NCBI GenBank assembly: GCA_965230945.1 | Contig: OZ246397.1 | Location: forward strand, 539,925-603,924 | DNA from: an uncultured Gammaproteobacteria bacterium | Lineage (GTDB): Bacteria > Patescibacteriota > Microgenomatia > PFEM01 > JAPLYW01 | Length of the DNA stretch: 64,000 bases | Direction of reading: 5' to 3' | Shown: positions 1 through 64,000 of the stretch, one piece after another | How positions within the stretch are numbered: position 1 is the first letter of the stretch | Layout of the letters: each line of letters starts with the position of its first letter | Position numbers and translations under genes: made by a program | Notes under the pieces: generated by a model | Databases searched by the model: none | Told to the model about the DNA's origin: nothing | What the model saw: only the letters and a program-made list of their open reading frames with translations

Positions 1-1651
1 ACGTATCAATTAATTGGGCGGAAAGGGTGGCATTGCCTTGTTTAAAGGCCACAACTGCTAAGGTGGCTGTTACTAGACTGATTTGATTTTGATAGATGGG
101 TTCGTTGGGGCGAATATTAACAGCCTTTTGAAGTTCCTTGAAAGCTGAGTTTACATGACCGGCTTTATTTAATTTTTCACCTAAGGCAAGGCGGCTGTCG
201 GCATACCAATAACGAACCACAGAGGTAATTAGAGTCAAGGCTGAGATGAGAATAAAGGTAAGTGTAAGCAATTGCCATGTCCTTAATTTAAGATTTTTAT
301 TAATTATCATTTCTTTTTCTTGGGAAAGATTGATGACAAAGAAAGCCGGCAGGAGAAAAAACAAAAGGGCAACGACAACTACAGAGAAACCAAAAAAGTT
401 GGTTATTAAAATGCTTATAAAACCGGCCAGCAAGGCAAGGTTTAGACTATTTTGCTTTTTGATCGTCTTTTTTAGCCCCCAGATGAGAAAGGTGATGATT
501 AAGGTCAAATAGCCAAGTAAGCCAGCGGTTCCTGTAGTAGCGGCAAAGTTCAGGTATTCATTATGGGCTTTGTTGTATAAAAAATCCCATTCACTGATAT
601 CGTTATGCTCTCTGGGTCGATACCAGTAATAGGAATAAGCAAAGGTTTCTAGTCCAGTGCCAAAAAGAGGATGGTTTTTCCAGACAGCTAAGCCTCCTTT
701 CCAGACAATTTTGCGGATTTCTCCTGATTCGGTACCGCCTGAAGGAATTTGGTTTTCCTGGACTACAGCTTGTGGTTTTGCTTTTTTTGAGGCTAAATCT
801 TTAATACTTGGTGTCCAAGGAGTACCTGACAAAAAGGTAACCACAAAGACAAGGCCGGTGACGATAAGGAAGGGTTTAATAAGAACTTTAATTTGCTCTT
901 TGTTAAAGAAGACAATTCCTGCCCAAAAAATCAGATAGATAATGGCAAAGCCGATGATCCCAGAGCGTGATTTAGTATATAAAAGGCAAAGATAGAGAAT
1001 AAAGATTAAACCTAAATTTAGCCATCTAACTTTTTTGAAGTTTATTTTAAAAGGGAGGGGGTTTTGGTTTTTCAGGAAGAAGGCCATGGGGATGGTTAGT
1101 AGAGCTACCAACCAGGCTGCTAGCCAATTAGGTTGACCTAGGGTGGAAAAGACTCGGTTTTGGACATCTTGAACCCAAAAGCGGGCATCAATACCAAAAT
1201 GTTCGGCAATACCATAGAGAGAAACAATGGTAGCTGAAGCAAGAAGACAGCGGATGCCTGTAGTTAACTGGGTTTTTCCTATATTAGAAACAAAAGCCCA
1301 ATAAAGAATAAGATAGCTAAAGGTTGAAAGCAAGCCACCATTGAAACGAGAATAATAACCCCAAACTGAAGTATGGCGGTCGATTGAAAAGACAGTGGCT
1401 AAAACTTGAGTAATCAAGAAGATAAGCAGGGGTATATCCCAAAATGTTTTTTTAAAGATAATTTTTCGATTGAAAATCATTTTTATCAGCCAGGCTGTAA
1501 GAATGATAATGGTCAGAAGATAGACAAGCAGCATTTTGTTAAACTCAAAGAGTTCGTAGTTCCAAGGAGTCATTGTAAGAGGGACGAGGAAGAAAAGGAG
1601 ATAAAATGAGCCAGTAATTAGCCGATTGCAAATTCTTACGGGCTTTAACAT
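1..1651 (-). CDS. O-antigen ligase-like (Wzy_C) polytopic membrane protein with C-terminal TPR repeats. The 3' end runs off the window. The start is at 1651 (MLKPVRI...) or 1573 (MTPWNYE...).
   Basis: My reverse-complement translation of 1..1651 is open for about 550 codons. It has many hydrophobic helices, the motif NKAHNEYLNFAATTGTAGLLGYL (the H-N-x-Y-L...G-x-x-G signature of O-antigen ligase/Wzy_C) and a TPR-like tail (LGEKLNKAGHVNSAFKELQKAVNIRPNEP). The ORF track misses it because there is no stop inside the window. Confidence 0.6.
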   Translation of the reverse strand, partial: MLKPVRICNRLITGSFYLLFFLVPLTMTPWNYELFEFNKMLLVYLLTIIILTAWLIKMIFNRKIIFKKTFWDIPLLIFLITQVLATVFSIDRHTSVWGYYSRFNGGLLSTFSYLILYWAFVSNIGKTQLTTGIRCLLASATIVSLYGIAEHFGIDARFWVQDVQNRVFSTLGQPNWLAAWLVALLTIPMAFFLKNQNPLPFKINFKKVRWLNLGLIFILYLCLLYTKSRSGIIGFAIIYLIFWAGIVFFNKEQIKVLIKPFLIVTGLVFVVTFLSGTPWTPSIKDLASKKAKPQAVVQENQIPSGGTESGEIRKIVWKGGLAVWKNHPLFGTGLETFAYSYYWYRPREHNDISEWDFLYNKAHNEYLNFAATTGTAGLLGYLTLIITFLIWGLKKTIKKQNSLNLALLAGFISILITNFFGFSVVVVALLFFLLPAFFVINLSQEKEMIINKNLKLRTWQLLTLTFILISALTLITSVVRYWYADSRLALGEKLNKAGHVNSAFKELQKAVNIRPNEPIYQNQISLVTATLAVVAFKQGNATLSAQLIDT

Positions 1652-1700
1652 AAGTTTAAGTATACCATGGATAAAGTAAGTGTGATAAAATTGTTTTGAA

Positions 1701-2762
1701 ATGAAATTAGGACCACTTTCTTCGTTTATTTCTGCTGATTTGGGTATTGATTTAGGGACATCTAACACCCTTGTTTTGGTTCGAGGAAAGGGAATTGTCA
1801 TTAGAGAAGCTTCGGTTGTAACTCGCCATAAAAAAACCAAAGAAGTTTTGGCTATTGGGAGGAAAGCTAAAAAGATGGTAGGCAAAACCCCTCTTAACAT
1901 TGAAACAGTAAAGCCTCTTCAAGATGGAGTCATTGCTGATTTTGATGCCACCGTAGCCATGCTTTCTCATTTTATTCAGAGCCTTTCTAGGGGAGGGAAT
2001 TTGTTTTCTAAATTAGTCAAACCTCGAGTAGCTCTAGGTATTCCTTCAGGAGTAACTGAGGTAGAGAGAAGGGCTGTTCAAGATGCGGCCTTAAGTGCCG
2101 GAGCCAGAAAAGCTTATTTGATAGAAGAACCTATGGCGGCTGTTATAGGTTTAAACTTATCTATTGATCAGCCACAGGGAATTTTAATCGTTGATGTTGG
2201 TGGAGGAACAACGGAAATCGCCTTAATTTCTTTAGGGGGTATTGTCGTTGATCGCTGTTTAAGAATTGCTGGTGATGAGATGGATCAAGCCATTATTAAT
2301 TTTATTAAATTGAAGTACTCCTTGCTTTTAGGACAGGCGACAGCAGAAGATTTGAAGATTCAGCTTGGTTCAGCTTTAGCTCCTAAGGTAGAAGATGGGA
2401 AGGAAAGACAGTTGGTAGTCCGAGGCAGAGATTTAGAATCAGGTTTGCCTAAGTCAATCAAAATCCAAAGCAGTGAAGTTAGAGAGGCGATAGCGCCGGT
2501 TATTCGCCAAATTATTGATCAAATTTCTGATCTGGTTGAAGAGGCCCCGCCTGAATTGGTGACCGATATTGTTGGCAAGGGAATTGTTCTTTGTGGGGGG
2601 GGAGCCTTAATAGCTAATTTGGATAAATTGATTGCTGAAGAAACAAAAATGCCAGTTTGGGTGGCAGATGAACCGCAGACTTGCGTTGTTAGGGGTTGTG
2701 CTAAGTTACTTTCAGATGAGAAACTACTTAATAAGTTTAAAGTAATTGGTGGTTTAAGGTAA
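1701..2762 (+). CDS. mreB: Rod-shape determining actin homolog MreB
   Basis: Actin/HSP70-fold motifs (GIDLGTSNT, DVGGGTTEIA, VLCGGGA); 353 aa; followed by mreC and mreD. Confidence 0.9.
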   Translation: MKLGPLSSFISADLGIDLGTSNTLVLVRGKGIVIREASVVTRHKKTKEVLAIGRKAKKMVGKTPLNIETVKPLQDGVIADFDATVAMLSHFIQSLSRGGNLFSKLVKPRVALGIPSGVTEVERRAVQDAALSAGARKAYLIEEPMAAVIGLNLSIDQPQGILIVDVGGGTTEIALISLGGIVVDRCLRIAGDEMDQAIINFIKLKYSLLLGQATAEDLKIQLGSALAPKVEDGKERQLVVRGRDLESGLPKSIKIQSSEVREAIAPVIRQIIDQISDLVEEAPPELVTDIVGKGIVLCGGGALIANLDKLIAEETKMPVWVADEPQTCVVRGCAKLLSDEKLLNKFKVIGGLR

Positions 2763-2815
2763 ATTGCTCTTTTAATTTTAAATATTTAAGTAAAAATTAG
2801 GTAAGGGAGGCAAAA

Positions 2816-3214
2816 ATGTTTTGGAAAGTTTTTTGGGGGATTTGGATTGTTCTTGCTGTTCTGTGCATAGGATTTTTTATGTATTACTTAGCTACATTGC
2901 CAGAGGTCAGTTTTCTATTAGAGGAAAACAAGACGCTTAGTGAAGTTGATGTAACTTGTAGTTCTGGTCCTAGTGAAGTAACTGTGGTGTGGGAAAAACT
3001 AGGAAATGACGGAAAGCCGATAACAGAAAGTTTCAGTGCACCAGGGAGCGGATTTCTGAACTTGATTAAATCAAGGCATATTCAAGAAAGTAGGCAAGGG
3101 AGAGAACTATTCATAACACTTAAACCATTTTGGCTTGCTCTTTATTTCTTTTGGAGTGTTTTATTCGTTTCTACAATAATGGTTTTAAGATACATTTTTA
3201 AAACACTAAGATAG
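2816..3214 (+). CDS. hypothetical small membrane protein
   Basis: 132 aa with N- and C-terminal TM helices; SD AGGGAGG about 8 nt upstream. Confidence 0.45.
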   Translation: MFWKVFWGIWIVLAVLCIGFFMYYLATLPEVSFLLEENKTLSEVDVTCSSGPSEVTVVWEKLGNDGKPITESFSAPGSGFLNLIKSRHIQESRQGRELFITLKPFWLALYFFWSVLFVSTIMVLRYIFKTLR

Positions 3215-3490
3215 CGGTGATATTATATTACTGCATAGTCATTACCGCTATCTTGATCTTCCTCCCTTGCCTTTCTTTATTAGAAGAGTCGCTTAAAAGA
3301 CGACTTTTTGGTGTAAGAATTCTATAGGATTTAATTATTTGGAAGTTATAGGGCTAAACTTGACAAACTCTATAGGATATGGTATTCTAGCATTTAGAAA
3401 TAGGCAGAAGCTTGTTTCTTATCGCACATTACAAATAGGGCAAGAAACGTAGTAATCATGTAAAAAAGAATCGAGTAAGGAGTAAAAGAA

Positions 3491-3676
3491 ATGGAAAAGA
3501 GTCGTAGGAAGAGAACTGTTTGGGGTTATTTCCGCCTTGTAATCCAAATCGTAGTGATTGCAATAGTTGGTATTATGGTAGCGATTGCTATTTTAAGCAG
3601 AGCTGGCTTAAAAGATTTGATATTCGTTATAGTGGTGGGAATAATCTTGCTTGTAATCAGTCGTTTTTGTGACTAA
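3491..3676 (+). CDS. hypothetical small membrane protein (61 aa)
   Basis: SD AAGGAG 8 nt upstream of the ATG; two TM helices. Confidence 0.4.
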   Translation: MEKSRRKRTVWGYFRLVIQIVVIAIVGIMVAIAILSRAGLKDLIFVIVVGIILLVISRFCD

Positions 3677-3729
3677 TAGTTTTAGTTAAACTTTGCCTGT
3701 GGGGGCATGGCTTTAAGCTAGGAGGAAGA

Positions 3730-3849
3730 ATGATTATTATTGGAACGATTATTTCAGGGATTTTTATTTGCACAGCAGTTTTGCTTATAGGTAACGGTAA
3801 GTTATCTAAAATAATATCTCATGGAAAATCGTATAGAAATAGGTGGTAA
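3730..3849 (+). CDS. candidate small membrane protein (39 aa, MIIIGTIISGIFICTAVLLIGNGKLSKIISHGKSYRNRW)
   Basis: Perfect SD AGGAGG at 3720-3725 with 4-nt spacing to the ATG; hydrophobic. Below the ORF-track size cutoff. Confidence 0.3.
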   Translation: MIIIGTIISGIFICTAVLLIGNGKLSKIISHGKSYRNRW

Positions 3850-3987
3850 GTTTGGTGGCGAGGATTCGTTCTAATTGCGGATTATTATCCTCCTATCAAA
3901 CTCAACCTAAATTTTCTTGCCCTTTTTTTTCAAGAAGGTCGCCTAACCAGCGGCTTTTTTGTTGGCTTTCTATGTTAGAATAAGGCG

Positions 3988-4788
3988 ATGAAAGATAAGT
4001 GGTTTAAAAAGATAAGCTTTTTATTTTTAGCTTTGGTATTACTTTCTTTTTTACTCTTTTGGTTTGATAAACAAAGTTGGATTTCTCCTCTTTTTGCTTT
4101 AATTAGAAAACCCATTAATAAGACGGAGGAAAGCTTCTTTAATTCTTATAGATATTTTTCTTCTTTTTTTTCTTTTTCAGGCAGAAAAGCTAGTGAAAAA
4201 AAGATTATTAATCTTGAGGGTAAATTACATTATCTGGCTTTAGATCAGAATGAATTGACTTCCTGCTTAGAAGAGAATAAAAGAATAAAAAGATTATTGG
4301 GGGCTTCTTTGCCTATTAAATGGAAATTTATGGAAGCCAAGGTTATTGGTGTTTCAGAGAAAATGAAGATCGCCAGAGGTAAAAGGGATGGCCTGGAAGA
4401 GGGAGTAAATGTTATTTCTGAAGATGTTTTGGTGGGCAAGGTAGTTTTCGTGGATGAAGATAGCAGTTTGGTACAATTGGTCAATGATCCTAGCTCTAAG
4501 ATTCCGGTGGTAGTTAAAAGGCCTAAGATGGCTGGTTTTCAAGCCAGAGGTCTTTTATTTGGGCAGTCAGGGAAGACCTTACTTTTAGATAGGGTACTGC
4601 AGGCAGAATTTATTCAGAAGGGGGACTTGGTAGTGAGTAGTGGCGATGAGGGTTGGTTACCAGATTTATTAATTGGGCAGATAGAAGAAGTTTCTCCCAA
4701 GTCAGCTGAGGTTTATCAAAAAGCGAGTGTTAGTCCCTTAGTTAATTATCGGGGTTTAAGTCTCGTTTTTCTTGTTGTCCGCCAATGA
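3988..4788 (+). CDS. mreC: Rod shape-determining protein MreC
   Basis: N-terminal TM, coiled-coil, C-terminal beta-rich domain; positioned between mreB and mreD. Confidence 0.8.
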   Translation: MKDKWFKKISFLFLALVLLSFLLFWFDKQSWISPLFALIRKPINKTEESFFNSYRYFSSFFSFSGRKASEKKIINLEGKLHYLALDQNELTSCLEENKRIKRLLGASLPIKWKFMEAKVIGVSEKMKIARGKRDGLEEGVNVISEDVLVGKVVFVDEDSSLVQLVNDPSSKIPVVVKRPKMAGFQARGLLFGQSGKTLLLDRVLQAEFIQKGDLVVSSGDEGWLPDLLIGQIEEVSPKSAEVYQKASVSPLVNYRGLSLVFLVVRQ

Positions 4789-5219
4789 AAGCTTATTTAA
4801 TTTTATTACCAGTTTTTTTTCTAGCTCTTTTACAGGGGTCCTTTTTAGGCTTTAATTTGGTTCTTTTGCTGGTTTTGTTTTATGTAGTTTTAAAGCAGAA
4901 TAGACAGAGTTTATGGGTAGCTTTTTGGTCTGGCTTAATTTTGGATTTGGCCAAAGGTCATTACTTAGGGCTTTCTGCCTTGATCTTTTTGTTTTTTAGT
5001 TTCTTGTTGATTTTATATTTCCGTCGCTTTCAGGCAACTAATTGGCTTTTTTTGGTAATTTTTGTGGCTCTTTTTTCTGGTGCTTATTCTCTTTTGGTTT
5101 ATCGCTTTTTTGATTGGAAAGAAGTTTTGTTTTTAATTATTTTGGCTCTTTTAGTACGCTTCATCTTAAGATTTTTCTCTATAGAATTGGCAACTAAACA
5201 GATAAGATTAAGGAATTAA
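4785..5219 (+). CDS. mreD: Rod shape-determining protein MreD
   Basis: 144 aa polytopic membrane protein; start overlaps the mreC stop (ATGA); precedes PBP2. Confidence 0.7.
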   Translation: MKAYLILLPVFFLALLQGSFLGFNLVLLLVLFYVVLKQNRQSLWVAFWSGLILDLAKGHYLGLSALIFLFFSFLLILYFRRFQATNWLFLVIFVALFSGAYSLLVYRFFDWKEVLFLIILALLVRFILRFFSIELATKQIRLRN

Positions 5220-6854
5220 ATGGATAACAAAACACGAGTTTATATTTTCTTAGGCTTTTTAATTATTGGTTTCCTGCTTTTAACAGCTCGTTTATTTGAA
5301 CTGCAGATAGTTTTTGGTTCTAAAAACAGAGTTTTAGCTGAGGGTAACAGAATTAAAAAAGAGATTATTCCTGCTCCTCGAGGGATTATTTACGACCGTT
5401 ATGGTAGGGAGTTGGTAAGAAACATACCTCTTTACCGACTAAAGATTGAGAACGAACAGTGCAAGGATGAAGATAAAGATTGCTTTAGGATAATTTCCCG
5501 GGAAGAAGCCTTGAGTTTAGAAGCAAAAGGAGATGTAGATAATCTACAAATAAACATTGGTCGTAATTATTTATATAAAGAATCTTTAGCTCATGTTTTA
5601 GGTTACCTAGGAGAGGCAACTAAAGAGGAAGTAGAGTTAGGCAAATTTAAAATGGGAGATTTAGTGGGGCGAATGGGGGTAGAGGAAGAATATGATTATC
5701 TATTACGAGGCCAAGATGGAGGTGTAATTTACGAAGTTGATACTCATGGAAATAGAATTAGAGAAATTGGACGGGTTGAACCCGTACCAGGAAAAGATTT
5801 ACATCTTACCATTGATGCCGAGCTTTCTGCCAAAGCCTATGAAGCCTTGGGAGGCCAAACGGGAGCCATAGTTGTTTCTAGGGTAGATGGTAATGAGATT
5901 TTAGCTTTAGTCTCTTCGCCTGCCTTTAATCCTAACCTTTTAAGTAGGACAGATGGTGAAGGTGATAGGCTAACTAAAAAAGTTCAAGAATTATTTGATA
6001 ATCCTAATAAACCTTTTTTTAATCGGGCCATTAGCGGGGTTTATCCACCTGCTTCGACTTTTAAAATTGTAACCGCCGTTGCCGGTTTAGAAGAAGAAAA
6101 GATTGATAAAGATACCATTTGGAATGATACCGGTGAAATAAGAGTAGGCGAATATGTTTACCGGAACTGGTACTTCATTCAATACGGCAAGACAGAGGGG
6201 GAGATTAATTTAATAACAGCTATTAAACGATCCACAGATACTTTTTTTTACAAGGTAGGTGAGTGGGTGGGCCCAACTCGTTTATCTGAATGGGCAACAG
6301 CTTTTGGTTTAGGCCAAAAGACTGGCATTGCTCTTCCAGGAGAAACGAAGGGTTCTGTTCCCAGTCCAAAGGAAAAAGAAAGATTGAAAGGCGAACGATG
6401 GTTTTTAGGAAATACTTATCATTTTGCTATTGGCCAGGGAGATATCTTAACTACTCCTTTACAAATTAATACTATGACTAGTGTTATTGCCAATGATGGT
6501 GAATTATGTTCTCCCATGGTATGGAAAGAGGAAAAAAAGAACTGTCAGAACTTAAGACTTAAGCAAGAATCTTTAAAGTTAGTTAAAGAGGGAATGAAAG
6601 AGGCTTGCTCGCCAAAAGGAACAGCTTTTCCTTTCTTTGAATTTAAACCTCAAGTGGCTTGTAAAACGGGAACAGCTGAATTTGGTGATCCGCAAAACAA
6701 AACTCATGCTTGGTTGACTGCTTTTGCTCCCTTTTCAGAAGATGGCAAAGCAGAAATTGTGGCCACGGCTCTAGTAGAAAAGGGTGGTGAAGGTTCTTAT
6801 ATAGCTGCGCCTATAGTCAAAAAGGTAATGGAGTATTATTTCCATGAAAGATGA
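5220..6854 (+). CDS. mrdA: Penicillin-binding protein 2 (elongasome transpeptidase)
   Basis: N-terminal TM, PBP dimerisation domain, transpeptidase motifs STFK (ASTFKIV) and KTGTA. Confidence 0.85.
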   Translation: MDNKTRVYIFLGFLIIGFLLLTARLFELQIVFGSKNRVLAEGNRIKKEIIPAPRGIIYDRYGRELVRNIPLYRLKIENEQCKDEDKDCFRIISREEALSLEAKGDVDNLQINIGRNYLYKESLAHVLGYLGEATKEEVELGKFKMGDLVGRMGVEEEYDYLLRGQDGGVIYEVDTHGNRIREIGRVEPVPGKDLHLTIDAELSAKAYEALGGQTGAIVVSRVDGNEILALVSSPAFNPNLLSRTDGEGDRLTKKVQELFDNPNKPFFNRAISGVYPPASTFKIVTAVAGLEEEKIDKDTIWNDTGEIRVGEYVYRNWYFIQYGKTEGEINLITAIKRSTDTFFYKVGEWVGPTRLSEWATAFGLGQKTGIALPGETKGSVPSPKEKERLKGERWFLGNTYHFAIGQGDILTTPLQINTMTSVIANDGELCSPMVWKEEKKNCQNLRLKQESLKLVKEGMKEACSPKGTAFPFFEFKPQVACKTGTAEFGDPQNKTHAWLTAFAPFSEDGKAEIVATALVEKGGEGSYIAAPIVKKVMEYYFHER

Positions 6855-7725
6855 AAAGAAATATTGGTTAGGTTTTAGTGCCTTTGCGGGTATTGGTCCT
6901 AAGAAGTTCTTTCTTCTTAGAGATTATTTTGGCTCTGCTAAAAAAGCTTGGCTGGCTTCTTCTTTTGAGTTATTAAAGGCTGGCTTAGGTCAAAATCTGC
7001 TGACGAGTTTTGTTGAATTTAGAAAAAAACTAGATTTAGATTCGTATTTTCTTCGTCTGCGTGAAAACGGGATAGAGTGCCAAACACTAGAAGATAAAAA
7101 TTATCCAGAAAACTTAAAAAATATTGATAATCCGCCCTTTCTGTTATTTGTGAAAGGAAATTTAAAGACCAATGATAAATGGGCGATAGCTGTTGTTGGC
7201 TCAAGAAGGATGTCTAATTATGGAGAGTTGGTTACTAAAAAATTAGTTAAGGATTTGGTCGGTTTTAATTTAACCATTGTTTCTGGTCTAGCGCGGGGTA
7301 TTGATACCATGGCTCATAAAACGGCTTTAAGATTTAAAGGAAGAACGATTGCCGTTTTGCCTTGTGGTTTAGATATGGTTTATCCGCCGGAAAACAAAAA
7401 CTTGGTTAAGCAAATTATTGATAAGGGAGGAGCCGTGGTTTCTGAATATCCACCTGGTTTTCGAGTTTCAAGAGGTAATTTCCCAGCCCGCAATCGCATT
7501 GTTTCCGGACTGTCTTTAGGGGCTTTAATTATTGAAGGAGCAGAAAGGTCAGGTTCTTTAATTACCGCTCGTTTGGCAGGTGAGCAAGGCAGGGAAGTTT
7601 TTGCCGTTCCCGGTCAAGTTACTTCCAAAAACTCCTTTACGCCTTCTTTGCTTATTAAGATGGGGGCTAAGTTGGTTTGGGATGTTAATGATATACTGGA
7701 AGAATTAAATCTTAAAAAAAGATAA
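6844..7725 (+). CDS. dprA: DNA processing protein DprA (Smf)
   Basis: Rossmann-like DprA core (VVGSRRMSNYG, SGLARGIDTMAH, LPCGLDMVYPPEN, GSLITAR). Confidence 0.85.
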   Translation: MKDEKKYWLGFSAFAGIGPKKFFLLRDYFGSAKKAWLASSFELLKAGLGQNLLTSFVEFRKKLDLDSYFLRLRENGIECQTLEDKNYPENLKNIDNPPFLLFVKGNLKTNDKWAIAVVGSRRMSNYGELVTKKLVKDLVGFNLTIVSGLARGIDTMAHKTALRFKGRTIAVLPCGLDMVYPPENKNLVKQIIDKGGAVVSEYPPGFRVSRGNFPARNRIVSGLSLGALIIEGAERSGSLITARLAGEQGREVFAVPGQVTSKNSFTPSLLIKMGAKLVWDVNDILEELNLKKR

Positions 7726-7751
7726 GAAATGTTTTATTATTTTTATTAAAG

Positions 7752-9740
7752 ATGAAAAGTTTAATAATAGTTGAGTCGCCTACTAAATCGAAAACCCTAT
7801 CTTCCTTTCTGGGAAAGGATTACAAAGTTATTTCGACCATGGGCCATATCAGGGATTTGCCAAAAGAGAAACTTGGAATAGAGATTGTTAAGAAAGATAA
7901 TAAAAGCTATGATTTCTTGCCCCAATATACTCTTTTAGATAAGAAAAAAGAGACGATTAAAAAATTAAAACAAGAAACAGGTAAGGCTAAAAAAGTCTTT
8001 TTGGCTAGTGATTCGGATCGTGAAGGAGAATCAATTGCTTATCATGTGGCCGCCATTTGTTCTAAGAAAAAGGAAAAAGATCCTAAGTTCCTAAGAATTA
8101 CCTTTCATGAGATCACTAAATCCGCTATTCAAAAAGCCTTAGCCAATCCGGGGAAAATTAATCTTCAGCTGGTTGATGCTCAACAGGCGAGAAGGCTCCT
8201 TGATAGGCTGGTCGGTTACAGACTTTCACCTCTTTTATGGCGCAAGATAAGAAGAGGTTTATCGGCCGGGAGGGTGCAGTCAGTGACCGTGCGTTTGATT
8301 GTTGAAAGAGAAAGGGAAAGAGAAAAGTTTATCCCAGAAGAGTATTGGGATATATTAGCTTATCTTCGTAAGCATATTGGTGGTCAAAAAGAAGGGGCAT
8401 CTACTTTTTACGCTAAGCTATTAAAAAAGAATAACAAGCCTTTTAAAGTTGAAAAAGAGGTACAGGCAGAAGAGGTTGTTAAGGACTTGCAAAAGGCTAA
8501 TTATGAGGTAGGCGATGTTGAAAGAAAAGAGGTTTTTCAAAATCCACCACCTCCTTTTACGACTTCTACCTTACAACAGATTGCCTCTCGTCGTTTAGCT
8601 TTTTCAGGGAAAAGAACGATGCGCGCCGCCCAATCGTTGTATGAAAAAGGTCTTATTACTTATCATCGAACCGATTCTTTTAGTCTTTCTTTACAGGCAG
8701 TAGGAGAGATAAGAAATTATATAGAAAAAGAAAAAGGGAAAAATTATCTTCCCGAAAAGCCAAGAATTTACAAGACAAAGTCTAAGGTCGCCCAAGAAGC
8801 TCATGAGGCCATCAGACAGACGAATGTTAATCGTCAAATTGAGGAAAAGAAAATAGGGAGAGATGAACAAAGGCTTTATAAATTAATTTGGCAGAGAACA
8901 GTCGCTTCGCAAATGAAATCAGCTATTTGGGATCAGGCAAAAATTAACATTCAGGCGATCAGTCAAAAAGATCTTTATGGTCTTTTAGTTGAAGGCAAGG
9001 TGATGAAATTTGATGGTTGGTTTTCTCTTTATGAATTCAAAGATAAGGAAGAAGAACTCCCTGATCTTAAAAAGGGTGATGATTTAGATTTAATTGAAAT
9101 TAAGAGCGAGCAGAAATTTACCCAGCCACCGGCAAGATATACAGAGGCAAGTTTAACTAAGGCCTTAGAGGAAAGGGGGATTGGCAGGCCTTCAACCTAT
9201 GTTCCCATTATTTCTACCATTCAAACAAGGCAGTATGTCGAGAAAGAAGAAGGTAAATTTAAACCAACACCATTGGGTGAAGTGGTTAATGACTTTCTAA
9301 TTGAATATTTCCCCCAAACCTTTGATTATCAATTTACGGCCAAAATGGAAGATGAACTTGATGATATTGCTAATGGTAAAAGAGAATGGATTTCGGTGAT
9401 GAATGATTTTTACAAACCTTTTGAAGAAAAACTGGAGGCTGTGACAGAGGTAGCTGAAAGAGTTCAAGTGCCTACAGAAGTAACAGGGGAAGATTGCCCT
9501 GAATGTAAAAAAGGCCAGTTGGTTATAAGAGTTGGTCGCTTTGGAAAGTTTATATCTTGTTCTAGGTTTCCTGATTGTAAATATACCGCTCCTTTTGTGC
9601 AAACAGTAGAAGGGATTAAATGCCCTAAGTGTGGTGGAGAAGTGGTTGTCAAGAAGACTAAAAAGGGTAAACAGTTTTACGGTTGTTCTAATTATCCAAA
9701 ATGTAATTGGGCTTCCTGGAAAAAACCAAAAACAGCTTGA
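7752..9740 (+). CDS. topA: DNA topoisomerase I with C-terminal zinc ribbons
   Basis: TOPRIM N-terminus (IIVESPTK), catalytic Tyr region (YHRTDS), three C4 Zn ribbons at the C-terminus; TGA stop. Confidence 0.9.
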   Translation: MKSLIIVESPTKSKTLSSFLGKDYKVISTMGHIRDLPKEKLGIEIVKKDNKSYDFLPQYTLLDKKKETIKKLKQETGKAKKVFLASDSDREGESIAYHVAAICSKKKEKDPKFLRITFHEITKSAIQKALANPGKINLQLVDAQQARRLLDRLVGYRLSPLLWRKIRRGLSAGRVQSVTVRLIVEREREREKFIPEEYWDILAYLRKHIGGQKEGASTFYAKLLKKNNKPFKVEKEVQAEEVVKDLQKANYEVGDVERKEVFQNPPPPFTTSTLQQIASRRLAFSGKRTMRAAQSLYEKGLITYHRTDSFSLSLQAVGEIRNYIEKEKGKNYLPEKPRIYKTKSKVAQEAHEAIRQTNVNRQIEEKKIGRDEQRLYKLIWQRTVASQMKSAIWDQAKINIQAISQKDLYGLLVEGKVMKFDGWFSLYEFKDKEEELPDLKKGDDLDLIEIKSEQKFTQPPARYTEASLTKALEERGIGRPSTYVPIISTIQTRQYVEKEEGKFKPTPLGEVVNDFLIEYFPQTFDYQFTAKMEDELDDIANGKREWISVMNDFYKPFEEKLEAVTEVAERVQVPTEVTGEDCPECKKGQLVIRVGRFGKFISCSRFPDCKYTAPFVQTVEGIKCPKCGGEVVVKKTKKGKQFYGCSNYPKCNWASWKKPKTA

Positions 9741-9747
9741 TACCTTT

Positions 9748-10437
9748 ATGGCTCAAAGAATAGAAAAAGGATCTTTTGCCCCTGAATTTAAAACTAATCC
9801 TTATCCTGGTCTTTTTGTTGATATCGAAGGCTTGGATGGTTGTGGTCAATCAACGCAGATCCAATTGTTAAATAAACAATTACTTAAAAATGGGATTCAT
9901 CCAGTTCTCACAAAAGAGCCAGTTGAGGACTGCGCTTTAGGTAAAGAAATCCGTCAGATTTTAAAAAAAGAAAAACAAGCAGAAGCTCCTTTAAAACTTC
10001 AAGAAATGTTTGTTGTTAATCGCAAAGATCACCTTGAAAAGATAGTTGCTCCTTCTTTAAAAAGTGGGGGGATGGTGATAACTGACCGTTATTTTTGGTC
10101 AACCATCGCTTTTGGCTCTTTAGACATTAGCTCAATGGATCTTTTGAAAATGAATCAAAATTTTATTATTCCCGATATCACTATTTTTCTTGATGTTCAT
10201 CCGCAGGAGTCTTTGCGGAGGATAATTACCTCTCGGCCTTTGACTGAGTTTTTTGAAAGACAGGAAAAATTGGAGAAAGTTTATCAGACCTACCATTGGT
10301 TGGCGGATAAATTTAAGGAAAAGATTATTGTTATTCCTGGAGAAAGAAAAAAGGAGGAGATTGCCTCAGAAATCTTCAGCCTTATCGGTAATCACCCAAA
10401 ATTTTCTAATTGTATAAATAAAAAGATTTGTTTTTGA
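9748..10437 (+). CDS. tmk: Thymidylate kinase
   Basis: P-loop DIEGLDGCGQSTQ and the DRY motif (ITDRYFWS). The first ATG after the topA stop is used; the track ORF 9631.. overlaps topA. Confidence 0.85.
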   Translation: MAQRIEKGSFAPEFKTNPYPGLFVDIEGLDGCGQSTQIQLLNKQLLKNGIHPVLTKEPVEDCALGKEIRQILKKEKQAEAPLKLQEMFVVNRKDHLEKIVAPSLKSGGMVITDRYFWSTIAFGSLDISSMDLLKMNQNFIIPDITIFLDVHPQESLRRIITSRPLTEFFERQEKLEKVYQTYHWLADKFKEKIIVIPGERKKEEIASEIFSLIGNHPKFSNCINKKICF

Positions 10438-10617
10438 TTATTTTGAGTTTTTTAAGATAACTAAAGAAGGTTCGATTAAAGTCTTTTTATCCATCCTACT
10501 TGGAATATTAGACATTTTGGTTTGAAAAGGCAAAAGTATTCTTTCTTATATAATTATAATGATAAGATAGTCCTAGGCTGATATGCTTAGTAACTTGGAT
10601 ATTATCTGACCATTTTT

Positions 10618-11664
10618 ATGTTAAATAGACTTCATGATATTGACTCGGCAAAATACTTAAAATATTCTTTATTTCTTAGTCAAGTGGAAAAGGATCTCGT
10701 AGAAGAATTTTTAGAGTGGCTTCCGGATGAAATTGTTGACTGTCATACACACTGTGGTCTTTCAGAGCACGTAAAAGAGATTGATAATGAAATATATCAT
10801 CAAATGATAAGTACATTTCAAGGATTTAGTTTTGAGAATTCACACAGGGTTGAAAAGATTTTTTTTCGAAATAAAAATCTCAGATGTTTGAGATTTCCCT
10901 TCCCTTTTAGGGGAATAGATATAAAAGCGGCAAATGATTATCTGTTAAATAAGGTGAAAAGCCCTGACAAAGTGGCACTTTGCGGAATTCCCGAAGATAT
11001 AGAATATACAAATTCAATATTGAGAACAGGCAAATTTAGTGCTCTTAAAATGTATCATCAGCAGTTTAACTCACCCTCGAAACATATTTACGAATATTTC
11101 CCTCCAAAAATTCTGGAAGCTGCTGAAAAAGAAGGAGTTCCCATAATTCTGCATCTGCCAAGAATGATTACGCTGTGCAAAGACGAACTTTTTGATCTGA
11201 TCTATGATTTTCCCGGCTTAAAAATTTCTTTGGCCCATTTGGGACTACCACACCTAGTTGTACCTACTTTAGAGGAAACTTATAGAGAAGTTGCACAGTA
11301 TTCTAATATTAATATGGATACAGCTATGATTCCGTCAAAAGACGTTCTAACGATGGCATTAAGGGCTTTTGGTCCAAGAAGAATAATGTTCGGATCAGAT
11401 GAACCAATAAATCTTATAAGAGCTGTTGTTTACCAAAATCCAATATTGGGTCAAAGGTTGATTACTGAGTATAATTATCATTGGGTAAACAAAGAGGAGC
11501 ATGAGACATATAAACACCTTGCTAAAGGAGCTACCCACATGCATTGGTCTGCAGTTCAGGCAATAAAAGACGCGATAGAAAATCTATATCCCATAAAACA
11601 ACAATCTGAAGTAAAAAATGATATTTTTAACAATAATGCGGTTAAATTTTTTAATTTTGACTAG
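10618..11664 (+). CDS. Amidohydrolase-2 family (TIM-barrel metal-dependent hydrolase), function unknown
   Basis: N-terminal DCHTHCG metal-binding HxH and a later HLPRM...SLAHLG His; AT-rich; convergent with the aspS operon. Confidence 0.5.
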   Translation: MLNRLHDIDSAKYLKYSLFLSQVEKDLVEEFLEWLPDEIVDCHTHCGLSEHVKEIDNEIYHQMISTFQGFSFENSHRVEKIFFRNKNLRCLRFPFPFRGIDIKAANDYLLNKVKSPDKVALCGIPEDIEYTNSILRTGKFSALKMYHQQFNSPSKHIYEYFPPKILEAAEKEGVPIILHLPRMITLCKDELFDLIYDFPGLKISLAHLGLPHLVVPTLEETYREVAQYSNINMDTAMIPSKDVLTMALRAFGPRRIMFGSDEPINLIRAVVYQNPILGQRLITEYNYHWVNKEEHETYKHLAKGATHMHWSAVQAIKDAIENLYPIKQQSEVKNDIFNNNAVKFFNFD

Positions 11665-11717
11665 TCATTGGATTTACTGAGGGGTTGAGCTCTTGATCTG
11701 TAGGGCTATATAGAAAT

Positions 11718-13097
11718 TTATTTTATTTTCTTAAGATTGAGGACCTTTAGAGATTTAGTGGATATTTTTGAAGGTGCTCCCATTAGTAAATCACGGCCTT
11801 CACCTGTTTTCGGAAAAGCAATTACCTCTCTGATATTTGTTTCGCCACATAGTACAGTAGCAAGACGATCGAAACCAAACGCTATTCCTCCATGTGGCGG
11901 TGGTGAAAATTTAAAGGCTTCGAGCATGTGTCCAAATCTGTTTTGCACTTCGCTCTCTGGTAAACCAAGAATCTCAAAAACTTTATGTTGTAAAACTCCA
12001 TCCGATATTCTTATGCTTCCTCCGGCAATTTCGTACCCATTCAAAACTAAATCGTAACCTAAGGCCTTTATTTTTAATAATTCTTTTTCGGGTTTGTTAA
12101 GATCCTCAACGCTTTTAATTTTCGGTTTAGTAAAAGGATGGTGTACAGCTGAAATTTTATTCTCTGTTGGGCCAATTTCAAACATTGGAGAATCTACTAC
12201 CCAACAAAAAGCCAACTCGTTGGGGTCATTGGGATTTTTTCGCGTATCAGGCTTGTCTGTATTGTATTTTTTCATAACGTAATCATAGGTATAAATTGGG
12301 AATTTACCAGCTGGAAGTTTTAAATAGGGGGTAACCTTTCTTATTACAGAAGAAACGGCTGTTTCAGCTAAATTCATAATGTCATCCTGTTCACAAAAAG
12401 ACATTTCAATATCGATCTGGGTAAATTCTGGTTGACGATCTTTTCGCAAATCTTCATCTCTGAAACACCTGGCTAGTTGGTAATATCGTTCTATTCCTGC
12501 TACCATCAAAAGTTGTTTAAATTGTTGAGGAGACTGAGGAAGAACGTATCCTTCGCCTGGATATAAACGGGATGGTACTATATACTCTCTAGCACCCTCG
12601 GGCGTTCCTTTTGTCAAAGCGGGCGTTTCAATTTCTATAAATCCATTTTCATCAAAGAAATTTCTAAAAGCGCTGGCCAGTTTGGCTCTCGTAATGATAT
12701 TTTTACGCATACGTTCAGTTCTTAAATCCAAATAACGGTACTTTAATCGCAATGACTCATCTACAGTTGAAGTGTTTTCATTTACATTAAAGGGAAGTGG
12801 AGCACATTTTGAGATAATCTTTATTGCTTCCGCTACTAATTCAATTTTTCCGAGTTCCTGCTCGGGGTTCACCGTTTGGGATGACCTTTTTTTAATGACC
12901 CCCTTTACCAAAATAAGATCCTCAAGCCCATAGTCCTGTACTAACAAATCTTTACCCAACACAACCTGGATACGTGCTGTCCGGTCGTATAAATCAATAA
13001 ATCCAACTTTAGAATGTTTTCTAAAACGGGAGATCCATCCTAGAGCTTTAACTTCTTTGCCAATATGAGTTTTCAGAGTTAAAATATCGATTTTCAT
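11718..13097 (-). CDS. aspS: Aspartyl-tRNA synthetase, short form (459 aa, no GAD insertion)
   Basis: N-terminal OB anticodon-binding domain, class II motif 2 FRDEDLRKDRQPEFTQIDIE, motif 3 GGIAFGFDRL. Confidence 0.85.
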   Translation of the reverse strand: MKIDILTLKTHIGKEVKALGWISRFRKHSKVGFIDLYDRTARIQVVLGKDLLVQDYGLEDLILVKGVIKKRSSQTVNPEQELGKIELVAEAIKIISKCAPLPFNVNENTSTVDESLRLKYRYLDLRTERMRKNIITRAKLASAFRNFFDENGFIEIETPALTKGTPEGAREYIVPSRLYPGEGYVLPQSPQQFKQLLMVAGIERYYQLARCFRDEDLRKDRQPEFTQIDIEMSFCEQDDIMNLAETAVSSVIRKVTPYLKLPAGKFPIYTYDYVMKKYNTDKPDTRKNPNDPNELAFCWVVDSPMFEIGPTENKISAVHHPFTKPKIKSVEDLNKPEKELLKIKALGYDLVLNGYEIAGGSIRISDGVLQHKVFEILGLPESEVQNRFGHMLEAFKFSPPPHGGIAFGFDRLATVLCGETNIREVIAFPKTGEGRDLLMGAPSKISTKSLKVLNLKKIK

Positions 13098-13102
13098 AGG
13101 AT

Positions 13103-15094
13103 TTAAGGTATTATGTCATATTCTGACCTCGGAAACAAAAAGAGGTCGCTTAAACTTCTTAAGTTAAGTAGTTTAACTAGAAATCTGTCGATACTCAAAC
13201 AGAAACCTCCATGTGGCCTTGGATTTTGAAACGCGTTCAAATAGAATTGATATTTCTTGTGTTTTAATCCTGTTCCTTTTATGCCCTTCAGAAGTTTTTC
13301 GTAATCAGTTTCACGAATAGCCCCCGATGCTATTTCCCAACCTTTATAAATAACATCGAAGCTTAATGTTTTATCCTCCCTATCATGCTTTACATAAAAC
13401 TTTTTTACAGAGCTGGGATATTTTATTATTGCGAACAAATCAGTTTTGTACTTATCTTTGACAATCTTACCAAGCATTTCCTCAAGATCATATCCAAAAT
13501 CTATCCCGTAAGCGACTTTCCCACTTGTGCCTTTGCTATTTAGAAGGCTAAGGGCATCTTCGTAGGTAATTGTTTTTATGGTCTTATTAACTACTTGAGA
13601 TTTTGATATTTCCTTATTTTCATATAGTTTTTTTGTAATCACATTCAATAGAGTTCCCAATAAAGCAATCAGTTGATTTAAATTTTCAACATTAGCCATT
13701 TCTATATCTAAGCCATATGCTTCGGATAAATGCCTAGGAGTTGGGTTTAGTTCTGCTCTCCAAAAAGGACCTAGCTCAAAAAGTTTGTCTATGCCAGAAA
13801 GTATTAAGATCTGTTTATATAATTGGTTTGATTGCCTTAAAAGCATTTTTCTTCCGTACCAATTTACTGTAAAAATTTCCTCGTCTGGATTGTCTCGTAC
13901 GGGGTCAGTTGACACTGCAGTTATTGTGGGAGTATGAATTTCAACAAAACCGAGATATAAAAGTGTCTTTCGAGTAATAAAATAGGCATCACTTTTAAGT
14001 TTAATATTTGGGATTTTGGATTTATAAATTTCGCTATTGATACGAAAGTTTTCGCGTCTGGCATTTTCTTTTAAACTATAGATCATAGCATCCACAGCTT
14101 TTGTTACAGATGTTGAGATAATATCTTTTGCTATAGAGATACTATTTTGCCTTAATTTCTTATTGTATTGTGAATATTCATTTATTGATTTTAGATCATA
14201 AATTTCGTAAAGATTTTTGACTAAAAGAGTATTTTGCGGTGTCCCTAAATCGTATATGAGACAGTATTTGATAGTGCTCAAAAAATCTAGTTGTTCTTTT
14301 TTGAATACATTCGGTGTGGCGAAAAAGATGATGATAGGTTTTACTTTCAAGTTTTTGATGGTATTTAGTCGAACTGCCTTCTTGGCTATTTTATCCTTGA
14401 CTAGTTTTTTTGCTTTATTAATAGTTCTATTTGCTATAACTAGATTTTTATACCCTTTTTCGTTGAGGACTTTACATAACAAACTCCCTGTCGAGCCAGC
14501 ACCAACAATTAGAATGTATGCATCTTGGGGAATCGATCTTTTAATCATCATATCTACGGCTGTTCTTTCCGCAGAGACATTTCCTTTACCAATGTCTGTT
14601 GCATTTCTAACAGCATTTGAGACCTTTCTCGCATTGTTAAAGATTGTTTTTAAAACGATTCCGGCCGTTTTATCATCCGAGGCAATACTTATCGCTTGAC
14701 GTACTTGACCCGTAACCTGATTATCTCCTAAAGTTACACTTTTAAGTCCGCAGGCGGTTTCAAATAAATGCTCAATTACCTTTTTGCCAGAATATTGACA
14801 GATATCGGATATCTTGAAGGAGTTTGGTTTTTGAGATTGCTTCTTCCATAAATTCGTTATTCCGTCCTTATTATCTTCCGCAGCCACATAGTAGATTTCC
14901 ACACAATTGCATTTACTTAGAATTACGCATTCATCCAATCGATATTCATTCTGGAGTTCTTTCGCAAAAGACCGGTGATTTTTAATTAAGTAGGTTTGTA
15001 AAGATTGAAGGTCTCCTGTACCCATTAATGCAGAAAGACAGTGAATCTTTTCTAGTATGTTTTTTGTAATTTTATTTTGGAGCACTAGTGGCAA
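13103..15094 (-). CDS. Fusion protein: glutamyl-tRNA-reductase (HemA)-like catalytic plus NADPH domain (about aa 1-330) joined to an Asp/Asn-tRNA-synthetase-type class IIb catalytic core (about aa 370-663). No anticodon-binding domain.
   Basis: N-terminal half aligns to GluTR by eye: ILSKCNCVEIY (TCNRTE active-site Cys, codon 14909-14911), LKSVTLGDNQVTGQVRQA, ARKVSNAVRNATDIGKGNVS, ILIVGAGSTGSLLCKVLNEKGYKNLVIANRT. C-terminal half carries class IIb aaRS motifs: QSNQLYKQ, FWRAELNPTPRHLSEAYGLDIEMA (motif 2), PHGGFCLSIDRF...LFLFPR (motif 3). TTG start at 15094, first ATG at codon 24. Confidence 0.8.
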   Translation of the reverse strand: MPLVLQNKITKNILEKIHCLSALMGTGDLQSLQTYLIKNHRSFAKELQNEYRLDECVILSKCNCVEIYYVAAEDNKDGITNLWKKQSQKPNSFKISDICQYSGKKVIEHLFETACGLKSVTLGDNQVTGQVRQAISIASDDKTAGIVLKTIFNNARKVSNAVRNATDIGKGNVSAERTAVDMMIKRSIPQDAYILIVGAGSTGSLLCKVLNEKGYKNLVIANRTINKAKKLVKDKIAKKAVRLNTIKNLKVKPIIIFFATPNVFKKEQLDFLSTIKYCLIYDLGTPQNTLLVKNLYEIYDLKSINEYSQYNKKLRQNSISIAKDIISTSVTKAVDAMIYSLKENARRENFRINSEIYKSKIPNIKLKSDAYFITRKTLLYLGFVEIHTPTITAVSTDPVRDNPDEEIFTVNWYGRKMLLRQSNQLYKQILILSGIDKLFELGPFWRAELNPTPRHLSEAYGLDIEMANVENLNQLIALLGTLLNVITKKLYENKEISKSQVVNKTIKTITYEDALSLLNSKGTSGKVAYGIDFGYDLEEMLGKIVKDKYKTDLFAIIKYPSSVKKFYVKHDREDKTLSFDVIYKGWEIASGAIRETDYEKLLKGIKGTGLKHKKYQFYLNAFQNPRPHGGFCLSIDRFLVKLLNLRSLSDLFLFPRSEYDIIP

Positions 15095-15118
15095 TATAGC
15101 AAAAAAACAGAGCTAAAA

Positions 15119-15144
15119 CAATTCAGGCTTCTTGAGGAAGTTTT
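15119..15144. repeat. 26-nt near-exact direct repeat (copy A: aATTCAGGCTTCTTGAGGAAGTTTT), 25 nt upstream of the fusion-gene start
   Basis: 25/26 identity with 16691-16716, which lies inside the rsmA N-terminal coding region. The minus-strand reading of copy A encodes NFLKKPEL followed by a stop. Confidence 0.7.
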
Positions 15145-15431
15145 AGATTTTGTGTATTTTATAGTATTTTGGTAAAATTTCCCTTATGAGTAAAAAGAAA
15201 GCTTTGAAAGAACGACCCCTTACTTAAGGAATTCAGAAAATATTTTGTTTATGTAAATAATTTGAGAAATAAATTGGAATTTGTGAAGGATCGACAAAAA
15301 AAGAGAGGGAGTAACCTTCGGACAAAACCTTAGGTGTGCCCTCTCATCGTGATAATAATATCATACTCCTTTTTGAGAATTTGTCAAGGTTTTTTCCTAT
15401 TTGAGCGTTAGCGAAAACAAGGTTTCCTTAT

Positions 15432-15462
15432 TTGACATTTATATCTTTGATGTTCTAAAAAT
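15432..15462 (+). promoter_or_regulatory. sigma70-like promoter candidate TTGACA-N18-TAAAAT facing the structured element
   Basis: TTGACA at 15432-15437 and an A/T-rich -10 at 15456-15462; the 11-mer TATTTGACATT also occurs at 16963-16973. Confidence 0.3.
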
Positions 15463-15476
15463 AGGCTCATATCTTT

Positions 15477-15581
15477 AAGGTGCGGAGGTAGAATACCCAA
15501 GGTTTGAATAGCTTTCAACCTTTAAGGTTGAAATGTTGTAACATCCTGCAACCAGTTTGATCGAAAGGACTGTAGCACCTT
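15477..15581. ncRNA. structured RNA element of unknown class in the 738-nt region between rsmA and the fusion/aspS operon
   Basis: Closing helix AAGGTGC(15477-15483)/GCACCTT(15575-15581) around a perfect 9-bp hairpin TTTCAACCT-tta-AGGTTGAAA (15513-15533). Confidence 0.3.
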
Positions 15582-15832
15582 CGAACAAGCAATTACATGA
15601 GGTAGGGAAGAAAGAGGCCTTAATACAATTTGTGATTGATAAAATCTATAAAAGAGCAAAAACTGAATTGATTACTTTAGAAACCTTCCGATCGCTTTTG
15701 ATTATGATTTCTATTGTTTGTGTTATAGCATATTTTGGAAGGAAAAACAAATTTTTAATCTAATTGCCTAACAGTTCTAAGTTGTGCTCCTTCGTAACTG
15801 GATGTTTCTGGGACATGTTTTTAGGTATCAAC

Positions 15833-16831
15833 TTAGGACACCTGGAAGGCATACCTGATGTTTTTCCAATCAGCCTGAATTCTAGTTCTATGAATTTTTT
15901 CTAATTTTGCTTGTTGTTTTTGGAGGTTTTTCTCTGCACCAATTGTTAGTTGCTTTTTGTGATTTGCTACTTCAACTAAAAAATATTTAAATAGCCCGAG
16001 CCATTGGTTAAACTTAATTTCTGTAGGGGTTGCTGATTGGCTAAAGTTTAAATCTTTGGCCAGCTTTTTAAATTGTTCTCTAGTAAAGATTTTTCTTAAA
16101 GCTTCTTTAAGTGTTGGTTGCCACTGGCTAAAGGTATAGGCGAGAAAGTCTTTATAGAGTTGACTATTTTTGGTATCCACCACTGACTCTTTTCTCTTTT
16201 GGAGCCGAAGTAAGACGGTATTGACGCCTGGGGGTGGTTGAAAATCTCCCCGTTTAAAATTATGGATAACTTTTGGTTCAAACCATGGTTTGATTAATAA
16301 AACAGACAAAGTTTCTTTACTAGTATAAGGGGAACCAGTAAATTTTTTGGCGGCTTCTTCCTGAACAATAAGATAGGTATCCTCAGGTGAATTTTCTGTA
16401 TTGACAAGTTTTTTTATTATGTCAGCCGTTATGTTGAACGGAATATTGGAAAAAACCTTATATTCTGTTTGGGGGAGTTTGTATTTTAGAAAATCTCCCT
16501 GATGAATTTTTATTTTAGGATTTTGGCCAAAACGATGTTTTAATTTTAAGAATAAGTCTTGGTCTTTTTCAATTGCGATTACTTTTTTACAGCGAAAGGC
16601 GAGTTGTTCGGTAATAATACCCCGACCTGGACCTACTTCATAGACTATATCTTTAGGGTCAATTGAAGATTTTTCCAAAAGATGTTGTACTAATTCAGGC
16701 TTCTTAAGGAAGTTTTGTGAATAAAGGATGCTTTTTCTTTCTGGATATTCTTTTTCAGACATACGCTTTTGCTTATGATATTTCATTGACTTAGGCATAA
16801 TGGCAGTTCCTAAGTATACCATTTTACTCAT
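15833..16831 (-). CDS. rsmA: rRNA adenine N6-dimethyltransferase (KsgA/RsmA family) with a C-terminal extension of about 60 aa
   Basis: YSQNFL, VYEVGPGRGIITEQL (SAM GxGxG), FSNIPFNIT; 332 aa against about 270 typical. Confidence 0.75.
   Translation of the reverse strand: MSKMVYLGTAIMPKSMKYHKQKRMSEKEYPERKSILYSQNFLKKPELVQHLLEKSSIDPKDIVYEVGPGRGIITEQLAFRCKKVIAIEKDQDLFLKLKHRFGQNPKIKIHQGDFLKYKLPQTEYKVFSNIPFNITADIIKKLVNTENSPEDTYLIVQEEAAKKFTGSPYTSKETLSVLLIKPWFEPKVIHNFKRGDFQPPPGVNTVLLRLQKRKESVVDTKNSQLYKDFLAYTFSQWQPTLKEALRKIFTREQFKKLAKDLNFSQSATPTEIKFNQWLGLFKYFLVEVANHKKQLTIGAEKNLQKQQAKLEKIHRTRIQADWKNIRYAFQVS
16691..16716. repeat. 26-nt repeat copy B (inside rsmA codons for NFLKKPEL)
   Basis: AATTCAGGCTTCTTAAGGAAGTTTT; 25/26 identity with 15119-15144. 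Confidence 0.7.
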
Positions 16832-16967
16832 TTTTTAGCGATAATTGATAATATTTATTTACTTGACAGAAAGGCTTGGAGAAGGGAAGCCTACAGATTC
16901 GATATTAACTATTTCTATGAGGGTTTATACAGCTATTGATTTTTTATTAAACAACAGTCTTCTCTAT

Positions 16968-17006
16968 TTGACATTACTGGATTTGGTGGTTTAAACTTGC
17001 TATAAT
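16968..17006 (+). promoter_or_regulatory. promoter candidate: TTGACA (16968-16973) plus extended -10 TGcTATAAT (16998-17006)
   Basis: Consensus hexamers 28 nt upstream of the 17034 start; a TGCTATA(A/C)T extended -10 recurs at 23901, 38731 and 20846. Confidence 0.35.
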
Positions 17007-17033
17007 TAGTCAAATTAATAATCTGCTTAGAAA

Positions 17034-18128
17034 ATGTCAGAATCAAAGATGCCAAAAGAAAAGGTAGAAATTGAATATTCAGGAACGAATCCTCTTATTA
17101 ATTCAGGAAAAGAGGCAATTGAAAATTACAAAAAAATAGCTGAGGAGAATAAGAAGGATGTTTCTGGAGAAGCTTACAAAAAGGTTCTCAGACAAACGGC
17201 AAGGATTCTCGCAACAACATTACCTCTTCCTCTTCTTACTGCTTGTGCCGCTTGTGAGAAACCACCGGTCGTTGAGGAACAGCAGCAGGAAGAAGGGAAA
17301 GGACAGGAGACAGTTCCTTCTGAAACAGCTGAAACAGAAAAGGAGACTGTTCAGGAAGAAACTCCTCCGGTGGTTGAAGAGACTCCTGAAAAAATTGAAT
17401 GGGAAGGGGTCACCATTTCCCCAGTAGAAGGCTTAAAGTTTGATAAGGGAGATTTCTATTTTATGGAAGGAAATGAATATGGCGGGATACCTGGAGAAAA
17501 AGCAGGAGTTTTGGTTAAAGATGGCTTAGAGGTTAATGGGAAAATGGAAAATGCCATTGGTTTAGATCCAATGGTAATTGAGTTTAAAGAAAAAGAGATA
17601 TTTAAGGAAACCAAAGAGCGTTTATTACCTATTCTTATTGACCTAACCAAGTCTAAGGACGTAAAACTACAGGAATTAAATGCAGCAGGAGCAGAAATTG
17701 GTAGAAAAGTTTTAGCTTTCAATGTTGCTATTGGGACGGAGTTTTTGTCACCTCTTTCTGGAAGTTGGGGTATGTTTAAACCCTTTCCGAATGTTGAAGA
17801 TAAATGCTTTTTTATTAATTGGGATATTGGAGTGGAAGGACAATTGGGTGGGTGGGATATCTATTTTAGAGATGCGGAAGTTTTGGCCAAAATGGAAAAA
17901 GAGGTATCAATTCTTAACCCTAAAGATACTAATAGACAGACTCTTATGGAAACAGAAGTCAAATTAGGCGACCCCTTAGGAAAAATTACAAGTAACACTC
18001 CCTTAGAAGAATTTTCCAAAAGTGGCTGGGGTGATTATCAAATTGTAGCTTTTCTTAAAAATAAAGATAGAATTATGGAAGTTGGTAGCGGAGCTGATGC
18101 TTGCAAGGTTTTTATTTTTAACCAATAA
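17034..18128 (+). CDS. hypothetical protein with a Glu/Pro/Thr-rich low-complexity linker
   Basis: 364 aa with an internal hydrophobic segment ending LLTACAAC (lipobox-like); the C-terminal globular domain has no recognisable motif. Confidence 0.45.
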   Translation: MSESKMPKEKVEIEYSGTNPLINSGKEAIENYKKIAEENKKDVSGEAYKKVLRQTARILATTLPLPLLTACAACEKPPVVEEQQQEEGKGQETVPSETAETEKETVQEETPPVVEETPEKIEWEGVTISPVEGLKFDKGDFYFMEGNEYGGIPGEKAGVLVKDGLEVNGKMENAIGLDPMVIEFKEKEIFKETKERLLPILIDLTKSKDVKLQELNAAGAEIGRKVLAFNVAIGTEFLSPLSGSWGMFKPFPNVEDKCFFINWDIGVEGQLGGWDIYFRDAEVLAKMEKEVSILNPKDTNRQTLMETEVKLGDPLGKITSNTPLEEFSKSGWGDYQIVAFLKNKDRIMEVGSGADACKVFIFNQ

Positions 18129-18189
18129 ATTTTCTCAATTACTCATATTGACAAATTTTGATTTGAAGAGATAAACTAAATTAGGGATA

Positions 18190-18819
18190 ATGTCTAAAAA
18201 AATTAAAGTTTTTCTGTCCTTAATATCCTTAGTTTCTGTCGTTGCAACTGTGGGGATATTTTTTGATTTTGGTTTTAAAAAATTATTCTTAAAATCAAAA
18301 ATTTTTCCGTCCGAAAATAAAAAAACGGTTATTTCAAATATAACCCCAACCCCTTCTCCCGTCTTGGAATTTGTAGAATTACTTCATCTCCCTGAAGGTG
18401 CTTTAGATTTAACTTTACCTGTTGAAAGAAGTTATTTCGAAGCCATGAAAGAAAATACTCCAAAATATCCTGATGCTATTTCATTTAATCTTAATGAAAA
18501 TGAGGAAGTTAAAGCTATTTTTGATGGAAAAGTTGTGAGTGTTCAATATGTTGATAAGGAAACTATTGGGGATCAACCTAATGATTTTCTTACAATTTGG
18601 ATTGAAAGCAGAGATGAAATGCTAGTAGCTAGTTATCTTGTTGCAGGAGAATTTTTATTAAAAGAAAATGAGGAAATAAGATCCGGAGAAAGCTTAGCTA
18701 GAATTGGGAAAGGGATTGTTCCCTTTAGCAATGATGCTAATTTTAGTTTAACTATTATGAAATTGGAAGATGATGAATATAAAACAATAGCTTTAGATAA
18801 AGGAATGTTTTTACGATGA
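18190..18819 (+). CDS. hypothetical secreted protein
   Basis: N-terminal signal/TM; stop overlaps the start of the next gene (ATGA). Confidence 0.45.
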   Translation: MSKKIKVFLSLISLVSVVATVGIFFDFGFKKLFLKSKIFPSENKKTVISNITPTPSPVLEFVELLHLPEGALDLTLPVERSYFEAMKENTPKYPDAISFNLNENEEVKAIFDGKVVSVQYVDKETIGDQPNDFLTIWIESRDEMLVASYLVAGEFLLKENEEIRSGESLARIGKGIVPFSNDANFSLTIMKLEDDEYKTIALDKGMFLR

Positions 18820-20708
18820 GAAAAATGAAATTAATAAAAGTTAATTTTTTATTTAGGGTTTTATTAATAATTCTTTCTTTCTTTGCCTTCCTTTTTATCT
18901 TTAGGTCTTCAGCTTTAGCAGCTTTGTGGCCTTGCGTAGATTGCTACGATTGCAGCAGATGTGCTGCTTCATGTGGTAATGCTGGGACTGGGTCTTGGGT
19001 TTATGAGGGTTGTGGCAGGAATCGCTGCCCTCCAACTCAAACTTATCGATGGAGAAACATTCTTACCTGTTACTGTGGTAGATATCGTATTTGTAGAGTT
19101 GAAGATGGGTGTGTGAATAGTCCGAGCTGCGTGCCAGCTTGTTCTAATACATCTGACTGTGGTCATACATGTGCAGCTAATGGTTGTGATGCTTGTGCCT
19201 GTGATGGTGATTCTCGAAGTAGTTCCTATAACTGGACTTCTTTAGGTTGTTCAAGAGATTGTAGAACCTGTTATTGCGGTAGAATTAGATGTAGCTGTAC
19301 TGGATGGTCAAATAGATCCTGTGGAGGAGGAAGTTGTTCTTCTACCAAAATGCTCCAAACAAGGACGTGTACGCCTTCCGGTTGTAGCTCTACTTCAAGA
19401 TGTGTGAGTACTTCTGCTTGTCAGTGTAGCTGCTCTGGATGGTCAAATGGATCCTGTGGAGGAGGAAGTTGTTCATCATTGCAGAGACTTCAGACTCGTA
19501 CTTGTACGCCTTCTGGCTGTAGTTCTACTTCTAGGTGTGTTGGCGACTCTAGTTGTTGTCAGTGTACTAGTTGGGTAAATGGTGCTTGTGGTCCAGATGG
19601 GAGTTGTGCGGTAGGACAACGCAGGCAGACAAGAACTTGTAGCCCTTCTGGTTGCAGTTCTACTTCTCGGTGTGTGATTGATGCTAGTTGTAATGCGTCA
19701 TGCACTATTAATTTATCCCCCATATCTCTGACTTTAAGTACAGGAAGATCTGATCTAATCACTGCTGAGGTAAGTGTGGAGAATGCAACCGTGGATAGAG
19801 TAGATTTTTCCTCTAATAATCCTAGTGTAGCTTCCGTTGATCCTTCTAGTGACTCAGGTTCTCCTTATCGTACTCAAGCAACAGGTGTAGATGTTGGAGA
19901 AGCGGAGGTAAGTGCTCAGGCTATTTTGAATCCCTCTGGCTCATGTAATACGAGTACACCTACCAGTATAACGGTAGAATTCGGTGGCTGGTTCCAAACC
20001 CAAGGTGGTACCATTCATGCAGAAGGTAATCTGTCTAATAAAATTCCTTCCACAGCCAGCGATAGGAACTTATCTATGGCTGTAGGTGGTTTTCCAGGAG
20101 TTATCTCTCATCAATCAGCAATAGAGGCTAATTTTGGTGAAGGTTATCCTTCCAATGATGATCCTAATCATTGGCTAGCCAAATCTTCCTACCAAGGCAA
20201 GAACTTTGGTTCTTGGGGGTTCTTTGTTAAGAAATACAGTACCAGGATGACAGAGAACTTTGATGGCACCCTTCCAAACAAAGACGGTATTTATTATTCC
20301 GGATCAGGCAAAACACTACAGGGAAACTGGAAATTGCCTGCTAACCGCTGGTTGATAATTATGGTTGAAGGCAATATTAACATTCCTGTAGACATTACTG
20401 TTCCAGACACCAGTTTTTTAGCTTTGGTAAGCGCCAATGATATTATCTTTGAAAGCTCTGTTTCCCAAGCCCAAGGCATGTTTATAGCTGATGGAAGTAT
20501 AGACACCAATACCGGTTCAACCCAGTTTCAAGCTGAAGGCTTCTTTGCTGCTTCCCAGTTTATCCTAAGCAGGGACCTAGAAGATAACAACCCAACCACA
20601 CCTGCAGAATTATTTACTTTCAGACCAGACTTTCTTATCAATTCCTATAAAGATGCTGATAATAATCTTTGGTGGTTTGATTTTAAATGGGAGGAAATAG
20701 CCCCATAA
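18816..20708 (+). CDS. Secreted cysteine-rich surface protein with three tandem thrombospondin-type-1-like repeats, followed by a bacterial Ig-like region and a C-terminal beta-rich domain
   Basis: Signal peptide; repeats C(S/T)GWSNxSCGGGSCSSxxxLQTRTCTPSGCSSTSRCV, which resemble the TSR consensus W-x-x-W-x-x-C-x-x-x-CGxG-x-x-x-R-x-R-x-C; more than 70 Cys in the N-terminal 290 aa. Confidence 0.6.
   Translation: MRKMKLIKVNFLFRVLLIILSFFAFLFIFRSSALAALWPCVDCYDCSRCAASCGNAGTGSWVYEGCGRNRCPPTQTYRWRNILTCYCGRYRICRVEDGCVNSPSCVPACSNTSDCGHTCAANGCDACACDGDSRSSSYNWTSLGCSRDCRTCYCGRIRCSCTGWSNRSCGGGSCSSTKMLQTRTCTPSGCSSTSRCVSTSACQCSCSGWSNGSCGGGSCSSLQRLQTRTCTPSGCSSTSRCVGDSSCCQCTSWVNGACGPDGSCAVGQRRQTRTCSPSGCSSTSRCVIDASCNASCTINLSPISLTLSTGRSDLITAEVSVENATVDRVDFSSNNPSVASVDPSSDSGSPYRTQATGVDVGEAEVSAQAILNPSGSCNTSTPTSITVEFGGWFQTQGGTIHAEGNLSNKIPSTASDRNLSMAVGGFPGVISHQSAIEANFGEGYPSNDDPNHWLAKSSYQGKNFGSWGFFVKKYSTRMTENFDGTLPNKDGIYYSGSGKTLQGNWKLPANRWLIIMVEGNINIPVDITVPDTSFLALVSANDIIFESSVSQAQGMFIADGSIDTNTGSTQFQAEGFFAASQFILSRDLEDNNPTTPAELFTFRPDFLINSYKDADNNLWWFDFKWEEIAP
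19290..19695 (+). repeat. three diverged tandem repeat units of about 135 nt inside the CDS, encoding the TSP1-like modules
   Basis: Units start at about 19290, 19425 and 19563, e.g. tggatggtcaaatagatcctgtggaggaggaagttgttc against tggatggtcaaatggatcctgtggaggaggaagttgttc. Confidence 0.7.
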
Positions 20709-20845
20709 AAAACCATCTGCGGTAAAGAATCTAAGTTCTAGAAGAGGGCAAAGCTAATCAACTAGTTTTTTCTAAAAGATTCTTGCTCTTTTTATAATAT
20801 TTTCTCCTAAAAGTTAAATCTATAGTTGAGTCTTTAATATTTTTC

Positions 20846-20906
20846 TGCTAAAATATACTCATTACACACATCGGTTGTTGTTTTTCTGATAAGCTTCTGA
20901 CCGATG
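20846..20906 (+). promoter_or_regulatory. rpsB promoter (TGcTAAAATATACT) and 5' UTR hairpin CATCGGT(20869-20875)/ACCGATG(20900-20906)
   Basis: Extended -10-like TGn plus an AT-rich hexamer; 7-bp stem with a 24-nt loop ending 25 nt before the rpsB ATG. Confidence 0.3.
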
Positions 20907-20931
20907 GCGGAATAAGAAAAACATTGTTTTT

Positions 20932-21648
20932 ATGTCTAAATTGAAGATTGAACTGAAAGATTTGCTTGATGCGGGTGCTCATTTTGGGCATCAGTCGCAT
21001 CGTTGGCATCCTCAGATGGCTCCTTATCTTTATGGAGCTCGTGATGGTATTCATATCTTTGATTTAGTTAAGACTAAAGAAGGATTAGAAAGAGCCATTG
21101 AATTTGTAAAGAAGACTGTTTCTGAAGGTGGCAAGATTATTTTTGTAGGTACCAAACGTCAAGCTCAAGCAATTATTAAAGAAGAAGCCTTAAAGGCTAA
21201 AATGCCTTTTATCACTGAGAGATGGATGGGTGGTATCATTACTAATTGGGATCATATCAAGTTGTCTGTGGAAAAATTAAAAGACTTAAAAGAAAAGAAA
21301 GAAGCAGGAGAGTTTGAAAAGTACACTAAAAAAGAAAATATTTTAATTGATCGAGAAGTTGCTAGGTTGGAGAGATTTTTCGGCGGCTTGGTTGATTTAG
21401 AAGAATTACCAGCAGCTATCTTTGTTATTGATGTTAAGAAAGAAAAAGCAGCTGTTAAGGAGGCTTCTATGAAAGAGATTCCGGTAATAGCCGTGGTTGA
21501 TTCTAATTCTGACCCTAATTTAATAGATTATGTAATTCCGGCTAATGATGATGCCATTGGTTCAATTAAGCTTATTTCTGAGATGATTGGTCTAGCTGCT
21601 CAAGAGGGTAGAGAAATTTTTGATAAGAAAAAAGTTGATAAAAAATAA
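20932..21648 (+). CDS. rpsB: 30S ribosomal protein S2
   Basis: LLDAGAHFGHQSHRWHPQMAPY..., 238 aa. Confidence 0.9.
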   Translation: MSKLKIELKDLLDAGAHFGHQSHRWHPQMAPYLYGARDGIHIFDLVKTKEGLERAIEFVKKTVSEGGKIIFVGTKRQAQAIIKEEALKAKMPFITERWMGGIITNWDHIKLSVEKLKDLKEKKEAGEFEKYTKKENILIDREVARLERFFGGLVDLEELPAAIFVIDVKKEKAAVKEASMKEIPVIAVVDSNSDPNLIDYVIPANDDAIGSIKLISEMIGLAAQEGREIFDKKKVDKK

Positions 21649-21650
21649 TT

Positions 21651-22133
21651 ATGAAGATTACCTTAGAACAAGTTAAAAAATTAAGAGCTAAAACCAGAGT
21701 TGGTATTATGGATTGCCGTCAAGCTTTAGAAGAATGTGGGGGTGATTTTATTAAGGCCGAGAAATGGCTTAAGGAAAAAGGTTTTAAAGCAAGTAAGAAA
21801 AGAGAAAGTAGAGAAACTTCTCAAGGTATGATTGAAGTTTACAGTCATAGTGATGGCAAGATTGTTGGTATGGTTGAGCTTTTATGTGAGACTGATTTTG
21901 TTTGCCGCAACAAAGAGTTTAAAAAACTGGCTCATGAATTGGCTATGCAGGTAGTTGCCATGAATCCTAAGGATAAAAAAGAACTCTTAAAACAGCCTTG
22001 GATTAGAGATGAATCGCAGACAATTGAAGAGCTGCTTAATAGTTTGATTGCCAAAACCGGAGAAAATGTTAAAATTGGGAGAATAGCTAGGTTTGAACTT
22101 GGGGAAGAACAAAAGAGGGAAAAAGCAAAATAA
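21651..22133 (+). CDS. tsf: Elongation factor Ts (short, 160 aa)
   Basis: N-terminal UBA-like LRAKTRVGIMDCRQALEE; lies between rpsB and frr. Confidence 0.8.
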   Translation: MKITLEQVKKLRAKTRVGIMDCRQALEECGGDFIKAEKWLKEKGFKASKKRESRETSQGMIEVYSHSDGKIVGMVELLCETDFVCRNKEFKKLAHELAMQVVAMNPKDKKELLKQPWIRDESQTIEELLNSLIAKTGENVKIGRIARFELGEEQKREKAK

Positions 22134-22138
22134 TCTTT

Positions 22139-22690
22139 ATGGAATTGACAGAAGTTGGCGATAAAATGGACAGAGTCATTGAGTTTTTTGTCGATGACCT
22201 GCGTTCCCTGCGGGCCGGTCGGGCCAGTCCCTCTTTGATTGAAAAGATTGTGGTTGAAGCTTATGATTCTAAGATGCCTCTAGTGGAATTGGCCACCATT
22301 GTTTCTTCAGATGCCAATCAGCTGACAATTACCCCCTTTGATCAAACAATTATTAGGAATATTGAAAGAGCTTTAAGTATGGATAGAAATTTAGGTTTGA
22401 TTGTTAGGCCTGAAGAGAGTGCTATTAGGGTTGAATTTCCGCCTTTAACAGAAGAAAGAAGGCAAGAATTTAGCAAGCTTTTAAGGCAAAAGGTTGAATC
22501 AGCCAGGGTTATGATCAGACAGATTCGTCATGAGAAGATTACCGAGATAAAAAAAGCTTTTGAAAACAAAGAGATTGACGAAAACAGCAAGTTTAATCAA
22601 GAAAAAGAACTGCAAAAATTGACCGATGAGTTTAATAAGAAAATTGAAGAAATTGGTCAGCAAAAAGAGAAAGAATTGCTTTCAATTTAG
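22139..22690 (+). CDS. frr: Ribosome recycling factor
   Basis: 183 aa RRF signature (DDLRSLRAGRASPSLIEKIVVEAY...). Confidence 0.85.
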   Translation: MELTEVGDKMDRVIEFFVDDLRSLRAGRASPSLIEKIVVEAYDSKMPLVELATIVSSDANQLTITPFDQTIIRNIERALSMDRNLGLIVRPEESAIRVEFPPLTEERRQEFSKLLRQKVESARVMIRQIRHEKITEIKKAFENKEIDENSKFNQEKELQKLTDEFNKKIEEIGQQKEKELLSI

Positions 22691-22718
22691 TCTACTTTTT
22701 ATTAGTTATTAATTTTGT

Positions 22719-23894
22719 ATGTGGTTAACCTTAATCACTTTTTTAATCGTTTTTTCCGTTATTATCTTAGTCCATGAGCTAGGTCATTTTTGGATAGCCA
22801 GAAAAGCCGGTATTAAGGTAGAGGAGTTTGGTTTTGGTTTTCCCCCTCGGCTTACGGGAAAAAAGATTGGTAAAACCTTTTTTTCCTTAAACTGGTTGCC
22901 TTTTGGAGGTTTTGTCAGGCTTTTTGGTGAGGAACTAGTCAAGGATTACAAAAAGAAAGGTAAGGATTACAAAGAGGCTTTTTGGTATAAATCCAAGCGG
23001 GCGAGAATAGCCGTTTTAGTGGCCGGTGTTTTAGCTAATTTTCTTTTGGCTATTGTTTGTTTTTCTATAGTTTATTCTATTTCCGGTATTCCCACTCAAA
23101 CTGATAGGGTAAATATAGTGGCTGTTTTACCTGATTCCCCAGCTGCAGAACTGGATTTAAAGGAAAATGATATTGTTTTGAGTGTTGATGAAGTGAAAGT
23201 TAATGACTTAAATCACTTTGTTGATTTAATTGATCAAAGAAAAGGTAAAGAAGTTAAGCTTTTGCTGGAAAGAAAAAAGGACAACCCTTGTTTAGAAGGA
23301 ATTTTAGATGATGAACAGAAATTTAGTTGTCAAGATAGCAACTTGCTTTTAGGAATAGAACCTCGAGAAAATCCGCCTGAGGGAGAGGGCTCTTTAGGGG
23401 TTCTTGTTTCTAATGTTGAAGTTAAAAAATATCCTCTGTGGCAGATGCCTTTTAGGGGAACAGTTGAAGGTTTTAAGGTAGCCTTTGCTTTGGTGGGCTT
23501 AATTGTTTCTGGTTTAGGCAAGATGTTGCTTAATTTAGTTGCCCACGGTCAGGTGCCTACAGAAGTGGCTGGACCAGTAGGCATTATGCAAATGACTGGC
23601 ATGGTAGCCAAGTCGGGGATAATAGCTGTCTTACAATTTACAGGTTTGATTTCTGTTAACTTGGCTATTATAAATGTCTTGCCTTTCCCGGCTTTAGATG
23701 GGGGAAGATTGGTTTTTATTCTTTATGAAGCGGTGACTAAAAAAAGACCTAAACCTTCTTTTGAATCATGGACTAATGCCCTTGGTATGGCCTTTTTAAT
23801 AGCCCTTTTGGTTTTGGTAACCATCAACGATATAAAAAGACTAATGGTGACCACTAATATTCTACAAAAGATAAGGGCGATTTTGCCGTTTTAG
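22719..23894 (+). CDS. rseP: Site-2 protease RseP (M50 family) with a PDZ domain
   Basis: HELGHF zinc motif in TM1, PDZ in the middle, LDGG near the C-terminus. Confidence 0.8.
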   Translation: MWLTLITFLIVFSVIILVHELGHFWIARKAGIKVEEFGFGFPPRLTGKKIGKTFFSLNWLPFGGFVRLFGEELVKDYKKKGKDYKEAFWYKSKRARIAVLVAGVLANFLLAIVCFSIVYSISGIPTQTDRVNIVAVLPDSPAAELDLKENDIVLSVDEVKVNDLNHFVDLIDQRKGKEVKLLLERKKDNPCLEGILDDEQKFSCQDSNLLLGIEPRENPPEGEGSLGVLVSNVEVKKYPLWQMPFRGTVEGFKVAFALVGLIVSGLGKMLLNLVAHGQVPTEVAGPVGIMQMTGMVAKSGIIAVLQFTGLISVNLAIINVLPFPALDGGRLVFILYEAVTKKRPKPSFESWTNALGMAFLIALLVLVTINDIKRLMVTTNILQKIRAILPF

Positions 23895-24025
23895 ATTTTC
23901 TGCTATACTGAATTAGTCTATGCTTTATTCAAAACTTTTTGGAAAAACAATAAAGGCAGCTCCTAAAAAAGCAGAAGCTATTTCCCATCAGTATCTTGTT
24001 AAAGCTGATTTTATAATTAATTTAC

Positions 24026-24883
24026 TTGAAGTTTAAATTTTTTATGAAAAGAATTGTTATTCATATTAATCCAGATTTGGATGCTGTTGCTTCAGTTTGG
24101 CTTATCAAAAGATTTTTGCCTCGTTGGGAAAAAGCAGAAATAGGTTTCTGTCAGGCAGAAACAACTTTTGATGGGAAGCCAGTAGATAGTGATCCTGATA
24201 TTTTACATCTTGATGTTGGTTTAGGTAAACTTGATCATCATCAAACTGATTGTTTTACTTCGGCAGTTAAACTCACTTTAGATTTCATCTTAGAAAAAAG
24301 AAAAGGACAAGAGTTGAGCCCTTTAGATTTAGAGGCTTTAGAGCTCATGGTAGAAACGATTAATGAAATTGATAATGCGCGAGATTTGAATTGGCCGGAA
24401 GTTAAAAAAGAGCGTTATGATTTTTATCTCCATTCTATTTTAAGTGGTTTAAGAAGAATGGGGAAAACTGATATTGAACTAGTTGAATACGGTTTTTTAG
24501 GGCTAAATGCTGTTTTTAAGAATCTTAAAGCAGGGATAAAAGCCAAAGAAGAAATAAAAAAGGGGATTGAATTTCAGACTCCTTGGGGAAAGGCAATTGC
24601 CTTGGAGACCGGTAATGAATTATTTTTATGGGAAAGTGAAAAAGCTGGTTATTATTTAGTGGTTAAAAAGGATCCTGACGATGGTGATGTTAGAATTTAT
24701 GCTCGTTATGATAGTGATGTTGATTTGAAAAATGTTTATCAAAAATTTAAAGAGATGGATAAAGAATCTGATTGGTTTTTACACGCTTCCGGTAAGTTGT
24801 TATTAAATGGATCTCGGGTTAAAAAGATGAAACCAACAAAGTTAAGTTTAGAGCAAGTAATTGGGGTGTTGAAAAATGGTTGA
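24026..24883 (+). CDS. DHH-family phosphoesterase (NrnA-like nanoRNase/pAp phosphatase)
   Basis: IHINPDLDAVAS (motif I) and GKLDHHQTD (DHH motif). The likely ATG is at 24044; the track start at 24026 is a TTG. Confidence 0.6.
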   Translation: MKFKFFMKRIVIHINPDLDAVASVWLIKRFLPRWEKAEIGFCQAETTFDGKPVDSDPDILHLDVGLGKLDHHQTDCFTSAVKLTLDFILEKRKGQELSPLDLEALELMVETINEIDNARDLNWPEVKKERYDFYLHSILSGLRRMGKTDIELVEYGFLGLNAVFKNLKAGIKAKEEIKKGIEFQTPWGKAIALETGNELFLWESEKAGYYLVVKKDPDDGDVRIYARYDSDVDLKNVYQKFKEMDKESDWFLHASGKLLLNGSRVKKMKPTKLSLEQVIGVLKNG

Positions 24884-25199
24884 TTGTATTTTTTGTCAAA
24901 TTGCTCAAAAAAAGATACCAGCAGAGATTGTTTATGAAGATAAAAAGATCATTGCTTTTAATGATGTTAACCCTAAAGCACCTGTCCATATCTTAATTAT
25001 TCCTAAGAAACATATTAAAGATTTTATTAGTTCTGGAAAATTCTTTCCTAAGATTTTAAAAGTTGCTAAAGACTTAATTAAAAAGTATAATTTAGATAGG
25101 AATGGTTATAGATTAGTAGTCAATGGCAGGAGTGCAGCGCTTGTCGATCATTTACATTTACATCTTTTAGGAAAAATAACTGTTGATAGGAATGTTTAG
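24876..25199 (+). CDS. HIT-family (histidine triad) nucleotide hydrolase
   Basis: 107 aa; CIFCQI N-terminus; HLHLHLLG histidine triad at the C-terminus. Confidence 0.8.
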   Translation: MVDCIFCQIAQKKIPAEIVYEDKKIIAFNDVNPKAPVHILIIPKKHIKDFISSGKFFPKILKVAKDLIKKYNLDRNGYRLVVNGRSAALVDHLHLHLLGKITVDRNV

Positions 25200-25236
25200 G
25201 GGAAGTTATTCTAATAGGGTAAATTATTTTTAAGTA

Positions 25237-25307
25237 CGGGGCGTAGCTCAAAATAGAGCAGCGTACTTGGTGTACGATGTATAGTGGTTTAAATCCATTC
25301 GCCCCGA
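25237..25307 (+). tRNA. tRNA-Pro(UGG)-like element with atypical D- and T-loops, 36 nt upstream of the proS start; either a divergent tRNA or a tRNA-mimic operator
   Basis: Hand-folded cloverleaf. Acceptor CGGGGCG/CGCCCCG is 7/7 Watson-Crick. U8 A9. D-stem GCTC/GAGC with a 6-nt D-loop AAAATA (no G18G19). Anticodon stem GCGTA/TACGA. Loop CUUGGUG (U33, anticodon UGG, U at position 37). T-stem AGTGG/CCATT with loop TTTAAAT (no C56). Discriminator A; no encoded CCA. Confidence 0.45.
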
Positions 25308-25343
25308 CAAATTTAAAGAGATTAAGAAATAATATGATTTTCT

Positions 25344-26792
25344 ATGAATGAAAAAGAGAAGGTTAATTTTTCTTCTAAAGAATTAGGAGTTAAGGTGGAA
25401 TCAGATAAAATTTCTGAGTGGTATAATAAAATAATTAAAGAGGCTGATTTGATTGATCAAGGCCCAGCTAAAGGGACGATGGTTTTTCGTCCTTATGGTT
25501 ATGCTCTTTGGAAAGGAGTTCAAAAGAGTCTTGGGTTTAAAATAGAAAAGAATGGGGTTGAAGATGCTTATTTTCCTGCTATAATTCCAGAAAAACTTCT
25601 AGTTAAAGAAAAAGATCATATTGAAGGTTTTTCTCCGGAATTTTTACGTGTTCGAGGTAGAAGTGGAGAAATTGGAGTATTGAGGCCAACTTCCGAAGCT
25701 GTAATGTATCCATTATTTAAGAAGTGGATTCAATCTTACAGAGATTTACCCCTTAAAGTAAACCAGTGGTGTAATGTTTTTAGAGATGAGTTAAGAACGT
25801 ATGCTTTAATACGCACTTCTGAATTTCTTTGGCAGGAGGGTCATTGCGTGTATGCTTCAGCAAAGGAAAACGAAGAAGCAGTGATGGATTTTTTAAATAT
25901 GTATAAGAATTTTTTTCGTAATACTCTTGCTGTATCTCCTATTTTTGGGAAAAAAAGCGAAAAGGAAAAATTTGCAGGAGCTTTATATACTACAACTGGC
26001 GAAGCAGTTTTACCAGGAGGGAAAGCTCTTCAAGTTTGTACTTCTCATAATTTAGGGACAAATTTTGCAGAAGCCTTTGATATACAATTTTTAGGTAAAG
26101 ATGGCAAACAACATCACCCATATCAGACAAGTTGGGGTTTAAGCTGGCGGGTTATTGCCGCGATGATTATGAGTCACGGTGATAAAAAAGGGCTTATTTT
26201 TCCACCAGAAATGGCCCCTACGCAAGTAATAATTATACCTATTAAAGGTTCATCTGATGAAGTAGTTATGGAAGCAGCAAAATCTATAAAAGAAAGATTG
26301 TCTGATTTGAGAGTTGATATAGATAAGTCAGATGCAAGGCCAGGAGCTCGTTATAATTATTATGAACTTAGAGGAGTACCTTTAAGGATTGAAATTGGCG
26401 CCCGTGATATTCATAATAATCAGATAATAGTTGCAAATCGATTAACTGGTGATAAAAAAGCTCTGCCTTTAGGTGGTCAGCTTAGAAAAGGCATACAGTT
26501 GTCATTAACATCAATACAAGAGTCTTTATTAAAGAAATCTGAAAGTTTAGTTAAAGAAAGTACCAAAGATGTAAAGACATGGGAAGAATTTAAAGAGATT
26601 CTTAATAAAAATGGAGGTTTTCTGAGAACTTATCACTGTGGAAATAGAGATTGTGAACAACAAATTCAGGATGAAACAAAAGCAACATTAAGATGTATCC
26701 CTTTCGGTTATGAAAAATCAGAGGGAAAATGTGTTAGATGCGGAAAACCATCTAATTATGGTCAAAAAGTACTTTTTGCTAAGGCCTATTAG
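25344..26792 (+). CDS. proS: Prolyl-tRNA synthetase, archaeal/eukaryal-type (class IIa) with a C-terminal zinc-binding domain
   Basis: Motif 1 region FRPYGYALW, motif 2 FRDELRTYALIRTSEF, motif 3 GLSWRVIAAMIMSHGDKKG, anticodon-binding domain, C-terminal CGNRDC...CVRCGK. Confidence 0.85.
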   Translation: MNEKEKVNFSSKELGVKVESDKISEWYNKIIKEADLIDQGPAKGTMVFRPYGYALWKGVQKSLGFKIEKNGVEDAYFPAIIPEKLLVKEKDHIEGFSPEFLRVRGRSGEIGVLRPTSEAVMYPLFKKWIQSYRDLPLKVNQWCNVFRDELRTYALIRTSEFLWQEGHCVYASAKENEEAVMDFLNMYKNFFRNTLAVSPIFGKKSEKEKFAGALYTTTGEAVLPGGKALQVCTSHNLGTNFAEAFDIQFLGKDGKQHHPYQTSWGLSWRVIAAMIMSHGDKKGLIFPPEMAPTQVIIIPIKGSSDEVVMEAAKSIKERLSDLRVDIDKSDARPGARYNYYELRGVPLRIEIGARDIHNNQIIVANRLTGDKKALPLGGQLRKGIQLSLTSIQESLLKKSESLVKESTKDVKTWEEFKEILNKNGGFLRTYHCGNRDCEQQIQDETKATLRCIPFGYEKSEGKCVRCGKPSNYGQKVLFAKAY

Positions 26793-26800
26793 TATTTTCT

Positions 26801-27571
26801 ATGTTTATGGAATGTAGTAGTAAATTAACATTGTCAAATATTCCTTCCGATTATCCACTTCCTAACCTTTATTATTTCTCTTCCAAATTTTTAACAGAAA
26901 TTCGTAAACAGGTGACAGGTGCTGTTTCAATTTTAAATCAAAATGGTTTTGAAGAATGTCATTTCCCTTTTTTAGTTCCGAGAAGCCTTTTATTGTATTA
27001 TAAGAACTTAATATCTTTGGAAGATTTTATAAAAGTATATTCAGGGAAAGATAAGCGATCATATGCTTATTTGAGACCAGATGGTGTGTTTAGTCAAGGG
27101 ATCACTTTAGCAAAAGAAATGATTAAGAGTTATCGTAATTTACCCTTGAAATTATTCGAAGTATCCCCAAGCTATAAAAGATTAAAGAACAAAACCAAAG
27201 GGAATGTCTTTACTTCTCCAGAAGAGTCTTTTTCTATACAAGGTGGAGTATTTATTGAGGATAAAGACGAAAATGAATTTCTTCAGACGATTATTTCTAG
27301 AATTCTAAATAACTTCTCAATACCGTATATAGCCAAAAATAATAAATTATGTAAATATGGGGGAATAAATTATAGCACTCTTTTTAGTGACAATGAGATA
27401 AATCTCGCTAAAATTTGTGTTTTTGATCAAGAAGTTACTCGGGAAGCAAACATTTATTTTTTTAATAAAGAGGGAAGGAGATCTTTTCCATACATGTATA
27501 GCTTTAGCTTATCTCAAAACATTTTTTTAATTAGTCTTTTAAAAAATGAAAGAATAGGATTAGAAAAGTGA
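26801..27571 (+). CDS. ProRS-like paralog truncated to the N-terminal catalytic region (256 aa); no anticodon-binding or Zn domain
   Basis: YAYLRPDGVFSQGITLAKEMIKSYRNLPLKLFEVSPSYK parallels the proS segment [37 protein letters not shown]; very AT-rich. Confidence 0.55.
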   Translation: MFMECSSKLTLSNIPSDYPLPNLYYFSSKFLTEIRKQVTGAVSILNQNGFEECHFPFLVPRSLLLYYKNLISLEDFIKVYSGKDKRSYAYLRPDGVFSQGITLAKEMIKSYRNLPLKLFEVSPSYKRLKNKTKGNVFTSPEESFSIQGGVFIEDKDENEFLQTIISRILNNFSIPYIAKNNKLCKYGGINYSTLFSDNEINLAKICVFDQEVTREANIYFFNKEGRRSFPYMYSFSLSQNIFLISLLKNERIGLEK

Positions 27572-28995
27572 ATAACATATCAGAAGAGAAATTGATAGAT
27601 TGGCTGAAGTTTTATGTTAACTTTGGTGATATAGTAAATGATGATTTTCCTACTAAAGGAGCTTGTTCTTGGTACCCTTATGGATATTCTTTAATGAAGA
27701 ATATCCTTCATTTAGCATCAAATATTTTAATTAAGAAAGCTAAGTTTAAAGAGATTGTTTTACCATCTTTTGTTCATGGTGAAGATTTCATGAAAGAATG
27801 CAAAAATATAAAAGATTTTAGTGAACGTGTATATTGGTCGCCATTATATAGAAAAGACGATCTACATGTAGTAACTCCTACAATTGAAGCACAGTTAGGT
27901 GCTCTTTATAATAAATGGCTACAAGCAAATAAAAAACTTCCGTTTAAGTATTTTACGATAAGGGGAGTAGGTCGTTATGAAACTGGAAGGACAATTCCTT
28001 TATGGAAGGAACGTAACGTTTGGCCTTTTTTTGAAGGGTTAACGGTTCATAGTTCTTCATCTGATTTTTTAGCTACCATAAAACAACAAATAAATTTTAT
28101 GGAAGTTTTTTTTGAAGAACTTGGAATTCCTGTTTTAATCCTTGAAAGACCTAAGATTAATTCTCGTTTGTGTGAATATTCTGAGCGAAGAATAGAAGCT
28201 GTTACGATAACTAAAGATAAGAGGGTTGTAATACTAGCAAATATATATGATTTAGGAGAAATATTTAGTAGAGTATACGATATCTTTTATATCGTTAAGA
28301 ATACTAAATATTATGCCTTAACTTCTGCGATAGGTTTATCTGGTAGGGTGTTGGCTACCTTGTTGACTATAAATGGCGATAAAGATGGTTTTATTCTTTC
28401 TCCAATGATTGCTCCAATTAAGTTAGCGATATTACCAATTTATAATAAACCAGCTTTTACTAAGCTAGCAAAAAAGATAGAAGTTTATTTAAGTAAAAAA
28501 GGTATAGTTTCAAAGAATTTTCCGGCTGTGTCTTCGTTGGGAGAGAGGAGAAGAAAAGTAACAGCAATGGGGATACCTTTTTTAATAGAGATTGGATCAA
28601 ATGAAATAAAAAGCTCGTCAGTATTAATAAAAGAACGTGTTCTTACTCATAATTCTACAGAATGTGAAATAAAAGAAATACCTTATATTATTAAGAAACG
28701 AGGCAAAATAATGAATAAGTTTATTAAGCAGAAAGCATTTAAAGAATTCAATTTACTTACTAAGTCTGTTAAGTTAAAGAAAAATTTTCTTTATTGCCTT
28801 AAAGATGAGATTTTAACAGAATCATTTTTTTGTAATAATCCAAATTGTTATAATAAAATGGCAGAATTGTCAAATAGAGAAATAATTGGTCGTAATTATA
28901 AAGCTAAAATAAATAAAAAATCTAAATGTATAGTTTGTGGAAAAACAGCATCTCAAGGTATTTATTTTGGTATTAAATGGAAGGGAGAAAAGTGA
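27568..28995 (+). CDS. Full-length divergent ProRS-family paralog (475 aa: catalytic, anticodon-binding and Zn-ribbon domains)
   Basis: PTKGACSWYPYGYSLMK, VTPTIEAQLGALYNKWLQANKKLPFKYFTIRGVGRYETGR (motif 2 altered), GLSGRVLATLLTINGDKDG (motif 3), SPMIAPIKLAILPI, C-terminal CNNPNC...CIVCGK. Confidence 0.6.
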   Translation: MNNISEEKLIDWLKFYVNFGDIVNDDFPTKGACSWYPYGYSLMKNILHLASNILIKKAKFKEIVLPSFVHGEDFMKECKNIKDFSERVYWSPLYRKDDLHVVTPTIEAQLGALYNKWLQANKKLPFKYFTIRGVGRYETGRTIPLWKERNVWPFFEGLTVHSSSSDFLATIKQQINFMEVFFEELGIPVLILERPKINSRLCEYSERRIEAVTITKDKRVVILANIYDLGEIFSRVYDIFYIVKNTKYYALTSAIGLSGRVLATLLTINGDKDGFILSPMIAPIKLAILPIYNKPAFTKLAKKIEVYLSKKGIVSKNFPAVSSLGERRRKVTAMGIPFLIEIGSNEIKSSSVLIKERVLTHNSTECEIKEIPYIIKKRGKIMNKFIKQKAFKEFNLLTKSVKLKKNFLYCLKDEILTESFFCNNPNCYNKMAELSNREIIGRNYKAKINKKSKCIVCGKTASQGIYFGIKWKGEK

Positions 28996-28997
28996 TT

Positions 28998-29912
28998 ATG
29001 GATTTTTTAAAAAAGGGAGACACTATTGGGGTGGTTGCTCCTGGCTCGCCAGTGCCTAAAAAAAATATAAAAAAGGGAGTTAATGTTCTTAGTAATATGG
29101 GCTTTAATGTAAAATTAGGTAAGCATATTTTTAGTATTACTGGCTATACGGCAGGAATTGCAAAAGATCGTGCTAATGATATTAATAGGTTTTTTTCTGA
29201 TTCTCAGATTAAAGCGATAATTGCTGCTCGTGGTGGTTATAATTGCAATCAGATCTTACCATTTTTAGATTATGGACTTATTAAAAAAAACCCAAAGATT
29301 TTCTTAGGTCTTAGTGATGTAACTGCAGTGTTAAATGCTATTGTTTTGAAATCGAATGTTATAACATTTCATGGCCCAGTTCTTTTAATGATAGGGGGTG
29401 GAAGAGATGGTAAAGTATTCTCTAAGTATTCCAAAGAAAATTTTGAAAAAATACTTATGAATGAAAAGAAAAGGTTTATTAATGTAGTTAATGCCTTTGA
29501 TAATTGGATTGTTTTAAATAAAGGAAAAGCTGTAGGCAAACTTTTTGGCGGGAACCTCTCTTCTTTAATAAGTATTATTGGTACATCATATGAACCAAAT
29601 TGGAAAAATGCGATTCTAATGTGGGAAACGCTGGAAGAAAAATTAGAAATGATAGATCAGATGTTAACACATCTGAGATTAGCTGGAATTTTTGATAAAA
29701 TTAATGGTATGATGGTAGGTAAGTTTGTTGATACTAAACAGGGAAGAGATACAGAGATTATTAAAATGATTTTAGAACAATGCAGGGGATATGATTTTCC
29801 GATAATTTATGGGGTTGATTTTGGCCATACTAACGAAAATTTAATATTACCTATAGGTGGGGAAATTAGTTTTAATACAGAAGAAGAATTTCTTAAGATT
29901 ATTAAATATTAA
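28998..29912 (+). CDS. Peptidase S66 family (LD-carboxypeptidase LdcA / microcin-C immunity MccF-like serine hydrolase)
   Basis: IGVVAPGSPV, nucleophile motif LGLSDVTAV, C-terminal GVDFGHT...PIGGE His motif. An alternative ATG at 28977 overlaps the upstream stop. Confidence 0.7.
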   Translation: MDFLKKGDTIGVVAPGSPVPKKNIKKGVNVLSNMGFNVKLGKHIFSITGYTAGIAKDRANDINRFFSDSQIKAIIAARGGYNCNQILPFLDYGLIKKNPKIFLGLSDVTAVLNAIVLKSNVITFHGPVLLMIGGGRDGKVFSKYSKENFEKILMNEKKRFINVVNAFDNWIVLNKGKAVGKLFGGNLSSLISIIGTSYEPNWKNAILMWETLEEKLEMIDQMLTHLRLAGIFDKINGMMVGKFVDTKQGRDTEIIKMILEQCRGYDFPIIYGVDFGHTNENLILPIGGEISFNTEEEFLKIIKY

Positions 29913-29923
29913 ATTAGAAATTT

Positions 29924-31057
29924 ATGGGGCCTTATCAGGCGAAGCCAGGCGGTGTTATTTCTTATTTAGGCAATAAGATTTATCCTCCAGTTGAGGATGT
30001 ATTAGCTGTTTCTTGGCCACCAAAAGATTTAGTAGACAGAGTTGGATCTATTTATCGAGATAAGAAGTGGTACCACCTGCATAAAATTGATGCCTCAATT
30101 TTTACTGCTACGACACAATTCTTCCAAAGTATAAATGCTGATTGGGTTAATCTACCTCTTACCACTATGATGATTTCTTCTCCTGGTGAAGTTTATGCTG
30201 GACAAAGACTAAATTACACAACAGATACTTTACCTATGGAAATTCCTAATTGGTTTCATACTGGTAATAGAGTGTTTCTTTCAGAATCTTCACAGTTTTA
30301 TCTAGAATTAAGATTAATAATTGATAAGCTGGATAAAGTTTTTTCGATTTATAATTCTTTTAGGAAGGAAAAAGCTGATGCTACTCATTTATCAGAATTC
30401 CAACATGTTGAGTTTGAAGGACATGTTAATTTCAAAAATAACATAAATACTTTTATCAATTTGATTAATTATATTTTAAATTTTCTTTTACAAAATAACG
30501 AAGATAATTTATCTTTTTTTCTTGAAGATCAAGATATAAATGAATTATCTCGAAGCATGAAAAAGATTTTTAAGGTTCCGTTTGTCGAAATTTTAAAAGT
30601 TCTTTTTAAGGAAACTGGAAATAATAAATATAAAGAATTTTCAATGAAGAATTTTGGGTCGTGGGAAGAAATTTTTATTACTCAGATTTACGGCGGTAAT
30701 GTGTTAGCTCTTAATTTCCCTATGTTGCAGATCCCTTTTTATCATGAAATAAGTAAGAAAAAAGTTGGGGGTGTTCCTGTAGCTGAAAATGCAGATTTAA
30801 TACTTCAAGGATATAGAGAAACTGTTGGGAGTGGATTAAGAATTACAGATCCAAAGGCTTTGGCAGAAAAAGCAAAAATTTTTAATCTACCTATAGATGA
30901 CTATAAACCTTACCTTGAGACACGTAAGATGAAGAAATATAAAACATCGGCTGGTTTCGGTTTAGGTTGGCAAAGATTTACGCAATGGATTTTAAAATTA
31001 CCATATATTTGGGAAACAACCCCAACTCCTCGTGGACACACAAAACCAAGGCTTTAA
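29924..31057 (+). CDS. Standalone class IIb aaRS catalytic core (AsnA / AsnRS-AspRS-like); no anticodon-binding domain
   Basis: Motif 2 FSIYNSFRKEKADATHLSEFQHVEFE, motif 3 SAGFGLGWQRF, C-terminal IWETTPTPR (compare AsnRS IRDVIPFPR). Confidence 0.6.
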   Translation: MGPYQAKPGGVISYLGNKIYPPVEDVLAVSWPPKDLVDRVGSIYRDKKWYHLHKIDASIFTATTQFFQSINADWVNLPLTTMMISSPGEVYAGQRLNYTTDTLPMEIPNWFHTGNRVFLSESSQFYLELRLIIDKLDKVFSIYNSFRKEKADATHLSEFQHVEFEGHVNFKNNINTFINLINYILNFLLQNNEDNLSFFLEDQDINELSRSMKKIFKVPFVEILKVLFKETGNNKYKEFSMKNFGSWEEIFITQIYGGNVLALNFPMLQIPFYHEISKKKVGGVPVAENADLILQGYRETVGSGLRITDPKALAEKAKIFNLPIDDYKPYLETRKMKKYKTSAGFGLGWQRFTQWILKLPYIWETTPTPRGHTKPRL

Positions 31058-31107
31058 TTAAAAACAACATTTTTTATTACTTGATAATTTACAGAATATA
31101 ATCGATA

Positions 31108-31263
31108 ATAAAAAAAGAGCTTTTAGGGAAAATAGTTTTAAAAATTAAAGAAATTGCTAAAGAGAAAAAAATAGATAAAGGCTACAAGGTGCAAATTAAC
31201 TGCGGAAGAAAGGCGGGTCAAATAGTACCTCATTTGCATTTTCATTTGCTCGCTGGTTTTTAA
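31108..31263 (+). pseudogene. 3' fragment of a second HIT-family gene (about 51 codons, no start codon)
   Basis: In-frame translation IKKELLGKIVLKIKEIAKEKKIDKGYKVQINCGRKAGQIVPHLHFHLLAGF followed by a stop. The HIT C-terminal block and histidine triad are present, the N-terminal nucleotide-binding half is absent, and a stop lies immediately upstream at 31105-31107. Confidence 0.55.
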
Positions 31264-31320
31264 AGCTCCTAAAAGAAATCTTTAGTATTTGCCATAAAGA
31301 AAGGAAGGTGATATGAGAAA

Positions 31321-31509
31321 ATGGCGACTGTTGTCAAAAAGTCTCCGGGAGAGACTGAAGATAGGCTGATTGCTAAGTTTAGAAGGAAAATTATTTCTGA
31401 ACAGCTTCTAGATGAAATTAGAGAAAGAAAATTTTACAAACCGCCATCAGTTAAAAAGAAAGAACGTTTGGCGGCTTTAAGACGGGGGAGGGGAAGGAAA
31501 AGGAGATAA
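31321..31509 (+). CDS. rpsU: 30S ribosomal protein S21
   Basis: 62 aa; LIAKFRRK...FYKPPSVKKKERLAA, basic tail. Confidence 0.8.
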   Translation: MATVVKKSPGETEDRLIAKFRRKIISEQLLDEIRERKFYKPPSVKKKERLAALRRGRGRKRR

Positions 31510-31949
31510 TGCTTCTAGAAAAAATTAAAACAGATTCTGATAAGGCCTTAAAGAAAAAGGACAATATTAAGGTATCTACCTTGCGTATCTTACTTTCTGA
31601 AATTCATAACAAACAAATCGGTAAACAAACCGATAGGTTATCTGATGAGGAAATTGTTAAAGTAATTCGTCAACAAGCTAAACAAAGGCAAGAAGCAATA
31701 ACGGCTTACAAGCAAGGAAAACGTGATGATTTAGTTCAGAAAGAGAGCAAAGAATTAGATGTTTTGAGTAAATATCTTCCACAGGAAATGCCAGCAGAGG
31801 AGATTGAGAAGATAGTTAAACAAATAATTGAGGACTTAGGGGTTAGTGGCCCTGAAGGGTTTGGCAAGGTCATGAGTGAGGCTATGAAGCGTATTTCTGG
31901 TCAAGCAGAAGGGTCAAAAGTGGCCGAAATTGTTAAGAAATTGATATAG
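31509..31949 (+). CDS. GatB/YqeY domain protein
   Basis: 146 aa; typical rpsU-yqeY pairing; YqeY-like helical sequence. Confidence 0.7.
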   Translation: MLLEKIKTDSDKALKKKDNIKVSTLRILLSEIHNKQIGKQTDRLSDEEIVKVIRQQAKQRQEAITAYKQGKRDDLVQKESKELDVLSKYLPQEMPAEEIEKIVKQIIEDLGVSGPEGFGKVMSEAMKRISGQAEGSKVAEIVKKLI

Positions 31950-31983
31950 TTTATTATAATTAAGTTCTAGTTGACAGCTTCAG

Positions 31984-32343
31984 ATGAATTCCATTTTAAT
32001 TAAATCAGCAGGGAAATTTAATCTTAGTAAGGACTTGGTAGAAAAATGGGCTTTGGAAGTACTTAAAAAATACGGTTTAAGTGATTGTGAATTGAGCATC
32101 GCTTTTGTTGATAGTAAAAAGATTAGATCTTTAAATAAAAATTATCGTCAGCTTGATAAAGCGACAAGTATTTTATCTTTTTTTCAAGGGCAGGCAGCCC
32201 CTGAAAATATCAAAATCTTGGGCGATGTTGTCATTTGTCCGCCCGAGGCAGAAAAGAAAAATCTTTCAATTAAATTTTTAATTGACCATGGAATCCGTAA
32301 CCTACTATCTGAAATATCGACCAGCAAAAGTCAAGGAACTTGA
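31984..32343 (+). CDS. ybeY: YbeY-like endoribonuclease with a degenerate C-terminus
   Basis: LSIAFVDSKKIRSLNKNYR...SILSF...GDVVICPPEA matches the YbeY core. Where HGxLHLLGYDH is expected the sequence reads HGIRNLLSEIS, and the ORF overlaps the dnaX start by about 60 nt. Confidence 0.5.
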   Translation: MNSILIKSAGKFNLSKDLVEKWALEVLKKYGLSDCELSIAFVDSKKIRSLNKNYRQLDKATSILSFFQGQAAPENIKILGDVVICPPEAEKKNLSIKFLIDHGIRNLLSEISTSKSQGT

Positions 32344-33835
32344 CTTAGTTGATGTTCGTGATAGCTTAACTAAAGTTTTAAGCTCAGGTAAAATTCCCCA
32401 TGCTTTTTTATTTTCAGGGCCCAAGGGTACCGGCAAAACTTCTGCCGCCAGAATTTTAGCCAAAGCAGTTAATTGTTTAAGGAATTACAAAAAAGGCAGG
32501 AAAAGCGATTTTGAACCTTGTAATAAGTGTGAGATTTGTCAGGAAATAAATAGCGGCCGAGCCCTTGATCTGATCGAAATTGATGCCGCTTCCAATAGGG
32601 GTATTGATGATATTCGCGACCTAAGAGAAAAGATAAAGCTAGCACCGGCAAAGTGCCGTTATAAAATCTATATTATTGATGAGGTGCACATGTTAACTAC
32701 AGAAGCTTTTAATGCTTTGTTAAAAACTCTAGAAGAGCCGCCAAAACACGCTTTATTTACCCTTTGTACTACCGTTCCTGAGAAATTACCCAAGACGATT
32801 GTTTCTCGCTGTACTCAGATTAAATTCAAGAAAGCTAGTTTAGAGGAGATGATAAGATCTTTGAAAAGGGCGACTGAGGGAGAAAAGCTTTCTTTGGGTA
32901 AAGGGGTTTTAGAGGAGATTGCTAAAAATGCTGATGGTAGTTTTAGAGATGCGCAAAAGATTTTAGATCAACTCTCTTTAAGCGGAAAGAGAATTTCTTT
33001 AAAAGAGACAAAGAAACTTTTAGGGAGAATTGAAGAATTAAAAGCAGATGGGTTATTATTGTCTTTAGCTGATAAAGAAGTTAAAAAAGCTCTTTTGGAG
33101 ATTGATAAGGTGGTTAGTTTTGGGGCAGATTTAAGTTTTTACTTGCAGGATGTTTTAGAAAAACTTCGTTTTCTTTTATTAGAAAAGACAGGTATTTCTG
33201 ATTTAGATAATCAAGATTTAGATCAAGAGCTGAAAGGGGCTTTTGCAAAGTTGACTAAAGGCGATCTTTTTAGATTGATTACCTTATTTGCTCAAGCTGC
33301 TATTGAGATTAAAGTAAGTCCCATTCCTCAATTACCCCTAGAATTGGCTGTGGTTCAATGGTGTGAGGTAGAAGAAGAAAACAAAGTTCATGCACAAAAA
33401 GCAAATCCTTCTGGTAAAAAGGTTAGTAATAATCCTTCACCTAATGGGGAGATGAAAAAAGCAAGTGGGAATAATGATGATGGTTTAAGTAGGATTGTAG
33501 ATCAGTGGGATGATTTATTGACTGGAGTTGGGCCCTTAAATCATTCGGTAGAGGCCTTACTTAGAGCAACAAGGCCCGTTAAAATGGAAGGCCAGTTTTT
33601 GACTTTAGAGGTTTTTTATAAATTTCATAAAGAGAGGTTAGAAACGGAAAAGTGTCGTTCTATTGTGGAAGAAGTGGCCAGTCAACTTTTAGATACACCG
33701 GTAAAATTAAAGTGTATCTTAGGCGAGAAGAAAAATACTCAAAGCATGAGTAAGCCCATTGATGATACTAAAGGTGATAAAAATGATATAATGGATATTG
33801 CCAGTCAGATATTTAATGGCAAATTAATTGATTAA
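32282..33835 (+). CDS. dnaX: DNA polymerase III subunit gamma/tau
   Basis: YRPAKVKELDLVDVRD, Walker A GPKGTGKTS, zinc module CNKCEICQ, Walker B IYIIDEVH, sensor TTVPEKLPKTIVSRC. Confidence 0.85.
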   Translation: MTMESVTYYLKYRPAKVKELDLVDVRDSLTKVLSSGKIPHAFLFSGPKGTGKTSAARILAKAVNCLRNYKKGRKSDFEPCNKCEICQEINSGRALDLIEIDAASNRGIDDIRDLREKIKLAPAKCRYKIYIIDEVHMLTTEAFNALLKTLEEPPKHALFTLCTTVPEKLPKTIVSRCTQIKFKKASLEEMIRSLKRATEGEKLSLGKGVLEEIAKNADGSFRDAQKILDQLSLSGKRISLKETKKLLGRIEELKADGLLLSLADKEVKKALLEIDKVVSFGADLSFYLQDVLEKLRFLLLEKTGISDLDNQDLDQELKGAFAKLTKGDLFRLITLFAQAAIEIKVSPIPQLPLELAVVQWCEVEEENKVHAQKANPSGKKVSNNPSPNGEMKKASGNNDDGLSRIVDQWDDLLTGVGPLNHSVEALLRATRPVKMEGQFLTLEVFYKFHKERLETEKCRSIVEEVASQLLDTPVKLKCILGEKKNTQSMSKPIDDTKGDKNDIMDIASQIFNGKLID

Positions 33836-33850
33836 AAAGGAGGTTTTTTT

Positions 33851-34129
33851 ATGTTTGATAAGTTTAAGCAAATGGGAGAGATGAAAAAAATGCGCGATGA
33901 AGCCCTGCGTATTCAAAGACAGCTGGCCGAGGAGAGGATTGAGGTTAACGAGGGTGACATTAAAGTTGTCATCAGCGGTGATCAACAGATCCAAGAGCTA
34001 GAGATTAACGGAGAGGGCAATGACGCTTTGATAAATGTTTTAAACAGGGCTTTAAAGCAATCTCAAAAAGTAGCCGCTCGTAAGGTTCAGGAAATGTCAG
34101 GGGGGCTTTCCGGATTGTTGGGGAAATAA
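33851..34129 (+). CDS. ybaB: Nucleoid-associated protein YbaB/EbfC
   Basis: 92 aa; conserved dnaX-ybaB-recR synteny. Confidence 0.85.
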   Translation: MFDKFKQMGEMKKMRDEALRIQRQLAEERIEVNEGDIKVVISGDQQIQELEINGEGNDALINVLNRALKQSQKVAARKVQEMSGGLSGLLGK

Positions 34130-34173
34130 GCAAAGCTTGTTTCTCGTAAGCTCAAAATGATAAAATCTTTCCC

Positions 34174-34785
34174 ATGAATCTTCTTCCTCGTTCCATTAAA
34201 AAGCTGATTGAATCTTTTGAAAGGCTTCCTGGGATAGGTCCTAAAACAGCTCAGCGTTTAGTTTTTTATCTTCTTCATGTGCCTCAGTCTTATTTAGATG
34301 AGTTTGCCGAGTCTTTAAAACAATTGAAAGAGAAAACGGTCCTTTGTTCAATTTGTTTTAATGTGGCCGAAACTGATCCTTGCCAGATTTGTACTGATCA
34401 AAGTAGAGATAAGTCGCTTATCTGTGTGGTGGAGCAACCCTTGGATGTCATCGCTCTTGAAAAAACAGACAAATACAAAGGAGTTTACCATGTCCTCCAT
34501 GGAGCCATCTCGCCTTTAAATAATATTGGTCCGGAAGAACTTTATATCAAAGATTTTTTAAAGCGTCTTAATAATAAATCGTTGCCAATTAAAGAAATTA
34601 TTTTAGCTACCAATCCTAATATGGAAGGGGAAGCGACGGCCATGTATTTAGCTAAGCAGATTAAAAATCAAAAAAGCCAAGCTAAGATTACTAGATTGGG
34701 TCAGGGATTACCAACTGGGGCCGATTTAGAATATGCTGATGAATTGACTTTATCACGAGCTTTAGAGGGAAGAAAAGAGTTTTGA
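34174..34785 (+). CDS. recR: Recombination protein RecR
   Basis: HhH LPGIGPKTAQRL, C4 zinc finger CSICFNV...CQIC, Toprim domain. Confidence 0.9.
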   Translation: MNLLPRSIKKLIESFERLPGIGPKTAQRLVFYLLHVPQSYLDEFAESLKQLKEKTVLCSICFNVAETDPCQICTDQSRDKSLICVVEQPLDVIALEKTDKYKGVYHVLHGAISPLNNIGPEELYIKDFLKRLNNKSLPIKEIILATNPNMEGEATAMYLAKQIKNQKSQAKITRLGQGLPTGADLEYADELTLSRALEGRKEF

Positions 34786-34792
34786 AATGGAA

Positions 34793-34854
34793 AAGGGGAC
34801 AGAAAAATATTTATTCTTACTTAGAAATAAAGTAAGTATTTTTCAAGTCCCCTT
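34793..34854 (+). terminator. stem-loop downstream of recR (AAGGGGAC ... GTCCCCTT 8-bp perfect stem with an internal palindrome)
   Basis: GC-rich inverted repeat at 34793-34800/34847-34854; no long U-tract follows, so terminator function is uncertain. Confidence 0.35.
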
Positions 34855-35117
34855 GTATGTATTAAAAATAAAGAACTGTAAGTGCTAATCATACTCTGGT
34901 AAAGCAATTGCCCCCACATTTTATTTACTTACCAATAATTTTCGCTATGAGTGTTTCCTCATACAGTAATGTGCTGTAAAAGGCTCGCTCTTCATTGTCT
35001 GGATTGGCTTCATTGCCAATCACAATCTTTTCCCTTTCTTTTTGTGCTTCTGCCAAAATGACCTCCCTTTTCTTTTTTTGTTCTTTATTTTAAAAGTGCT
35101 TTTTACTAATTAGATAA

Positions 35118-35516
35118 TTAGACCGCTATTTTTAATTTTTTCTCTATTTCTTGATATTTCTCTCTATTGAGATTGTTTTTGAGAAAATCTCCTTTATTGT
35201 TTCCGAGCGTTTTTGTGCATTGTATACAAAATGGGAAACAAAGATTTTCAACGAGATTATGATCAATCTTCCTTTTTTTACAACAAGGACAAATTCCTTT
35301 CTGAGATTCTGCAACAGCAATTGCTATTATGATTTCCTTGAGTCTTAAATTAGAAAGAAGATCTAGAGATTCTTCCATTTCTCTCGCCTTAATGTTATTA
35401 GGAGTTTCTTCCCCATCTTTTAGTCTTCTGGGCTTCTTTTTAATGCTTAATTTTTTCATTAATGCTTTCCCTTTTTCCCTCAATGAACTGATAGATCTTT
35501 CGAGTAATTCGTCCAA
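35118..35516 (-). CDS. hypothetical protein with a Cys-cluster zinc-ribbon-like motif (CPCC...CxxC...C)
   Basis: 132 aa, Lys/Glu-rich with 7 Cys near the C-terminus; the overlapping + strand ORFs are low-complexity. Confidence 0.4.
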   Translation of the reverse strand: MDELLERSISSLREKGKALMKKLSIKKKPRRLKDGEETPNNIKAREMEESLDLLSNLRLKEIIIAIAVAESQKGICPCCKKRKIDHNLVENLCFPFCIQCTKTLGNNKGDFLKNNLNREKYQEIEKKLKIAV

Positions 35517-35638
35517 TGTCTGCCTCCCTTTCTCTTTTTCTTTTTAATTAATTATCTAATTGTAAAAGAACATCTACCTGCTAAGATTTTATCCTATAAC
35601 TATAGGAATAGGTATTATTATCTAACAAGAAATTGAAT

Positions 35639-35667
35639 TTGTCAAGTTTGCTGGTAGATGGTATATT
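35639..35667 (+). promoter_or_regulatory. promoter candidate TTGTCA-N17-(TGg)TATATT
   Basis: -35 at 35639-35644, extended -10 at 35659-35667, 12 nt before the 35679 ATG. Confidence 0.3.
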
Positions 35668-35678
35668 AAGTTAAGATT

Positions 35679-36089
35679 ATGGTTGATGATAAAAAAGTTT
35701 CCCAGATTCTAAGACAGGTAAGGCAGAGAAGCGATGAGAGGTTTCCTGAAGATAAAATACCTGCCCCTGAAGGTGGTATCCTAGATAAGAATCTTTTAGA
35801 TAATTCTGAAAAAAAGAGTTCTTTAGAATCTGAACAGGAAAAAGTACAGGATGAATCTTGGGCTAAAAAAAGAATAGCTGAACTTGAGGCAGAGATAAAA
35901 AAACTAACTTATGAAAGACAGCAAGAGATGAGAGCTAGATATGAACAGAAAAAGAAGGAAGAGGAGAAAAAAGAGGCTTCAGTACCGGTAGTGGCAAGCA
36001 AACCTAAGAGAGGATTTTGGGGGCGGCGGATTAAGTCTGCTCAACAACAGACTCAGCCAGAAACGGTTGGAAGGAGAGTCAGCGGCTAA
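35679..36089 (+). CDS. hypothetical charged coiled-coil protein
   Basis: 136 aa, K/E-rich; stop overlaps the cysS start. Confidence 0.4.
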   Translation: MVDDKKVSQILRQVRQRSDERFPEDKIPAPEGGILDKNLLDNSEKKSSLESEQEKVQDESWAKKRIAELEAEIKKLTYERQQEMRARYEQKKKEEEKKEASVPVVASKPKRGFWGRRIKSAQQQTQPETVGRRVSG

Positions 36090-37477
36090 TGAGGCTTTAT
36101 AATACTGCCAGTAGAAGATTGGAAGAATTTAAGCCCATTAAAAAAGGAGAGGTGGGTATTTATTCCTGTGGCCCCACTGTTTATTGGAATCAGCATTTAG
36201 GCCATATGTATGCCTATGTGCAATGGGATGTTCTAGTTAGATTTTTTAAATATTTAGGTTACAAAACTAAATGGGTAATGAATATTACTGATGTTGGCCA
36301 TCTGACTTCTGATGAAGATAGTGGCGAAGATAAAATGGAAAAGGGAGCCAAAAGAGAAGGTCTAAATGTTTGGCAAATTGCCGAAAAGTATCTTAAACAG
36401 TTTTTAGAAAGTTTAAAACTTCTAAATATTCAAAAACCAGATGTTTTATCTAAAGCTACCGGTCACATTCAAGAACAAATAGATCTTATTAAAAAAATAG
36501 AGAAAAATGGTTTTACTTATAAAACCAAGACAGGTCTTGTTTTTGGTACTTCCAAGTTTACTGGTTATGCTAAGTTTGCCAAATTGAATTTAGAAAAACT
36601 TAAGATTGGCAAAAGAGTAAAAGTTGATAAAGAAAAAAAACAACCTTGGGACTTTCTTTTATGGGTAACTAATCAACCTCAGCATGTTATGCAGTGGGAT
36701 AGCCCTTGGGGACGAGGCTTCCCAGGTTGGCATATTGAATGTACGGCCATGTCAACCAAATATCTGGGAGAAAGATTTGATATTCACACTGGTGGCGTTG
36801 AGCATATTCCCGTTCATCATACTAATGAGATTGCTCAAGCTTATGGAGCTTTTGGTCACCAAGCGGTTAATTATTGGCTTCATAACGAATGGTTGGTTTT
36901 TGCAGGAGAAAAAATGAGTAAAAGCTTGGGTAAGAGTATTTTAGCAATGGATTTGATTAAAAAAGGTTATGACCCTTTAGCCTTTAGATATTTAATTTTA
37001 AATTCTCATTATCGAGGTGGACTTAATTTTACCTGGAAGTCTTTACGGGGTGCCCAAACAGCCCTCAATAGACTAAAGGCGATCATTACCGAATTAAAGA
37101 AAGATAAAGAAGGGAATTCTTCGGACAAGAAAGAAGAGGTCTTTAAAGAGAAATTTTTAGAGGTGATGAATGATGATCTTAATATTCCTCAGGCTTTGGC
37201 TTTAGTTTGGGAAGTTTTAAGATCTGATCTTAGCTCTTCTGCGAAGCTGAAGTTGGCCTTAGATTTTGATCAGGTTTTAGGATTGGATCTTGATAAGCAA
37301 ACAGCCAAGAAATTAATAGTTCCTGAAAAGATAAAGAAATTATTAAAGGAAAGAAATAAGCTAAGAGGAAAAAAAGATTGGCAAAAAGCAGATGAAGTTC
37401 GTAAACAAATAGAAGAATTAGGTTGGGTACTCAAGGACACCACCAAAGGAACGATAGTAGAAAAGAAATTTAATTGA
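36089..37477 (+). CDS. cysS: Cysteinyl-tRNA synthetase
   Basis: Class I HLGH (HIGH variant), KMSKS, zinc-binding Cys (CGPTVYW), C-terminal DALR-like domain. Confidence 0.9.
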
Positions 37478-37504
37478 TCAAATTAATAGCTTTAAATATT
37501 TAAA

Positions 37505-38155
37505 GTGAAAAAGGTAACTTTAATATTAATATCGGTAGTGACAATTTTGTTTTTAACTAATCTAGTTGCTTTGGATGTTGGTTGGCTGAAAGCAAGAAGG
37601 GGTCAGGATTTAGCAAAAGGATCAGCTAAAGTTGTTTCCGATTCTGTTTTACTGCCAACGCCCCTAGTTGAAAGCTGTGGCCTCGCTTGTCAGCAATTGA
37701 TTGATGACAAAATTTCCCAGGCTATTTCTACTGTTTCTGGCAAAGAAACAATTAGAGAAACCAAGGTGGTAGAAAAAAGCACTTCTCAGCCTCAAGTGGT
37801 TTATATCCCTTTAGGTGGCGGTGGCTCAACGACTAATAGAGATTGGGCAGATGTTGGTAATGCTGAAGTTTATTTAAATATTAACGATTATCCTAATTTA
37901 GATAGAGCTTACTTTGAGGGTTTTATTAAAGTGAAACATGGTAATGGTAAGGTTTACGCTCGTCTTTATGACGTTACTCATAGTATTGGAGTGCAGGGAG
38001 GAGAGATATCCTCAGATAGCGAAACCTTTACTTTAGTTGAATCAGGTTCTTTAAATTTTTGGCAGGGTAAAAACCTTTATCGGGTCCAGGTTAAATCTTT
38101 AAACGGGTATGAAGCCTTTTTTGATTCAGGCAGGATTAGAATTATTTTAAATTAG
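37505..38155 (+). CDS. hypothetical secreted protein
   Basis: Signal/TM, 216 aa. Confidence 0.45.
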   Translation: MKKVTLILISVVTILFLTNLVALDVGWLKARRGQDLAKGSAKVVSDSVLLPTPLVESCGLACQQLIDDKISQAISTVSGKETIRETKVVEKSTSQPQVVYIPLGGGGSTTNRDWADVGNAEVYLNINDYPNLDRAYFEGFIKVKHGNGKVYARLYDVTHSIGVQGGEISSDSETFTLVESGSLNFWQGKNLYRVQVKSLNGYEAFFDSGRIRIILN

Positions 38156-38232
38156 TTGACTTTTAAAGGGCAGAAGAGTATCTTAGAATCAAACTGCCCA
38201 AGAGGCAGTTTTGTAATTTTTATGAGATTTTT

Positions 38233-38628
38233 ATGAAAGCAGAAACATTAAGAAAAGAAAGACCAGATTTCGGTTCTTATTTCCAAGAAAAGATATTTTT
38301 GGTTAAAGAGGTAAAGATCCTGCCTGTTATAAAAAAGGTCTTTAAGAAAGCAAGGGAGGATTATCTTTTTGAGGAAACTAAGGCTGACAAGGGTAAATTG
38401 ATAATGGATATTACATGGGGGGAGGAGAACAATTTTTGTAATGTCTTTTTTATCACTGCTGACTTGGAAGAAAGAAAAATAAAGATTTCCGGGCTTAATC
38501 CCTGCGAGTTAGAAGAAAAAGAATGGAAAGATAAAGACATTTTAGAAGCAAAAATAAAAGAGGCCTTTAGTCAGCCGGTAAAAAGGTCAAAAGTACCCTT
38601 TGACGAGTATTTAAAATGGATAGGTTAA
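38233..38628 (+). CDS. hypothetical protein
   Basis: 131 aa with no recognised motif; two hairpins (AACATT/AATGTT and CAAGAT/ATCTTG) lie downstream. Confidence 0.4.
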   Translation: MKAETLRKERPDFGSYFQEKIFLVKEVKILPVIKKVFKKAREDYLFEETKADKGKLIMDITWGEENNFCNVFFITADLEERKIKISGLNPCELEEKEWKDKDILEAKIKEAFSQPVKRSKVPFDEYLKWIG

Positions 38629-38730
38629 AAAAGTGGAAAAAAACGAACATTAAGCTTTGAATGTTAAAAAGGCAAGATCTTTTTATCTTGTCTTAAGCTA
38701 TACTAAGTCTTGTTTCTCTTCTTTGTTTTA

Positions 38731-38739
38731 TGCTATACT
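38731..38739 (+). promoter_or_regulatory. extended -10 TGcTATACT of the rpsF-ssb-rpsR operon
   Basis: 20 nt upstream of the rpsF ATG with an AGGT SD in between; the same 9-mer occurs at 23901-23909. Confidence 0.35.
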
Positions 38740-38758
38740 CAACTCCAGGTAAAGTGTT

Positions 38759-39046
38759 ATGCGTGACTACGAATTGACTTTGGTGATTGATCCGGATTTG
38801 ACTTCGGAAAATCAAAAAAAATTAATAAATAAAGTTAAAAAATTTGTTGAAGACATAAAAGGCAAGGTGGAGAAGATTGATGATTGGGGAAAGAAGGAAT
38901 TGGCGTACCCCATAAAAAAGAAAAATATGGGGTCTTATTTTTTGTGTCAGATAAACTTACCTGAAGATGGGGTTGATAAATTAGATAAAAAGCTTAAAGT
39001 AGAAGAAGAGATTATTAGATTTTTACAAGTAAAAAAAGAAAAATAG
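38759..39046 (+). CDS. rpsF: 30S ribosomal protein S6
   Basis: MRDYELTLVIDPDL... 95 aa. Confidence 0.85.
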   Translation: MRDYELTLVIDPDLTSENQKKLINKVKKFVEDIKGKVEKIDDWGKKELAYPIKKKNMGSYFLCQINLPEDGVDKLDKKLKVEEEIIRFLQVKKEK

Positions 39047-39091
39047 TTCTTATTTAATTATTTATATTCTAAAAAGAAAGAGGACTAAAAA

Positions 39092-39682
39092 ATGTCAGCA
39101 CGTTCATTAAACAAAGCCCAACTTATCGGTAATCTAACCCGTGATCCTGAATTACGTTATACTCCTCAGGGAACAGCTGTTTGTACTTTTGGTTTGGCTA
39201 CTAATCGTACTTGGACTACTGAGAGTAATGAAAAGAAGGAAGATACCCAGTTTCATCGTATTGTTGCCTGGAATAAGTTGGCCGAGCTTTGCTCACAACT
39301 TCTTTTTAAAGGAAGAAAGGTTTTCGTTGAAGGTCGCCTTCAGACTAGAGAGTGGACCGGCAAGGACGGAGTTGCTCGGCAGACAACTGAGGTGGTTATT
39401 ACCGAGATGATCATTTTAGATTCTAAAAGAGCTCCTAGTGAAGAAGCTGTAGAAACTCAAATTGGTCAAGAAGCTAAGGTAGCTCCAACAGGAGAGGTTA
39501 TAGTAGGAGCTGTTGAACCTGCTGGAACTAGTGAAGAAGTTCCAGAGGAAAAGAAAGCTTCAGGTAAAAAAGCCGCCAGTTCAAGCTCTAAAACAGCCGA
39601 AGCTGAGGAAAAAAAGGTAAAGGAAGAGACTAAGGAAGAAGCTGAATCTAACGAGGTGAAGCCTGAAGATATTCCCTTTTAA
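39092..39682 (+). CDS. ssb: Single-stranded DNA-binding protein
   Basis: OB fold (LIGNLTRDPELRYTPQG), acidic tail ending DIPF. Confidence 0.9.
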   Translation: MSARSLNKAQLIGNLTRDPELRYTPQGTAVCTFGLATNRTWTTESNEKKEDTQFHRIVAWNKLAELCSQLLFKGRKVFVEGRLQTREWTGKDGVARQTTEVVITEMIILDSKRAPSEEAVETQIGQEAKVAPTGEVIVGAVEPAGTSEEVPEEKKASGKKAASSSSKTAEAEEKKVKEETKEEAESNEVKPEDIPF

Positions 39683-39705
39683 AAAGCTTTTTAATTTAAA
39701 ACAGA

Positions 39706-39909
39706 ATGGAAAATAGTTGTTCATTTTGTCAATCAGGCAAGAATCCTGATTACAAAAATTTTAACGAATTAAAGAATTTTATTTCCGATCAAGGAAAAAT
39801 TCAAAAGCATTTGCGGACAAATGTTTGTGCTAAGCATCAGCGGAAGCTTGCTAAAGCTATTAAACGATCTAGATTCTTAGCCTTGCTTCCGTTTTCAACC
39901 CGTGTTTAA
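39706..39909 (+). CDS. rpsR: 30S ribosomal protein S18
   Basis: 67 aa, CSFC...DYKN...LRKFISDQGKI-like. Confidence 0.85.
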   Translation: MENSCSFCQSGKNPDYKNFNELKNFISDQGKIQKHLRTNVCAKHQRKLAKAIKRSRFLALLPFSTRV

Positions 39910-41137
39910 AATGAGGGTTAAGTTGAATTTACGTTCTGCCAGATTAATAATTTTTGTTTTTTTACTAACTGCCATTTCCGGTGGTTTAGGTTTTTTCTTA
40001 GGTACTCATCGAGTTAAGGTAGAGCTTGCCAAATTTCCTTCTCTAAAAATTGAAAGAAAAGTTCCCCAAGATAAACAAGAAGTTGATTTTTCTTTGTTTT
40101 GGGATGTTTGGGACAGATTAGAAAAAGACTATCTTGATAAAAATGCTCTTGATCCATCTGAGATGATTTATGGGGCTATTCGGGGAATGGTAGCTTCCTT
40201 AGGTGATCCTTACACCGTCTTTTTAAAACCCCCAGAGAAAAAGGAGGTAAAAGAAGATCTTAATGGGGCTTTTGAAGGCATTGGTATTCAGTTAGGTTAT
40301 CAGGATGAACAAATGGCGGTTATTGCTCCGCTTTCGGGCACGCCTGCTTTTAAAGCCGGGCTTAAAGCGGGTGACCTCATTTTGAAAATCAATGATCAAC
40401 CAACTAATAATATCTCTCTACCTGAGGCAGTTCGTTTAATCCGTGGTCCTAAAGGAACAGAGATTGTTTTGACTTTACTTCATAAAGGAGAGACGGATCC
40501 TTACAAGGCTAAAATCATTAGAGATACGATTATTGTTCCCAGTGTGAAGGTTGAATTTATAGGCGATAAAGAAGATATCGCTCACTTAAAACTTCTAAAA
40601 TTTGGTGATCGTACCTCTGGAGAATGGCATCAAGCCATTTCAGATATTCTTGCTCATGACCCTCAAGTTAAAGGTATTATCCTTGATGTTCGCAACAATC
40701 CTGGTGGTTATCTTTCCGGCTCTGTTTTTATTGCTTCAGAGTTTTTAACTTCAGGAGTGATAGTCCAGCAGGAATACAATGGAGGGGAGAAGAAAGAGAC
40801 TTTTTCTGTTAATAGGGCAGGTAAATTAACTACACAGCCTTTGGTAGTTTTGATTAATAAAGGTAGTGCTTCGGCATCAGAGATTGTGGCGGGGGCTTTG
40901 CAAGATTACAAACGAGCTACCATTGTGGGCGAGAAAAGCTTTGGTAAGGGAACAATTCAAGAAGCCCAGGACTTGCCTGGAGATACCGGGCTACATATTA
41001 CCACCGCGCGTTGGTTACTGCCTTTAGGCTCATCGATTAATAAGATAGGAGTGACTCCTGACAATGAAATAGCAGATAATCTAGAGACAGAAGATATTGA
41101 CGAACAACTGCAAAAGGCCATAGAGTTATTAGAATGA
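39902..41137 (+). CDS. ctpA: C-terminal processing peptidase (S41, CtpA/Prc-like) with a PDZ domain
   Basis: PDZ GIGIQLG...GDLILKIND; catalytic-region motifs INKGSASASEIVAGALQD and FGKGTIQ. Confidence 0.8.
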   Translation: MFKMRVKLNLRSARLIIFVFLLTAISGGLGFFLGTHRVKVELAKFPSLKIERKVPQDKQEVDFSLFWDVWDRLEKDYLDKNALDPSEMIYGAIRGMVASLGDPYTVFLKPPEKKEVKEDLNGAFEGIGIQLGYQDEQMAVIAPLSGTPAFKAGLKAGDLILKINDQPTNNISLPEAVRLIRGPKGTEIVLTLLHKGETDPYKAKIIRDTIIVPSVKVEFIGDKEDIAHLKLLKFGDRTSGEWHQAISDILAHDPQVKGIILDVRNNPGGYLSGSVFIASEFLTSGVIVQQEYNGGEKKETFSVNRAGKLTTQPLVVLINKGSASASEIVAGALQDYKRATIVGEKSFGKGTIQEAQDLPGDTGLHITTARWLLPLGSSINKIGVTPDNEIADNLETEDIDEQLQKAIELLE

Positions 41138-42315
41138 ATACCAAAGTAATTGACAGAATAAAAAAGATTATTATTGGTGTTGCTGTTGCCGTTGTCGTTT
41201 TGTCCTCTATTGTCGGGGGAGCCATTTCCGATCGTTTGTTTGGCTATAGAATTCTTGATCGCTTCTTTCCCAGATCAGAGACAATACCTGCTCTGACTTC
41301 ACGGTTAATATTAACTGAAGAATCAGTAGTTATTGATGTTGTCGAAAAAGCAGGACCTTCGGTAGTGACCATTGTTATTGAAAAAGAGCAGAAAGAAATA
41401 TCTCCCTTTGCCATTGAATTTGGCCCTTTTGGTTTAAACATTCCTGAAGTTGAAACAGAGACCAAACAAATTAAAGAAAATATTGGCACCGGTTTTATCA
41501 TTTCCCAAGATGGTTTAATTGTTACCAATAAACATGTGGTCATTAACAAAGAAGCCAAATATAAAGTTCTTACTAAGGATGATAAAGAATATGAAGTAAG
41601 TAAGATTTATCGTGATCCGGTAAATGATTTGGCTATTTTAAAACTTGATGGGGCAGTAAATCTCCAGCCAATAAAGATGGGTGATTCTGACAAATTAAAA
41701 GTGGGGCAGTTTGTTATTACTATTGGTACCGCTTTAGGAGAATTTAAAAACACAGTGACGACGGGAGTTATCTCAGGATTAGGTAGAGGTATTACGGCGG
41801 GTTCAGCATTTGAAGGTTTTGTTGAGCGTTTAGATAATGTTATTCAGACTGATGCCGCCATTAATCCTGGTAATTCAGGGGGTCCGCTCTTAAATTCAAT
41901 TGGACAGGTTATTGGTATTAATGTCGCCATTGCCGCCCAAGGACAAAATATTAGTTTTGCTATTCCTATTAATACTATTAAAGAAGCCATTGAGAATTTT
42001 AACAGAACTGGCAAGTTTGAAAGAGCGTTCTTAGGTATCCGTTACCGTTTAATTAGTCGTGATATCGCCTTGATGAATGATGTTCCTCAGGGAGTCTATG
42101 TGGTGGAAGTTATTTCAGGTTCGGCAGCTGATGAAGCTGATATTAAGGTGGGAGATATCATTACTGAGTTTGATGACCAAAAGATTAGAGAAGAGGAGAA
42201 GACTTTAGCAGAGCTGATCTCTAAAAAGAAGATTGGTGATACGGTTAAGCTAAAGATCTGGCGAGATGGACAAGAGCTAGAAAAGAAGGTTGTTTTACAA
42301 GGTTATGTAGAATAG
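41134..42315 (+). CDS. htrA: HtrA/DegP-family serine protease with a PDZ domain
   Basis: Trypsin-fold His (TNKHVV), Asp (NDLAILK), Ser GNSGGPLLN; C-terminal PDZ. Confidence 0.8.
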   Translation: MNTKVIDRIKKIIIGVAVAVVVLSSIVGGAISDRLFGYRILDRFFPRSETIPALTSRLILTEESVVIDVVEKAGPSVVTIVIEKEQKEISPFAIEFGPFGLNIPEVETETKQIKENIGTGFIISQDGLIVTNKHVVINKEAKYKVLTKDDKEYEVSKIYRDPVNDLAILKLDGAVNLQPIKMGDSDKLKVGQFVITIGTALGEFKNTVTTGVISGLGRGITAGSAFEGFVERLDNVIQTDAAINPGNSGGPLLNSIGQVIGINVAIAAQGQNISFAIPINTIKEAIENFNRTGKFERAFLGIRYRLISRDIALMNDVPQGVYVVEVISGSAADEADIKVGDIITEFDDQKIREEEKTLAELISKKKIGDTVKLKIWRDGQELEKKVVLQGYVE

Positions 42316-42317
42316 CT

Positions 42318-43031
42318 TTAGTTCTGAAACTTTTTAAGAATTTTATCCAAGTTACCGTTTAAAATACTTTCTAAGTTATGGAAAGATTTTTTGAGTCTGT
42401 GGTCTGTGATTCTGTCTTGGGGGAAATTATAAGTTCTTATCTTTTCCGCCCTCATACCTCGGCCGATAAAGGAGCGATAACCGGAAATGGTGGATTCTTT
42501 TTTCAGTTCTTCTTGTTCCCAAAGTTTAGATCTTAATAATTCTAAGGCGATTTGGCGATTTTGTTCTTGAGATCTTTCTTGTTCACAAACAACTACGGTA
42601 TTTGTTGGTTTATGAATCAAGCGTACGGCACTGGAAACTTTCTGTACATTTTGACCACCCTGAGATGAGGCTCTAAAAAACTGCCATTCTAAATTAGCGG
42701 GATTGATTTTTATCTGACTTTCACTAATTTCTGGTAAAACAGCCACCGTAGCCGTGGAGGTGTGAATTCGTCCATATCTTTCTGTTTTAGGGATTCGCTG
42801 GACTCGGTGTACTCCAGCTTCGTTTTTTAAAAGTTCAAAGCTATCTTTTCCCTTGATACGTAAGGTTGCATTGCCGATCAGTTGTGTTTGCCAGTTTTGT
42901 TTTTCAGCAAAGCGTAAATACATTCTCAATAAATCTTGAGCCCAGATTTTAGCTTCATCACCGCCGGCAGCGGCCCTAATTTCTAAAAGAGCACGATCTT
43001 TATTAAATAATGGTGAACTTGATTGATCCAT
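42318..43031 (-). CDS. prfA: Peptide chain release factor 1-like protein lacking N-terminal domain 1 (237 aa; domains 2-4 only)
   Basis: GVHRVQRIPKTE (PxT codon-recognition tripeptide, RF1-type), GGQ (SSQGGQNVQK), C-terminal RTYNFPQDRITDHR. Begins 8 nt after the rpmE stop, leaving no room for domain 1. Confidence 0.7.
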   Translation of the reverse strand: MDQSSSPLFNKDRALLEIRAAAGGDEAKIWAQDLLRMYLRFAEKQNWQTQLIGNATLRIKGKDSFELLKNEAGVHRVQRIPKTERYGRIHTSTATVAVLPEISESQIKINPANLEWQFFRASSQGGQNVQKVSSAVRLIHKPTNTVVVCEQERSQEQNRQIALELLRSKLWEQEELKKESTISGYRSFIGRGMRAEKIRTYNFPQDRITDHRLKKSFHNLESILNGNLDKILKKFQN

Positions 43032-43039
43032 GGAGATAA

Positions 43040-43327
43040 TTATTTGTCTAACATTTCTTTTAGGCTTTTAGGACGAGTTGTTTTAGCCTCTTTGACTTTT
43101 TCTTTTCTCTTATGAGGAGTGCTTTTAACGGCCTCTTGTTTGGCTTTGAATTTTTCAATACGGCCTTTAGTATCAACAAACTTCATTTCTCCGGTAAAGA
43201 AGGGATGGCAAGCAGAACAAATCTCAACATGAATGTTGGGTTTGGTTGAACCCACGGTGAAACTAGACCCGCAGGCACAGGTTACTTTTGCATCTGGATA
43301 CCAGGCAGGATGAATACCTTTTTTCAT
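43040..43327 (-). CDS. rpmE: 50S ribosomal protein L31 with a basic C-terminal extension
   Basis: [10 protein letters not shown]...CxxC...[10 protein letters not shown]. Confidence 0.85.
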
Positions 43328-43411
43328 GCCTAAATTTTACCATAAAAAAATCTACCTCACAAGGTAGAATTAGGTGTTGTTTTTTTATCTTTTGCTTTCT
43401 ACAATTAGGTT

Positions 43412-44785
43412 ATGAAGATAGATGAAAGTATTTTTAAAAGCTACGATATCCGCGGTGTTTTTCCTGAACAGTTAAATTATGAAATTGCTTTGGCTATTGG
43501 TAGGGCTTTTGCCGATTTGATAACTGACCCTGGTCCGATTGCTGTGGGACGAGACATGCGCCTCTCTTCGCCTGAATTAACAAAGGCAGTTATAGAAGGG
43601 ATTACCATGCAAGGTAGGGATGTAGTTGATTTAGGTTTGATTACAACAGACATGATTTATTTTGCTGTTGGTAACTATTCTTTTACAGGGGGAGTGATGG
43701 TTACCGCCTCTCATAATTCTCCAGAGTACAATGGTTTTAAGCTTTGTAAGGAAAATGCCTTTCCAGTAAGTGGTGAGGGTGGCCTTTATAAAATGAGGGA
43801 TAATATTTCAAAGGATAATTTTAAGAAAGTAGATAAAAAAGGCAAGGTGAGTAAAAAAGCTACTTTATCTGATTGGCTAGATCATGCTTTATCTTTTATT
43901 AATCCTCAAGATATCAGACCACTAAAGCTGGTTGTTGATGCCGGCAACGGCATGGCCAGCATTTTATTTGAGGGGTTAAAGAAAAAATTGCCATTAGATA
44001 TAGTTCCTCTTTATTTTGAATTAGATGGTTCTTTCCCCAATCATTTACCTGCTCCTTTGGTGCCTGAGAATTTGAAAGATGCGCAAAGGGAGGTTTTGGA
44101 GGAGAAAGCTGATTTAGGTTTGGTTTTTGATGGTGATGGAGACAGGGTTGTTTTAATAGATGAAAGAGGAGAAGCCTTGCGGGGGACAGTTGTGACGGCC
44201 ATGTTGGCGGAGGTTTTCCTAAATAAATCTAAAGGAGCGACTATTTTGTACAACGCTATTTGTGGCTGGATTGTGCCGGAGGTAATTAAAAGGAATGGGG
44301 GAAAGGGGATAAGAGTGCCGGTAGGCCATTCTCTAATCAAAGAAAATATGAGAAAGTATGATGCTTTGTTTGCCGGAGAACATTCCGGTCATTATTTCTT
44401 TAAGGATAATTGGTATGCTGATAGTGCCCTTATTACTGCCTTGATTGCCTTAGAAATTATTTCTTTTTCTGATAAGACTTTGTCTGGAATAGCCTCTGAA
44501 TTTGATAAATATTATGCCAGTGGGGAACTTAATTTTAAGGTTAAAGATAAAGAAAAGGTAATGAATGGAGTAGAGAATCTTTATAAGGAGAAAGCGGAGT
44601 CTGTCGATAAGATTGATGGCGTTAGTCTTTGGTTTAAAGATTGGTGGTTTAATATTCGCCCTTCTAATACACAACCATTTTTGCGTTTAAATATTGAGGC
44701 TAAAGAAGAAGATTTACTTAACAAGGCCAAGAAGGAATTGGTCGATTTTATCCAAAGATACGGTACTTTGCTCGCGGGTGAGTAG
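43412..44785 (+). CDS. Phosphoglucomutase/phosphomannomutase family protein
   Basis: Phosphoserine loop TASHNSPEYNGFK, metal-binding DGDGDR. Confidence 0.8.
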   Translation: MKIDESIFKSYDIRGVFPEQLNYEIALAIGRAFADLITDPGPIAVGRDMRLSSPELTKAVIEGITMQGRDVVDLGLITTDMIYFAVGNYSFTGGVMVTASHNSPEYNGFKLCKENAFPVSGEGGLYKMRDNISKDNFKKVDKKGKVSKKATLSDWLDHALSFINPQDIRPLKLVVDAGNGMASILFEGLKKKLPLDIVPLYFELDGSFPNHLPAPLVPENLKDAQREVLEEKADLGLVFDGDGDRVVLIDERGEALRGTVVTAMLAEVFLNKSKGATILYNAICGWIVPEVIKRNGGKGIRVPVGHSLIKENMRKYDALFAGEHSGHYFFKDNWYADSALITALIALEIISFSDKTLSGIASEFDKYYASGELNFKVKDKEKVMNGVENLYKEKAESVDKIDGVSLWFKDWWFNIRPSNTQPFLRLNIEAKEEDLLNKAKKELVDFIQRYGTLLAGE

Positions 44786-45985
44786 GTTTTTGATTGTTAC
44801 CTCTTTTTTCTTAATTTCGTTAGGTCCCAAGATGACAACAAAAGGAATATTTTTTCTATCAGCATATTTTAGCTGTTTTTCTAATTTGTCAGGAGAAAGA
44901 TAAAATTCGGTTTTAAGACCTGCTTTTTGCAGTTTTAGGACAACATCTAAGCAGTTCTTGTATAGGGATTTATCAAAAAGAGTTACCAAAACTTGGCTTG
45001 AGCTTGCTTTTTCCTTAGGCAGTTTGTTTAGATTTTCTAAGAGTTCAAGAATGACAGCATCACCAGCAGCAAAGCCGATCCCCGAAAGTTCTTTTTGCCC
45101 GCCAATAATCTCTAAAAGATCGTCATAACGGCCACCGCCTAAAATAGCACGAAATTCTCCTTCTCTATCACGGGCTTCAAAAACAACACCAGTGTAATAA
45201 TCTAACCCTCGTACAATACCAGGATCAAATTCAATATAATCACTAAGCCCGTATTCTTTAAGATTATCAAAAAGATTTTTTAATTCCTCTGATTGACTAA
45301 AGTCTTTTTCTTGGAGGATGTTTGTGAGATCTTTAATTTGTTTATCGTTAAGACCAGTTTCTTTAAGGTATTCCTGCCAGTCTTTTTCTTTCATTTTGTC
45401 TTGGCGGTCAATGGCCCTGAAGACATCGTTTGTTTTTTCCTTGGAAATGTTTAATGATTTTAGTTTTTCCTCTAGAAATTTACGGCTATTTATTTTAACA
45501 ACGACTTCTTTTGGGGATAAACCAATTGCTTTTAAAAATTCACAAGCGATGGCGATAATTTCTGCATCGGCTTGACTATTATTAATGCCAATTAAATCTA
45601 TATCCCATTGTAGAAATTCTCTAAATCTTCCTTTTTGAGGTTTTTCGTATCGCCAGCGAGGACCAATAGAGAACCAGCGCAGAGGGAAAGTAAGTTCTTG
45701 AGATTTATTGCTGACCATACGGGCTAGGGTAGGGGTAAGTTCTGGTCTCAAAGCTAATGTTTTACCACTTCTGTCTTTTAAAAAGAAGGTTTGCTTTTCA
45801 ACTAATTCCTTACCTGATTTGGCCGCATAAAGAGCTAAAGGTTCAACTGACGGCCCTTCGTATTGCTGATAGCCATAACGTTGCCCAACCTCTTCCATTT
45901 TCTTAATCAGCCAATTACGGATGGCCATCTCTTCTGGATAAAAGTCTCTAAAGCCTTTTGGTGGTTGCAAATTTGGCTTTGCCAT
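44714..45985 (-). CDS. hisS: Histidyl-tRNA synthetase
   Basis: PKGFRDFYPEE N-terminus, class II motifs, C-terminal anticodon-binding domain; its 3' end overlaps the mutase 3' end by about 70 nt (convergent). Confidence 0.9.
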   Translation of the reverse strand: MAKPNLQPPKGFRDFYPEEMAIRNWLIKKMEEVGQRYGYQQYEGPSVEPLALYAAKSGKELVEKQTFFLKDRSGKTLALRPELTPTLARMVSNKSQELTFPLRWFSIGPRWRYEKPQKGRFREFLQWDIDLIGINNSQADAEIIAIACEFLKAIGLSPKEVVVKINSRKFLEEKLKSLNISKEKTNDVFRAIDRQDKMKEKDWQEYLKETGLNDKQIKDLTNILQEKDFSQSEELKNLFDNLKEYGLSDYIEFDPGIVRGLDYYTGVVFEARDREGEFRAILGGGRYDDLLEIIGGQKELSGIGFAAGDAVILELLENLNKLPKEKASSSQVLVTLFDKSLYKNCLDVVLKLQKAGLKTEFYLSPDKLEKQLKYADRKNIPFVVILGPNEIKKKEVTIKNLLTREQSTVSLDKIDQFLLGLVK

Positions 45986-46030
45986 AGCCTCTATTTTATC
46001 AGGATTTTTAGAGTAATGCCATTAATTACT

Positions 46031-46786
46031 TTATTCGGTGGTGAATGAAGAAGGAGTAGAAGTCTTTTCTTCTTCTCTTTCGGCGATAGCCAAAATGACA
46101 CTAGCAGTAATTATTTTATGTTCGTTTTCAGTAGGCTCACCGATGACTACAAGACGATCGTTTTTTTCGAAATCAGTAAATTTAGCTTTACTGGCCTTGC
46201 CCTCTTTGGTTTTTCTAGTAAGTCTAGTTTTGCTGGTGATCTCGACAGTGTAGATAATTTCTTTCCTTTCATTTTTAATGGTGATAACTTTCTCTTCACT
46301 AGAGATATCGGTGATTTTACCAACGATAGCTTGTTTACCAGTTGGTTTTGGTTTTTCATCGACAACTAAACGAGTTGTTTCTAGCTTGGCTTCTTCGTTG
46401 ATATAGCCCATGGCAATGACAAAGAGGTTCTTTTTAAGATCTTCAAATTTAATTTTTTTACCACTTTGGCCGAAAATAGCGGCATCAGTGGCCACCTTAA
46501 TCTCTTTTTCACCTTCGTTAGTTTCTAGGGTGAGGGTTAAGTCACCAATGTCAGTAATTTCTCCACCAAAGCCACGTTTCTTACCTTGTTCCTTTTCCTC
46601 GAGAATGCCTTTGACCTTTTTTTGAACTTCTTCTCTAATTGCTTTAACGTTTTCTTCATCAGCAGTAGTTTCGGGAGTTGGTGTTATTCCTTCTTCATCA
46701 GCAATAACAAAGTTAGTTAAGAATAAGCTGAAAATACCTAAGACAAAAAGAATAAGTGTTGTTTTTATAATAGTTTGTTTTTTCAT
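46031..46786 (-). CDS. hypothetical secreted protein
   Basis: Signal/TM then an acidic T/E-rich linker; 251 aa. Confidence 0.4.
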   Translation of the reverse strand: MKKQTIIKTTLILFVLGIFSLFLTNFVIADEEGITPTPETTADEENVKAIREEVQKKVKGILEEKEQGKKRGFGGEITDIGDLTLTLETNEGEKEIKVATDAAIFGQSGKKIKFEDLKKNLFVIAMGYINEEAKLETTRLVVDEKPKPTGKQAIVGKITDISSEEKVITIKNERKEIIYTVEITSKTRLTRKTKEGKASKAKFTDFEKNDRLVVIGEPTENEHKIITASVILAIAEREEEKTSTPSSFTTE

Positions 46787-47220
46787 TAGATTTTAGCTGT
46801 TGAATAAATAATATTTAAAATTTTACTAGCCTCATTGCTTTGGTCATCGTAAACAGAAATTTGAATTTCATTAGCACCACCAACTAAGGAAATTTCTACT
46901 TCAAATTTACCTTCTTCGTCGGCTTCTGTGATTTCTTCACCTTCTTGATAAATGACACTTACTATCGCCAAAGGGAAAGTTTCTCCCAAGATGGTGATTT
47001 TTTCTTTATCGCTTATAGAATTATTTTCAGGGTCGCTGATTTTTAAGAGAAGTTTTTCTTCTTGGTCTTCTTTTACAACAGAAACTCCTGTTTCTTCAGG
47101 GGCTGGTTTTGCTTCCTGAAGAGTGGTCTTTAGAGATTTATTGGCAGTCCAAATTCCAAAGGTAATGATTAATCCGAGGATGAACCCTATAAGAATAGCA
47201 ATGAGGATCTCTTTTTTCAT
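46786..47220 (-). CDS. hypothetical membrane-anchored protein
   Basis: N-terminal TM, 144 aa; start overlaps the downstream gene. Confidence 0.4.
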   Translation of the reverse strand: MKKEILIAILIGFILGLIITFGIWTANKSLKTTLQEAKPAPEETGVSVVKEDQEEKLLLKISDPENNSISDKEKITILGETFPLAIVSVIYQEGEEITEADEEGKFEVEISLVGGANEIQISVYDDQSNEASKILNIIYSTAKI

Positions 47221-47293
47221 CGTTAATCACAGCAATATAACTTAAAATTGAACTCTTGTCAAGGGGATGGTCAAGTGATAAACTAAGAAAATC

Positions 47294-47920
47294 ATGGAGA
47301 TTAAATACTTCGGTAATTCTTGCTTTCGTATTAAAGGAAAAGATATTGTTTTGACAACAAACCCCTTTAACGCTTCTTTAGGGATTAAGATTCCCAAGAT
47401 TGAGACAGATATTGTTCTTTTTTCTTCTTCTTTAGAAAATAAGAAAGATCTTGGTGTTATTAAGGGGGCTTTAAATAGAAAAGAGCCTTTTGTTATTAAT
47501 GAGCCAGGGGAGTATGAAGTTGGTGGTGCTTTTATTTTAGGAATACCTTTTGGTAAAAAGACTATTTATATTATTACCATTGATGGCATACGTTTAGTTT
47601 TCTTGGGTCAAATAAAAGATAAGTTGTCTGATAAGGAACTAGAGGAAGTAGATGGGGTTGATATCTTGTTTTTACCAGTAGGGGGTAAACCAGTAATTTC
47701 CGAAAAACAAGCCGCTTCCATTGTAGAAAATGTACAACCAAGGATTGTCATCCCTATGTCTTATAAAGTGACAAATTTAAATATAGATTTTGCCTCTGTC
47801 GATGAGTTTTTAAAGCAAATCGGATCAGAAGGACTAAGACCGATTGATAAGTTATTAATTTCTAAAGAAGAACTGCCTTTAGAAAAAGAGGTGATCCTTT
47901 TGGATGCCAAGAAAAACTAG
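47294..47920 (+). CDS. MBL-fold metallo-hydrolase-like protein
   Basis: MEIKYFGNSCFRIKGKDIVLTTNPF N-terminus, typical of the UPF0173/MBL fold. Confidence 0.5.
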   Translation: MEIKYFGNSCFRIKGKDIVLTTNPFNASLGIKIPKIETDIVLFSSSLENKKDLGVIKGALNRKEPFVINEPGEYEVGGAFILGIPFGKKTIYIITIDGIRLVFLGQIKDKLSDKELEEVDGVDILFLPVGGKPVISEKQAASIVENVQPRIVIPMSYKVTNLNIDFASVDEFLKQIGSEGLRPIDKLLISKEELPLEKEVILLDAKKN

Positions 47921-49226
47921 AGTTCCTCCCCATAGCGAAGAAGCAGAAACAAGTATCTTGGGAGCTATTTTGATTGATAAAGATGCTATTGTTAATGTGG
48001 CTGAGTTTTTACGCTCGGAACACTTTTATAATCCCCAAAATGGCTTTATCTATCAGGCTTTATTAGATCTCTATGAAGAGAGACAGCCGATCGACATTGT
48101 TACTCTAAAGGAAAAGTTAAAATTGTCAGGAGACTTAACTAAGGCTGGCGGTTCTGGATACATCACTGAATTGGTGAACTCTGTGCCGACAGCGGCTCAT
48201 GTCGAGCAGTACGCCAAAATTGTCAAAGACCACTATATTAAGAGAGAATTAATTTCTTCAGCCAGTAAGATTGTTGAAGAGGCTTTTGATGAGAAACAAC
48301 AAGCTACAGATGTCTTAGATACTGCCGAGCAGTCAGTCTTTGGTCTTTCTCAAAAACATTTGAGGAGAGGCTTTATCCCTGTTAAAGAAGCCTTGGCGGA
48401 ATCTTTTGACAGACTGGATGAGCTTCATAAACAAGCGGGAGGGTTAAGAGGAGTTCCCAGTGGTTTTAAGGATCTAGATAATGCCTTAGCTGGAATGCAG
48501 GATTCTAATCTTTTGATTTTAGCGGCTCGTCCAGGAATCGGGAAGACAGCCCTAGCTTTAAATATTGCTCAACATGTGGCTGCAAAAGAGAACATGCCGG
48601 TGGGGTTTTTTTCCTTGGAGATGAGTAAGGAGGAGTTAGTAGACCGTTTATTGGTGTCTCAGGCTGATATTGATGCTTGGAAATTAAAAACGGGTCGTTT
48701 AGAAGGAGATGATTTTACTAAGCTTTCTGAAGCCATGGGAGTTTTGGCTGAAGCCCCTCTCTACATTGATGATACTCCAGCCCTATCAGTCTTAGAAATG
48801 AGAACCAAAGCGAGAAGATTAATGTCTGACTACAATCTAAGACTTCTAGTCGTTGACTATTTACAGCTTATGAAAAGTATAAGGGAAAGAGAAAATCGTG
48901 TTCAGGAAGTTACTGAAATTTCTCAAGGATTAAAAAATTTAGCTAAGGAATTAAAGATCCCCATTTTGGCTTGCTCTCAATTATCCAGGGCTGTTGAACA
49001 GAGGGGAAGAAAGAGACCACAATTAGCAGATCTTCGAGAATCCGGTGCAATTGAGCAGGATGCAGACGTGGTTATGTTTCTTTGGCGAGAAGATGATGAC
49101 GATATTGAGAATATTGAATTAGAGATAGCCAAGCATAGAAACGGTCCTTTAAGAAGAATTAGACTTAGATTTAGAGGTAACAGAATTAAGTTTTATGGTG
49201 TAGAAGCTAAAAGAGGGAAAGAGTAG
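47904..49226 (+). CDS. dnaB: Replicative DNA helicase DnaB
   Basis: N-terminal domain, Walker A ARPGIGKTA, Walker B LLVVDYLQLM, RecA fold. Confidence 0.9.
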   Translation: MPRKTRVPPHSEEAETSILGAILIDKDAIVNVAEFLRSEHFYNPQNGFIYQALLDLYEERQPIDIVTLKEKLKLSGDLTKAGGSGYITELVNSVPTAAHVEQYAKIVKDHYIKRELISSASKIVEEAFDEKQQATDVLDTAEQSVFGLSQKHLRRGFIPVKEALAESFDRLDELHKQAGGLRGVPSGFKDLDNALAGMQDSNLLILAARPGIGKTALALNIAQHVAAKENMPVGFFSLEMSKEELVDRLLVSQADIDAWKLKTGRLEGDDFTKLSEAMGVLAEAPLYIDDTPALSVLEMRTKARRLMSDYNLRLLVVDYLQLMKSIRERENRVQEVTEISQGLKNLAKELKIPILACSQLSRAVEQRGRKRPQLADLRESGAIEQDADVVMFLWREDDDDIENIELEIAKHRNGPLRRIRLRFRGNRIKFYGVEAKRGKE

Positions 49227-49303
49227 TTTTTTTCTTGGTGTGGAAATTTAAAGCCAAAGTAGTTCGAACTTCGTCCACGAGGGGGAGGAGTGAGTTGTTT
49301 TAG

Positions 49304-49390
49304 TGCCGTGGGTCGGAGTCGAACCGACACGAGCTTTAAAGGCTCACAGGTTTTTGAGACCTGCGCGTCTACCAGTTCCGCCACCACGGC
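49304..49390 (-). tRNA. tRNA-Leu (anticodon CAA), class II with a long variable arm
   Basis: RC gives GCCGTGG-TG-GCGG-AACTGGTAGA-CGC-G-CAGGT-CTCAAAA-ACCTG-TGAGCCTTTAAAGCTCG-TGTCGG-TTCGACT-CCGAC-CCACGGC-A; canonical GG in the D-loop and TTCGA in the T-loop; no encoded CCA. Confidence 0.8.
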
Positions 49391-49452
49391 ATAGGTTGAT
49401 TTTATCATTTATCCACTTGTGATTCAATTAATTTTCTTTTAAAATTTCTGTT

Positions 49453-50013
49453 ATGATTCCGGTTACTGATTTGCGAACAGGTAAAGCTTTTGAAGTTGAT
49501 GGTGTTCCTTATGTGGTTATTAAATACAAACACACTAAAATGGGGCGGGGGACAGCCAATATTAAAGTAAAGGTAAGGAATTTGGAAAATGGTTCGGTAA
49601 GGGAAAAGACTTTTATCTCTGGGGCTAGAGTTGAACCCATAGAGACCCAGATAAGGAGTCTCCAATATCTCTATCAAGAGGGAGATGATTTTTATTTTAT
49701 GGATCCTAAAGACTTTAGTCAGTTTAGCTTGTCTAAAAAGATATTATCTGGGAAAGAAAAGTTTTTAAAAGAAGGGCAGGAGTTTAAAATTTTATTTTGG
49801 AATGACAAGGCTTTAGGCTTGGAATTGCCTAACTTTATGGTTTTTAAGATTAAAGAAACCCCGCCAGGGGTTAAAGGAGATTCGGCGACTGCTTCTTTCA
49901 AACAAGCCCTTTTAGATAATGGTTTATCTTTAAATGTGCCTTTGTTTATTAATGTAAATGATAAGGTTAAAGTGGATACGAGAACTGGTGAATATATGGA
50001 AAGAGTGAGTTAA
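49453..50013 (+). CDS. efp: Elongation factor P
   Basis: 186 aa; KxKxGRG loop (KHTKMGRGTANIKVK). Confidence 0.9.
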   Translation: MIPVTDLRTGKAFEVDGVPYVVIKYKHTKMGRGTANIKVKVRNLENGSVREKTFISGARVEPIETQIRSLQYLYQEGDDFYFMDPKDFSQFSLSKKILSGKEKFLKEGQEFKILFWNDKALGLELPNFMVFKIKETPPGVKGDSATASFKQALLDNGLSLNVPLFINVNDKVKVDTRTGEYMERVS

Positions 50014-50453
50014 CGAAAAAAGATAAAGGCGATTATTAGAACGATTTGAGGAATAAGTCCCCAAGGAAGTCTGCTTCTGTTATGCATAATCTCGGTATGG
50101 AATTTTTCTAAGACGTTTAAGGGAAAAGGTCTAAAGTTGAAAAAAAGAGAGGGAAATTCTAAAATATCCGGTGCAATCCCTAAAAGAACTCCCCACCAAA
50201 GAATAGGTAAGAATGATTTACCAGATTGAAAGAAGTAAAAGACTAAAAGGGCAGCAATGGCAAGGTCAATAATAGTCAGAAAAGAAGCTCTTCTTTTAGT
50301 TTTCTCACCGGTGGTCAAACCAGTACCAGTGTCCCAATGAGGAAGAAGATCAAGTAGATAGTGAAAGATAACTACTAAAGGTAGGCTAATGTAAGGAGGG
50401 GATACTTTTGTGACTATTAAAGCAGAAGCTAGTGAGTGTGTGGTTGCTAACAT
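50010..50453 (-). CDS. membrane protein, possibly a DUF457/YdjM-like metal-dependent hydrolase
   Basis: 4 TM helices; FHYLLDLLPHWD His/Asp motif. Confidence 0.35.
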   Translation of the reverse strand: MLATTHSLASALIVTKVSPPYISLPLVVIFHYLLDLLPHWDTGTGLTTGEKTKRRASFLTIIDLAIAALLVFYFFQSGKSFLPILWWGVLLGIAPDILEFPSLFFNFRPFPLNVLEKFHTEIMHNRSRLPWGLIPQIVLIIAFIFFR

Positions 50454-50500
50454 AGCAGGTAAGAAAAATTATACTATGCTATAATTGAGGCTGTCAAGAT

Positions 50501-51295
50501 ATGTTGTCAATAATCTTTTCATCAGGGCCGCTAACGGTTTATACTCTAGGCTTTTTAATGACGGTGGGTGTTTTTTTGGAAAGCTTTATTATCTGGCGGC
50601 GTTTAAAGGATTTGGGTTTAAAAGAGGAAAAAGTTTTAGATTTTATTATCATTACTCTTTTGCTTGGTTTTATCTTGGCCAGGTTTTTATTTATAATACA
50701 AAATTTCCCTAATTTTGGTTTTTCTTTTCCTCGTTGGTTACTTTTTATACGTTATCCTGGTTTTTCTTTTTGGGGTTGGATTTTAGGATTGATTATTTCT
50801 CTTCGTTGGTTTGCTAAAAAGGAGAAATGGGATCTTTTTAGAGTGGCTGATGAGGTTACCTTTGGGGCTTTACCCTTTTTAATTTTAATGCAGTTAGGCC
50901 AGTTTTTAGATGGCTCTGGTTTTGGCCGCTTCACCAATATGCCTTGGGGGATTTATTCATCAGGTAGTCTTTTAAAACGCCATCCTCTTTCTTTGTTTGC
51001 GGCCATTTTGCTTTTGCTTATTTGGTTTTTGTTAATTAAGGCCGAAAGGCATTGGCGGACCTGGGATTGGTATAAAAACAAAGAGAGTGGTTTTATAAGC
51101 CTTTCCGCTTTAACCTTGATCTTATTCTATAATATCCCACTTGCATTTTTAAATGATTCTAAGGTATACTTCTACTGGCTGGGGATAGGAATTACCATAG
51201 TGTTTTTTCTTATTAGTACTGCCTTTTTTTATGCCCGATCAGGACACAGTTCAAAAAATATTTTTGCTAAGAAAAATGTCGAAAAAGAAAATTAA
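50501..51295 (+). CDS. lgt: Prolipoprotein diacylglyceryl transferase-like
   Basis: Polytopic membrane protein; GQFLDGSGFGRFTNMPWG resembles the Lgt signature GRLGNFINGELWG. Confidence 0.55.
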   Translation: MLSIIFSSGPLTVYTLGFLMTVGVFLESFIIWRRLKDLGLKEEKVLDFIIITLLLGFILARFLFIIQNFPNFGFSFPRWLLFIRYPGFSFWGWILGLIISLRWFAKKEKWDLFRVADEVTFGALPFLILMQLGQFLDGSGFGRFTNMPWGIYSSGSLLKRHPLSLFAAILLLLIWFLLIKAERHWRTWDWYKNKESGFISLSALTLILFYNIPLAFLNDSKVYFYWLGIGITIVFFLISTAFFYARSGHSSKNIFAKKNVEKEN

Positions 51296-51686
51296 TCAAA
51301 AGAAAATTAGTACGGCTAAAAAAATTGTCGGCTTTCCTTTTAAGCTTTTAAAGCCGGTTTATAGCTTTCTTTCACAAGAAATTGCTAGGCTGGAGAGAAA
51401 GAGGAGAGATATTGCTAGTCGCGATCCCTTTAACGATACGAGACGAGTGGTTGATAATGCTTCTTCTGACACTGATGTCATTGAACAAACAGGTCATGAA
51501 AGAACCAAAGCTTTAGAGAAACAGATTAGTCGTAAAGTGGTGCAAATGAAAAAAGCTTTATCAAGAATAAAAATCGGTCGTTATGGTCTTTGTGAGAAAT
51601 GTAACCAGATGATTGATACCGATAGATTAACAGTTATGCCAGAGGCGACGCTTTGTGTTAAATGCGAGAAAAAACGAGAAGAATGA
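51276..51686 (+). CDS. DksA/TraR-family C4 zinc-finger protein
   Basis: C-terminal CEKCNQMIDTDRLTVMPEATLCVKCEKK; internal ATG at 51276 avoids overlap with lgt. Confidence 0.65.
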   Translation: MSKKKINQKKISTAKKIVGFPFKLLKPVYSFLSQEIARLERKRRDIASRDPFNDTRRVVDNASSDTDVIEQTGHERTKALEKQISRKVVQMKKALSRIKIGRYGLCEKCNQMIDTDRLTVMPEATLCVKCEKKREE

Positions 51687-51749
51687 TTTATTTTCTTCAG
51701 TGTTAGATGATTAATTGATTTCTCCCTTTAGGGAGATTTCTATTTTAAA

Positions 51750-52499
51750 ATGAAAGACTTAAAACCCCAAATCATTTTCGAAGATGAAAGTTTGTTAGTC
51801 TTAAACAAACCAGCTGGTATGGTAGTCAATCGTTCAGAAACTACCAAAGGTAAAGAAACGGTCCAAGATTGGATAAAAGAGAAAATCGCTTTTAGGAAAT
51901 TAAAAGAGAGGACGGTTAATCCTCATCTTAAGGATTTTTATGGACGCTTAGGAATTGTCCATCGTTTAGATAAAGAAACCAGCGGCTTGCTTTTGGTCGC
52001 CAAGACTTTTAAGGTCTTTAAGGATTTACAAGCTCAGTTTAAAAAAAGAAAAGTTAAGAAAAAATATTTAGCTTTAGTTCATGGTCAGGTTCAACCTCAG
52101 GAGGGGGTAATTGAGGTTTCTATTTCTCGTAGCCCTTTTGATCGAAAAAAATTTGGGGTTTTTTTAAAAGGTAAGCCTTCTAAAACTAAATACAAGGTTT
52201 TAGATTCTTTTCAAAGCCCCTTAGGCAAGTTTAGTTTACTAGAATTAATACCCAAAACTGGCAGAACTCATCAAATAAGGGTTCATCTTAAATTCTTGGG
52301 CTATCCGATTGTTGCTGATGAGAGATACGCCGGGCGTAAAAGATCAAGGAAGGATCGTCTTTACTGTCCTCGTCATTTTTTACATGCTTCTTATCTTTCT
52401 TTTATTCATCCTCAATCTGGAAAAAAAATGGAGTTTCGTTTGCAATTGCCTTCCGATCTTCAAGTTGCTATGATTAAATCAGGACTTTCTAAAAAGTAA
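51750..52499 (+). CDS. RluA-family pseudouridine synthase
   Basis: Catalytic-Asp motif HRLDKETSGLLLVAKT. Confidence 0.8.
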   Translation: MKDLKPQIIFEDESLLVLNKPAGMVVNRSETTKGKETVQDWIKEKIAFRKLKERTVNPHLKDFYGRLGIVHRLDKETSGLLLVAKTFKVFKDLQAQFKKRKVKKKYLALVHGQVQPQEGVIEVSISRSPFDRKKFGVFLKGKPSKTKYKVLDSFQSPLGKFSLLELIPKTGRTHQIRVHLKFLGYPIVADERYAGRKRSRKDRLYCPRHFLHASYLSFIHPQSGKKMEFRLQLPSDLQVAMIKSGLSKK

Positions 52500-52522
52500 T
52501 TTTTTAGTAATATTATAACAAG

Positions 52523-54238
52523 ATGAACGCTGATTTTATCTTAATAGGTTGGCTAGGAGTTGTTTTAGCTATGGCTTTTTTAGGCGGATTTCTGGCCAGA
52601 AAAGCTAAGCAACCAGCTGTAGTTGGTTATCTTTTGGTAGGGGTTTTTATAAGTCTTTTTACTTCAAAGCTTTTTCCAGCTAAGAATCTTTTATCTTTTT
52701 TAGCAGAGATGGGCGTGGCCTTGTTAATGTTTACCTTAGGATTGGAGCTTTCTTTAGATTATCTTAGGCGTGTTAAGATGGTGGCTATCTGGGGGGCCTT
52801 AGTTCAAATTTTACTAATTATTGTCCTTTCTATTTTTATTCTGCCTTTGTTTGGTTTTGACTTTTACTCTTCTTTGTTTATGGGAGCAGCTTTTTCCTTA
52901 TCTTCTACCGCCATTGTCGTTAAGATTTTGTCAGAAAAGGGTAGTATTGATACTTTGCCTGGGGAGATTATGCTAGGTTGGCTTTTGGTTCAAGATCTGG
53001 CGGTTTTGCCGATGCTAGTTATTCTGCCTGCTATTGCCGGTAATGGGGGAGGTTTTGGTCTCCTGGCTCTTAATATTTTGAAGGTTTTTGCTGTTTTGAT
53101 AGGAGTCTTATTATTAGGCAGGAAATTAGTGCCTAAATTTATTAACTGGGTTTCTAATTTTAGTTCCCGTGAGTTACTTTTAATCGCCGTTTTTTCCCTT
53201 TGCTTATTAACGGCCATTTTTACTTCAGCATTGGGCTTGTCTTTGGCCATGGGGGCTTTTTTGGCAGGTTTAATAATTTCTAAGAGTTCTGAAAACCATG
53301 CTATCTTTTCTGAGATAAGGCCGCTACGAGATGTTTTTTCTATCGTCTTTTTTGTTTCTTTGGGAATGTTTTTAAACCCTTACTTTTTGGCCTCTAATAT
53401 CTTAATGATCTTATTAATCAGTATCTTAATTGTCTTATTTAAGATGATTATCATCATGGGTTTGGTTTTATATTTAGGTTATCATGCCAAAACATCAATT
53501 TTAGTAGGCATGGGGTTGGTTCAGGTGGGTGAGTTTGCCTTTATTCTTTCTCGAGTCGGTTTAAGTCAAAACCTTATCAATGAGAATGTTTATTCAATTA
53601 TTTTATCGGTGGCTTTGTTAACTATTTTAATTACTCCTTGGTTTATCTCTGCTGCTCCCAGGTTTTACTTTTTCTTGCAAAAAGCTAGTAAACGTTTCCC
53701 TAGGATTTACGAACATTTATTTGCTAAAGTTGATAGGTTTGAGAAGGAAGGGGGATTGGAATTAGAAGATCATGTTGTTATTTGTGGTTATGGTCGGGTG
53801 GGAAGTTGGCTAGCTCGAGCCTTGCAGCTTTTAAATGTTCCTTATGTGGTTATTGATTATAATCACCGCATCATTATGAAACTTAAAAAGCAGGGAGTAG
53901 AAGCTTTATATGGTGATCCGGCTGACATTGATGTTTTGCAATTTGCTCAGGTTAGAAAAGCTAAGATTGTCGTCATGGCGATTCCTGATCAGGCCACCCA
54001 AGAAATTATCATTGCCAATTGTCAAACATTAAATTCCAGTATTAAAGTTATCTCTAGAATCCATCAAAAGGAAGCATTTTCTAGATTAAAAACATTAGGA
54101 GTAACCTGTTTTATCCAGCCTGAGTTTGAGGCGGCTTTGTCTATTATTCATCGGGTTTTGCAGTTTTTAGGGGTCAATAAAGAAGAAATTCCAGGTAAGA
54201 TTAAGAGAATTAAAATAGAGCATGGCATGTTTAAATAG
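52523..54238 (+). CDS. Monovalent cation:proton antiporter-2 (Kef-type) with a C-terminal RCK/TrkA-N domain
   Basis: About 12 TM helices then a Rossmann VICGYGRVGSWLARAL. Confidence 0.8.
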   Translation: MNADFILIGWLGVVLAMAFLGGFLARKAKQPAVVGYLLVGVFISLFTSKLFPAKNLLSFLAEMGVALLMFTLGLELSLDYLRRVKMVAIWGALVQILLIIVLSIFILPLFGFDFYSSLFMGAAFSLSSTAIVVKILSEKGSIDTLPGEIMLGWLLVQDLAVLPMLVILPAIAGNGGGFGLLALNILKVFAVLIGVLLLGRKLVPKFINWVSNFSSRELLLIAVFSLCLLTAIFTSALGLSLAMGAFLAGLIISKSSENHAIFSEIRPLRDVFSIVFFVSLGMFLNPYFLASNILMILLISILIVLFKMIIIMGLVLYLGYHAKTSILVGMGLVQVGEFAFILSRVGLSQNLINENVYSIILSVALLTILITPWFISAAPRFYFFLQKASKRFPRIYEHLFAKVDRFEKEGGLELEDHVVICGYGRVGSWLARALQLLNVPYVVIDYNHRIIMKLKKQGVEALYGDPADIDVLQFAQVRKAKIVVMAIPDQATQEIIIANCQTLNSSIKVISRIHQKEAFSRLKTLGVTCFIQPEFEAALSIIHRVLQFLGVNKEEIPGKIKRIKIEHGMFK

Positions 54239-54298
54239 AGATTAAAGATGATATTTTATTTTAATTGAGTTTCCGTCAGGAAATTTTTTGTTTTAAAA

Positions 54299-55429
54299 AT
54301 GAAAGACTTTTTTGAAGTTTTAAAAAAAGATAAAAAAACTAAGGCTAAAAGAGGTAGGTTAAATACAGCTCATGGCCAGATTTTAACCCCAGCCTTTGTG
54401 CCGGTAGGAAGTCAAGCGACAGTGAAGAGCCTAAGTTCAGAAGATTTAAAAGAGATTGGTACTCAGGTATTGTTTGTTAATACTTACCATTTATATTTAA
54501 GACCGAAGGTAGATTTGATTAGAAAGCTTGGTGGCTTACATCGTTTTATGAATTGGTCAGGGCCAATTATGAGTGACAGTGGAGGCTTTCAGGTTTTTTC
54601 TCTAGGAAGATTAGAAAATCAAGTCAAAATAGATTATTATGGGGTCACTTTTTATTCTCATCTTGATGGTTCTAAGCATTATTTTACCCCCAAAAAATCA
54701 ATTGCAATCCAAAAAAAATTAGGAGCAGATATGATGGTTGCTTTTGACGAATGCCCTCCTTACCCGGTGGAGCATGATTATGCCAAGTTGGCTATGGAAA
54801 GGACTCATCGTTGGGCCAAGCAGAGTTTAAGAGCGGCCGAAAGTAGGTCTCATCAATTTCTTTTTGGTGTTATTCAAGGGGGTGTTTTTCAGGATTTAAG
54901 GATAGCTTCGACGAAGTTTATCTCTTCTCTACCTTTTGATGGGTTGGCTATTGGTGGGGTGGCTGTTGGTGAGTCAAAAAAGGAAATGCTTCAGGTATTA
55001 GATTGGGTGATGCCGGTTTTATCTTCTTTAAAAAGTTTTAAAAAGCCAGTTCATCTTTTAGGAGTAGGGGAGGTGGATGATGTTTTTAAAGCCGTAGAAA
55101 GAGGAGTTGATATGATGGACTGTGTTATGCCGACTCGTTTGGGCAGGATGGGCCATATTCTTTCCAAAAAAGCCAAAGATTTTAAATATGATGTTACCAA
55201 GGTAAAATTTGCCGATGATTTGAGACCCTTAGATGAAAATTGTCATTGTTTTGTTTGTCAGAATTACTTTCGGGCTTATCTTCATCATTTGTTTAGATCC
55301 AAAGAACTTTTAGCTTACCGTTTGGCTACTTATCATAATCTCTACTTTATGGAAGACCTTTTTGCTAGAATAAGAGAGGCGATCAAAAATGATTGTTTTA
55401 AAGAATTAAAAAGAGAATGGCTAAAATAA
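54299..55429 (+). CDS. tgt: Queuine tRNA-ribosyltransferase
   Basis: Catalytic Asp motifs (SDSGGFQ, VAFDEC) and the zinc site CHCFVCQNY...H. Confidence 0.9.
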   Translation: MKDFFEVLKKDKKTKAKRGRLNTAHGQILTPAFVPVGSQATVKSLSSEDLKEIGTQVLFVNTYHLYLRPKVDLIRKLGGLHRFMNWSGPIMSDSGGFQVFSLGRLENQVKIDYYGVTFYSHLDGSKHYFTPKKSIAIQKKLGADMMVAFDECPPYPVEHDYAKLAMERTHRWAKQSLRAAESRSHQFLFGVIQGGVFQDLRIASTKFISSLPFDGLAIGGVAVGESKKEMLQVLDWVMPVLSSLKSFKKPVHLLGVGEVDDVFKAVERGVDMMDCVMPTRLGRMGHILSKKAKDFKYDVTKVKFADDLRPLDENCHCFVCQNYFRAYLHHLFRSKELLAYRLATYHNLYFMEDLFARIREAIKNDCFKELKREWLK

Positions 55430-56274
55430 AAAATAATTCTTATTATCGAAAAAAGAGACGGACAAGAAAAAAGAAGAGTAAGTTTGCTTGGGTAGGACGG
55501 TTTTTTTTAATCCTTTTGGTGGTTCTTTGCTTGGGTTTGGTTTTTAGGCTTTATCAGTCGGTTAATCGTAGTCTTTGGAAAGGTGATAGCCGTTTTAATT
55601 TGGTTTTTAATTCCGCTCCGGTTTTAGTTGCTTCTTTTGATTCTTTTGAGAATAAGGTAGATCTTTTACTTATTCCTCAAGGGACTTTTATTGAAGCTGT
55701 TCATGGTTATGGTCCTTGTCGGGCAGAATCAATTTATCGTCTGGGACAGTTAAATAATCAAGGGGGAGATTTTCTTTCGTCTAGCTTGCAAAACTATTTA
55801 GGATTGCCTATTGACGGTTATCTGTTGACTTCAGAGGTTAGTTTCCAAAAAGATGATAATTCTTTTTTAAAAAGTTATTTAGTTAAAAATTTGTCCTTTT
55901 TTTCAAAAAAAAGACAAGAAACTAATCTCAGTAACTGGGATTTAATTCGCCTTTGGTGGCATTTTAGAAAAATAAGGCCGGACAAATTTAATCTTATTGA
56001 TCTTAGTCAAACCCAGGCTTCAGAAAAGATTCTCTTGGCTGACGGAAGTAAGGCTATGAAGATTGATCCTAAGCGCTTGGAGTTAATTATGGTTCAGTTT
56101 TTTGCTGATAGAAAAATTAAGGAAGAAGGCTTAACGATTTCTATTTTGAACAGCACCTCTCATTTTGGTTTAGCTGCTAAAGTGGCCAATTTAATTAAAA
56201 ACATTGGCGGACGAATTGTTAAGGTAGGGGAGTTGGAAAAGTCAGGCTTGAATGATGATGATTTTAATTGCTAG
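55417..56274 (+). CDS. LytR-CpsA-Psr (LCP)-like cell-envelope protein
   Basis: N-terminal basic region and TM; LCP-like central segment (LIPQGTFIEAV...GLPIDGYLL). Confidence 0.5.
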   Translation: MAKIKNNSYYRKKRRTRKKKSKFAWVGRFFLILLVVLCLGLVFRLYQSVNRSLWKGDSRFNLVFNSAPVLVASFDSFENKVDLLLIPQGTFIEAVHGYGPCRAESIYRLGQLNNQGGDFLSSSLQNYLGLPIDGYLLTSEVSFQKDDNSFLKSYLVKNLSFFSKKRQETNLSNWDLIRLWWHFRKIRPDKFNLIDLSQTQASEKILLADGSKAMKIDPKRLELIMVQFFADRKIKEEGLTISILNSTSHFGLAAKVANLIKNIGGRIVKVGELEKSGLNDDDFNC

Positions 56275-56426
56275 ATAAGATCTGAGAGAAAGTATAAAAA
56301 TTCCTATACCGTTAAAAAATTAAGTAAGATTTTTAATTGTCGATGGAGAGGAGAGGATCTACTAAATGAGAGAGCTTTGGTTGTTTTGATTGTCAAAGAG
56401 GGTTATTGGCGGTTGCTTAAATTACC

Positions 56427-57068
56427 TTAGGAAAAGGAAGGGATATTGATAAACTTCTTTCCTTTGTTTACTTCACGGATAAAAATTTCTAAATGTTGAT
56501 GATCAACATTTTTAACAAAACCTTCATATTTATTACCAGCCTTCATAAATTTTATTAATCTTTGTGAGAGGTCTTCAGGAACAGTACCTAGATAATTATC
56601 ATCTTCGCTTAAGATGCTAACGAGCCTTTTTTTAGCCACCATAAGGATTGGATCAGCATTATTTAGTTTTCCTAGGATGTCAGGCTGGGCTAGGCGGACG
56701 AGAGTGACGATTTTTGTTTTCCCAGGCTCCTCTAGAAATATTTTGGAGGAAGAAAAAGGATTTCTTTTTTTAGTTGCTGTTTTTTTAATTTTACCTCCCT
56801 TGGAAAGTCTATTGATGTTTCTATTGGCGATGGGGTTAAAGCTATCAAACTTAAGTACTTTTTTATAAGTTTTCAGAGCTTGGTCTATTTTGCCAATTTC
56901 CCAGTGACATTTAGCTAGCCTGTTTAAGGCGGCAATGTTTTTTGGGTCCTCTTTGATAATTTTTTTGTTTACTTCAATTGCCTTTTCCCAGTTTTGGGCT
57001 AGGCTAGCTTTAATTGCTTGTTCTTCCAGATTATTATTCATTCTGATAAAGATATAATTTTTCCCCAT
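56427..57068 (-). CDS. TPR-repeat protein
   Basis: N-terminal TPR motifs (WEKAIEVNKKIIKEDPKNIAALNRLAKCHWEIGKIDQALKTYKKVLKFDSFNP). Confidence 0.5.
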   Translation of the reverse strand: MGKNYIFIRMNNNLEEQAIKASLAQNWEKAIEVNKKIIKEDPKNIAALNRLAKCHWEIGKIDQALKTYKKVLKFDSFNPIANRNINRLSKGGKIKKTATKKRNPFSSSKIFLEEPGKTKIVTLVRLAQPDILGKLNNADPILMVAKKRLVSILSEDDNYLGTVPEDLSQRLIKFMKAGNKYEGFVKNVDHQHLEIFIREVNKGKKFINIPSFS

Positions 57069-57107
57069 TGCTTGTCAATAAGAAGATTAACAGGTAAAAT
57101 ATTAAGG

Positions 57108-57857
57108 ATGTCTGGACATTCCAAGTGGTCAACAATCAAGCGTCAAAAAGAAGCAACAGATGCCCGTCGAGGCGAAGTTTTTACTAAGTTGGGGAATTTA
57201 ATTACCACCGCCGTTAAGGCCGGTGGGGGAATTACTGATCCTGAGAAGAATTTTAAGCTCCGCTTGGCAATGGAGAAAGCACGATCTTTAAATATGCCAA
57301 AGGAGAATATTCAAAGGGCAATTAGCAGAGGAGCAGGTGAAAGAGGGGTAGCGGATTGGACAGAGACGCTTTACGAAGGATATGGCCCTTCAGGTATTGC
57401 CGTCATTGTAGAAACAGCCACTGATAATAAAAATCGAACGACAGCCGAAATTAAAAATGTCTTTGAAAGAGGAGGAGGTAATGTTGCCAGCCCGGGAGCA
57501 GTTTCTTTCCAGTTTAAGAAATCAGGCTTGATAACCGTGGAAAAAGCAAGTAATCCAGAAGAACAGACTTTAAGTTTAATGGATATTGAAGTTGAGGATG
57601 TAGAACAGGCAACTGACGTTATTGAAGTTTATACAAAACCAGGGCAATTGAGAGAAGTAAGAAAGAAAATAGAGTCTATTGGTTTTAAAGTTTTAAGCGA
57701 GGAGTTAATGATGAAGCCCTTAAATGAGGTTAAAATAGAGGATAAAAACAAAGCTGAGAAAATTTTAAAATTTATGAATACCCTAGAAGAACATGGCGAT
57801 GTTCAAAAGGTTTATGCCAACTTTGATATTCCTCAAGATATTTTAGATAAGAACTAA
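57108..57857 (+). CDS. yebC: YebC/PmpR-family transcriptional regulator
   Basis: MSGHSKWSTIKRQKEATDARRG N-terminus; the ATG at 57108 is preferred over the track start at 57018. Confidence 0.85.
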   Translation: MSGHSKWSTIKRQKEATDARRGEVFTKLGNLITTAVKAGGGITDPEKNFKLRLAMEKARSLNMPKENIQRAISRGAGERGVADWTETLYEGYGPSGIAVIVETATDNKNRTTAEIKNVFERGGGNVASPGAVSFQFKKSGLITVEKASNPEEQTLSLMDIEVEDVEQATDVIEVYTKPGQLREVRKKIESIGFKVLSEELMMKPLNEVKIEDKNKAEKILKFMNTLEEHGDVQKVYANFDIPQDILDKN

Positions 57858-58636
57858 TGTTAAAGCTAGATAAAAGAAAGAGATTTATTATTACGGCTCT
57901 TATCCTTACCTTAGCTCTTTTAGGTATTCATCTAAGTGGAATATGGTGGCGCTATCAGGCAATGGCCATTTTAGCGGTTTTAACTTATCTTTTATCAGCT
58001 TGGTCATTAAAAGAAGGTCTAAGTGGGATTGAATGGTTTACAGTTTTAATCTTGCCGGTTCTTTTTACTGCTGGCCTAGGTTTGTTTTATTTTCTAACGC
58101 CTGTTTCTTGGTGGGCGCGGATACCCGTTCTTTTGCTTTTTGGAGGCGGAATTTATGCTTTATTGCTTACTGAGAATATCTTTTCAGTAGCGGCCATCAG
58201 AACTATTCAGTTACTCCGTTCAGCGCATGCGGTGAGTTTCTTGCTAACCTTGGTAACGGCCTTTTTTATTTATAATGTTATTTTTTCTTTTAGGCAAACT
58301 ATTTGGTTTAACTTTCTAGCCGTTTTTTTATTGAGTTTTCCTTTAATCTTGCAAGGCCTTTGGTGTATTAATCTTGAGGCTAAGATAAGTAAAAGTCTTT
58401 GGCTTTATACCTTAGCTTTGTCTTTAGTTATAGGAGAGGCTGCTTTGGTTTTTTCATTTTGGCCAGTAAGTGTGGCTGTAGGCTCTTTATCATTGACGAC
58501 CACTTTATATATCGTTTTAGGTTTAACTCAGCAGTATTTAAATGAAAGACTTTTTAAAAAGACGATAAACGAATATGTTGCTGTAGGTATTGCTGTTTTA
58601 GTCGTTATTTTATTAACGACACATTGGGGCGGATAA
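57857..58636 (+). CDS. hypothetical polytopic membrane protein
   Basis: 259 aa, about 7 TM helices. Confidence 0.45.
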   Translation: MLKLDKRKRFIITALILTLALLGIHLSGIWWRYQAMAILAVLTYLLSAWSLKEGLSGIEWFTVLILPVLFTAGLGLFYFLTPVSWWARIPVLLLFGGGIYALLLTENIFSVAAIRTIQLLRSAHAVSFLLTLVTAFFIYNVIFSFRQTIWFNFLAVFLLSFPLILQGLWCINLEAKISKSLWLYTLALSLVIGEAALVFSFWPVSVAVGSLSLTTTLYIVLGLTQQYLNERLFKKTINEYVAVGIAVLVVILLTTHWGG

Positions 58637-59333
58637 GAAATTAACTTCTAAAAAAATTAAAACTTTAAATTTTTTTTGAGAGACATCCGGAAAAGGGGAG
58701 TAGGGGCTATAAAAATCTTCTTTAAGAGATGAAAAGCCTATAATAATTATAGTCATTTCATACAGAATATAGGGTAGTTTTCACGAAATGACAGAGAAAT
58801 TTTTAACTGCTATGTTGATATAGTTTGATATATTTGTTAGAGAGGATTGTGGATAACTTAGAGGATAGAAAAAAGACTTAAAAATAAAAAAAAATAAATA
58901 AAAAAGAGCAGAAGAGAAATCTCTAAAAAGAATGTGTCACCTTTATCTTATCCCCTTAAAAAGACAGAGATATGCTTAAAAGAGGATAGAAAAGCCTATT
59001 CTAATAAGGTCGCACAATGTAGCTTTTACGACATGTTCTGAATCTACCTTCCAGAGGAGGGTTTCAAACATAGGTCTCTAAGATATAAAAAATAAAAGAT
59101 TTTTTAAGAAATAATATTCTTACTCGCCTCTTTATCTTTCTTATTTATTCTCTATTTTGAGGCCTATTTCTGAAAAATACCTGTCCCCCAATAAAACCCG
59201 AAAATACAGGCTCAAACTGTACTTAATTAGGTATAAATCATCATCTGATTCCCCTATCTAATTTGAAGCTAATTATAGGTTTTATAAGAAGCTAGTTAAT
59301 AATTTTCTTTGGGAAAAGATGTTATAATACATT

Positions 59334-60734
59334 ATGAAAAAAATAATATCCGTCGGTTATGAAATCCCTGGAAATTCTGATTTATACATACCATATTCTT
59401 CAAATAAATCATTATTAGACAGTGAAATAGTTATTTTCTGTCCAGAGTTTAAAGATTATGATGTGGATTATATTAATAGCTCTTACCGTGGGAAGATTTT
59501 ATATTCGGAAGATGGGACTTCCAATCTAAAAGAAGATACTAATCATTGGAAAGATGAGTTGGATATTTTACTTAAAGATGGTAAAACGATATTTGTTTTA
59601 TTAAAAAGACTTGAGGAATTTTATATCCATACTGGTGAAAAGAATTTTTCAGGAACTGGGAAAAATGCAAGAATCACAAATATTGTCACAAATTATGATA
59701 ATTACCATTTTCTCCCTAGTATTGATTTATCTTTAGCGCCGTCTACTGGTAAAAAAATCAAATTTCCCGGTAATCCAATCTTCTCAGTCTTATGGAAAGA
59801 TTTTTCCAAGCATTTTGAGTATGAAAATTATATTAATGAAAACATAAAGGATCCTTTATTTACAACAGAGACAGGCAAAAAAGCAGTTGGGAGTATTCAT
59901 AAAATTGGGAAAGGTTATCTTATTTTATTACCGATGATAAATTATGACGAAGATAAGTTTGTTTATTATGATAAAAAGAAAAAAGAACCATACTGGACTA
60001 AAGAAGCAGTAGAATTTGGCAATAGATTAATAAAAGACTTTATAGAAATAGATAAAGCCTTAAGTGTTGTCTCTGGTCTTACTCCTCAACCTGACTGGGT
60101 TAAATCGAAGAAATATCAATTTATTACCGAAGTAGAATTACAAACTCAGATAGACATAATTGATTCAAAGATAAAAGATTTTATCCAAAAAAAACAGAGC
60201 CTTCAGGAAAAAATAAATAAAGAACAAGAATTAAAAATGCTTCTATATGAATCTGGGAAACCTCTTGAGAGAGCAGTTGTTAATGCTTTAAGGAAAATTG
60301 ACTATAAAGCAGAAAATTTTAAAGAAGGCGATTTGGAAATTGATCAGTTAATTGTTTCTCCGGAAGGAGATAGATTTATTGCTGAGACTGAAGGAAAAGA
60401 TAATTCTCCAATAAATATAGATAAGATTAGACAATTATCTAGTAACATTCAGGAAGACTTGGCTCGAGATAAAGTATCTAAAGCTGCTGACGGTATACTA
60501 TTTGGGAATGGTTTTAGGTTAATTGTGCCAGAAAAAAGAGATTTACAGTTTACTGAGAAGTGCCAATCAATTGCAAAAAAGTTTAACTATATTCTTATTA
60601 CAACCGATTCTTTATTTTCGGTTGCAAGATATCTTAAGGAAAACAAGAACACTGATTTTGCCAAGAAATGTAGAAAGAAAATTTTATCCAGCAAAGGAAC
60701 TATTGTTAAATTCCCATCCATACCCAAAAAATGA
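59334..60734 (+). CDS. hypothetical protein (466 aa); the C-terminal region has a possible PD-(D/E)xK-like nuclease motif
   Basis: AT-rich; central coiled-coil; C-terminal EGDLEIDQLIVSPEGDRFIAETEGK resembles a D...(D/E)xK core. Confidence 0.4.
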   Translation: MKKIISVGYEIPGNSDLYIPYSSNKSLLDSEIVIFCPEFKDYDVDYINSSYRGKILYSEDGTSNLKEDTNHWKDELDILLKDGKTIFVLLKRLEEFYIHTGEKNFSGTGKNARITNIVTNYDNYHFLPSIDLSLAPSTGKKIKFPGNPIFSVLWKDFSKHFEYENYINENIKDPLFTTETGKKAVGSIHKIGKGYLILLPMINYDEDKFVYYDKKKKEPYWTKEAVEFGNRLIKDFIEIDKALSVVSGLTPQPDWVKSKKYQFITEVELQTQIDIIDSKIKDFIQKKQSLQEKINKEQELKMLLYESGKPLERAVVNALRKIDYKAENFKEGDLEIDQLIVSPEGDRFIAETEGKDNSPINIDKIRQLSSNIQEDLARDKVSKAADGILFGNGFRLIVPEKRDLQFTEKCQSIAKKFNYILITTDSLFSVARYLKENKNTDFAKKCRKKILSSKGTIVKFPSIPKK

Positions 60735-60991
60735 AGCCAGTATTGAAATTTGTAGACTTTGGTAAGTAGTGTATAAATTGACAAAACAAGGATATAATAT
60801 TATACTTGCTTTCGCCTATTGATAAATAGGTTTTTTGTTCTTTAACAACAAGTTAAGAGGGAGAAATTCATGGGAGAAAATAAAGACAGCAATGTAGTTG
60901 ACTTTTTTATCGCGAAAGAAAAGCTTGAGCGAAAGAAAGGCAATTTATTACTTATTTGGTTTATCGATTTATTAATAAATTTTTTTAAGGG

Positions 60992-61402
60992 GTGGCAAAG
61001 ATGAAAAAAATAAAGAAGAAGAGAGAAGGTATAAGTCCTGGTCCTTACTTTATTTATTTAGTAATGCTGATCGGTGTGTCTCTTTTTATCTTTACAGGTA
61101 TTTATTTGTTATTAAGTTCTTCTGTAGACTATGATTTTGCAGGTTTTATTATCCTAATCAGTTTTTTTCTGATTTTTTTCGCTCGTTCATTCTCTGAAGA
61201 GTTTGATTTTTCATTGTTACGTTTAGGAGTTAGGGTTTTGTTAATTATCATAGTTGTTTTTAGTTCAGCTTTCTTTATTTGGGGTATGATCATAGGTGCC
61301 AAAGATATCATAAATGGAGCTTTTCTTGCTTTCCTTTTAGCCTCGAGCGGCTTTTTAGTTAAAGAGTATCTTTTTAAAAGGAAAAACGAGACTCCTTTCT
61401 AG
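60992..61402 (+). CDS. hypothetical small membrane protein
   Basis: 136 aa, 4 TM helices. Confidence 0.4.
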   Translation: MAKMKKIKKKREGISPGPYFIYLVMLIGVSLFIFTGIYLLLSSSVDYDFAGFIILISFFLIFFARSFSEEFDFSLLRLGVRVLLIIIVVFSSAFFIWGMIIGAKDIINGAFLAFLLASSGFLVKEYLFKRKNETPF

Positions 61403-61521
61403 GATTCTACCGGCTAGGCATTTCTTTAGATTGTTTTTATTAAATAATCTATTTTTGCCTAGCCAAATCCTCTTAACTTGTTTTTATCATTAAAGTTACC
61501 TGACGGTGGCTTTTTTGTTAC

Positions 61522-62514
61522 TTGCCTTTACTCTTACAATGTCGTACAATATTTTTAATGCCCGAAGAGAAGAAAGAAACTAAGCGTACTGAAGTTGATC
61601 GTCTCATTGAAGAGTTCTTAGAGTACCTCGAGATTGAAAAGAATTCCTCTCCCCTAACCGTTCGTAACTACAAACATTATCTTACTCGCTTTTCTGAATG
61701 GCTAAAGAAGGATCACTCCAAGCCTGACTCAGGTTCAATTACTTTAGAGGTTGTTAAAAAATATAGGGTATATTTATCCCGATTTACAGCCCTAAATGGG
61801 GCGCCTTTATCCCGTGTCACTCAAGGCTACCATGTGATAGCTTTAAGGGCATTCCTGCGCTGGTTAATAAAAAATGACTATAAGACACTTAGCCCAGAGA
61901 AGATTGACCTCCCCAAAGCTAAAAGCCGCTCTCTAAAGTTTCTTACTACAGAGCAGGTAGAGCGTCTTTTGTCTCAACCCCAGATATCAAAGCCGAGAGG
62001 GCTACGTGATAAGGCCATCTTAGAGATGCTCTTCTCTACTGGCTTGCGGGTCAGTGAATTAGTGAGGCTTAATCGGGATCAAATTGACTTTAATCGTCGA
62101 GAGTTTGGTGTTATTGGTAAAGGAGGTCAAGCTCGGGTGGTATTTCTCTCAAAAGAGGCCGCAGAATGGCTTAAAAAGTACCTTGAGAGCCGAACCGATG
62201 CTTGGAAGGCCTTGTTTGTAAGATATATAGAAAAACCGGAGGTTATCGAGAGTGGTCAGAAGATGAGATTAACTGTCAGAACGATACAACGGATCGTTAA
62301 AAAGTATGTAAGGAAAGCAAGACTACCTGTAGATGCCAGTGTTCATACACTCCGTCATTCTTTTGCCACTGATTTACTTATGGCCGGGGCTGATATTAGA
62401 AGTGTCCAAGAACTTCTTGGTCATAAAAACATTTCGACCACTCAAATCTATACTCACGTCACCAATAAAAAACTTAGAGATGTTCATGAAGCCTTTCATG
62501 GTAAAGGGAAATGA
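61522..62514 (+). CDS. xerC: Tyrosine site-specific recombinase, XerC/XerD type
   Basis: N-terminal SAM-like core-binding domain (EEFLEYLEIEKNSSPLTVRNYKHYL); catalytic R (GLRVSEL), HTLRHSFAT, LLGH, Y in IYTHV. The likely ATG is at 61561. Confidence 0.8.
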   Translation: MPLLLQCRTIFLMPEEKKETKRTEVDRLIEEFLEYLEIEKNSSPLTVRNYKHYLTRFSEWLKKDHSKPDSGSITLEVVKKYRVYLSRFTALNGAPLSRVTQGYHVIALRAFLRWLIKNDYKTLSPEKIDLPKAKSRSLKFLTTEQVERLLSQPQISKPRGLRDKAILEMLFSTGLRVSELVRLNRDQIDFNRREFGVIGKGGQARVVFLSKEAAEWLKKYLESRTDAWKALFVRYIEKPEVIESGQKMRLTVRTIQRIVKKYVRKARLPVDASVHTLRHSFATDLLMAGADIRSVQELLGHKNISTTQIYTHVTNKKLRDVHEAFHGKGK

Positions 62515-62572
62515 AAAAGCCACCTAATGGTATTTGTATTCTACCAATACAGATGGCTTTATAGTTTAGCTT

Positions 62573-62600
62573 TTTACTTTTATCTACTTTTATCTACTTT
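62573..62600 (+). repeat. short tandem repeat (ACTTTTATCT) x about 2.7
   Basis: acttttatctacttttatctacttttc directly 3' of the xer gene. Confidence 0.5.
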
Positions 62601-63043
62601 TCTTTTAAGCTTCTTTTTCTACTGTTTCGGAGAGCTCTTCTTCTAATCTTGAAAAGATTTCTAGGTTTAGTGATAATAACGATAACAACATTATTTTTGT
62701 TATTTTTGATCCATCCTAGTGTTTCCTTATGACCATAAAGATCACAAATAATTGGATTGAACTCTGAAAGCTTTTCAAAGTATTTAATATCCATTCCTAC
62801 TCTTATAACTTCTTCATCATCCCCTAAGCAACTCTGGGAAAAATCCTGGTGATTCTTTTTAAAAACTTTTAAGCAAACTGCACTTCCATTTTTAGTTCCC
62901 TTTTCAACCGTAGCAAGCTCTACTCCTTGATCGTTTTTTTCTTTGTTAAATGATTTGATATTTTCCCAATCTTCTTTCCTTACCCAAATTTTTTTAGATC
63001 TTTCATTGATCTCAGAGATGTCGATCTCATCCAATTTAATCAC
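62594..63043 (-). CDS. hypothetical protein
   Basis: 149 aa with a basic C-terminus; no recognised motif. Confidence 0.35.
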   Translation of the reverse strand: MIKLDEIDISEINERSKKIWVRKEDWENIKSFNKEKNDQGVELATVEKGTKNGSAVCLKVFKKNHQDFSQSCLGDDEEVIRVGMDIKYFEKLSEFNPIICDLYGHKETLGWIKNNKNNVVIVIITKPRNLFKIRRRALRNSRKRSLKEK

Positions 63044-63159
63044 TCCCCTTTTATTTTGTTTTTAATGTTCGAAAAATAAATCTTATAAACCAAAGGCAAA
63101 TTCTTAAGTTATAAGATAGCTATATTTTAACATATTTACTTTAAAAGTCAACTTATAAG

Positions 63160-63945
63160 TTATAAAGTTTCGTAACTTAGGACTACTGAAACGATGATCT
63201 CGGATTCACCTGGTTGAATTTGAGTTTCTTCTTCGTCTTCTTCTATGGCAGAACCAGCTTCTTTAAATAAAAGTGGCCTTGGTTGATAAGACGAGATGTC
63301 TTTTTCAATAATGTTAATCAATTTTCCGATTCTTAATCCACCTATTTTAGCGATTTGTTCTGCTTTTCTTTTTGCTTTTTTAATGGCCTCTTTTCTGGCT
63401 TCCATTTTTAATTCCTCTAGTCTTTCATCATCAATGATAAACTCCAGACTGCCGATTTGGTTAGCTCCAAGCTCAGTTGATTTATCAATAACTTTATTTA
63501 TTTTCTCAAAATCTTTGACTTTTATTTCTAGTTTAATATTAATGTTGTATCCATTTATTTTTCTGCCTGATATGTAGTCATAATTAGGATAAATACGATA
63601 GTCAGTGGTCTTAATATACTTATCCTCTACTCCGATTCTTTTGAGTTCATTAGTAATCTTGTTTATTTTTTCGTTAGCTTCTTTTTGAGCTGCTTTTACG
63701 GTGGGTTTATTAATTTGAATTCCTAGGTTAACGGTAGCTGTGTCAGGAATAGCGGTTACCTTTCCTTCTGCTTGGACATCGAAAGTTGTTTTCTTTTCAG
63801 TGGTGGTTTGGTTAACAGAGAAAGGAATCGGGCCAATAAAACGGAAATAAAGAGTCAGAATGACCAGAATTGATAAGGTTATACTAATAATCTTTCCGAA
63901 ATCTGTTTTATAGAAACTATTTAAGTACTTTTTGAATTTTTTCAT
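63160..63945 (-). CDS. SIMPL/DUF541-family (Bp26-like) secreted protein
   Basis: N-terminal TM/signal, repeated beta-alpha modules, KKAKRKAEQIAKIGGLRIGKLINI tail. Confidence 0.6.
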   Translation of the reverse strand: MKKFKKYLNSFYKTDFGKIISITLSILVILTLYFRFIGPIPFSVNQTTTEKKTTFDVQAEGKVTAIPDTATVNLGIQINKPTVKAAQKEANEKINKITNELKRIGVEDKYIKTTDYRIYPNYDYISGRKINGYNINIKLEIKVKDFEKINKVIDKSTELGANQIGSLEFIIDDERLEELKMEARKEAIKKAKRKAEQIAKIGGLRIGKLINIIEKDISSYQPRPLLFKEAGSAIEEDEEETQIQPGESEIIVSVVLSYETL

Positions 63946-64000
63946 GCTTTATTAATATACTCTAAGCTTAAAAGATGAGTCAAGAACTATTTATAGTCTT

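Follow-up and report, generated by a model that had tools for sequence, protein, structure and literature searches.

A single open reading frame (ORF) in the window (the whole stretch of 64,000 nucleotides analyzed here) joins a glutamyl-tRNA reductase (GluTR)-like module to an aspartyl-tRNA synthetase (AspRS)-type catalytic core. On balance, we favor the view that its product is bifunctional and probably dimeric, an NADPH-dependent reductase that activates aspartate, i.e., an aspartate counterpart of GluTR with its own aminoacylating module. The preliminary description of this DNA knew of no described enzyme with this architecture, and our search of the literature on aspartyl-tRNA reductases, GluTR-like proteins (including those of Patescibacteria/CPR) and AspRS paralogs likewise found no description of one. 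The fusion most likely converts activated aspartate into an amino aldehyde, a reaction without an earlier description; GluTR has been the sole enzyme known to reduce an aminoacyl-tRNA.

Architecture and Distribution of the Fusion

The fusion ORF (13103..15094, minus strand) encodes 663 aa, from a TTG start to a TAA stop at 13103-13105, in a continuous reading frame with 0 internal stops. Its start, TTG at 15094 or GTG at 15085, is uncertain by a few residues; the NCBI call, 640 aa from M24, loses a block that homologs conserve. From the N- to the C-terminus, the protein comprises a GluTR-type catalytic domain (residues 40-166; 14597..14977, minus strand; PF05201, GlutR_N, E 1.5e-26, aligned to 4n7r and 1gpj), an NADPH-binding Rossmann domain with GAGSTG and NRT motifs (residues 190-302; 14189..14527, minus strand; PF01488, Shikimate_DH, E 2e-13), long helices equivalent to the GluTR spinal helix in the AF2 model and Foldseek comparison (residues 301-352; 14039..14194, minus strand), and a class IIb aminoacyl-tRNA synthetase core of the archaeal AspRS type (residues 363-657; 13124..14008, minus strand; PF00152, tRNA-synt_2, E 1.4e-53). 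The architecture is exactly as first claimed, with the separate profile matches that had been expected on the two halves and with the quoted motifs in place: KCNC (61-64), LGDNQVTGQV (122-131), GAGSTG (198-203) and NRT (222-224) in the reductase, and FWRAE..RHLSE..LDIEM (444-466), PHGGFCLSIDRF (627-638) and the FPR tail in the synthetase. The proposed loss of the OB-fold anticodon-binding domain also holds, as a Pfam scan of the fusion returns no PF01336 (OB fold); nor does it return PF00745, the GluTR dimerization domain, which true GluTR matches carry. Both halves fall below the family cut-offs of their parents: hemA TIGR01035 gives 162.2 bits over model positions 27-328 of 416 (equivalog cut-off 209.55), and PRK05159, the archaeal-type aspartate--tRNA(Asn) ligase, 237.4 bits over positions 137-438 of 438 (cut-off 353).

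Clustered at 50% identity, the full-length fusion forms a family of about 35 clusters, which has no name in databases, is confined to the ultra-small Patescibacteria and is drawn from numerous independent assemblies and sources; the recurrence sought in the preliminary description is thus found. Between 16 and 37 full-length members, at 31-74% identity, were compared, and the three-domain order is common to all of them. Since the same order is kept across diverged members, the fusion is under selection. As a trivial explanation, an error of assembly or sequencing could have merged two genes, or the ORF could be a pseudogene in decay; the frameshift in the core of one lineage (L005/L006/L015) could be cited in favor. 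This explanation was tested and rejected, and we give it practically no credence: the frame of the window ORF is unbroken, the architecture recurs in some 35 clusters from many independent assemblies, the domain junction is predicted by AF2 with confidence as an uninterrupted helix, and the catalytic residues are conserved. The earlier concern that the ORF might be two genes separated by a frameshift or misread stop is settled by the same observations.

The two halves exist as separate genes in L041, where an ATGA stop/start overlap falls at the domain boundary. A domain split in the L005/L006/L015 lineage was considered and rejected; the frameshift there lies inside the flipping loop of the synthetase core, not at the domain boundary.

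The Reductase Half

GluTR is built of three domains arranged along a spinal helix (PMC4726326) and acts by an established mechanism in which a thioester is formed and then reduced by hydride transfer (PMC7242693). A sequence search of the PDB with the fusion finds the GluTRs of Arabidopsis thaliana (4n7r, 83 bits) and Methanopyrus kandleri (1gpj, 70 bits). The N-terminal half is a true GluTR homolog with an aligned catalytic Cys, not the unrelated Rossmann dehydrogenase that would have undone the original reading.

Residue counts from an alignment of 37 family members with 15 GluTRs reveal which parts of the active site have been kept. C62, the predicted thioester nucleophile, and its neighbor N63 are invariant in both groups (37/37 and 15/15), and S119, Q126, Q130, GxGxxG and N-R-T are likewise retained from GluTR family-wide, with G198, G200, N222 and R223 conserved in the NADPH domain. 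The surrounding positions are changed. K61-C62-N63-C64 (14903..14914, minus strand) replaces the T-C-N-R of GluTR: position 61 is K in 37/37 members vs T in 15/15 GluTRs, and position 64 is C, A, S or G in 37/37 members, never the R found in 15/15 GluTRs. The GluTR D at position 118 becomes K/H/R. In the LGDNQVTGQV block (residues 122-131; 14702..14731, minus strand), where Q126 and Q130 are kept, D124 stands for the usual GluTR Glu (D in 37/37 members vs E in 11/15 GluTRs). R177 (14564..14566, minus strand), an S, Y or L in GluTR, is a family-specific invariant Arg of the catalytic domain (37/37). In the M. kandleri structure, the TCNR Arg is the ligand of the Glu side-chain carboxylate. Read from this alignment, the Glu-specific pocket is remodeled in every fusion member, through loss of R64, the changes T61K, E124D and D118K/H/R, and the new R177.

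The fusion thus shares with GluTR (EC 1.2.1.70) a homologous catalytic domain whose xCNx motif holds the nucleophilic Cys, the Ser/Gln block that binds the amino group, the NADPH Rossmann domain and the spinal helix, and by analogy is expected to run the same thioester-then-hydride chemistry. Unlike GluTR, it lacks the TCNR Arg and the PRD-motif Arg, carries a synthetase core in place of the C-terminal dimerization domain, scores below the hemA equivalog cut-off, has no tetrapyrrole gene context, and has Asp rather than Glu as the predicted substrate. The initial statement that every conserved block of GluTR is reproduced was therefore too strong: both Arg residues and the entire dimerization domain are absent.

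These differences bear on an alternative in which the fusion is still a glutamyl-tRNA reductase that serves tetrapyrrole synthesis and the synthetase core is a dimerizing, tRNA-binding scaffold. The N-terminal half has GluTR as its closest family, and in two clade B loci, L011 and L013, tRNA-Glu genes precede the fusion by about 200 nt. These genes are weak evidence, however, because they have their own terminators and are missing from the sister loci L010 and L016. Elsewhere, a dedicated tRNA gene beside the operon is seen neither in the window nor at most loci; upstream of the fusion, Rfam gives no match to a T-box, a riboswitch or any other leader RNA even at E<=1; and a promoter and hairpin at 15295-15387 are not conserved in relatives. 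We consider the glutamyl-tRNA reductase alternative highly improbable: the TCNR Arg is missing in 37/37 members and further pocket positions are altered, the hemA cut-off is missed (162 vs 209.55 bits), no hemL-, hemB- or hemC-like gene is found among the scanned window ORFs or at the loci with listed genes, and a plain scaffold would not preserve every Asp- and ATP-binding residue. Heme synthesis is not known from Patescibacteria.

The Synthetase Half

The class IIb assignment made from the sequence is confirmed by the PF00152 match and by the presence of motifs 1-3. In the PDB sequence search, the core is nearest to Thermococcus kodakarensis AspRS (3nel, 167 bits), vs 102 bits to AsnRS and 50 bits to 3p8t, a tRNA-independent archaeal asparagine synthetase. 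Residues were counted in 35 family members and 27 archaeal-type AspRSs. Motif-1 P389, motif-2 R446/E448/R454/H455/E458, and motif-3 H628-G-G and R637 are fully or nearly fully kept, the class II motif residues P389, R446 and R637 being conserved in 32-35 of 35 members; so are the Asp-binding residues Q421/S422/Q424/K427/Q428/D463/E465/R594, with counts of 30/35 for K427, 32/35 for Q428, 30/35 for D463, 34/35 for E465 and 35/35 for R594. Motif 2 and the aspartate-binding strand form one segment, FWRAELNPTPRHLSEAYGLDIEM (13697..13765, minus strand), that holds R446, E448, R454, H455, E458, D463 and E465, and motif 3 lies at 13181..13216 (minus strand; R637 in 35/35). The sequence LRQSNQLYKQ (13811..13840, minus strand) corresponds to the AspRS aspartate-binding motif QSPQxxKQ and has AspRS-type K427/Q428, with R420 and N423 as new residues; the AsnRS-like neighbors of the fusion have FYLE at this motif, with L/E in place of K427/Q428. 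In the flipping-loop region, TDPVRDNPDEEIF (13871..13909, minus strand), alignment places D397 at the AspRS Glu and reveals a family-specific insertion of 5-6 residues; model confidence is low here (pLDDT, residues 390-420).

Compared to archaeal/eukaryal-type AspRS (3nel/1b8a), the fusion core is about 33-40% identical and retains motifs 1-3 along with every residue that binds Asp or ATP. It differs in lacking the OB-fold anticodon-binding domain, in the Glu-to-Asp change and insertion of its flipping loop, in the family-specific R420, N423, W412 and W445, and in being joined to a reductase. AspRS-like cores without the anticodon-binding domain are known from AsnA/AS-AR, which activate aspartate without tRNA (PMC9437257). 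The fusion core resembles asparagine synthetase A (AS-A)/AS-AR in being an AspRS/AsnRS-type core devoid of that domain; by contrast, its scores are far lower (3p8t, 50 bits; NCBIfam PRK06462, 102 bits vs a cut-off of 368), and its partner is a thiol/NADPH reductase, whereas AS-A transfers to ammonia.

Predicted Structure

In the AF2 model, helices 301-317, 319-352 and 354-380 follow one another and run into the motif-1 helix of the synthetase, and Foldseek aligns 378 columns of the model with 1gpj and 308 columns with 3nel. The pTM of the model is only 0.50, so that inter-domain geometry is unreliable, and the motif-2 and flipping loops are its low-confidence regions. The synthetase core takes the place of the GluTR dimerization domain and probably brings about dimerization via class II motif 1.

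Gene Neighborhood

The fusion is followed by a co-operonic gene (11718..13097, minus strand) for a complete AspRS of 459 aa, bacterial in type and without the GAD insertion (PRK00476, 585 bits), which begins 5 nt past the fusion stop codon as read from the junction sequence of the window. A complete AspRS directly adjoins the fusion in the window and in L002, L003, L004, L005, L035, L037 and L038; in L008 it lies upstream with an SDR gene in between, and in L001 and L036 the neighboring AspRS is of the unrelated archaeal type. The fusion gene also clusters with AsnRS-like genes.

An aldehyde reductase adjoins the fusion in five loci: in L002, L008, L035 and L038 it is a YdfG-like SDR, and L001 has an Fe-ADH that is not homologous to the SDR. 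The nearest solved relatives of the SDR are aldehyde-reducing: YdfG, YMR226C, sulfoacetaldehyde reductase and clavaldehyde dehydrogenase. The 64-kb window itself holds no SDR or Fe-ADH homolog, and in the subclade L009-L014 and L016 no AspRS, SDR or Amidohydro_2 gene is found near the fusion, which has only a convergent MBL-fold hydrolase beside it; both observations count against the module as proposed.

The third recurrent neighbor, convergent to the fusion in the window (10618..11664, plus strand), encodes a TIM-barrel metal-dependent hydrolase of 348 aa (Amidohydro_2; PF04909). Related genes lie near the fusion in L002, L003, L035, L036 and L038, and L008 and L001 have divergent versions; the proteins found beside the fusion fall into three lineages that are mutually very divergent. 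An AF2 model of very high confidence (pLDDT 94.7) has only remote Foldseek matches (TM about 0.5, identity <=16%) to decarboxylases, LigY and cog3618 lactonases, and NCBIfam, PDB sequence search and AF2 with Foldseek give this neighbor no specific function. The Amidohydro_2 family is far commoner than the fusion in Patescibacteria and also present where the fusion is absent, which counts against a role with the fusion.

The company of AspRS and AsnRS-like genes could also suit a non-reductive protein, in which the GluTR-like domain would be an esterase or sensor of Asp-tRNA (e.g., mischarged Asp-tRNAAsn) or the whole a regulatory synthetase paralog. GluTR hydrolyzes its own substrate when NADPH is absent, a precedent for such an activity. 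We regard this possibility as improbable, given that the family as a whole conserves the GxGxxG and NRT motifs for NADPH binding together with the ATP- and Asp-binding residues, and that the recurrent aldehyde-reductase neighbor would be left without a role.

Proposed Reaction

As an Asp-specific reductase, the fusion would act in five steps. The C-terminal core would bind L-Asp and ATP to make α-aspartyl-AMP, as suggested by the catalytic and Asp-binding residues of AspRS, which are fully conserved. Next, the fusion core or the adjoining complete AspRS would attach the aspartyl group as an ester to the 3’ end of tRNAAsp; three considerations point to this ester, namely that the acceptor end of tRNA is where both parent families act, that the AspRS gene is a conserved neighbor, and that the two active sites lie at opposite ends of the spinal helix. 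Cys62 would attack the ester, releasing the tRNA and forming an aspartyl-thioester, which NADPH would reduce to an amino aldehyde; here we rely on the established mechanism of GluTR and on conservation of the Cys, Asn, Ser, Gln and NADPH motifs. The product would most likely be L-aspartate 1-semialdehyde (3-amino-4-oxobutanoate). In the most speculative step, the YdfG-like SDR or Fe-ADH would convert it into 3-amino-4-hydroxybutanoate and the Amidohydro_2 protein would act next. We can name no known metabolic use of 3-amino-4-hydroxybutanoate. Reduction of the α- rather than the β-carboxyl is most likely, as argued from ancestry alone. The original suggestion, reduction of an activated aspartyl or asparaginyl group, is strengthened by a pocket remodeled away from Glu and by the place of the gene in a conserved module, beside genes for AspRS and an aldehyde reductase, and the AspRS-type K427/Q428 would narrow it to Asp.

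The enzyme may instead be a carboxylate reductase that does not use tRNA, passing aspartyl-AMP (activated at the α-carboxyl, or at the β-carboxyl as in asparagine synthetase A) directly to Cys62 for reduction by NADPH to aspartate semialdehyde. In the β case, the product would be L-aspartate-4-semialdehyde (ASA), from which the neighboring reductase would make homoserine in a two-gene bypass of aspartokinase, aspartate semialdehyde dehydrogenase (ASD) and homoserine dehydrogenase; homoserine or ASA would be an obviously useful product. The absence of an anticodon-binding domain favors this route and counts against tRNA as the carrier, since AsnA/AS-AR, the best-known cores of this kind, are tRNA-independent (PMC9437257). 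The new invariant basic residues, K61, K/H/R118 and R177 in the reductase pocket and R420 in the synthetase pocket, could bind phosphate or a second carboxylate, and Fe-ADH and YdfG-type enzymes do reduce small acidic semialdehydes. Even so, a route without tRNA seems unlikely to us. The core is much nearer to true AspRS than to AS-AR (167 vs 50 bits) and keeps the AspRS residue set that activates the α-carboxyl. A spinal helix of about 50 residues separates the modules; with the aminoacyl-AMP buried, as in class II synthetases, and the Cys in a pocket, direct attack would therefore need a large rearrangement. Finally, the conserved complete AspRS next door, whichever its type, would be left without a role.

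More tentatively, the fusion could be a reductase of Asp-tRNAAsp that carries its own charging module; it would then represent a second kind of aminoacyl-tRNA reductase and open a previously unknown tRNA-dependent small-molecule pathway in Patescibacteria. Such a pathway would lead from Asp via aspartate 1-semialdehyde to 3-amino-4-hydroxybutanoate or its lactone, with tRNA used as an acyl carrier outside translation.

Relation to Known Systems and Implications

Synthetases fused to enzymes that consume aminoacyl-tRNA are known: ErdS (AspRS-DUF2156), which is Asp-specific, and LysX (LysRS-MprF) (PMC7334510, PMC9437257). The fusion resembles them in logic only, in that a synthetase module is covalently joined to a module whose family employs aminoacyl-tRNA for purposes other than translation. 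In ErdS and LysX the synthetase is complete, anticodon-binding domain included, and the amino acid is passed on to a lipid, whereas the fusion pairs a truncated synthetase with a reductase; the Pfam scan finds no DUF2156/LPG_synthase_C domain in it. Reduction of an activated carboxyl to an aldehyde by NADPH via a thioester is also the chemistry of ASD, CAR and Lys2, which start from an acyl-phosphate or pass from an acyl-AMP to the thioester. These enzymes are functional analogs of the fusion without homology to it: the Pfam scan detects no ANL adenylation domain, phosphopantetheinyl carrier, SDR-type R domain or GAPDH-like ASD fold.

GluTR is a rare case of a charged tRNA feeding small-molecule metabolism (PMC7242693). 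If the proposed activity is true, GluTR chemistry would have been reused for a second amino acid, and AspRS paralogs would gain a further function beside AS-A and ErdS (PMC9437257). If instead the β-carboxyl or adenylate variant is true, the module would amount to a new, compact way of making aspartate semialdehyde or homoserine. An Asp-specific reductase would reveal an unrecognized metabolic capability in organisms thought to be nearly devoid of biosynthesis.

Domain Architecture of the Fusion

The fusion is encoded by an uninterrupted ORF of 663 codons on the minus strand (13103..15094), running from a TTG start to a TAA stop. The start codon is uncertain within a few residues; the NCBI gene model of 640 aa, which begins at M24, drops a block conserved in homologues. 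Pfam assigns residues 40-166 to GlutR_N (E 1.5e-26), 190-302 to a Shikimate_DH-type NADPH domain (E 2e-13) and 363-657 to tRNA-synt_2 (E 1.4e-53), and detects neither an OB-fold anticodon domain nor a GluTR dimerisation domain. In NCBIfam, the fusion scores 162 bits against the hemA model TIGR01035 (positions 27-328 of 416) and 237 bits against archaeal-type aspartate--tRNA(Asn) ligase PRK05159 (positions 137-438 of 438), both below the equivalog cut-off. Among solved structures, the C-terminal half is nearest to Thermococcus kodakarensis AspRS (3nel, 167 bits), with AsnRS at 102 bits and archaeal asparagine synthetase 3p8t at 50 bits, while the N-terminal half matches GluTRs only (4n7r, 83 bits; 1gpj, 70 bits). 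These searches bear out the preliminary description of a single continuous frame joining a GluTR-like half to a class IIb core that lacks the OB fold, and every motif quoted there was found in its place.

The domain plan of GluTR includes a spinal helix (PMC4726326). In the AlphaFold2 model of the fusion (mean pLDDT 81.7, pTM 0.50; flipping loop and motif-2 loop of low confidence), long helices predicted at residues 301-352 run on into the motif-1 helix of the synthetase, and Foldseek matches the model to 3nel over 308 columns and to M. kandleri GluTR 1gpj over 378, with no PDB chain spanning both halves. The helix continuity and these matches place the predicted synthetase core where the spinal helix ends, in the position that the dimerisation domain takes in GluTR.

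Conserved and Altered Residues

When 35 fusion members are compared with 27 archaeal-type AspRSs, the synthetase half retains motif-1 Pro389, motif-2 R446, E448, R454, H455 and E458, motif-3 H628-G-G and R637, and the aspartate-binding residues Q421, S422, Q424, K427, Q428, D463, E465 and R594. K427 and Q428 represent the AspRS state; AsnRS-like neighbours of the fusion at two other loci, L001 and L036, have L and E at these positions. Fusion-specific features are a flipping loop in which Glu is replaced by Asp397 and 5-6 residues are inserted, and core residues R420, N423, W412 and W445.

In the reductase half, Cys62, Asn63, Ser119, Gln130 and both GxGxxG glycines are invariant in 37 fusions and 15 true GluTRs alike; Gln126 occurs in every fusion and in 13/15 GluTRs. 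The N-R-T motif is largely kept (Asn in 31/37 fusions, Arg in 34/37). The substrate side differs: all 37 fusions replace Thr by Lys61 and Glu by Asp124, 35 of the 37 replace Asp at position 118 by K, H or R, the PRD-motif Arg of GluTR is gone, and Arg177 is new and invariant. The TCNR Arg, present in 15/15 GluTRs, occurs in 0/37 fusions, which have C, A, S or G instead; in the M. kandleri GluTR structure, this Arg reportedly binds the side-chain carboxylate of glutamate. Such a pattern would be expected if the reductase were active but had a substrate other than glutamate. A persisting Glu-tRNA reductase, sharing the invariant positions with GluTR but not the TCNR Arg, is unlikely, as is a non-reductive deacylase or sensor in a protein that keeps the NADPH-binding GxGxxG and N-R-T motifs.

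Distribution and Gene-Structure Variants

A word-indexed search through 5.8 billion proteins finds the same architecture in 19 of them, at 32-100% identity, and profile searching across 1.84 billion cluster representatives adds about 30 that are full-length, plus fragments. When one genome per GTDB species is scanned, the full fusion appears at ten loci: eight labelled Patescibacteria, including Ca. Falkowbacteria GW2011_GWF2_43_32, one labelled just "bacterium" and one on a 3.3-kb contig binned as Lutibacter. Another member, from Microgenomates GW2011_GWC1_37_8, has been in a public genome since 2015; members are annotated at source as "hypothetical protein" or "aspartyl-tRNA synthetase." To judge from these searches, the fusion is a recurrent family and not an accident, and an artefact is unlikely. 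Interrupted forms do exist. At L005 (5960-6030), and identically at L006 and L015, a frameshift in the flipping loop of the core splits the fusion into ORFs of 406 and 245 aa, not a natural domain split but a pseudogene or else a sequencing error. By contrast, L041 (248-1959), on a low-coverage contig of 1.96 kb, appears to be a natural split form, in which a 337-aa GluTR-like gene with the KCNC motif and a separate synthetase-core gene overlap by ATGA at the domain boundary.

Related cores occur in other contexts. A stand-alone core of ~320 aa without an anticodon domain lies 4.5 kb from the full fusion at L008 (4530-5504, minus strand); P0059, P0064, P0065, P0067 and P0074 from the profile search are similar, and about half of the stand-alone cores share the P-V-R/K flipping-loop insertion of the fusion. 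Also found are a GatB-AspRS fusion (P0144, 949 aa), a complete AspRS with a further core of the fusion-family type after it (P0066, 914 aa) and a RING-finger-AspRS (P0102, 694 aa). The window itself holds a second synthetase-paralogue cluster on the plus strand (25344-31057): ProRS (25344-26792), an ORF of 256 aa that faintly resembles ProRS (26801-27571), a divergent ProRS-like protein (27568-28995; 208 bits against a cut-off of 437), an LD-carboxypeptidase (28977-29912) and a class IIb core of 377 aa, AsnRS/asparagine-synthetase-A-like, that lacks an anticodon domain (29924-31057).

Genomic Neighborhood

In the window, the stop codon of the fusion is separated by 5 nt from the ATG of a complete bacterial-type AspRS (11718-13097, minus strand; 459 aa, 585 bits to PRK00476), with no terminator-like site between the two genes. 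This AspRS aligns to PRK00476 in two pieces and is shorter than the typical bacterial enzyme (~590 aa), and therefore lacks the GAD insertion domain; the short form adjoins the fusion at seven other loci too. Across the 20 loci surveyed, a complete AspRS lies directly beside the fusion in the window and at L002, L003, L004, L005, L035, L037 and L038, and one gene away at L008. At L001 and L036, the neighboring AspRS is of an unrelated archaeal type, which argues that the fusion is linked to AspRS function and not to one gene lineage. The fusion-aspS pair is one of few minus-strand units in the window, where genes lie mostly on the plus strand and, of the 2-kb intervals, just two have a negative GC skew, one of them 12001-14000, the rest being positive.

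A YdfG-like SDR (207-233 bits to the YdfG model) adjoins the fusion at L002, L008, L035 and L038. Among solved structures it comes nearest to YdfG (3asu), yeast YMR226C, sulfoacetaldehyde reductase and clavaldehyde dehydrogenase, all of them aldehyde/primary-alcohol enzymes. At L001, the same position is occupied by an Fe-ADH that is not homologous to the SDR and best fits models of lactaldehyde, sulfoacetaldehyde and 4-hydroxybutyrate enzymes. An Amidohydro_2 gene, convergent and next after AspRS in the window, lies beside the fusion at eight loci in three mutually very divergent lineages; its high-confidence model has only remote likeness to solved structures, and in Patescibacteria the family reaches far beyond the fusion and is found without it too. 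At L039 (4070-10386), a Nomurabacteria-type locus without the fusion, Amidohydro_2 lies near radical-SAM, class IIb synthetase and LPG_synthase_C genes, the last an aminoacyl-tRNA transferase of the DUF2156 type. At L002, an intein with a LAGLIDADG endonuclease interrupts a DnaB helicase gene (15942-18548).

AspRS, aldehyde reductase and Amidohydro_2 are all absent near the fusion in clade B (L009-L014, L016), whose sole conserved neighbor is a convergent MBL-fold hydrolase. In this clade, a tRNA-Glu gene with its own terminator hairpin lies ~200 nt upstream of the fusion at L011 (9634-9706, anticodon CTC) and L013 (9538-9610, anticodon TTC) and is absent upstream at L010 and L016; L010, L011 and L013 share an AT-rich leader motif, GTTAA(G/T)ATAATTAACA..AGTTATTTAAAAAT, right before the start codon. 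In the window, the 738-nt spacer upstream of the fusion (15095-15832) contains, at 15295-15387 on the minus strand, a near-consensus sigma-70-like promoter, TTGACA-16-TATGAT (11/12), followed ~15 nt on by a stem-loop, GAGAGGG...CCCTCTC, and a T-run. This element, which could be a ~55-nt small RNA or an attenuating leader of the fusion operon, matches nothing in Rfam, and nothing similar to it precedes the homologous genes.

Relation to Known Enzymes

The reductase half resembles GluTR in sequence, yet the fusion lacks HemA's pocket Arg, dimerisation domain and curated score and, in the loci surveyed, its pathway context. The core is likewise similar to AspRS, yet has no anticodon-binding domain and scores under the curated cut-off. 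Synthetases fused to a consumer of their aminoacyl-tRNA are exemplified by ErdS (AspRS-DUF2156) and LysX (PMC7334510, PMC9437257). These are complete synthetases and transferases, and only the pairing of synthetase and consumer is shared. A review of AspRS paralogues tabulates only AS-A/AS-AR, asparagine synthetase A and its archaeal form, and ErdS (PMC9437257). In the full-text literature, with most subscription papers outside reach, no description of this architecture or of an aspartyl-tRNA reductase was found, in agreement with the preliminary description.

Proposed Reaction

Homology, architecture, residue conservation and synteny are established for the fusion, and from them we infer a reaction sequence. 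The core would form alpha-aspartyl-AMP. Either the core or the neighboring AspRS would charge tRNAAsp, and the aspartyl ester on its 3' end would be delivered to the reductase. There, by the chemistry of GluTR (PMC7242693), Cys62 would form a thioester and NADPH would reduce it to an amino aldehyde. The SDR or Fe-ADH would turn the aldehyde into an alcohol, with the Amidohydro_2 hydrolase acting at a later stage. The reduction of an activated Asp or Asn group proposed earlier is supported and can probably be narrowed to aspartate, given the AspRS-state K427/Q428 and the remodelled GluTR pocket.

A tRNA is favored as the acyl carrier because both parent families work on the acceptor end, the two active sites would lie at opposite ends of the spinal helix, and no neighbor recurs as consistently as a complete AspRS, whichever its evolutionary type. 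The main rival would dispense with tRNA and reduce the adenylate directly; the beta-carboxyl may be the target, with ordinary aspartate semialdehyde and homoserine as products. Chemically attractive and of more obvious use to the cell, this route leaves both the linkage to AspRS and the AspRS-like pocket without explanation. Reduction of the alpha-carboxyl is favored, since AspRS and GluTR both act there and the core resembles AspRS much more than it does AS-AR (3p8t), a tRNA-independent enzyme that activates the beta-carboxyl. By the alpha route, the aldehyde would be L-aspartate 1-semialdehyde and the alcohol 3-amino-4-hydroxybutanoate. The latter is a one-carbon homologue of serine, and YdfG-family enzymes are known to have serine dehydrogenase activity. 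The fusion is best classified, as far as its sequence indicates, as a GluTR-type reductase probably re-targeted to aspartate and joined to an AspRS core.

Follow-up and report, generated by a model that had tools for sequence, protein, structure and literature searches.

Next to a bacterial-type AspRS gene, the window (the whole 64,000-nucleotide stretch of DNA analysed, from a bacterium with a small genome) encodes a 663-aa fusion protein (13103..15094, reverse strand), in which a half resembling glutamyl-tRNA reductase (GluTR) is joined to an archaeal-type AspRS core without the OB fold. Judged from its sequence, this protein is best read as a reductase of aspartyl-tRNA or aspartyl-adenylate whose product is an amino aldehyde derived from aspartate, and would most likely be an aspartate-specific counterpart of GluTR. 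At 29924..31057 (forward strand), a 377-aa ORF (ORF377) encodes another class IIb core that lacks the OB fold, this one AsnRS-derived. The presence of two such cores besides the genuine aspS, as put forward in the original prediction, was borne out by Pfam and NCBIfam in both coordinates and domain content. Taken as a whole, the reading that the fusion is an Asp reductase, that ORF377 is an AsnRS-derived adenylate-former and that the two loci lie close together by coincidence seems to us to have somewhat better than an even chance of being correct.

Three Pfam domains make up the fusion protein, namely GlutR_N (residues 40-166, 1.5e-26), Shikimate_DH/NADP (190-302, PF01488, 2e-13) and tRNA-synt_2 (363-657, 1.4e-53), which correspond on the reverse strand to a GluTR-type catalytic domain (14597..14977), an NADPH-binding Rossmann domain with an invariant G198-x-G200 (14189..14527) and a class IIb core of the Asp type (13124..14008). 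Pfam found no PF01336 OB fold in the ORF (13103-15094), and the GluTR dimerisation domain PF00745, present in ordinary GluTR matches, is absent from the fusions, where the AspRS core occupies its place. PDB sequence matches were to AspRS (3nel, 1.9e-47) and GluTR (4n7r, 1gpj), and Foldseek, run on the AlphaFold2 model (pLDDT 82.5), likewise assigned the C-terminal half to 3nel/1b8a and the N-terminal half to 1gpj (aligned over 366 columns). In this model, a helical linker equivalent to the GluTR spinal helix (residues 301-380, 13955..14194, reverse strand) comprises helices 301-317, 319-352 and 354-380 and passes into the helix that opens the class II core; because the pTM is 0.50, how far apart the two active sites lie is not fixed, and the model does not discriminate between a tRNA carrier and a direct hand-off of the adenylate. 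Public gene calls start the protein at M24 (640 aa), but since homologues conserve residues before M24, the TTG start that yields 663 aa appears more plausible.

The fusion retains from GluTR the nucleophilic Cys62 (codon 14909-14911, confirmed by translation), the NADPH site, the spinal helix and residues aligned with active-site positions. Its catalytic motif, however, reads S-K61-C62-N63-C64 instead of the S-T-C-N-R of GluTR (aligned to Arabidopsis LSTCNRMEIY and M. kandleri GluTR); the Arg that binds the glutamate gamma-carboxylate in GluTR is lost, and an invariant Lys is gained beside the Cys. KCN[C/S/A] occurs in every fusion, with further representatives all carrying [Q/S]KCN[C/S/A], and TCNR in ordinary GluTRs. 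Across 15 fusions, K61-C62-N63, D124, Q126 and the GxG motif are invariant in the reductase half, as are, in the core, R420-Q-S-N-Q424..K427, motif 2 R446, D463/E465, E587, R594 and D636-R637 of motif 3 (H628-G-G..D636-R637); no position of the core that binds Asp or ATP varies. The core scores higher against archaeal/non-discriminating AspRS (237 bits) than against AsnRS (134) or AsnA (102), and the fusion cores are monophyletic within the AspRS clade (100/100 bootstraps). In their motif 2 loop, the N-x-T-x-R-H pattern seen in AspRS that charge tRNA is preserved, which we take to be the acceptor-stem contact on the model of the yeast AspRS-tRNA complex, whereas the 'EGG' flipping loop of AspRS is replaced by an invariant D-P-V-R with a 5-residue insert, a change that might alter Asp binding.

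The fusion family is rare (~14 clusters among 1.84 billion representatives), and our literature search found no published description of it. The architecture was nonetheless found again in ~19 protein clusters and 20 metagenome loci, at identities down to 26-34%, and almost all members have both modules on one chain. In most of the closer relatives, the fusion gene shares its operon with genes for an Amidohydro_2 hydrolase, an aldehyde reductase and an AspRS of the bacterial type. In the window, aspS (459 aa, 11718..13097, reverse strand; OB fold and core without the GAD insertion, 585 bits vs a cutoff of 443 by Pfam/NCBIfam) starts 5 nt past the end of the fusion gene, which places the two genes in one operon; the gap is 1-10 nt in most loci carrying both, and 10 other distinct loci show the same adjacency, with fusions as low as 30% identical. 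No AspRS gene adjoins the most divergent fusions (26-34% identity), some of which have a changed pocket or no motif 2 Arg; motif 2 Arg or Glu is missing in P0162 and P0159. The Amidohydro_2 metal-dependent hydrolase of the window (348 aa, 10618..11664, forward strand; H-x-H motif, PF04909 3.2e-14), whose sole similarity in the PDB is a weak one with uncharacterised hydrolases and a lactonase-type Amidohydrolase 2, is linked to the fusion in 9 distinct loci, and its orthologues (44-71% identity) adjoin the fusion in L003, L005, L017-L019, L021, L023 and L028. An SDR closest to YdfG, a semialdehyde/3-hydroxy-acid reductase, is linked to the fusion in 7 of the 17 loci analysed, although none stands beside the fusion operon of the window itself. 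In locus L002, an Fe-ADH, closest to small-aldehyde reductases, and an H-x-H hydrolase take the place of the SDR and Amidohydro_2, the Fe-ADH being a non-orthologous replacement of the aldehyde-reductase step. The earlier proposal of 'reduction at one locus' agrees with the GluTR-like half, its retained catalytic Cys and the aldehyde-reductase genes recurring beside it in relatives. No locus has a dedicated tRNA gene close to the fusion.

In the reaction that we propose, the fusion core would form aspartyl-adenylate and then load Asp onto the 3' end of tRNA(Asp), unless the co-transcribed AspRS provides the Asp-tRNA(Asp); the activated alpha-carboxyl would be attacked by Cys62 to give a thioester, which NADPH would reduce to L-aspartate 1-semialdehyde (3-amino-4-oxobutanoate). 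The aldehyde reductase linked to the fusion in relatives (YdfG-like SDR or Fe-ADH) could turn this aldehyde into an amino alcohol, and the linked Amidohydro_2 enzyme would follow with a hydrolytic, lactonase or decarboxylase step. We know of no metabolite needing aspartate 1-semialdehyde, which counts against the proposed product.

The most serious alternative, which we nevertheless regard as doubtful, dispenses with the tRNA: the core would make aspartyl-adenylate and the GluTR-type Cys would attack it directly, making the protein a synthetase-based counterpart of NRPS A-T-R modules, carboxylic acid reductases and alpha-aminoadipate reductase. The lack of an anticodon-binding domain and of a linked tRNA gene, the invariance of the adenylation residues and the covalent joining of the modules are all consistent with this, but ~80 helical residues (301-380) lie between the modules in the model, the acceptor-stem-contacting pattern of the motif 2 loop is retained, most closer relatives have a complete AspRS gene in the same operon, and GluTR chemistry is known solely with a tRNA ester. 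It is unlikely that the core activates nothing and serves as a scaffold for dimerisation and acceptor-end binding, with the neighbouring AspRS supplying Asp-tRNA(Asp) to the reductase, because the ATP-, Mg- and Asp-binding residues of the main clade are all invariant, which is unexpected for a scaffold; such a role would suit a core positioned exactly at the site of the GluTR dimerisation domain (class IIb cores are obligate dimers), its conserved co-operonicity with AspRS and the residue losses in the few divergent members named above. Activation of the beta-carboxyl, with Asp bound in the flipped AsnA orientation and L-aspartate 4-semialdehyde as the product, is more improbable still, even if it would amount to a one-protein bypass of aspartokinase and aspartate-semialdehyde dehydrogenase (ASD), feeding homoserine or DAP/Lys synthesis. 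The replacement of the flipping loop, by which AspRS clamps the alpha-amino group, the Cys-thioester/NADPH chemistry that ASD shares, and the possibility that the linked aldehyde reductase yields homoserine point in this direction. However, the fusion core keeps, as genuine AspRS does, the residues with which AspRS holds the alpha-amino group (S422, Q424 and D463) and the side chain (K427 and R594), and dapA, dapB, hom and thrB are absent from all ~24 fusion loci. Also retained are the positions aligned with the active-site Ser, Asp/Glu and Gln of GluTR, presumably alpha-amino-binding as in the M. kandleri structure.

ORF377 matches tRNA-synt_2 alone in Pfam (107-370, 3.9e-25), and the NCBIfam asnS model aligns to it from model position 124 on, meaning that the OB domain is the sole part missing; as the ORF begins 11 nt past the upstream gene, there is no space for a lost OB exon. 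Its AlphaFold2 model (pLDDT 83, pTM 0.88) has AsnRS structures 9sh8 and 1x54 as top Foldseek matches (E 3e-21, TM 0.75). The family counts >460 homologous clusters across Patescibacteria (nearly all of the best 120 measure 376-400 aa), with 49-58% identity across classes, about the level of a housekeeping synthetase. None of the class II catalytic residues varies, and the pocket is of the AsnRS type (Y-L-E and H-x-E-x-E). Compared with canonical Patescibacteria AsnRS, the motif 2 loop is shorter by one residue and has neither of the two basic residues found there. PoxA/EpmA membership, one of the earlier suggestions, was rejected at ~20 bits vs a cutoff of 287, and scores against the AsnA/AS-AR models lie far below their cutoffs (108 vs 389).

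ORF377 belongs to a five-gene operon on the forward strand that opens with a genuine ProRS (482 aa, 25344..26792; proS_fam_I 526 bits vs a cutoff of 437), continues with a degenerate class IIa core (256 aa, 26801..27571; PF00587 2.3e-4, under the cutoff) that lacks the catalytic arginines in alignment and has 240-248-aa counterparts in L039 and L040, and with a divergent ProRS paralogue (475 aa, 27568..28995; 208 bits against the same model) that is conserved in the same two loci and retains in alignment the motif 2 and 3 Arg, the anticodon domain and the Zn C-terminal domain, and includes an S66 serine peptidase (311 aa, 28977..29912; PF02016 and PF17676) before ORF377; upstream is a HIT hydrolase. 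In all 14 loci inspected, the ORF377 homologue has an S66 homologue no more than 5 kb away. By PDB scores (137-147 bits for Lmo1638, BA_5613 and E. coli MccF vs 75-100 bits for LdcA-type proteins), the peptidase of the window is nearer to MccF-like proteins than to LdcA, although it lacks ~15-20 residues where these have a longer loop; hydrolysis or transfer at the second locus had been anticipated, and this neighbour is a hydrolase. Synthetase and translation genes are frequent neighbours (ProRS, GlyRS, a LysRS-like protein, rpsU-yqeY-ybeY), and in other classes a gene with a SAM-methyltransferase fold stands between ORF377 and S66, an order that we take to be reminiscent of mccB/mccD/mccF.

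Judged on sequence, ORF377 is most likely an Asp/Asn-adenylate ligase of the AsnA/AS-AR type that acts outside tRNA charging and would transfer its product to ammonia or another amine. As an AsnRS-derived adenylate-forming enzyme, it could be partnered with the MccF-like S66 peptidase, whose role would be to produce, trim or degrade the corresponding aspartyl/asparaginyl conjugate. An AsnA-like role leaves the strict S66 linkage and the housekeeping-level conservation unexplained. Because the phylum has both canonical, OB-containing AsnRS and the GatCAB route, ORF377 is probably not the host AsnRS; in a cultured Saccharibacterium, GatCAB is essential and both AsnRS and an ORF377 homologue are lacking. 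There is only a small chance that its hosts rely on ORF377 as their AsnRS, in which case it would charge tRNA(Asn) although it has no anticodon-binding domain, perhaps aided by a partner protein. Conservation comparable to that of AspRS, the frequent synthetase and translation neighbours, the retained catalytic residues and pocket, and the label asparagine--tRNA ligase in some records argue for this; against it stand, besides the routes already present in the phylum, the absent OB fold with no stand-alone OB gene in the window, the altered motif 2 loop, and an archaeal-type Asp-tRNA(Asn) ligase 2.3 kb from the ORF377 homologue in a close relative. We find it slightly harder to believe that the HIT/ProRS/ProRS paralogues/S66/ORF377 operon is a resistance or self-immunity module against aminoacyl-adenylate-mimic antibiotics (microcin C-like), in which ORF377 would bind or make the mimic and the S66 peptidase would cleave it. 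The best S66 scores are against MccF-type immunity peptidases, and the upstream HIT hydrolase and the mcc-like gene order of other classes also fit, but a toxin/immunity cluster is not usually conserved vertically at 50-80% identity over so much of a phylum, genes for a precursor peptide, an MccB/ThiF-like protein or an exporter were not seen, the MccF-specific loop region is shorter in the window S66, and PADLOC gave zero hits. Also in favour of such a module, duplication of synthetases is a known resistance strategy (reviewed in PMC9437257).

The two cores are both of the Asp/Asn type and appear catalytically competent, the motif 2/3 arginines and the Mg and amino-acid ligands being invariant in both families, and neither is a fragment or pseudogene, as the recurring fusion architecture, the size of the ORF377 family and its short upstream gap indicate. 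The original prediction went further, tying them to one expanded aspartyl/asparaginyl-adenylate chemistry peculiar to this genome; its two cores were confirmed and its reduction and hydrolysis fit the genes found, but the single system did not hold. Apparent adenylate competence of both within 18 kb is what speaks for such a system, which we nevertheless consider highly improbable. The cores share 25% identity, are not sister groups (together in 9/100 bootstraps) and have separate origins, archaeal-type AspRS for the fusion core and AsnRS-like for ORF377 by sequence comparison. The loci lie 15 kb apart with rpsB-tsf-frr-rseP and other housekeeping genes between them, their conserved gene neighbourhoods differ, and neither the 24 fusion loci nor the 13 ORF377 loci showed the two together within ~8 kb; moreover, the ORF377 family is spread phylum-wide, whereas the fusion is rare. 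The nearness of the two loci in the window is coincidental. If the fusion is indeed an Asp reductase, its reaction, from activated aspartate to an aldehyde, would be new to description.

The window has a G+C content of about 35%, is rich in housekeeping genes (mreBCD, PBP2, topA, tmk, ksgA, rpsB-tsf-frr, CysRS, HisRS, dnaB, ssb and recR), and belongs to the chromosome of a Patescibacteria (candidate phyla radiation) bacterium, an assignment based on the identical proteins carried by a 615-kb NCBI contig and on homologues labelled Patescibacteria. At 18816-20708 (plus strand), it encodes a 630-aa protein, probably secreted or exposed at the surface, with an N-terminal hydrophobic segment and four Cys-rich repeats of the pattern C-(T/S)-P-S-G-C-S-S-T-S-R-C-V, after which comes a Big_2-like region. 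The original prediction described two class IIb synthetase cores without an OB fold in addition to a genuine aspS, and the Pfam and NCBIfam domain content of the three ORFs shows this description to be correct. The genuine enzyme is a bacterial-type AspRS (11718-13097, minus strand) with OB fold and core, scoring 585 bits against a curated NCBIfam cutoff of 443. It has 459 aa, lacks the GAD insertion and matches two stretches of the 590-column model; the AspRS of the cultured Saccharibacterium Southlakia possesses the GAD domain and works with GatCAB. According to Pfam, the OB fold PF01336 is absent both from the 663-aa fusion protein (13103-15094, minus strand), which joins a glutamyl-tRNA reductase (GluTR)-like half to an AspRS-type core, and from the 377-aa AsnRS-like protein, hereafter ORF377 (29924-31057, plus strand). 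Neither is a pseudogene or a fragment, as both ORFs are intact, with lengths conserved across their families and invariant catalytic residues. The proposed likeness to PoxA did not hold up: TIGR00462 (genX) gave about 20 bits for both cores against a cutoff of 286.9, and neither efp nor epmB was found among the neighbours of the cores in the gene context examined. No dedicated tRNA genes lie beside either family, and PADLOC yielded no matches to anti-phage defence systems.

Judged by their sequences, the two cores are independent of each other. Pairwise BLAST gave 25% identity between them, and the identity of the fusion core to the adjoining AspRS is 24%. They also rank differently against the NCBIfam models, the fusion core matching archaeal/non-discriminating AspRS (237 bits) before AsnRS (134) and AsnA (102), and ORF377 matching AsnRS (132 bits) before archaeal AsnA (108) and AspRS (75). 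In a bootstrapped neighbour-joining tree of 29 cores, the fusion cores were monophyletic within the AspRS clade in 100 of 100 replicates and the relatives of ORF377 were monophyletic in 99, with the two groups appearing as sisters in only 9. Moreover, among the loci examined, no fusion locus encodes an ORF377 homologue and no ORF377 locus encodes the fusion. Identity, model ranking and tree thus all argue against a shared origin, and the earlier idea that both cores serve one expanded aspartyl/asparaginyl-adenylate chemistry is not supported by their similarity, their separate placement in the tree or their occurrence.

The fusion comprises a GlutR_N domain (PF05201, residues 40-166, Pfam 1.5e-26), an NADP domain of the Shikimate_DH type (residues 190-302, Pfam) and the class IIb core (residues 363-657, Pfam), all encoded on the minus strand. 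As in GluTR/HemA (1gpj, 4n7r), the N-terminal catalytic domain, whose nucleophilic Cys belongs to a C-N motif, is followed by an NADPH Rossmann domain and a long spinal helix, and Foldseek matched the N-terminal half to 1gpj over 366 columns. When aligned with the Arabidopsis and M. kandleri GluTRs, LSKCNCVEIY of the fusion falls on LSTCNRxEIY, and C62 on the TCNR Cys of the Arabidopsis enzyme and on the C48 position of that from M. kandleri. K61-C62-N63 is invariant across 15 fusions, in which S119, D124, Q126, H109 and the G-x-G NADPH motif are invariant or nearly so. Further representatives all carry [Q/S]KCN[C/S/A] where ordinary GluTRs have TCNR; in every fusion, the Arg of this motif is replaced by Cys, Ser or Ala and the preceding Thr by an invariant Lys. 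From the M. kandleri structure, we take the Cys to be the nucleophile and the TCNR Arg to be the residue that binds the glutamate γ-carboxylate. Since the Cys is retained and this Arg is lost, the catalytic machinery appears to have been kept and the side-chain reader changed, with the invariant Lys beside the Cys plausibly serving as the reader for the shorter side chain of aspartate.

Other features set the fusion further apart from GluTR. The dimerisation domain PF00745, present in the ordinary GluTR matches, occurs in no fusion, its place being taken by the class II core; because class IIb cores are obligate dimers, this core could stand in for the lost domain. The fusion scores 162.2 bits against the TIGR01035 (hemA) cutoff of 209.55, is linked to AspRS rather than GluRS, and has neither hemL nor other haem genes nearby, either in the window or in about 24 fusion loci. 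An AlphaFold2 model (pLDDT 82.5, pTM 0.50) has a long helix (residues 301-380) that leaves the NADPH domain and continues into the class II core, without a confident prediction of the mutual orientation of the halves. Public gene calls place the start at M24 (640 aa; 15025-15094, minus strand, being the stretch concerned). Positions 21-23 (C-L-S) are conserved in homologues, which makes the TTG at 15094, or another start close upstream, the likelier one.

The C-terminal half resembles archaeal AspRS (3nel, 1b8a; 32-33% identity by Foldseek over about 308 columns). It shares with the archaeal-type enzymes (3nel, 1b8a, 1n9w) the core fold, motifs 2 and 3 and the Asp-binding Q-S-x-Q..K, D and R residues. 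Its invariant residues (R420-Q-S-N-Q424, K427, R446 of motif 2, D463, E465, E587, R594 and D636-R637 of motif 3) are those with which AspRS binds Asp, ATP and Mg. The N-x-T-x-R-H pattern of the motif 2 loop is also kept, an indirect hint that the core may aminoacylate tRNA(Asp). In contrast to archaeal-type AspRS, the fusion has no OB-fold anticodon domain, carries QSNQ instead of QSPQ, and replaces the 'EGG' flipping loop with an invariant D-P-V-R plus a 5-residue insert, a region of low model confidence. Scored against NF003483, it reaches 237.4 bits (cutoff 353), with a match spanning model positions 137-438 only. The two modules also exist apart or in other combinations, as seen in two related loci: L027 encodes a stand-alone fusion-type core (7908-8897, 329 aa, 49% identity) that branches within the fusion clade, with no GluTR half in the vicinity, and in L036 (4156-6066) the GluTR-like half has the motif T-K-C-N-A and continues into a C-terminal part of about 290 aa that is unrelated.

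A gap of 5 nt separates the fusion gene from the AspRS gene that follows it. The same order is found in relatives with identity as low as 30%, and in most loci with both genes the gap measures 1-10 nt. An Amidohydro_2 gene orthologous to that at 10618-11664 of the window lies beside the pair in nine distinct loci, and a YdfG-like SDR does so in 7 of the 17 loci analysed; the window itself has no SDR next to the operon. At L002, a distant locus, the neighbours of the fusion are an Fe-ADH, akin to small-aldehyde reductases, and an H-x-H hydrolase. As the latter has no significant pairwise similarity to the window Amidohydro_2, we regard the two as analogous, not orthologous. The replacement of the SDR by the Fe-ADH at the same position argues for further reduction of the aldehyde that the fusion would make. 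Upstream of the fusion, L002 also encodes two archaeal-type AspRS and an AsnRS-like protein within 6 kb (878-6897); full-length archaeal-type AspRS genes are found in the related genomes L002, L028 and L039.

The fusion family is rare. Its architecture was found in about 19 protein clusters and 20 metagenome loci, and when the GluTR-like half was run with HMMER against all of 1.84 billion representative proteins, only 11 matches fell below 1e-30, and about 14 representatives were of fusion length. We found no paper describing a GluTR-AspRS fusion, and the AspRS paralogues covered by a 2022 review are AS-A/AS-AR and ErdS alone, with no reductase fusion (PMC9437257). Upstream of the operon, a search for a T-box or other known RNA leader returned only a tRNA-Leu from Rfam. 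Some 200 nt ahead of the fusion gene lies a sigma-70-like site (around 15295-15387, minus strand; TTGACA, 16 nt, TATGAT; 11 of 12 matches, the best in the region), followed by a hairpin (GAGAGGG...CCCTCTC plus seven T, -19.5 kcal/mol). This element, which has no Rfam match and whose sequence is not conserved in other loci, may act as a leader/attenuator or as a small RNA.

Two known arrangements offer partial precedents. ErdS likewise joins an AspRS module to a domain that uses activated Asp outside translation, namely a DUF2156 aminoacyl-tRNA transferase, but it contains a complete AspRS including the anticodon domain and transfers Asp to ergosterol, whereas the fusion lacks that domain and has a reductase as partner (PMC9437257). 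By analogy, the fusion may also share the overall logic of activation, thio-intermediate and reduction with NRPS A-T-R modules, carboxylic acid reductases (CAR), α-aminoadipate reductase and aspartate-semialdehyde dehydrogenase (ASD). In these systems, an ATP-activated carboxylate passes through a thio-intermediate and is reduced by NAD(P)H to the aldehyde. Their folds are, however, unrelated (ANL adenylation plus SDR-type R domain, or GAPDH-like ASD), and the fusion has no carrier-protein domain.

We commit to the reading of the fusion as an aspartyl-tRNA (or aspartyl-adenylate) reductase, for which we infer the carrier, the carboxyl group and the end product. The class II core would convert Asp and ATP to Asp-AMP; Asp would then be moved onto tRNA(Asp), or Asp-tRNA(Asp) would be supplied by the co-transcribed AspRS. 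The predicted chemistry is that of GluTR, in which a thioester forms and hydride transfer then yields an α-amino aldehyde. Here the thioester would form on Cys62 and be reduced by NADPH to L-aspartate 1-semialdehyde, on which an SDR or ADH and then the amidohydrolase would act. This reductase reading must be weighed against the missing SDR beside the window operon, the most divergent fusions, which have no AspRS neighbour and in some cases altered pockets, and the orientation of the two halves, which is not confidently predicted. As to the carrier, we give roughly even chances to the fusion being a second aminoacyl-tRNA reductase, specific for Asp-tRNA, which would likewise be new. We consider it unlikely that the fusion is instead a self-contained reductase of the Asp α-carboxyl group, in which the core passes Asp-AMP straight to the GluTR-type Cys without tRNA. 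If that tRNA-free route were true, it would define a class of carboxylate reductase with a new mechanism, assembled from parts of the translation machinery, and would feed an undescribed pathway of Asp-derived amino aldehydes or amino alcohols in Patescibacteria.

ORF377, with the class IIb core as its sole Pfam domain, belongs to a much more common family of more than 460 clusters, the best 120 listed being almost all 376-400 aa long. Across 20 diverse members, mean column identity is 66%, and R147 (motif 2), E299, R306, R351 (motif 3), Y126-L127-E128 and H161-x-E163-x-E165 are invariant. AsnRS is the top family (132 bits), the top PDB sequence match and the top fold match, the model (pLDDT 83, pTM 0.88) agreeing best with AsnRS structures. 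ORF377 shares Y-L-E, H-x-E-x-E and the Arg pocket with canonical AsnRS (1x54, 5zg8/9sh8), but compared with the canonical Patescibacteria enzymes it lacks the N-terminal OB domain of about 100 residues, carries an 11-residue insert at the flipping-loop region and has a motif 2 loop that is one residue shorter and has lost two basic residues; its NF003037 (AsnRS) score is 132.3 bits against a cutoff of 414. A split AsnRS with a separate OB gene was sought across the 64 kb, and none of ten small ORFs matched an OB fold. AsnA/AS-AR (3p8t, 1nnh), which are AsnRS/AspRS paralogues without an anticodon domain, resemble ORF377 in being OB-less with catalytic residues kept. They differ in length (294 aa versus 377 aa), and ORF377 falls far below the AsnA models (NF005055, 108.4 versus 389; NF005053, 78.7 versus 322; NF005054, 59.4 versus 309), forms its own monophyletic family, restricted to Patescibacteria among named matches, and is strictly linked to an S66 peptidase. 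Judging by its residues, the pocket of ORF377 could bind as AsnRS does or in the flipped manner of AsnA. Our literature search returned no paper on an OB-less AsnRS-like family in Patescibacteria, and a Gracilibacteria supplement contained no relevant terms.

All 11 genome loci, drawn among others from Saccharibacteria, Paceibacteria, Gracilibacteria, Peribacteria and Vampirococcus, have an S66 peptidase gene no more than 5 kb from the ORF377 homologue, and so do the window and two close relatives. The window peptidase has both domains (PF02016 and PF17676) and the Ser/His/Glu motifs of the S66 fold, with G-L-S-D and G-H-T aligning with the catalytic motifs. This two-domain protein scores higher as MccF-type (137-147 bits) than as LdcA-type (75-100 bits), but it is shorter where MccF-type proteins have a longer loop. 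As regards the nucleotide-binding loop specific to MccF, the alignments to MccF-like proteins show gaps of about 15-20 residues at region 138-175. In several classes, the ORF377 homologue and S66 are separated by genes for a SAM methyltransferase and for a protein with weak similarity to HisRS. Such clusters, with a methyltransferase of about 278 aa, occur in L007 (6812-11024), L011, L013, L015 and L016; their HisRS-like protein (374-409 aa) shows similarity at the motif 3 region only, and neither it nor the methyltransferases have a homologue in the 64-kb window. In L008, a divergent LysRS-like protein (10056-11366, minus strand; 436 aa, 243 bits versus a cutoff of 468) lies between methyltransferase and S66.

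In the window, ORF377 is the last gene of a tight five-gene operon (25344-31057, plus strand; also present in L039 and L040), in which ProRS, a 256-aa protein (ORF256; 26801-27571, plus strand), a ProRS paralogue, S66 and ORF377 follow one another, with adjacent genes overlapping by 4 and 19 nt. ORF256 is a degenerate class IIa core that has lost its catalytic Arg residues and, by BLAST and HMM, has no similarity to the HisRS-like protein whose counterpart it might have been; the 475-aa ProRS paralogue keeps its Arg residues, anticodon domain and Zn C-terminal domain. Directly upstream of ProRS lies a gene for a 107-aa HIT-family hydrolase (24876-25199, plus strand), and in L002 a HIT gene likewise follows an archaeal-type AspRS. 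HIT enzymes hydrolyse aminoacyl-adenylates and phosphoramidates, and the gene fits the adenylate theme of the ProRS/S66/ORF377 operon.

The AsnRS-like pocket and matches of ORF377 would suit an AsnRS that charges tRNA without an anticodon domain. However, canonical OB-containing AsnRS is present in Patescibacteria, and in a close relative of the window, an Asp-tRNA(Asn) ligase of the archaeal type is encoded at a distance of 2.3 kb from ORF377. In Southlakia, from which ORF377 is absent, GatCAB is essential and the only two PF00152 proteins are LysRS and AspRS. The phylum thus possesses conventional routes to Asn-tRNA, which makes it more likely that ORF377 is a paralogue with a role outside translation. 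For such a role, AsnA/AS-AR would be the best precedent, by analogy, and we hold it with modest confidence because the scores are far under the cutoffs and the analogy leaves the S66 linkage unexplained. Its rivals are the domain-less AsnRS and a module handling aminoacyl-adenylate analogues; the MccF-type scores of the peptidase speak for the latter and its shorter loop region against it. ORF377 stands for an uncharacterised family that derives from AsnRS, is widespread and has a peptidase as its striking partner.

Together with its invariant S66 neighbour, ORF377 forms one of the better-conserved uncharacterised protein pairs of Patescibacteria, and its function, be it Asn synthesis, domain-less charging or the handling of Asp-AMP-like compounds, bears on the Asn-tRNA supply of these epibionts as well as on their tolerance of synthetase-targeting antibiotics. 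The fusion is a rare and apparently undescribed variant of the GluTR reaction, embedded in a coherent, conserved operon. To our knowledge, no aminoacyl-tRNA reductase has been described other than GluTR, which is bound to tetrapyrrole synthesis. If a GluTR-type enzyme has indeed switched from Glu to Asp and acquired its own activating core, the reduction of aminoacyl-tRNA or aminoacyl-adenylate would prove to be a more general route to amino aldehydes, and the fusion would provide a two-step enzyme that turns free amino acids into chiral amino aldehydes. It would also reveal an unrecorded metabolic branch in Patescibacteria, a group thought to be nearly devoid of biosynthesis.

Follow-up and report, generated by a model that had tools for sequence, protein, structure and literature searches.

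Gene triad encoding a Cys-rich secreted protein

Three adjacent genes in the window (the whole 64-kb stretch of DNA analyzed here) end in a Cys-rich protein, p3. The locus raises the question of what such a protein does and whether its repeats are thrombospondin type 1 repeats (TSRs). The first-pass annotation had described three co-directional genes for secreted or surface products, the last two overlapping by ATGA. This was borne out, as all three open reading frames (ORFs) lie on the plus strand, ATGA is the overlap of the p2 stop codon with the p3 start codon, and every product is secreted or membrane anchored.

16968..16997, plus strand: promoter-like site TTGACA-18-TAAACT, upstream of p1
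17034..18128, plus strand: p1, ORF of 364 aa
18148-18177: promoter-like site upstream of p2, hexamer pair identical to the p1 site
18190..18819, plus strand: p2, ORF of 209 aa
18816..20708, plus strand: p3 (full gene), ORF of 630 aa

The two promoter-like sites were the best matches of the scan (10/12), the scan total was not above that of shuffled sequences (12 versus 10.3), and comparison of the p1-upstream and p2-upstream intergenic regions revealed no likeness beyond the hexamer pair. Downstream of the triad in the window lie rpsB-tsf-frr. NCBI and Logan records carry the 630-aa p3 product; on a JGI contig of identical sequence p3 is called as 344 aa only, leaving the Cys-rich half uncalled. 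Since p3 has 12 full-length homologs (44 to 72% identity) and many partial ones, and the p1-p2-p3 triad was found again at independent loci, these features are not due to chance. The most regular context of a family gene, a large bitopic protein and an N-anchored protein of ∼160 to 220 aa followed by the family gene, is present in the window and at L001, L003, L004, L009, L010, L011, L016, and L018.

From its ORF and hydropathy, p1 appears to be a bitopic membrane protein with a cytoplasmic N terminus of ∼55 aa, a weakly hydrophobic membrane segment (residues ∼56 to 74, ...LPLPLLTACAAC), an E/P/T-rich linker, and an extracellular domain of ∼230 aa. No match was identified in Pfam, NCBIfam, or the PDB. 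Orthologs were found at L004 (59% identity), L003 (L003_417; E value, 3e−5), and L001 (L001_392; E value, 8e−5), and positional analogs of the same topology lie upstream of family genes at L009, L010, L011, L016, and L018.

The p2 protein carries an N-terminal membrane anchor followed by a degenerate, noncatalytic LytM/M23-like domain. Its match to Pfam Peptidase_M23 (residues 96 to 174) scored 23 bits, below the gathering cutoff of 28.7, and the orthologs from L004 and L001 gave a subthreshold match as well. Because its single His (H66) falls outside residues 96 to 174, p2 lacks the HxxxD/HxH zinc ligands and can be at most a degenerate LytM protein. This layout, an anchor followed by an M23-like domain lacking the metal-binding His, recalls SpoIIQ and other degenerate LytM proteins, a likeness that stays below threshold in both Pfam (23 versus 28.7 bits) and a profile search of PDB sequences (SpoIIQ, E value of 0.34; an M23 peptidase, E value of 1.1). 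SpoIIQ partners with SpoIIIAH, and no counterpart of SpoIIIAH was found for p2. The p2 profile search retrieved four orthologs only; orthologs include those at L004 (51% identity), L001 (L001_189; E value, 5e−14), and L015 (L015_186; E value, 2e−11), the last within a pilus gene cluster.

Cys-rich modules of p3 and the thrombospondin question

18816..18920, plus strand: p3 signal peptide, residues 1-35, predicted cleavage after ALA
18921..19289, plus strand: N-terminal Cys-rich region, residues 36-158
19290..19691, plus strand: three tandem 8-Cys modules, residues 159-202, 204-247, and 248-292

The signal peptide proposed for p3 was supported by a Sec-type N terminus, as read from the sequence (MRKMKLIK, a 21-aa hydrophobic stretch, and SSALA before the next A). 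Hydropathy placed the strongest hydrophobic segment from about residue 11, and a regular-expression search of the N terminus identified no class III (prepilin) G/FTLxE motif. More than 70 Cys had been claimed; the count is 48, of which 47 fall within residues 40 to 296 (18% of that stretch). Within the N-terminal Cys-rich region, residues ∼53 to 99 form a degenerate module copy (SWVYEGCGRNRC...YRWR...C), and residues ∼109 to 158 form a recurrent module of a second type (CSNTSDCGHTCAANGCDACACDGDSRSSSYNWTSLGCSRDCRTCYCG). The DCGHTC-type module also occurs in P0002, P0003, P0004, P0011, P0012, and P0016, and a variant of it (PDCGHTCLNHGT...) in P0001, P0005 to P0007, P0010, P0020, P0030, P0034, and P0036.

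The three tandem modules of the first-pass annotation were located at nucleotides 19290-19421, 19425-19556, and 19557-19691, repeating with a DNA period of 135 nt at 73 to 80% identity. All share QTRTC(T/S)PSGCSSTSRCV. The module consensus is CxCxxWxxxxCGxGxCxxxQxxQTRxCxPxGCxxxxxCxxDxxC, and the alignment has nine invariant columns (eight Cys and W6), with T24 and R25 nearly invariant. AlphaFold2 (AF2) modeled the modules with three short strands (pLDDT, 85.6). Module number and type vary between close p3 homologs.

Assignment of these repeats to the TSR family was not supported, as no HMM, profile-profile, or fold search gave support that reached significance. Pfam TSP_1-type families produced no match at an E value of ≤10 to whole p3, to the three isolated modules, to the repeat-rich P0013, P0016, P0019, and P0020, or to the WSAWS-type repeats of P0027. 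A 36-sequence module profile gave 0 matches at an E value of ≤10 to PDB chains, a database from which a genuine TSR query, used as a positive control, retrieved 51 TSR-containing chains. Alignment of the module with eight genuine TSRs (TSP-1 and properdin) using hhalign returned a probability of 11.5% over 15 columns. The module resembles a TSR in being small, disulfide rich, three stranded in the AF2 model, and tandem in extracellular proteins, and its motifs follow a similar order (W ... CGxG ... (Q)xR-x-C-x-P). However, TSRs form three disulfides from six conserved Cys and pair a WxxW(xxW) ladder with RxR, whereas the p3 module has eight Cys and a single invariant Trp and is shorter (44 versus ∼55 aa).

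True homology with eukaryotic TSRs, which would make p3 a eukaryote-like adhesion or invasion factor, has some evidence in its favor. Besides the similar motif order (W, CGxG, Q-T-R-x-C-x-P), the module C16-C27 spacing of 11 equals the TSR C2-C3 spacing, hhalign on that stretch gave a P value of 0.0026 compared with 0.04 in reversed controls, three of seven weak Foldseek matches were TSRs, and variants exist with WxxW plus RYxYRYRYW (P0001 and P0016) or WSAWS...RTRTC (P0027). The WxxW motif is limited to some variants in proteins other than p3, and we regard this homology as very improbable. Of the two-part outcome that the first-pass annotation had named as counting against TSRs, one half was obtained: a TSR match was absent, but the 8-Cys module also fell into no other known Cys-rich family, and it belongs to no Pfam family. 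The Cys-rich protein p3 is not demonstrable as a thrombospondin-repeat protein.

Conserved C-terminal domain and terminal hexapeptide

19701..19976, plus strand: Ig-like domain (Big_2-type), residues ∼296-387
19977..20705, plus strand: conserved C-terminal domain, residues 388-630
20688..20705, plus strand: terminal hexapeptide W-E-E-I-A-P, proposed docking strand or signal

The picture of p3 as a modular secreted protein survived in its Ig-like and β-rich C-terminal domains, and was not supported for its TSR repeats. The Ig-like stretch following the repeats gave a Pfam Big_2 match of 22.2 bits against a gathering cutoff of 22.8 (residues 298 to 367), and precomputed PF02368 matches exist on the p3 homologs P0007, P0012, and P0023. 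The C-terminal domain, which had received only a passing mention as a β domain, is β rich in the structural model, which predicts a right-handed β-solenoid of the ice-binding protein/ComZ type. WFQTQGG marks its start, and PAELFTFRPDF lies close to the other end.

This domain is the conserved, family-defining part of p3 and points to type IV pili (T4P). It was identified in at least 1,418 clusters. Among 147 representatives, 141 have the domain ending ≤3 residues from the C terminus, and the extensions preceding it range from 0 to 1,159 aa (median, 311). Between p3 and its L001 homolog, identity is 45% in the N-terminal region, 78% in the Ig domain, and 71% in the C-terminal domain. Sequence comparison revealed no likeness of the domain to ComZ, to PilY1, or to any protein of solved structure, and the window copy had no Pfam match at an E value of ≤10. 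Weak matches to Pfam DUF7305 (PF23981) were identified within the solenoid region of 9 of 21 family members (E value of ≤1; best, 7.6e−6); window p3 had no such match, and P0027 matched at an E value of 0.2. DUF7305 is uncharacterized, with no mention in the literature searched.

Across 137 representatives, the terminal hexapeptide has the pattern W (80%) or F (15%), x, E (98%), V/L/I, A (77%), P (100%). In the monomer model the last nine residues of p3 are predicted to be disordered (pLDDT of <50). High conservation combined with disorder in the monomer would fit a strand that becomes ordered only when bound to another protein. A similar tail, WKEIAPF, is carried by PKD-type proteins lacking the solenoid, and small N-anchored β-rich proteins precede these as well.

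Pilus genes in relatives and in the window

Pilus genes adjoin family genes at approximately 5 of the 13 family loci with usable flanks, the five being independent of one another. The order at L010 is family gene, PilX-like, PilM (E value, 7e−65), PilN-like, and PilO. At L012, a family gene is followed by a pilin, two minor pilins, a PilX-like gene, a second family gene, PilM, PilN-like, and PilO-like; at L013, by a PilX-like and three pilin-like genes. L015 has PilD and eight N_methyl pilins, then the p2 homolog, the family gene, PilX-like, and PilM, and L016 has genes for 408-aa and 206-aa proteins, then the family gene, PilX-like, and PilM. The PilX-like neighbors are mutually homologous (E values, 1e−9 to 1e−31), and the PilX_N domain occurs in relatives only on this separate gene, not on p3. 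No adjacent pilus genes were found at L001, L003, L009, L011, L017, or L018, and the most regular neighbors of family genes are p1/p2-like membrane proteins, not pilins. TBLASTN searches of the 64-kb window with PilX-like, PilM/N/O, PilD, and pilin queries identified no pilus gene at an E value of <0.1; the pilus-tip reading of p3 therefore rests on its relatives.

A pilus-tip adhesin and competing explanations

The p3 protein belongs to a large unnamed family of ultrasmall (Patescibacteria) bacteria whose members are probably carried at the tip of T4P, with which these bacteria attach to other cells. On balance, and with modest confidence, we favor p3 as a non-pilin pilus-tip adhesin combining a PilY1-like role, a ComZ-like fold, docking by a C-terminal strand, and variable Cys-rich modules. 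An adhesin role in an episymbiont-type bacterium, as the first-pass annotation had suggested, is plausible. Host binding by Saccharibacteria requires T4P, and large Saccharibacteria PilX proteins lacking a PilD signal have been proposed as tip adhesins (PMC11623550).

Like PilC/PilY1, p3 is a large non-pilin with a Sec-type signal and no prepilin motif, its family combines a conserved C-terminal anchor with a variable N terminus, and in relatives the family gene lies beside minor pilin genes, especially PilX/PilK-like ones. Each also ends in a short conserved peptide, the element through which PilC/PilY1 perform β-strand addition; this mechanism was demonstrated there and has been proposed to extend to ComZ-like PilK homologs (PMC13533445). 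In contrast, the C-terminal domain of PilC/PilY1 is a seven-bladed β-propeller and that of p3 a predicted β-solenoid, p3 has neither a match to the Pfam PilY1/Neisseria_PilC domain nor other sequence likeness to it, and the p3 gene in the window is away from pilus genes. ComZ of Thermus thermophilus (PDB 6QVI), a competence-pilus protein with a proposed tip location, has the same fold as that modeled for the p3 solenoid, at ∼11% sequence identity. In ComZ the solenoid is inserted in a pilin-like (GspK-type) domain of one polypeptide, whereas the N-terminal part of p3 consists of the Sec signal, Cys-rich modules, and Big_2 with no GspK-type pilin domain, and the PilX-like pilin of relatives is a separate adjoining gene. 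ComZ lacks Cys-rich and Ig modules, and p3 has both.

In the proposed mechanism, p3 of this Patescibacteria-type bacterium would be a secreted accessory protein of T4P, itself no pilin and most likely a tip adhesin. Its tail may dock on a PilX-like minor pilin by β-strand addition in trans, modeled on the last ∼6 to 10 residues of PilC/PilY1 on PilK/PilX, and the family would represent a "split ComZ" in which one gene encodes the solenoid and donor strand and another the pilin part. Projecting from the pilus tip, the Ig-like domain and fast-varying N-terminal Cys-rich modules could then together serve either to bind a host cell or substrate or as a rigid stalk locked by disulfides. As co-conserved membrane partners, p1 and p2 may aid export, wall passage, or docking. 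Against the tip adhesin, the terminal Pro is no obvious strand end, and the ice-binding fold is also found in pilus-unrelated proteins.

A pilus-independent surface complex, in which p1 and p2 display p3 on the cell, would instead have the solenoid or tail bind p2 at its LytM-like domain or p1 at its ectodomain, as in a SpoIIQ scaffold. The Cys-rich modules would again be an adhesin or stalk, and proximity to pil genes would reflect operon neighborhood without physical coupling. The regular bitopic/N-anchored/family gene context, p2-p3 translational coupling through ATGA, the resemblance of p2 to SpoIIQ and degenerate LytM proteins, the window free of pilus genes, and the small N-anchored proteins preceding PKD-type WKEIAPF proteins all agree with it. 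However, most p1/p2-like partners are positional analogs only (the p2 profile found just four orthologs), family genes at L012 and L013 lack a p1/p2-like pair and have pilin genes around them, pilX-like and pilMNO genes directly adjoin the triad at L010, L015, and L016, and the ComZ fold match is left unexplained; we consider such a complex rather unlikely. A variant of the pilus reading with another ligand makes p3 a competence-pilus DNA receptor whose solenoid would itself capture extracellular DNA at the tip in the way reported for ComZ, scavenging nucleotides or DNA under reduced biosynthesis. As p3 has no sequence similarity to ComZ, the two Lys implicated there cannot be mapped onto it; DNA binding has no need of the hypervariable Cys-rich, Ig-containing N-terminal part, which has the look of a specificity module, and dprA lies ∼10 kb away in another cluster (PBP2-dprA-topA in the window; mreBCD-PBP2-dprA at L018), which leaves this role quite improbable. 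The modeled right-handed triangular β-solenoid with its flanking helix also resembles ice-binding proteins of the DUF3494 fold (3WP9 and 6BG8), and could suggest a functional antifreeze domain. Yet p3 has no sequence-level DUF3494 membership or cold-adaptation context, the window domain had no Pfam match, Ice_binding/DUF3494 included (E value of ≤10), that family was absent from those matched by the 21 members (E value of ≤1), antifreeze proteins have nothing corresponding to the conserved tail, pilus-operon context, or variable N-terminal modules, and ComZ uses the same fold for other purposes; an ice-binding function is scarcely credible.

Implications for host recognition in Patescibacteria

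For Patescibacteria, one of the central questions still open is how ultrasmall episymbionts recognize and hold their hosts. T4P are the sole appendage experimentally shown to be necessary, in Saccharibacteria, and candidates for the tip component that carries specificity have so far come from a single lineage only. The family is large and easy to recognize by its conserved anchor associated with pili, its C-terminal tag that hardly varies, and its hypervariable front end rich in Cys, and it would offer concrete host-specificity candidates across many uncultured lineages. The 44-aa 8-Cys module is itself a widespread extracellular building block without a Pfam family.

More tentatively, and with appreciable doubt, W-x-E-[VLI]-A-P could be a universal PilX-like docking strand that mounts interchangeable N-terminal payloads for host specificity in a Patescibacteria split ComZ. 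With such a strand, interchangeable, fast-evolving payloads, including the previously undescribed 8-Cys TSR-like module, could be mounted on the pilus tip. Given its presence on solenoid-less PKD-type proteins, the tail would then be a portable signal for targeting to the pilus tip (or the surface). Because the motif is simple to search for and the tail can be deleted or grafted, the idea is testable. If true, C-terminal β-strand addition, a principle of pilus tip assembly shown only recently, would apply to another fold and another phylum as well.

The p1-p2-p3 genes

Three ORFs occupy the plus strand at the positions proposed in the first-pass annotation, and the last two overlap by ATGA, as that annotation also reported.

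Genes of the triad in the window
p1: 17034..18128, + strand, ORF of 364 aa
p2: 18190..18819, + strand, ORF of 209 aa
p3: 18816..20708, + strand, ORF of 630 aa

The p3 product carries a Sec-type signal, read from the sequence as a basic n-region, a hydrophobic core of 21 residues, and ALA|A. Its Cys count had been put at more than 70, which proved too high; there are 48, of which 47 lie within residues 40 to 296. Searches of the three proteins against Pfam, NCBIfam, and PADLOC returned only a borderline Big_2 match, a sub-threshold M23 match, and a 13-bit Cas10 match on p1, the last treated as noise. Window positions 14674-23190 are 100% identical to a JGI contig in which the p3 call covers just 344 aa, with a separate 45-aa fragment, and misses the Cys-rich half (window 18816-19856, corresponding to L021 4143-5000). 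As the ORF is intact and the full 630-aa product is on record in NCBI and Logan, this truncation is a gene-calling artifact. Under-calling of Cys-rich N-termini may be systematic in the p3 family.

Pfam and PDB searches gave no interpretable match for p1, a bitopic protein of unassigned fold. p2 is a membrane-anchored LytM-like protein that is predicted to be catalytically dead: M23 matches to p2-type proteins are sub-threshold and occur in three orthologs, the matched region of p2 contains no His, and SpoIIQ ranks first among the PDB matches of p2 (E = 0.34). Profile iteration with p2 over all ORFs of all loci recovered four orthologs only, and the other small anchored proteins encountered are therefore regarded as positional analogs, with no claim of homology. 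As a guess, p1 and p2 may help with wall passage, export, or docking.

An identical promoter-like hexamer pair (TTGACA-18-TAAACT) lies upstream of p1 (16968-16997) and p2 (18148-18177). A repeated regulatory element common to the two upstream regions was rejected, as the hexamers alone coincide and their surroundings are otherwise unrelated. Elsewhere in the window, a 663-aa ORF at 13103-15094 on the minus strand fuses GlutR_N and Shikimate_DH to a class II tRNA-synt_2 core (precomputed Pfam, identical contig), an unusual arrangement in a genome of this kind. Bacterial EF-Ts is usually ∼280 aa; the protein encoded at 21651-22133 has only 160 aa, and the short form is also found in the related locus L001 (159 aa).

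Conserved C-terminal domain and tail

Identity between p3 and its homologs peaks in the C-terminal half. Against the L001 relative it reaches 71% over the last 242 aa and 78% in the Ig domain, compared with 45% in the Cys-rich part. An exhaustive search with residues 388 to 630 identified at least 1,418 representative clusters at E ≤ 1e−3 (559 at ≤ 1e−10). In 141 of 147 listed representatives the domain ends no more than 3 residues from the protein C-terminus, and the N-terminal extensions ahead of it range from 0 to 1,159 aa among these representatives. The final six residues are strongly conserved, following the logo W (80%)/F - x - E (98%) - V/L/I - A (77%) - P (100%). None of the family proteins found carried a name or Pfam label, and weak matches to the uncharacterized DUF7305 were present in 9 of 21 family members.

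The AF2 model of the C-terminal domain is confident (pLDDT 85.8; pTM 0.85) and forms a beta-solenoid, with the last nine residues disordered. No sequence-level link was found to ice-binding proteins or to ComZ, a proposed pilus-tip protein of Thermus thermophilus with the same solenoid fold; the likeness of the modeled domain to both is at the fold level only.

A very similar tail (...P-x-W-K-E-I-A/P-P-F) was observed in PKD/Ig-type proteins without the solenoid (P0020, P0030, P0034, P0036, and P0040; loci L019 and L020). P0030 is labeled Candidatus Nealsonbacteria. Small N-anchored beta-rich proteins precede P0020 and P0030, which lie 3.5 to 7 kb from pilB (L019 and L020) and pilC/pilin genes (L020). 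The terminal tail could be a targeting signal that is portable between proteins.

Cys-rich modules and their relationship to thrombospondin repeats

The three tandem units noticed in the first pass are real and span p3 residues 159-202, 204-247, and 248-292. At the DNA level they have a period of 135 nt and share 73 to 80% identity, which indicates a duplication old enough for divergence. From 52 instances taken from homologs, of which 36 were aligned, a consensus of ∼44 aa was derived (CxCxxWxxxxCGxGxCxxxQxxQTRxCxPxGCxxxxxCxxDxxC), in which eight Cys and one Trp are invariant and T-R and P nearly so. An apparent degenerate additional copy occupies p3 residues ∼53-99. A second Cys module of ∼50 aa, frequently sitting immediately before the 8-Cys modules, recurs in many homologs (window 18921-19289, DCGHTCxxxGCDACACDGD...SxDCxTCYCG; variant, PDCGHTCLNHGT...DCSQCTGYR). 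Pfam has no family for this second module, nor any over the 8-Cys module, even in carriers with up to five copies.

A single-protein search identified the 8-Cys module in more than 30 proteins, one of them from an Aenigmarchaeota MAG, alongside partner domains that include PKD/Ig, FN3, CARDB, dockerin, amidase, glycoside hydrolase, and pectate lyase domains. Such a spread over many architectures is a usual mark of portable extracellular modules that bind or act as spacers. A word-index search with a 46-column module alignment returned no match, probably through a limit of the tool with short queries rather than through rarity, given the single-protein result. Viral contigs contained zero instances of the module, and a phage receptor-binding origin thus gains no support.

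The units had been read as resembling thrombospondin type 1 repeats (TSRs), whose motif order they echo, possibly with one Trp-Arg pair. However, TSP_1-type Pfam scans (E ≤ 10) matched neither p3, the isolated modules, the repeat-rich relatives, nor P0027, the homolog with the most TSR-like wording (WSAWSASCG..RTRTC). A module profile retrieved no PDB chain at E ≤ 10, whereas a genuine TSP-1 TSR query against the same database retrieved 51 TSR-containing chains. With hhalign, eight real TSRs from that control search aligned to the module over 15 columns, the C...Q.R.C.P stretch, at a probability of 11.5%, compared with ∼1% for mixed reversed controls. The module lacks the HMM match, six Cys, and Trp ladder that define TSRs. 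True TSR homology is highly improbable in the face of the Pfam, PDB-profile, and hhalign results, and the module was treated as a new Cys-rich unit resembling the TSR but outside its family. TSR-like variants below Pfam TSP_1 were also seen in P0027 (residues ∼190-330, WSAWSASCGNATRTRTC), P0001 (∼150-200, SWTSW...QRYQYRYRYW), and P0016 (∼110-180, GSWGSW...QRRYRYW).

Gene neighborhoods of the family

Genes encoding the p3-type C-terminal domain (family genes) were surrounded by type IV pilus genes in five loci (L010, L012, L013, L015, and L016), and their PilX-like neighbors are mutually homologous. No pilus genes were found in the 64-kb window or near the family gene in L001, L003, L009, L011, L017, and L018.

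Arrangement of loci carrying family genes
L004: triad in the same order; p1 59% and p2 51% identical
L001: p1/p2 order swapped; rpsB-tsf-frr downstream, as in the window
L003: triad with different flanks
L009, L010, L011, L016, L018: large bitopic protein and N-anchored 160- to 220-aa protein; positional analogs only
L010: family gene, PilX-like (PilX_N, weak), PilM (E = 7e−65), PilN-like, PilO (E = 8e−8)
L012: Cys-rich family member, major pilin, two minor pilins, PilX-like, second family member, PilM, PilN-like, PilO-like
L013: family gene, PilX-like, three pilin-like genes
L015: PilD, eight N_methyl pilins, ..., true p2 homolog (E = 2e−11), family gene, PilX-like, PilM
L016: 408 aa, 206 aa, family gene, PilX-like, PilM

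A 23S_rRNA_IVP-family gene adjoins the family gene in L016 (10795-11187), where it separates the family gene from the PilX-like gene, and in L018 (11249-11632). In L009 (6921-10709) and L018 (14746-19601), the triad has an mreB-mreC-mreD-PBP2(-dprA) cluster nearby. Within window 1701-9740, a Pfam scan of 5220-9740 confirmed PBP2, DprA, and TopA; this vicinity looks like conserved synteny.

Relatives labeled Shapirobacteria, Gottesmanbacteria, and Patescibacteria suggest the lineage of the window. Family members also occur in MAGs labeled Bathyarchaeia or Gammaproteobacteria (L005, L007, L008, L009, and L013); these labels suggest that Patescibacteria contigs were mis-binned or named automatically. 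In L007 (2242-6735), one protein has 1,497 aa and 72 Cys, and an adjoining ORF reads by sequence like bacterial-type ribosomal protein L7/L12.

Possible role at the pilus tip

The last ∼6 to 10 residues of the type IVa pilus-tip adhesins PilC/PilY1 complete the beta-sheet of the minor pilins PilK/PilX in trans, licensing pilus assembly (2026, PMC13533445). The family has the PilC/PilY1 layout: its C-terminal anchor is conserved, its N-terminus varies, and in five loci a PilX/PilK-type minor pilin gene lies beside a family gene. In the competence type IVa pilus of T. thermophilus, a large insertion separates the beta-sheet of a PilK homolog from the donor C-terminal strand of the same protein (PMC13533445, citing the ComZ structural study); the family resembles both insertion and strand, but encoded apart as a secreted protein beside a PilX-like gene. 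The family tail could dock onto the PilX-like minor pilin as a donor strand, which would explain why six residues are nearly invariant across the family yet disordered in the monomer. A p3-type protein would then be located at the pilus tip, where the Cys-rich and Ig front end of p3 may act as an adhesin.

A serious, if unlikely, alternative is a pilus-independent surface complex in which p1 and p2 hold p3, as p1/p2-like genes are the most constant neighbors of family genes and the window is without pilus genes. A variant of the pilus reading, in which p3 is a ComZ-like receptor with DNA as its ligand, appears distinctly less probable. Apart from ComZ, no published connection between pili and DUF3494 or DUF7305 solenoids was found. 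Real ice binding by the C-terminal domain is scarcely credible, and the context gives it no support.

On balance, p3 is best read as a non-pilin adhesin associated with pili, whose anchor has a different fold and which carries a conserved terminal tag and a previously undescribed Cys-rich module; at the locus in the window, its connection to pili is indirect. An earlier paper mentions Cys-rich extracellular proteins of CPR bacteria in a general way (PMC4736985). Host binding by Saccharibacteria requires pili, and large PilX proteins that lack a PilD signal have been proposed as the tip adhesins (PMC11623550); a pilus-tip adhesin thus fits the phylum, although the folds of those proteins differ from that of p3. 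A location of p3 at the pilus tip would bear on how episymbionts choose their hosts.
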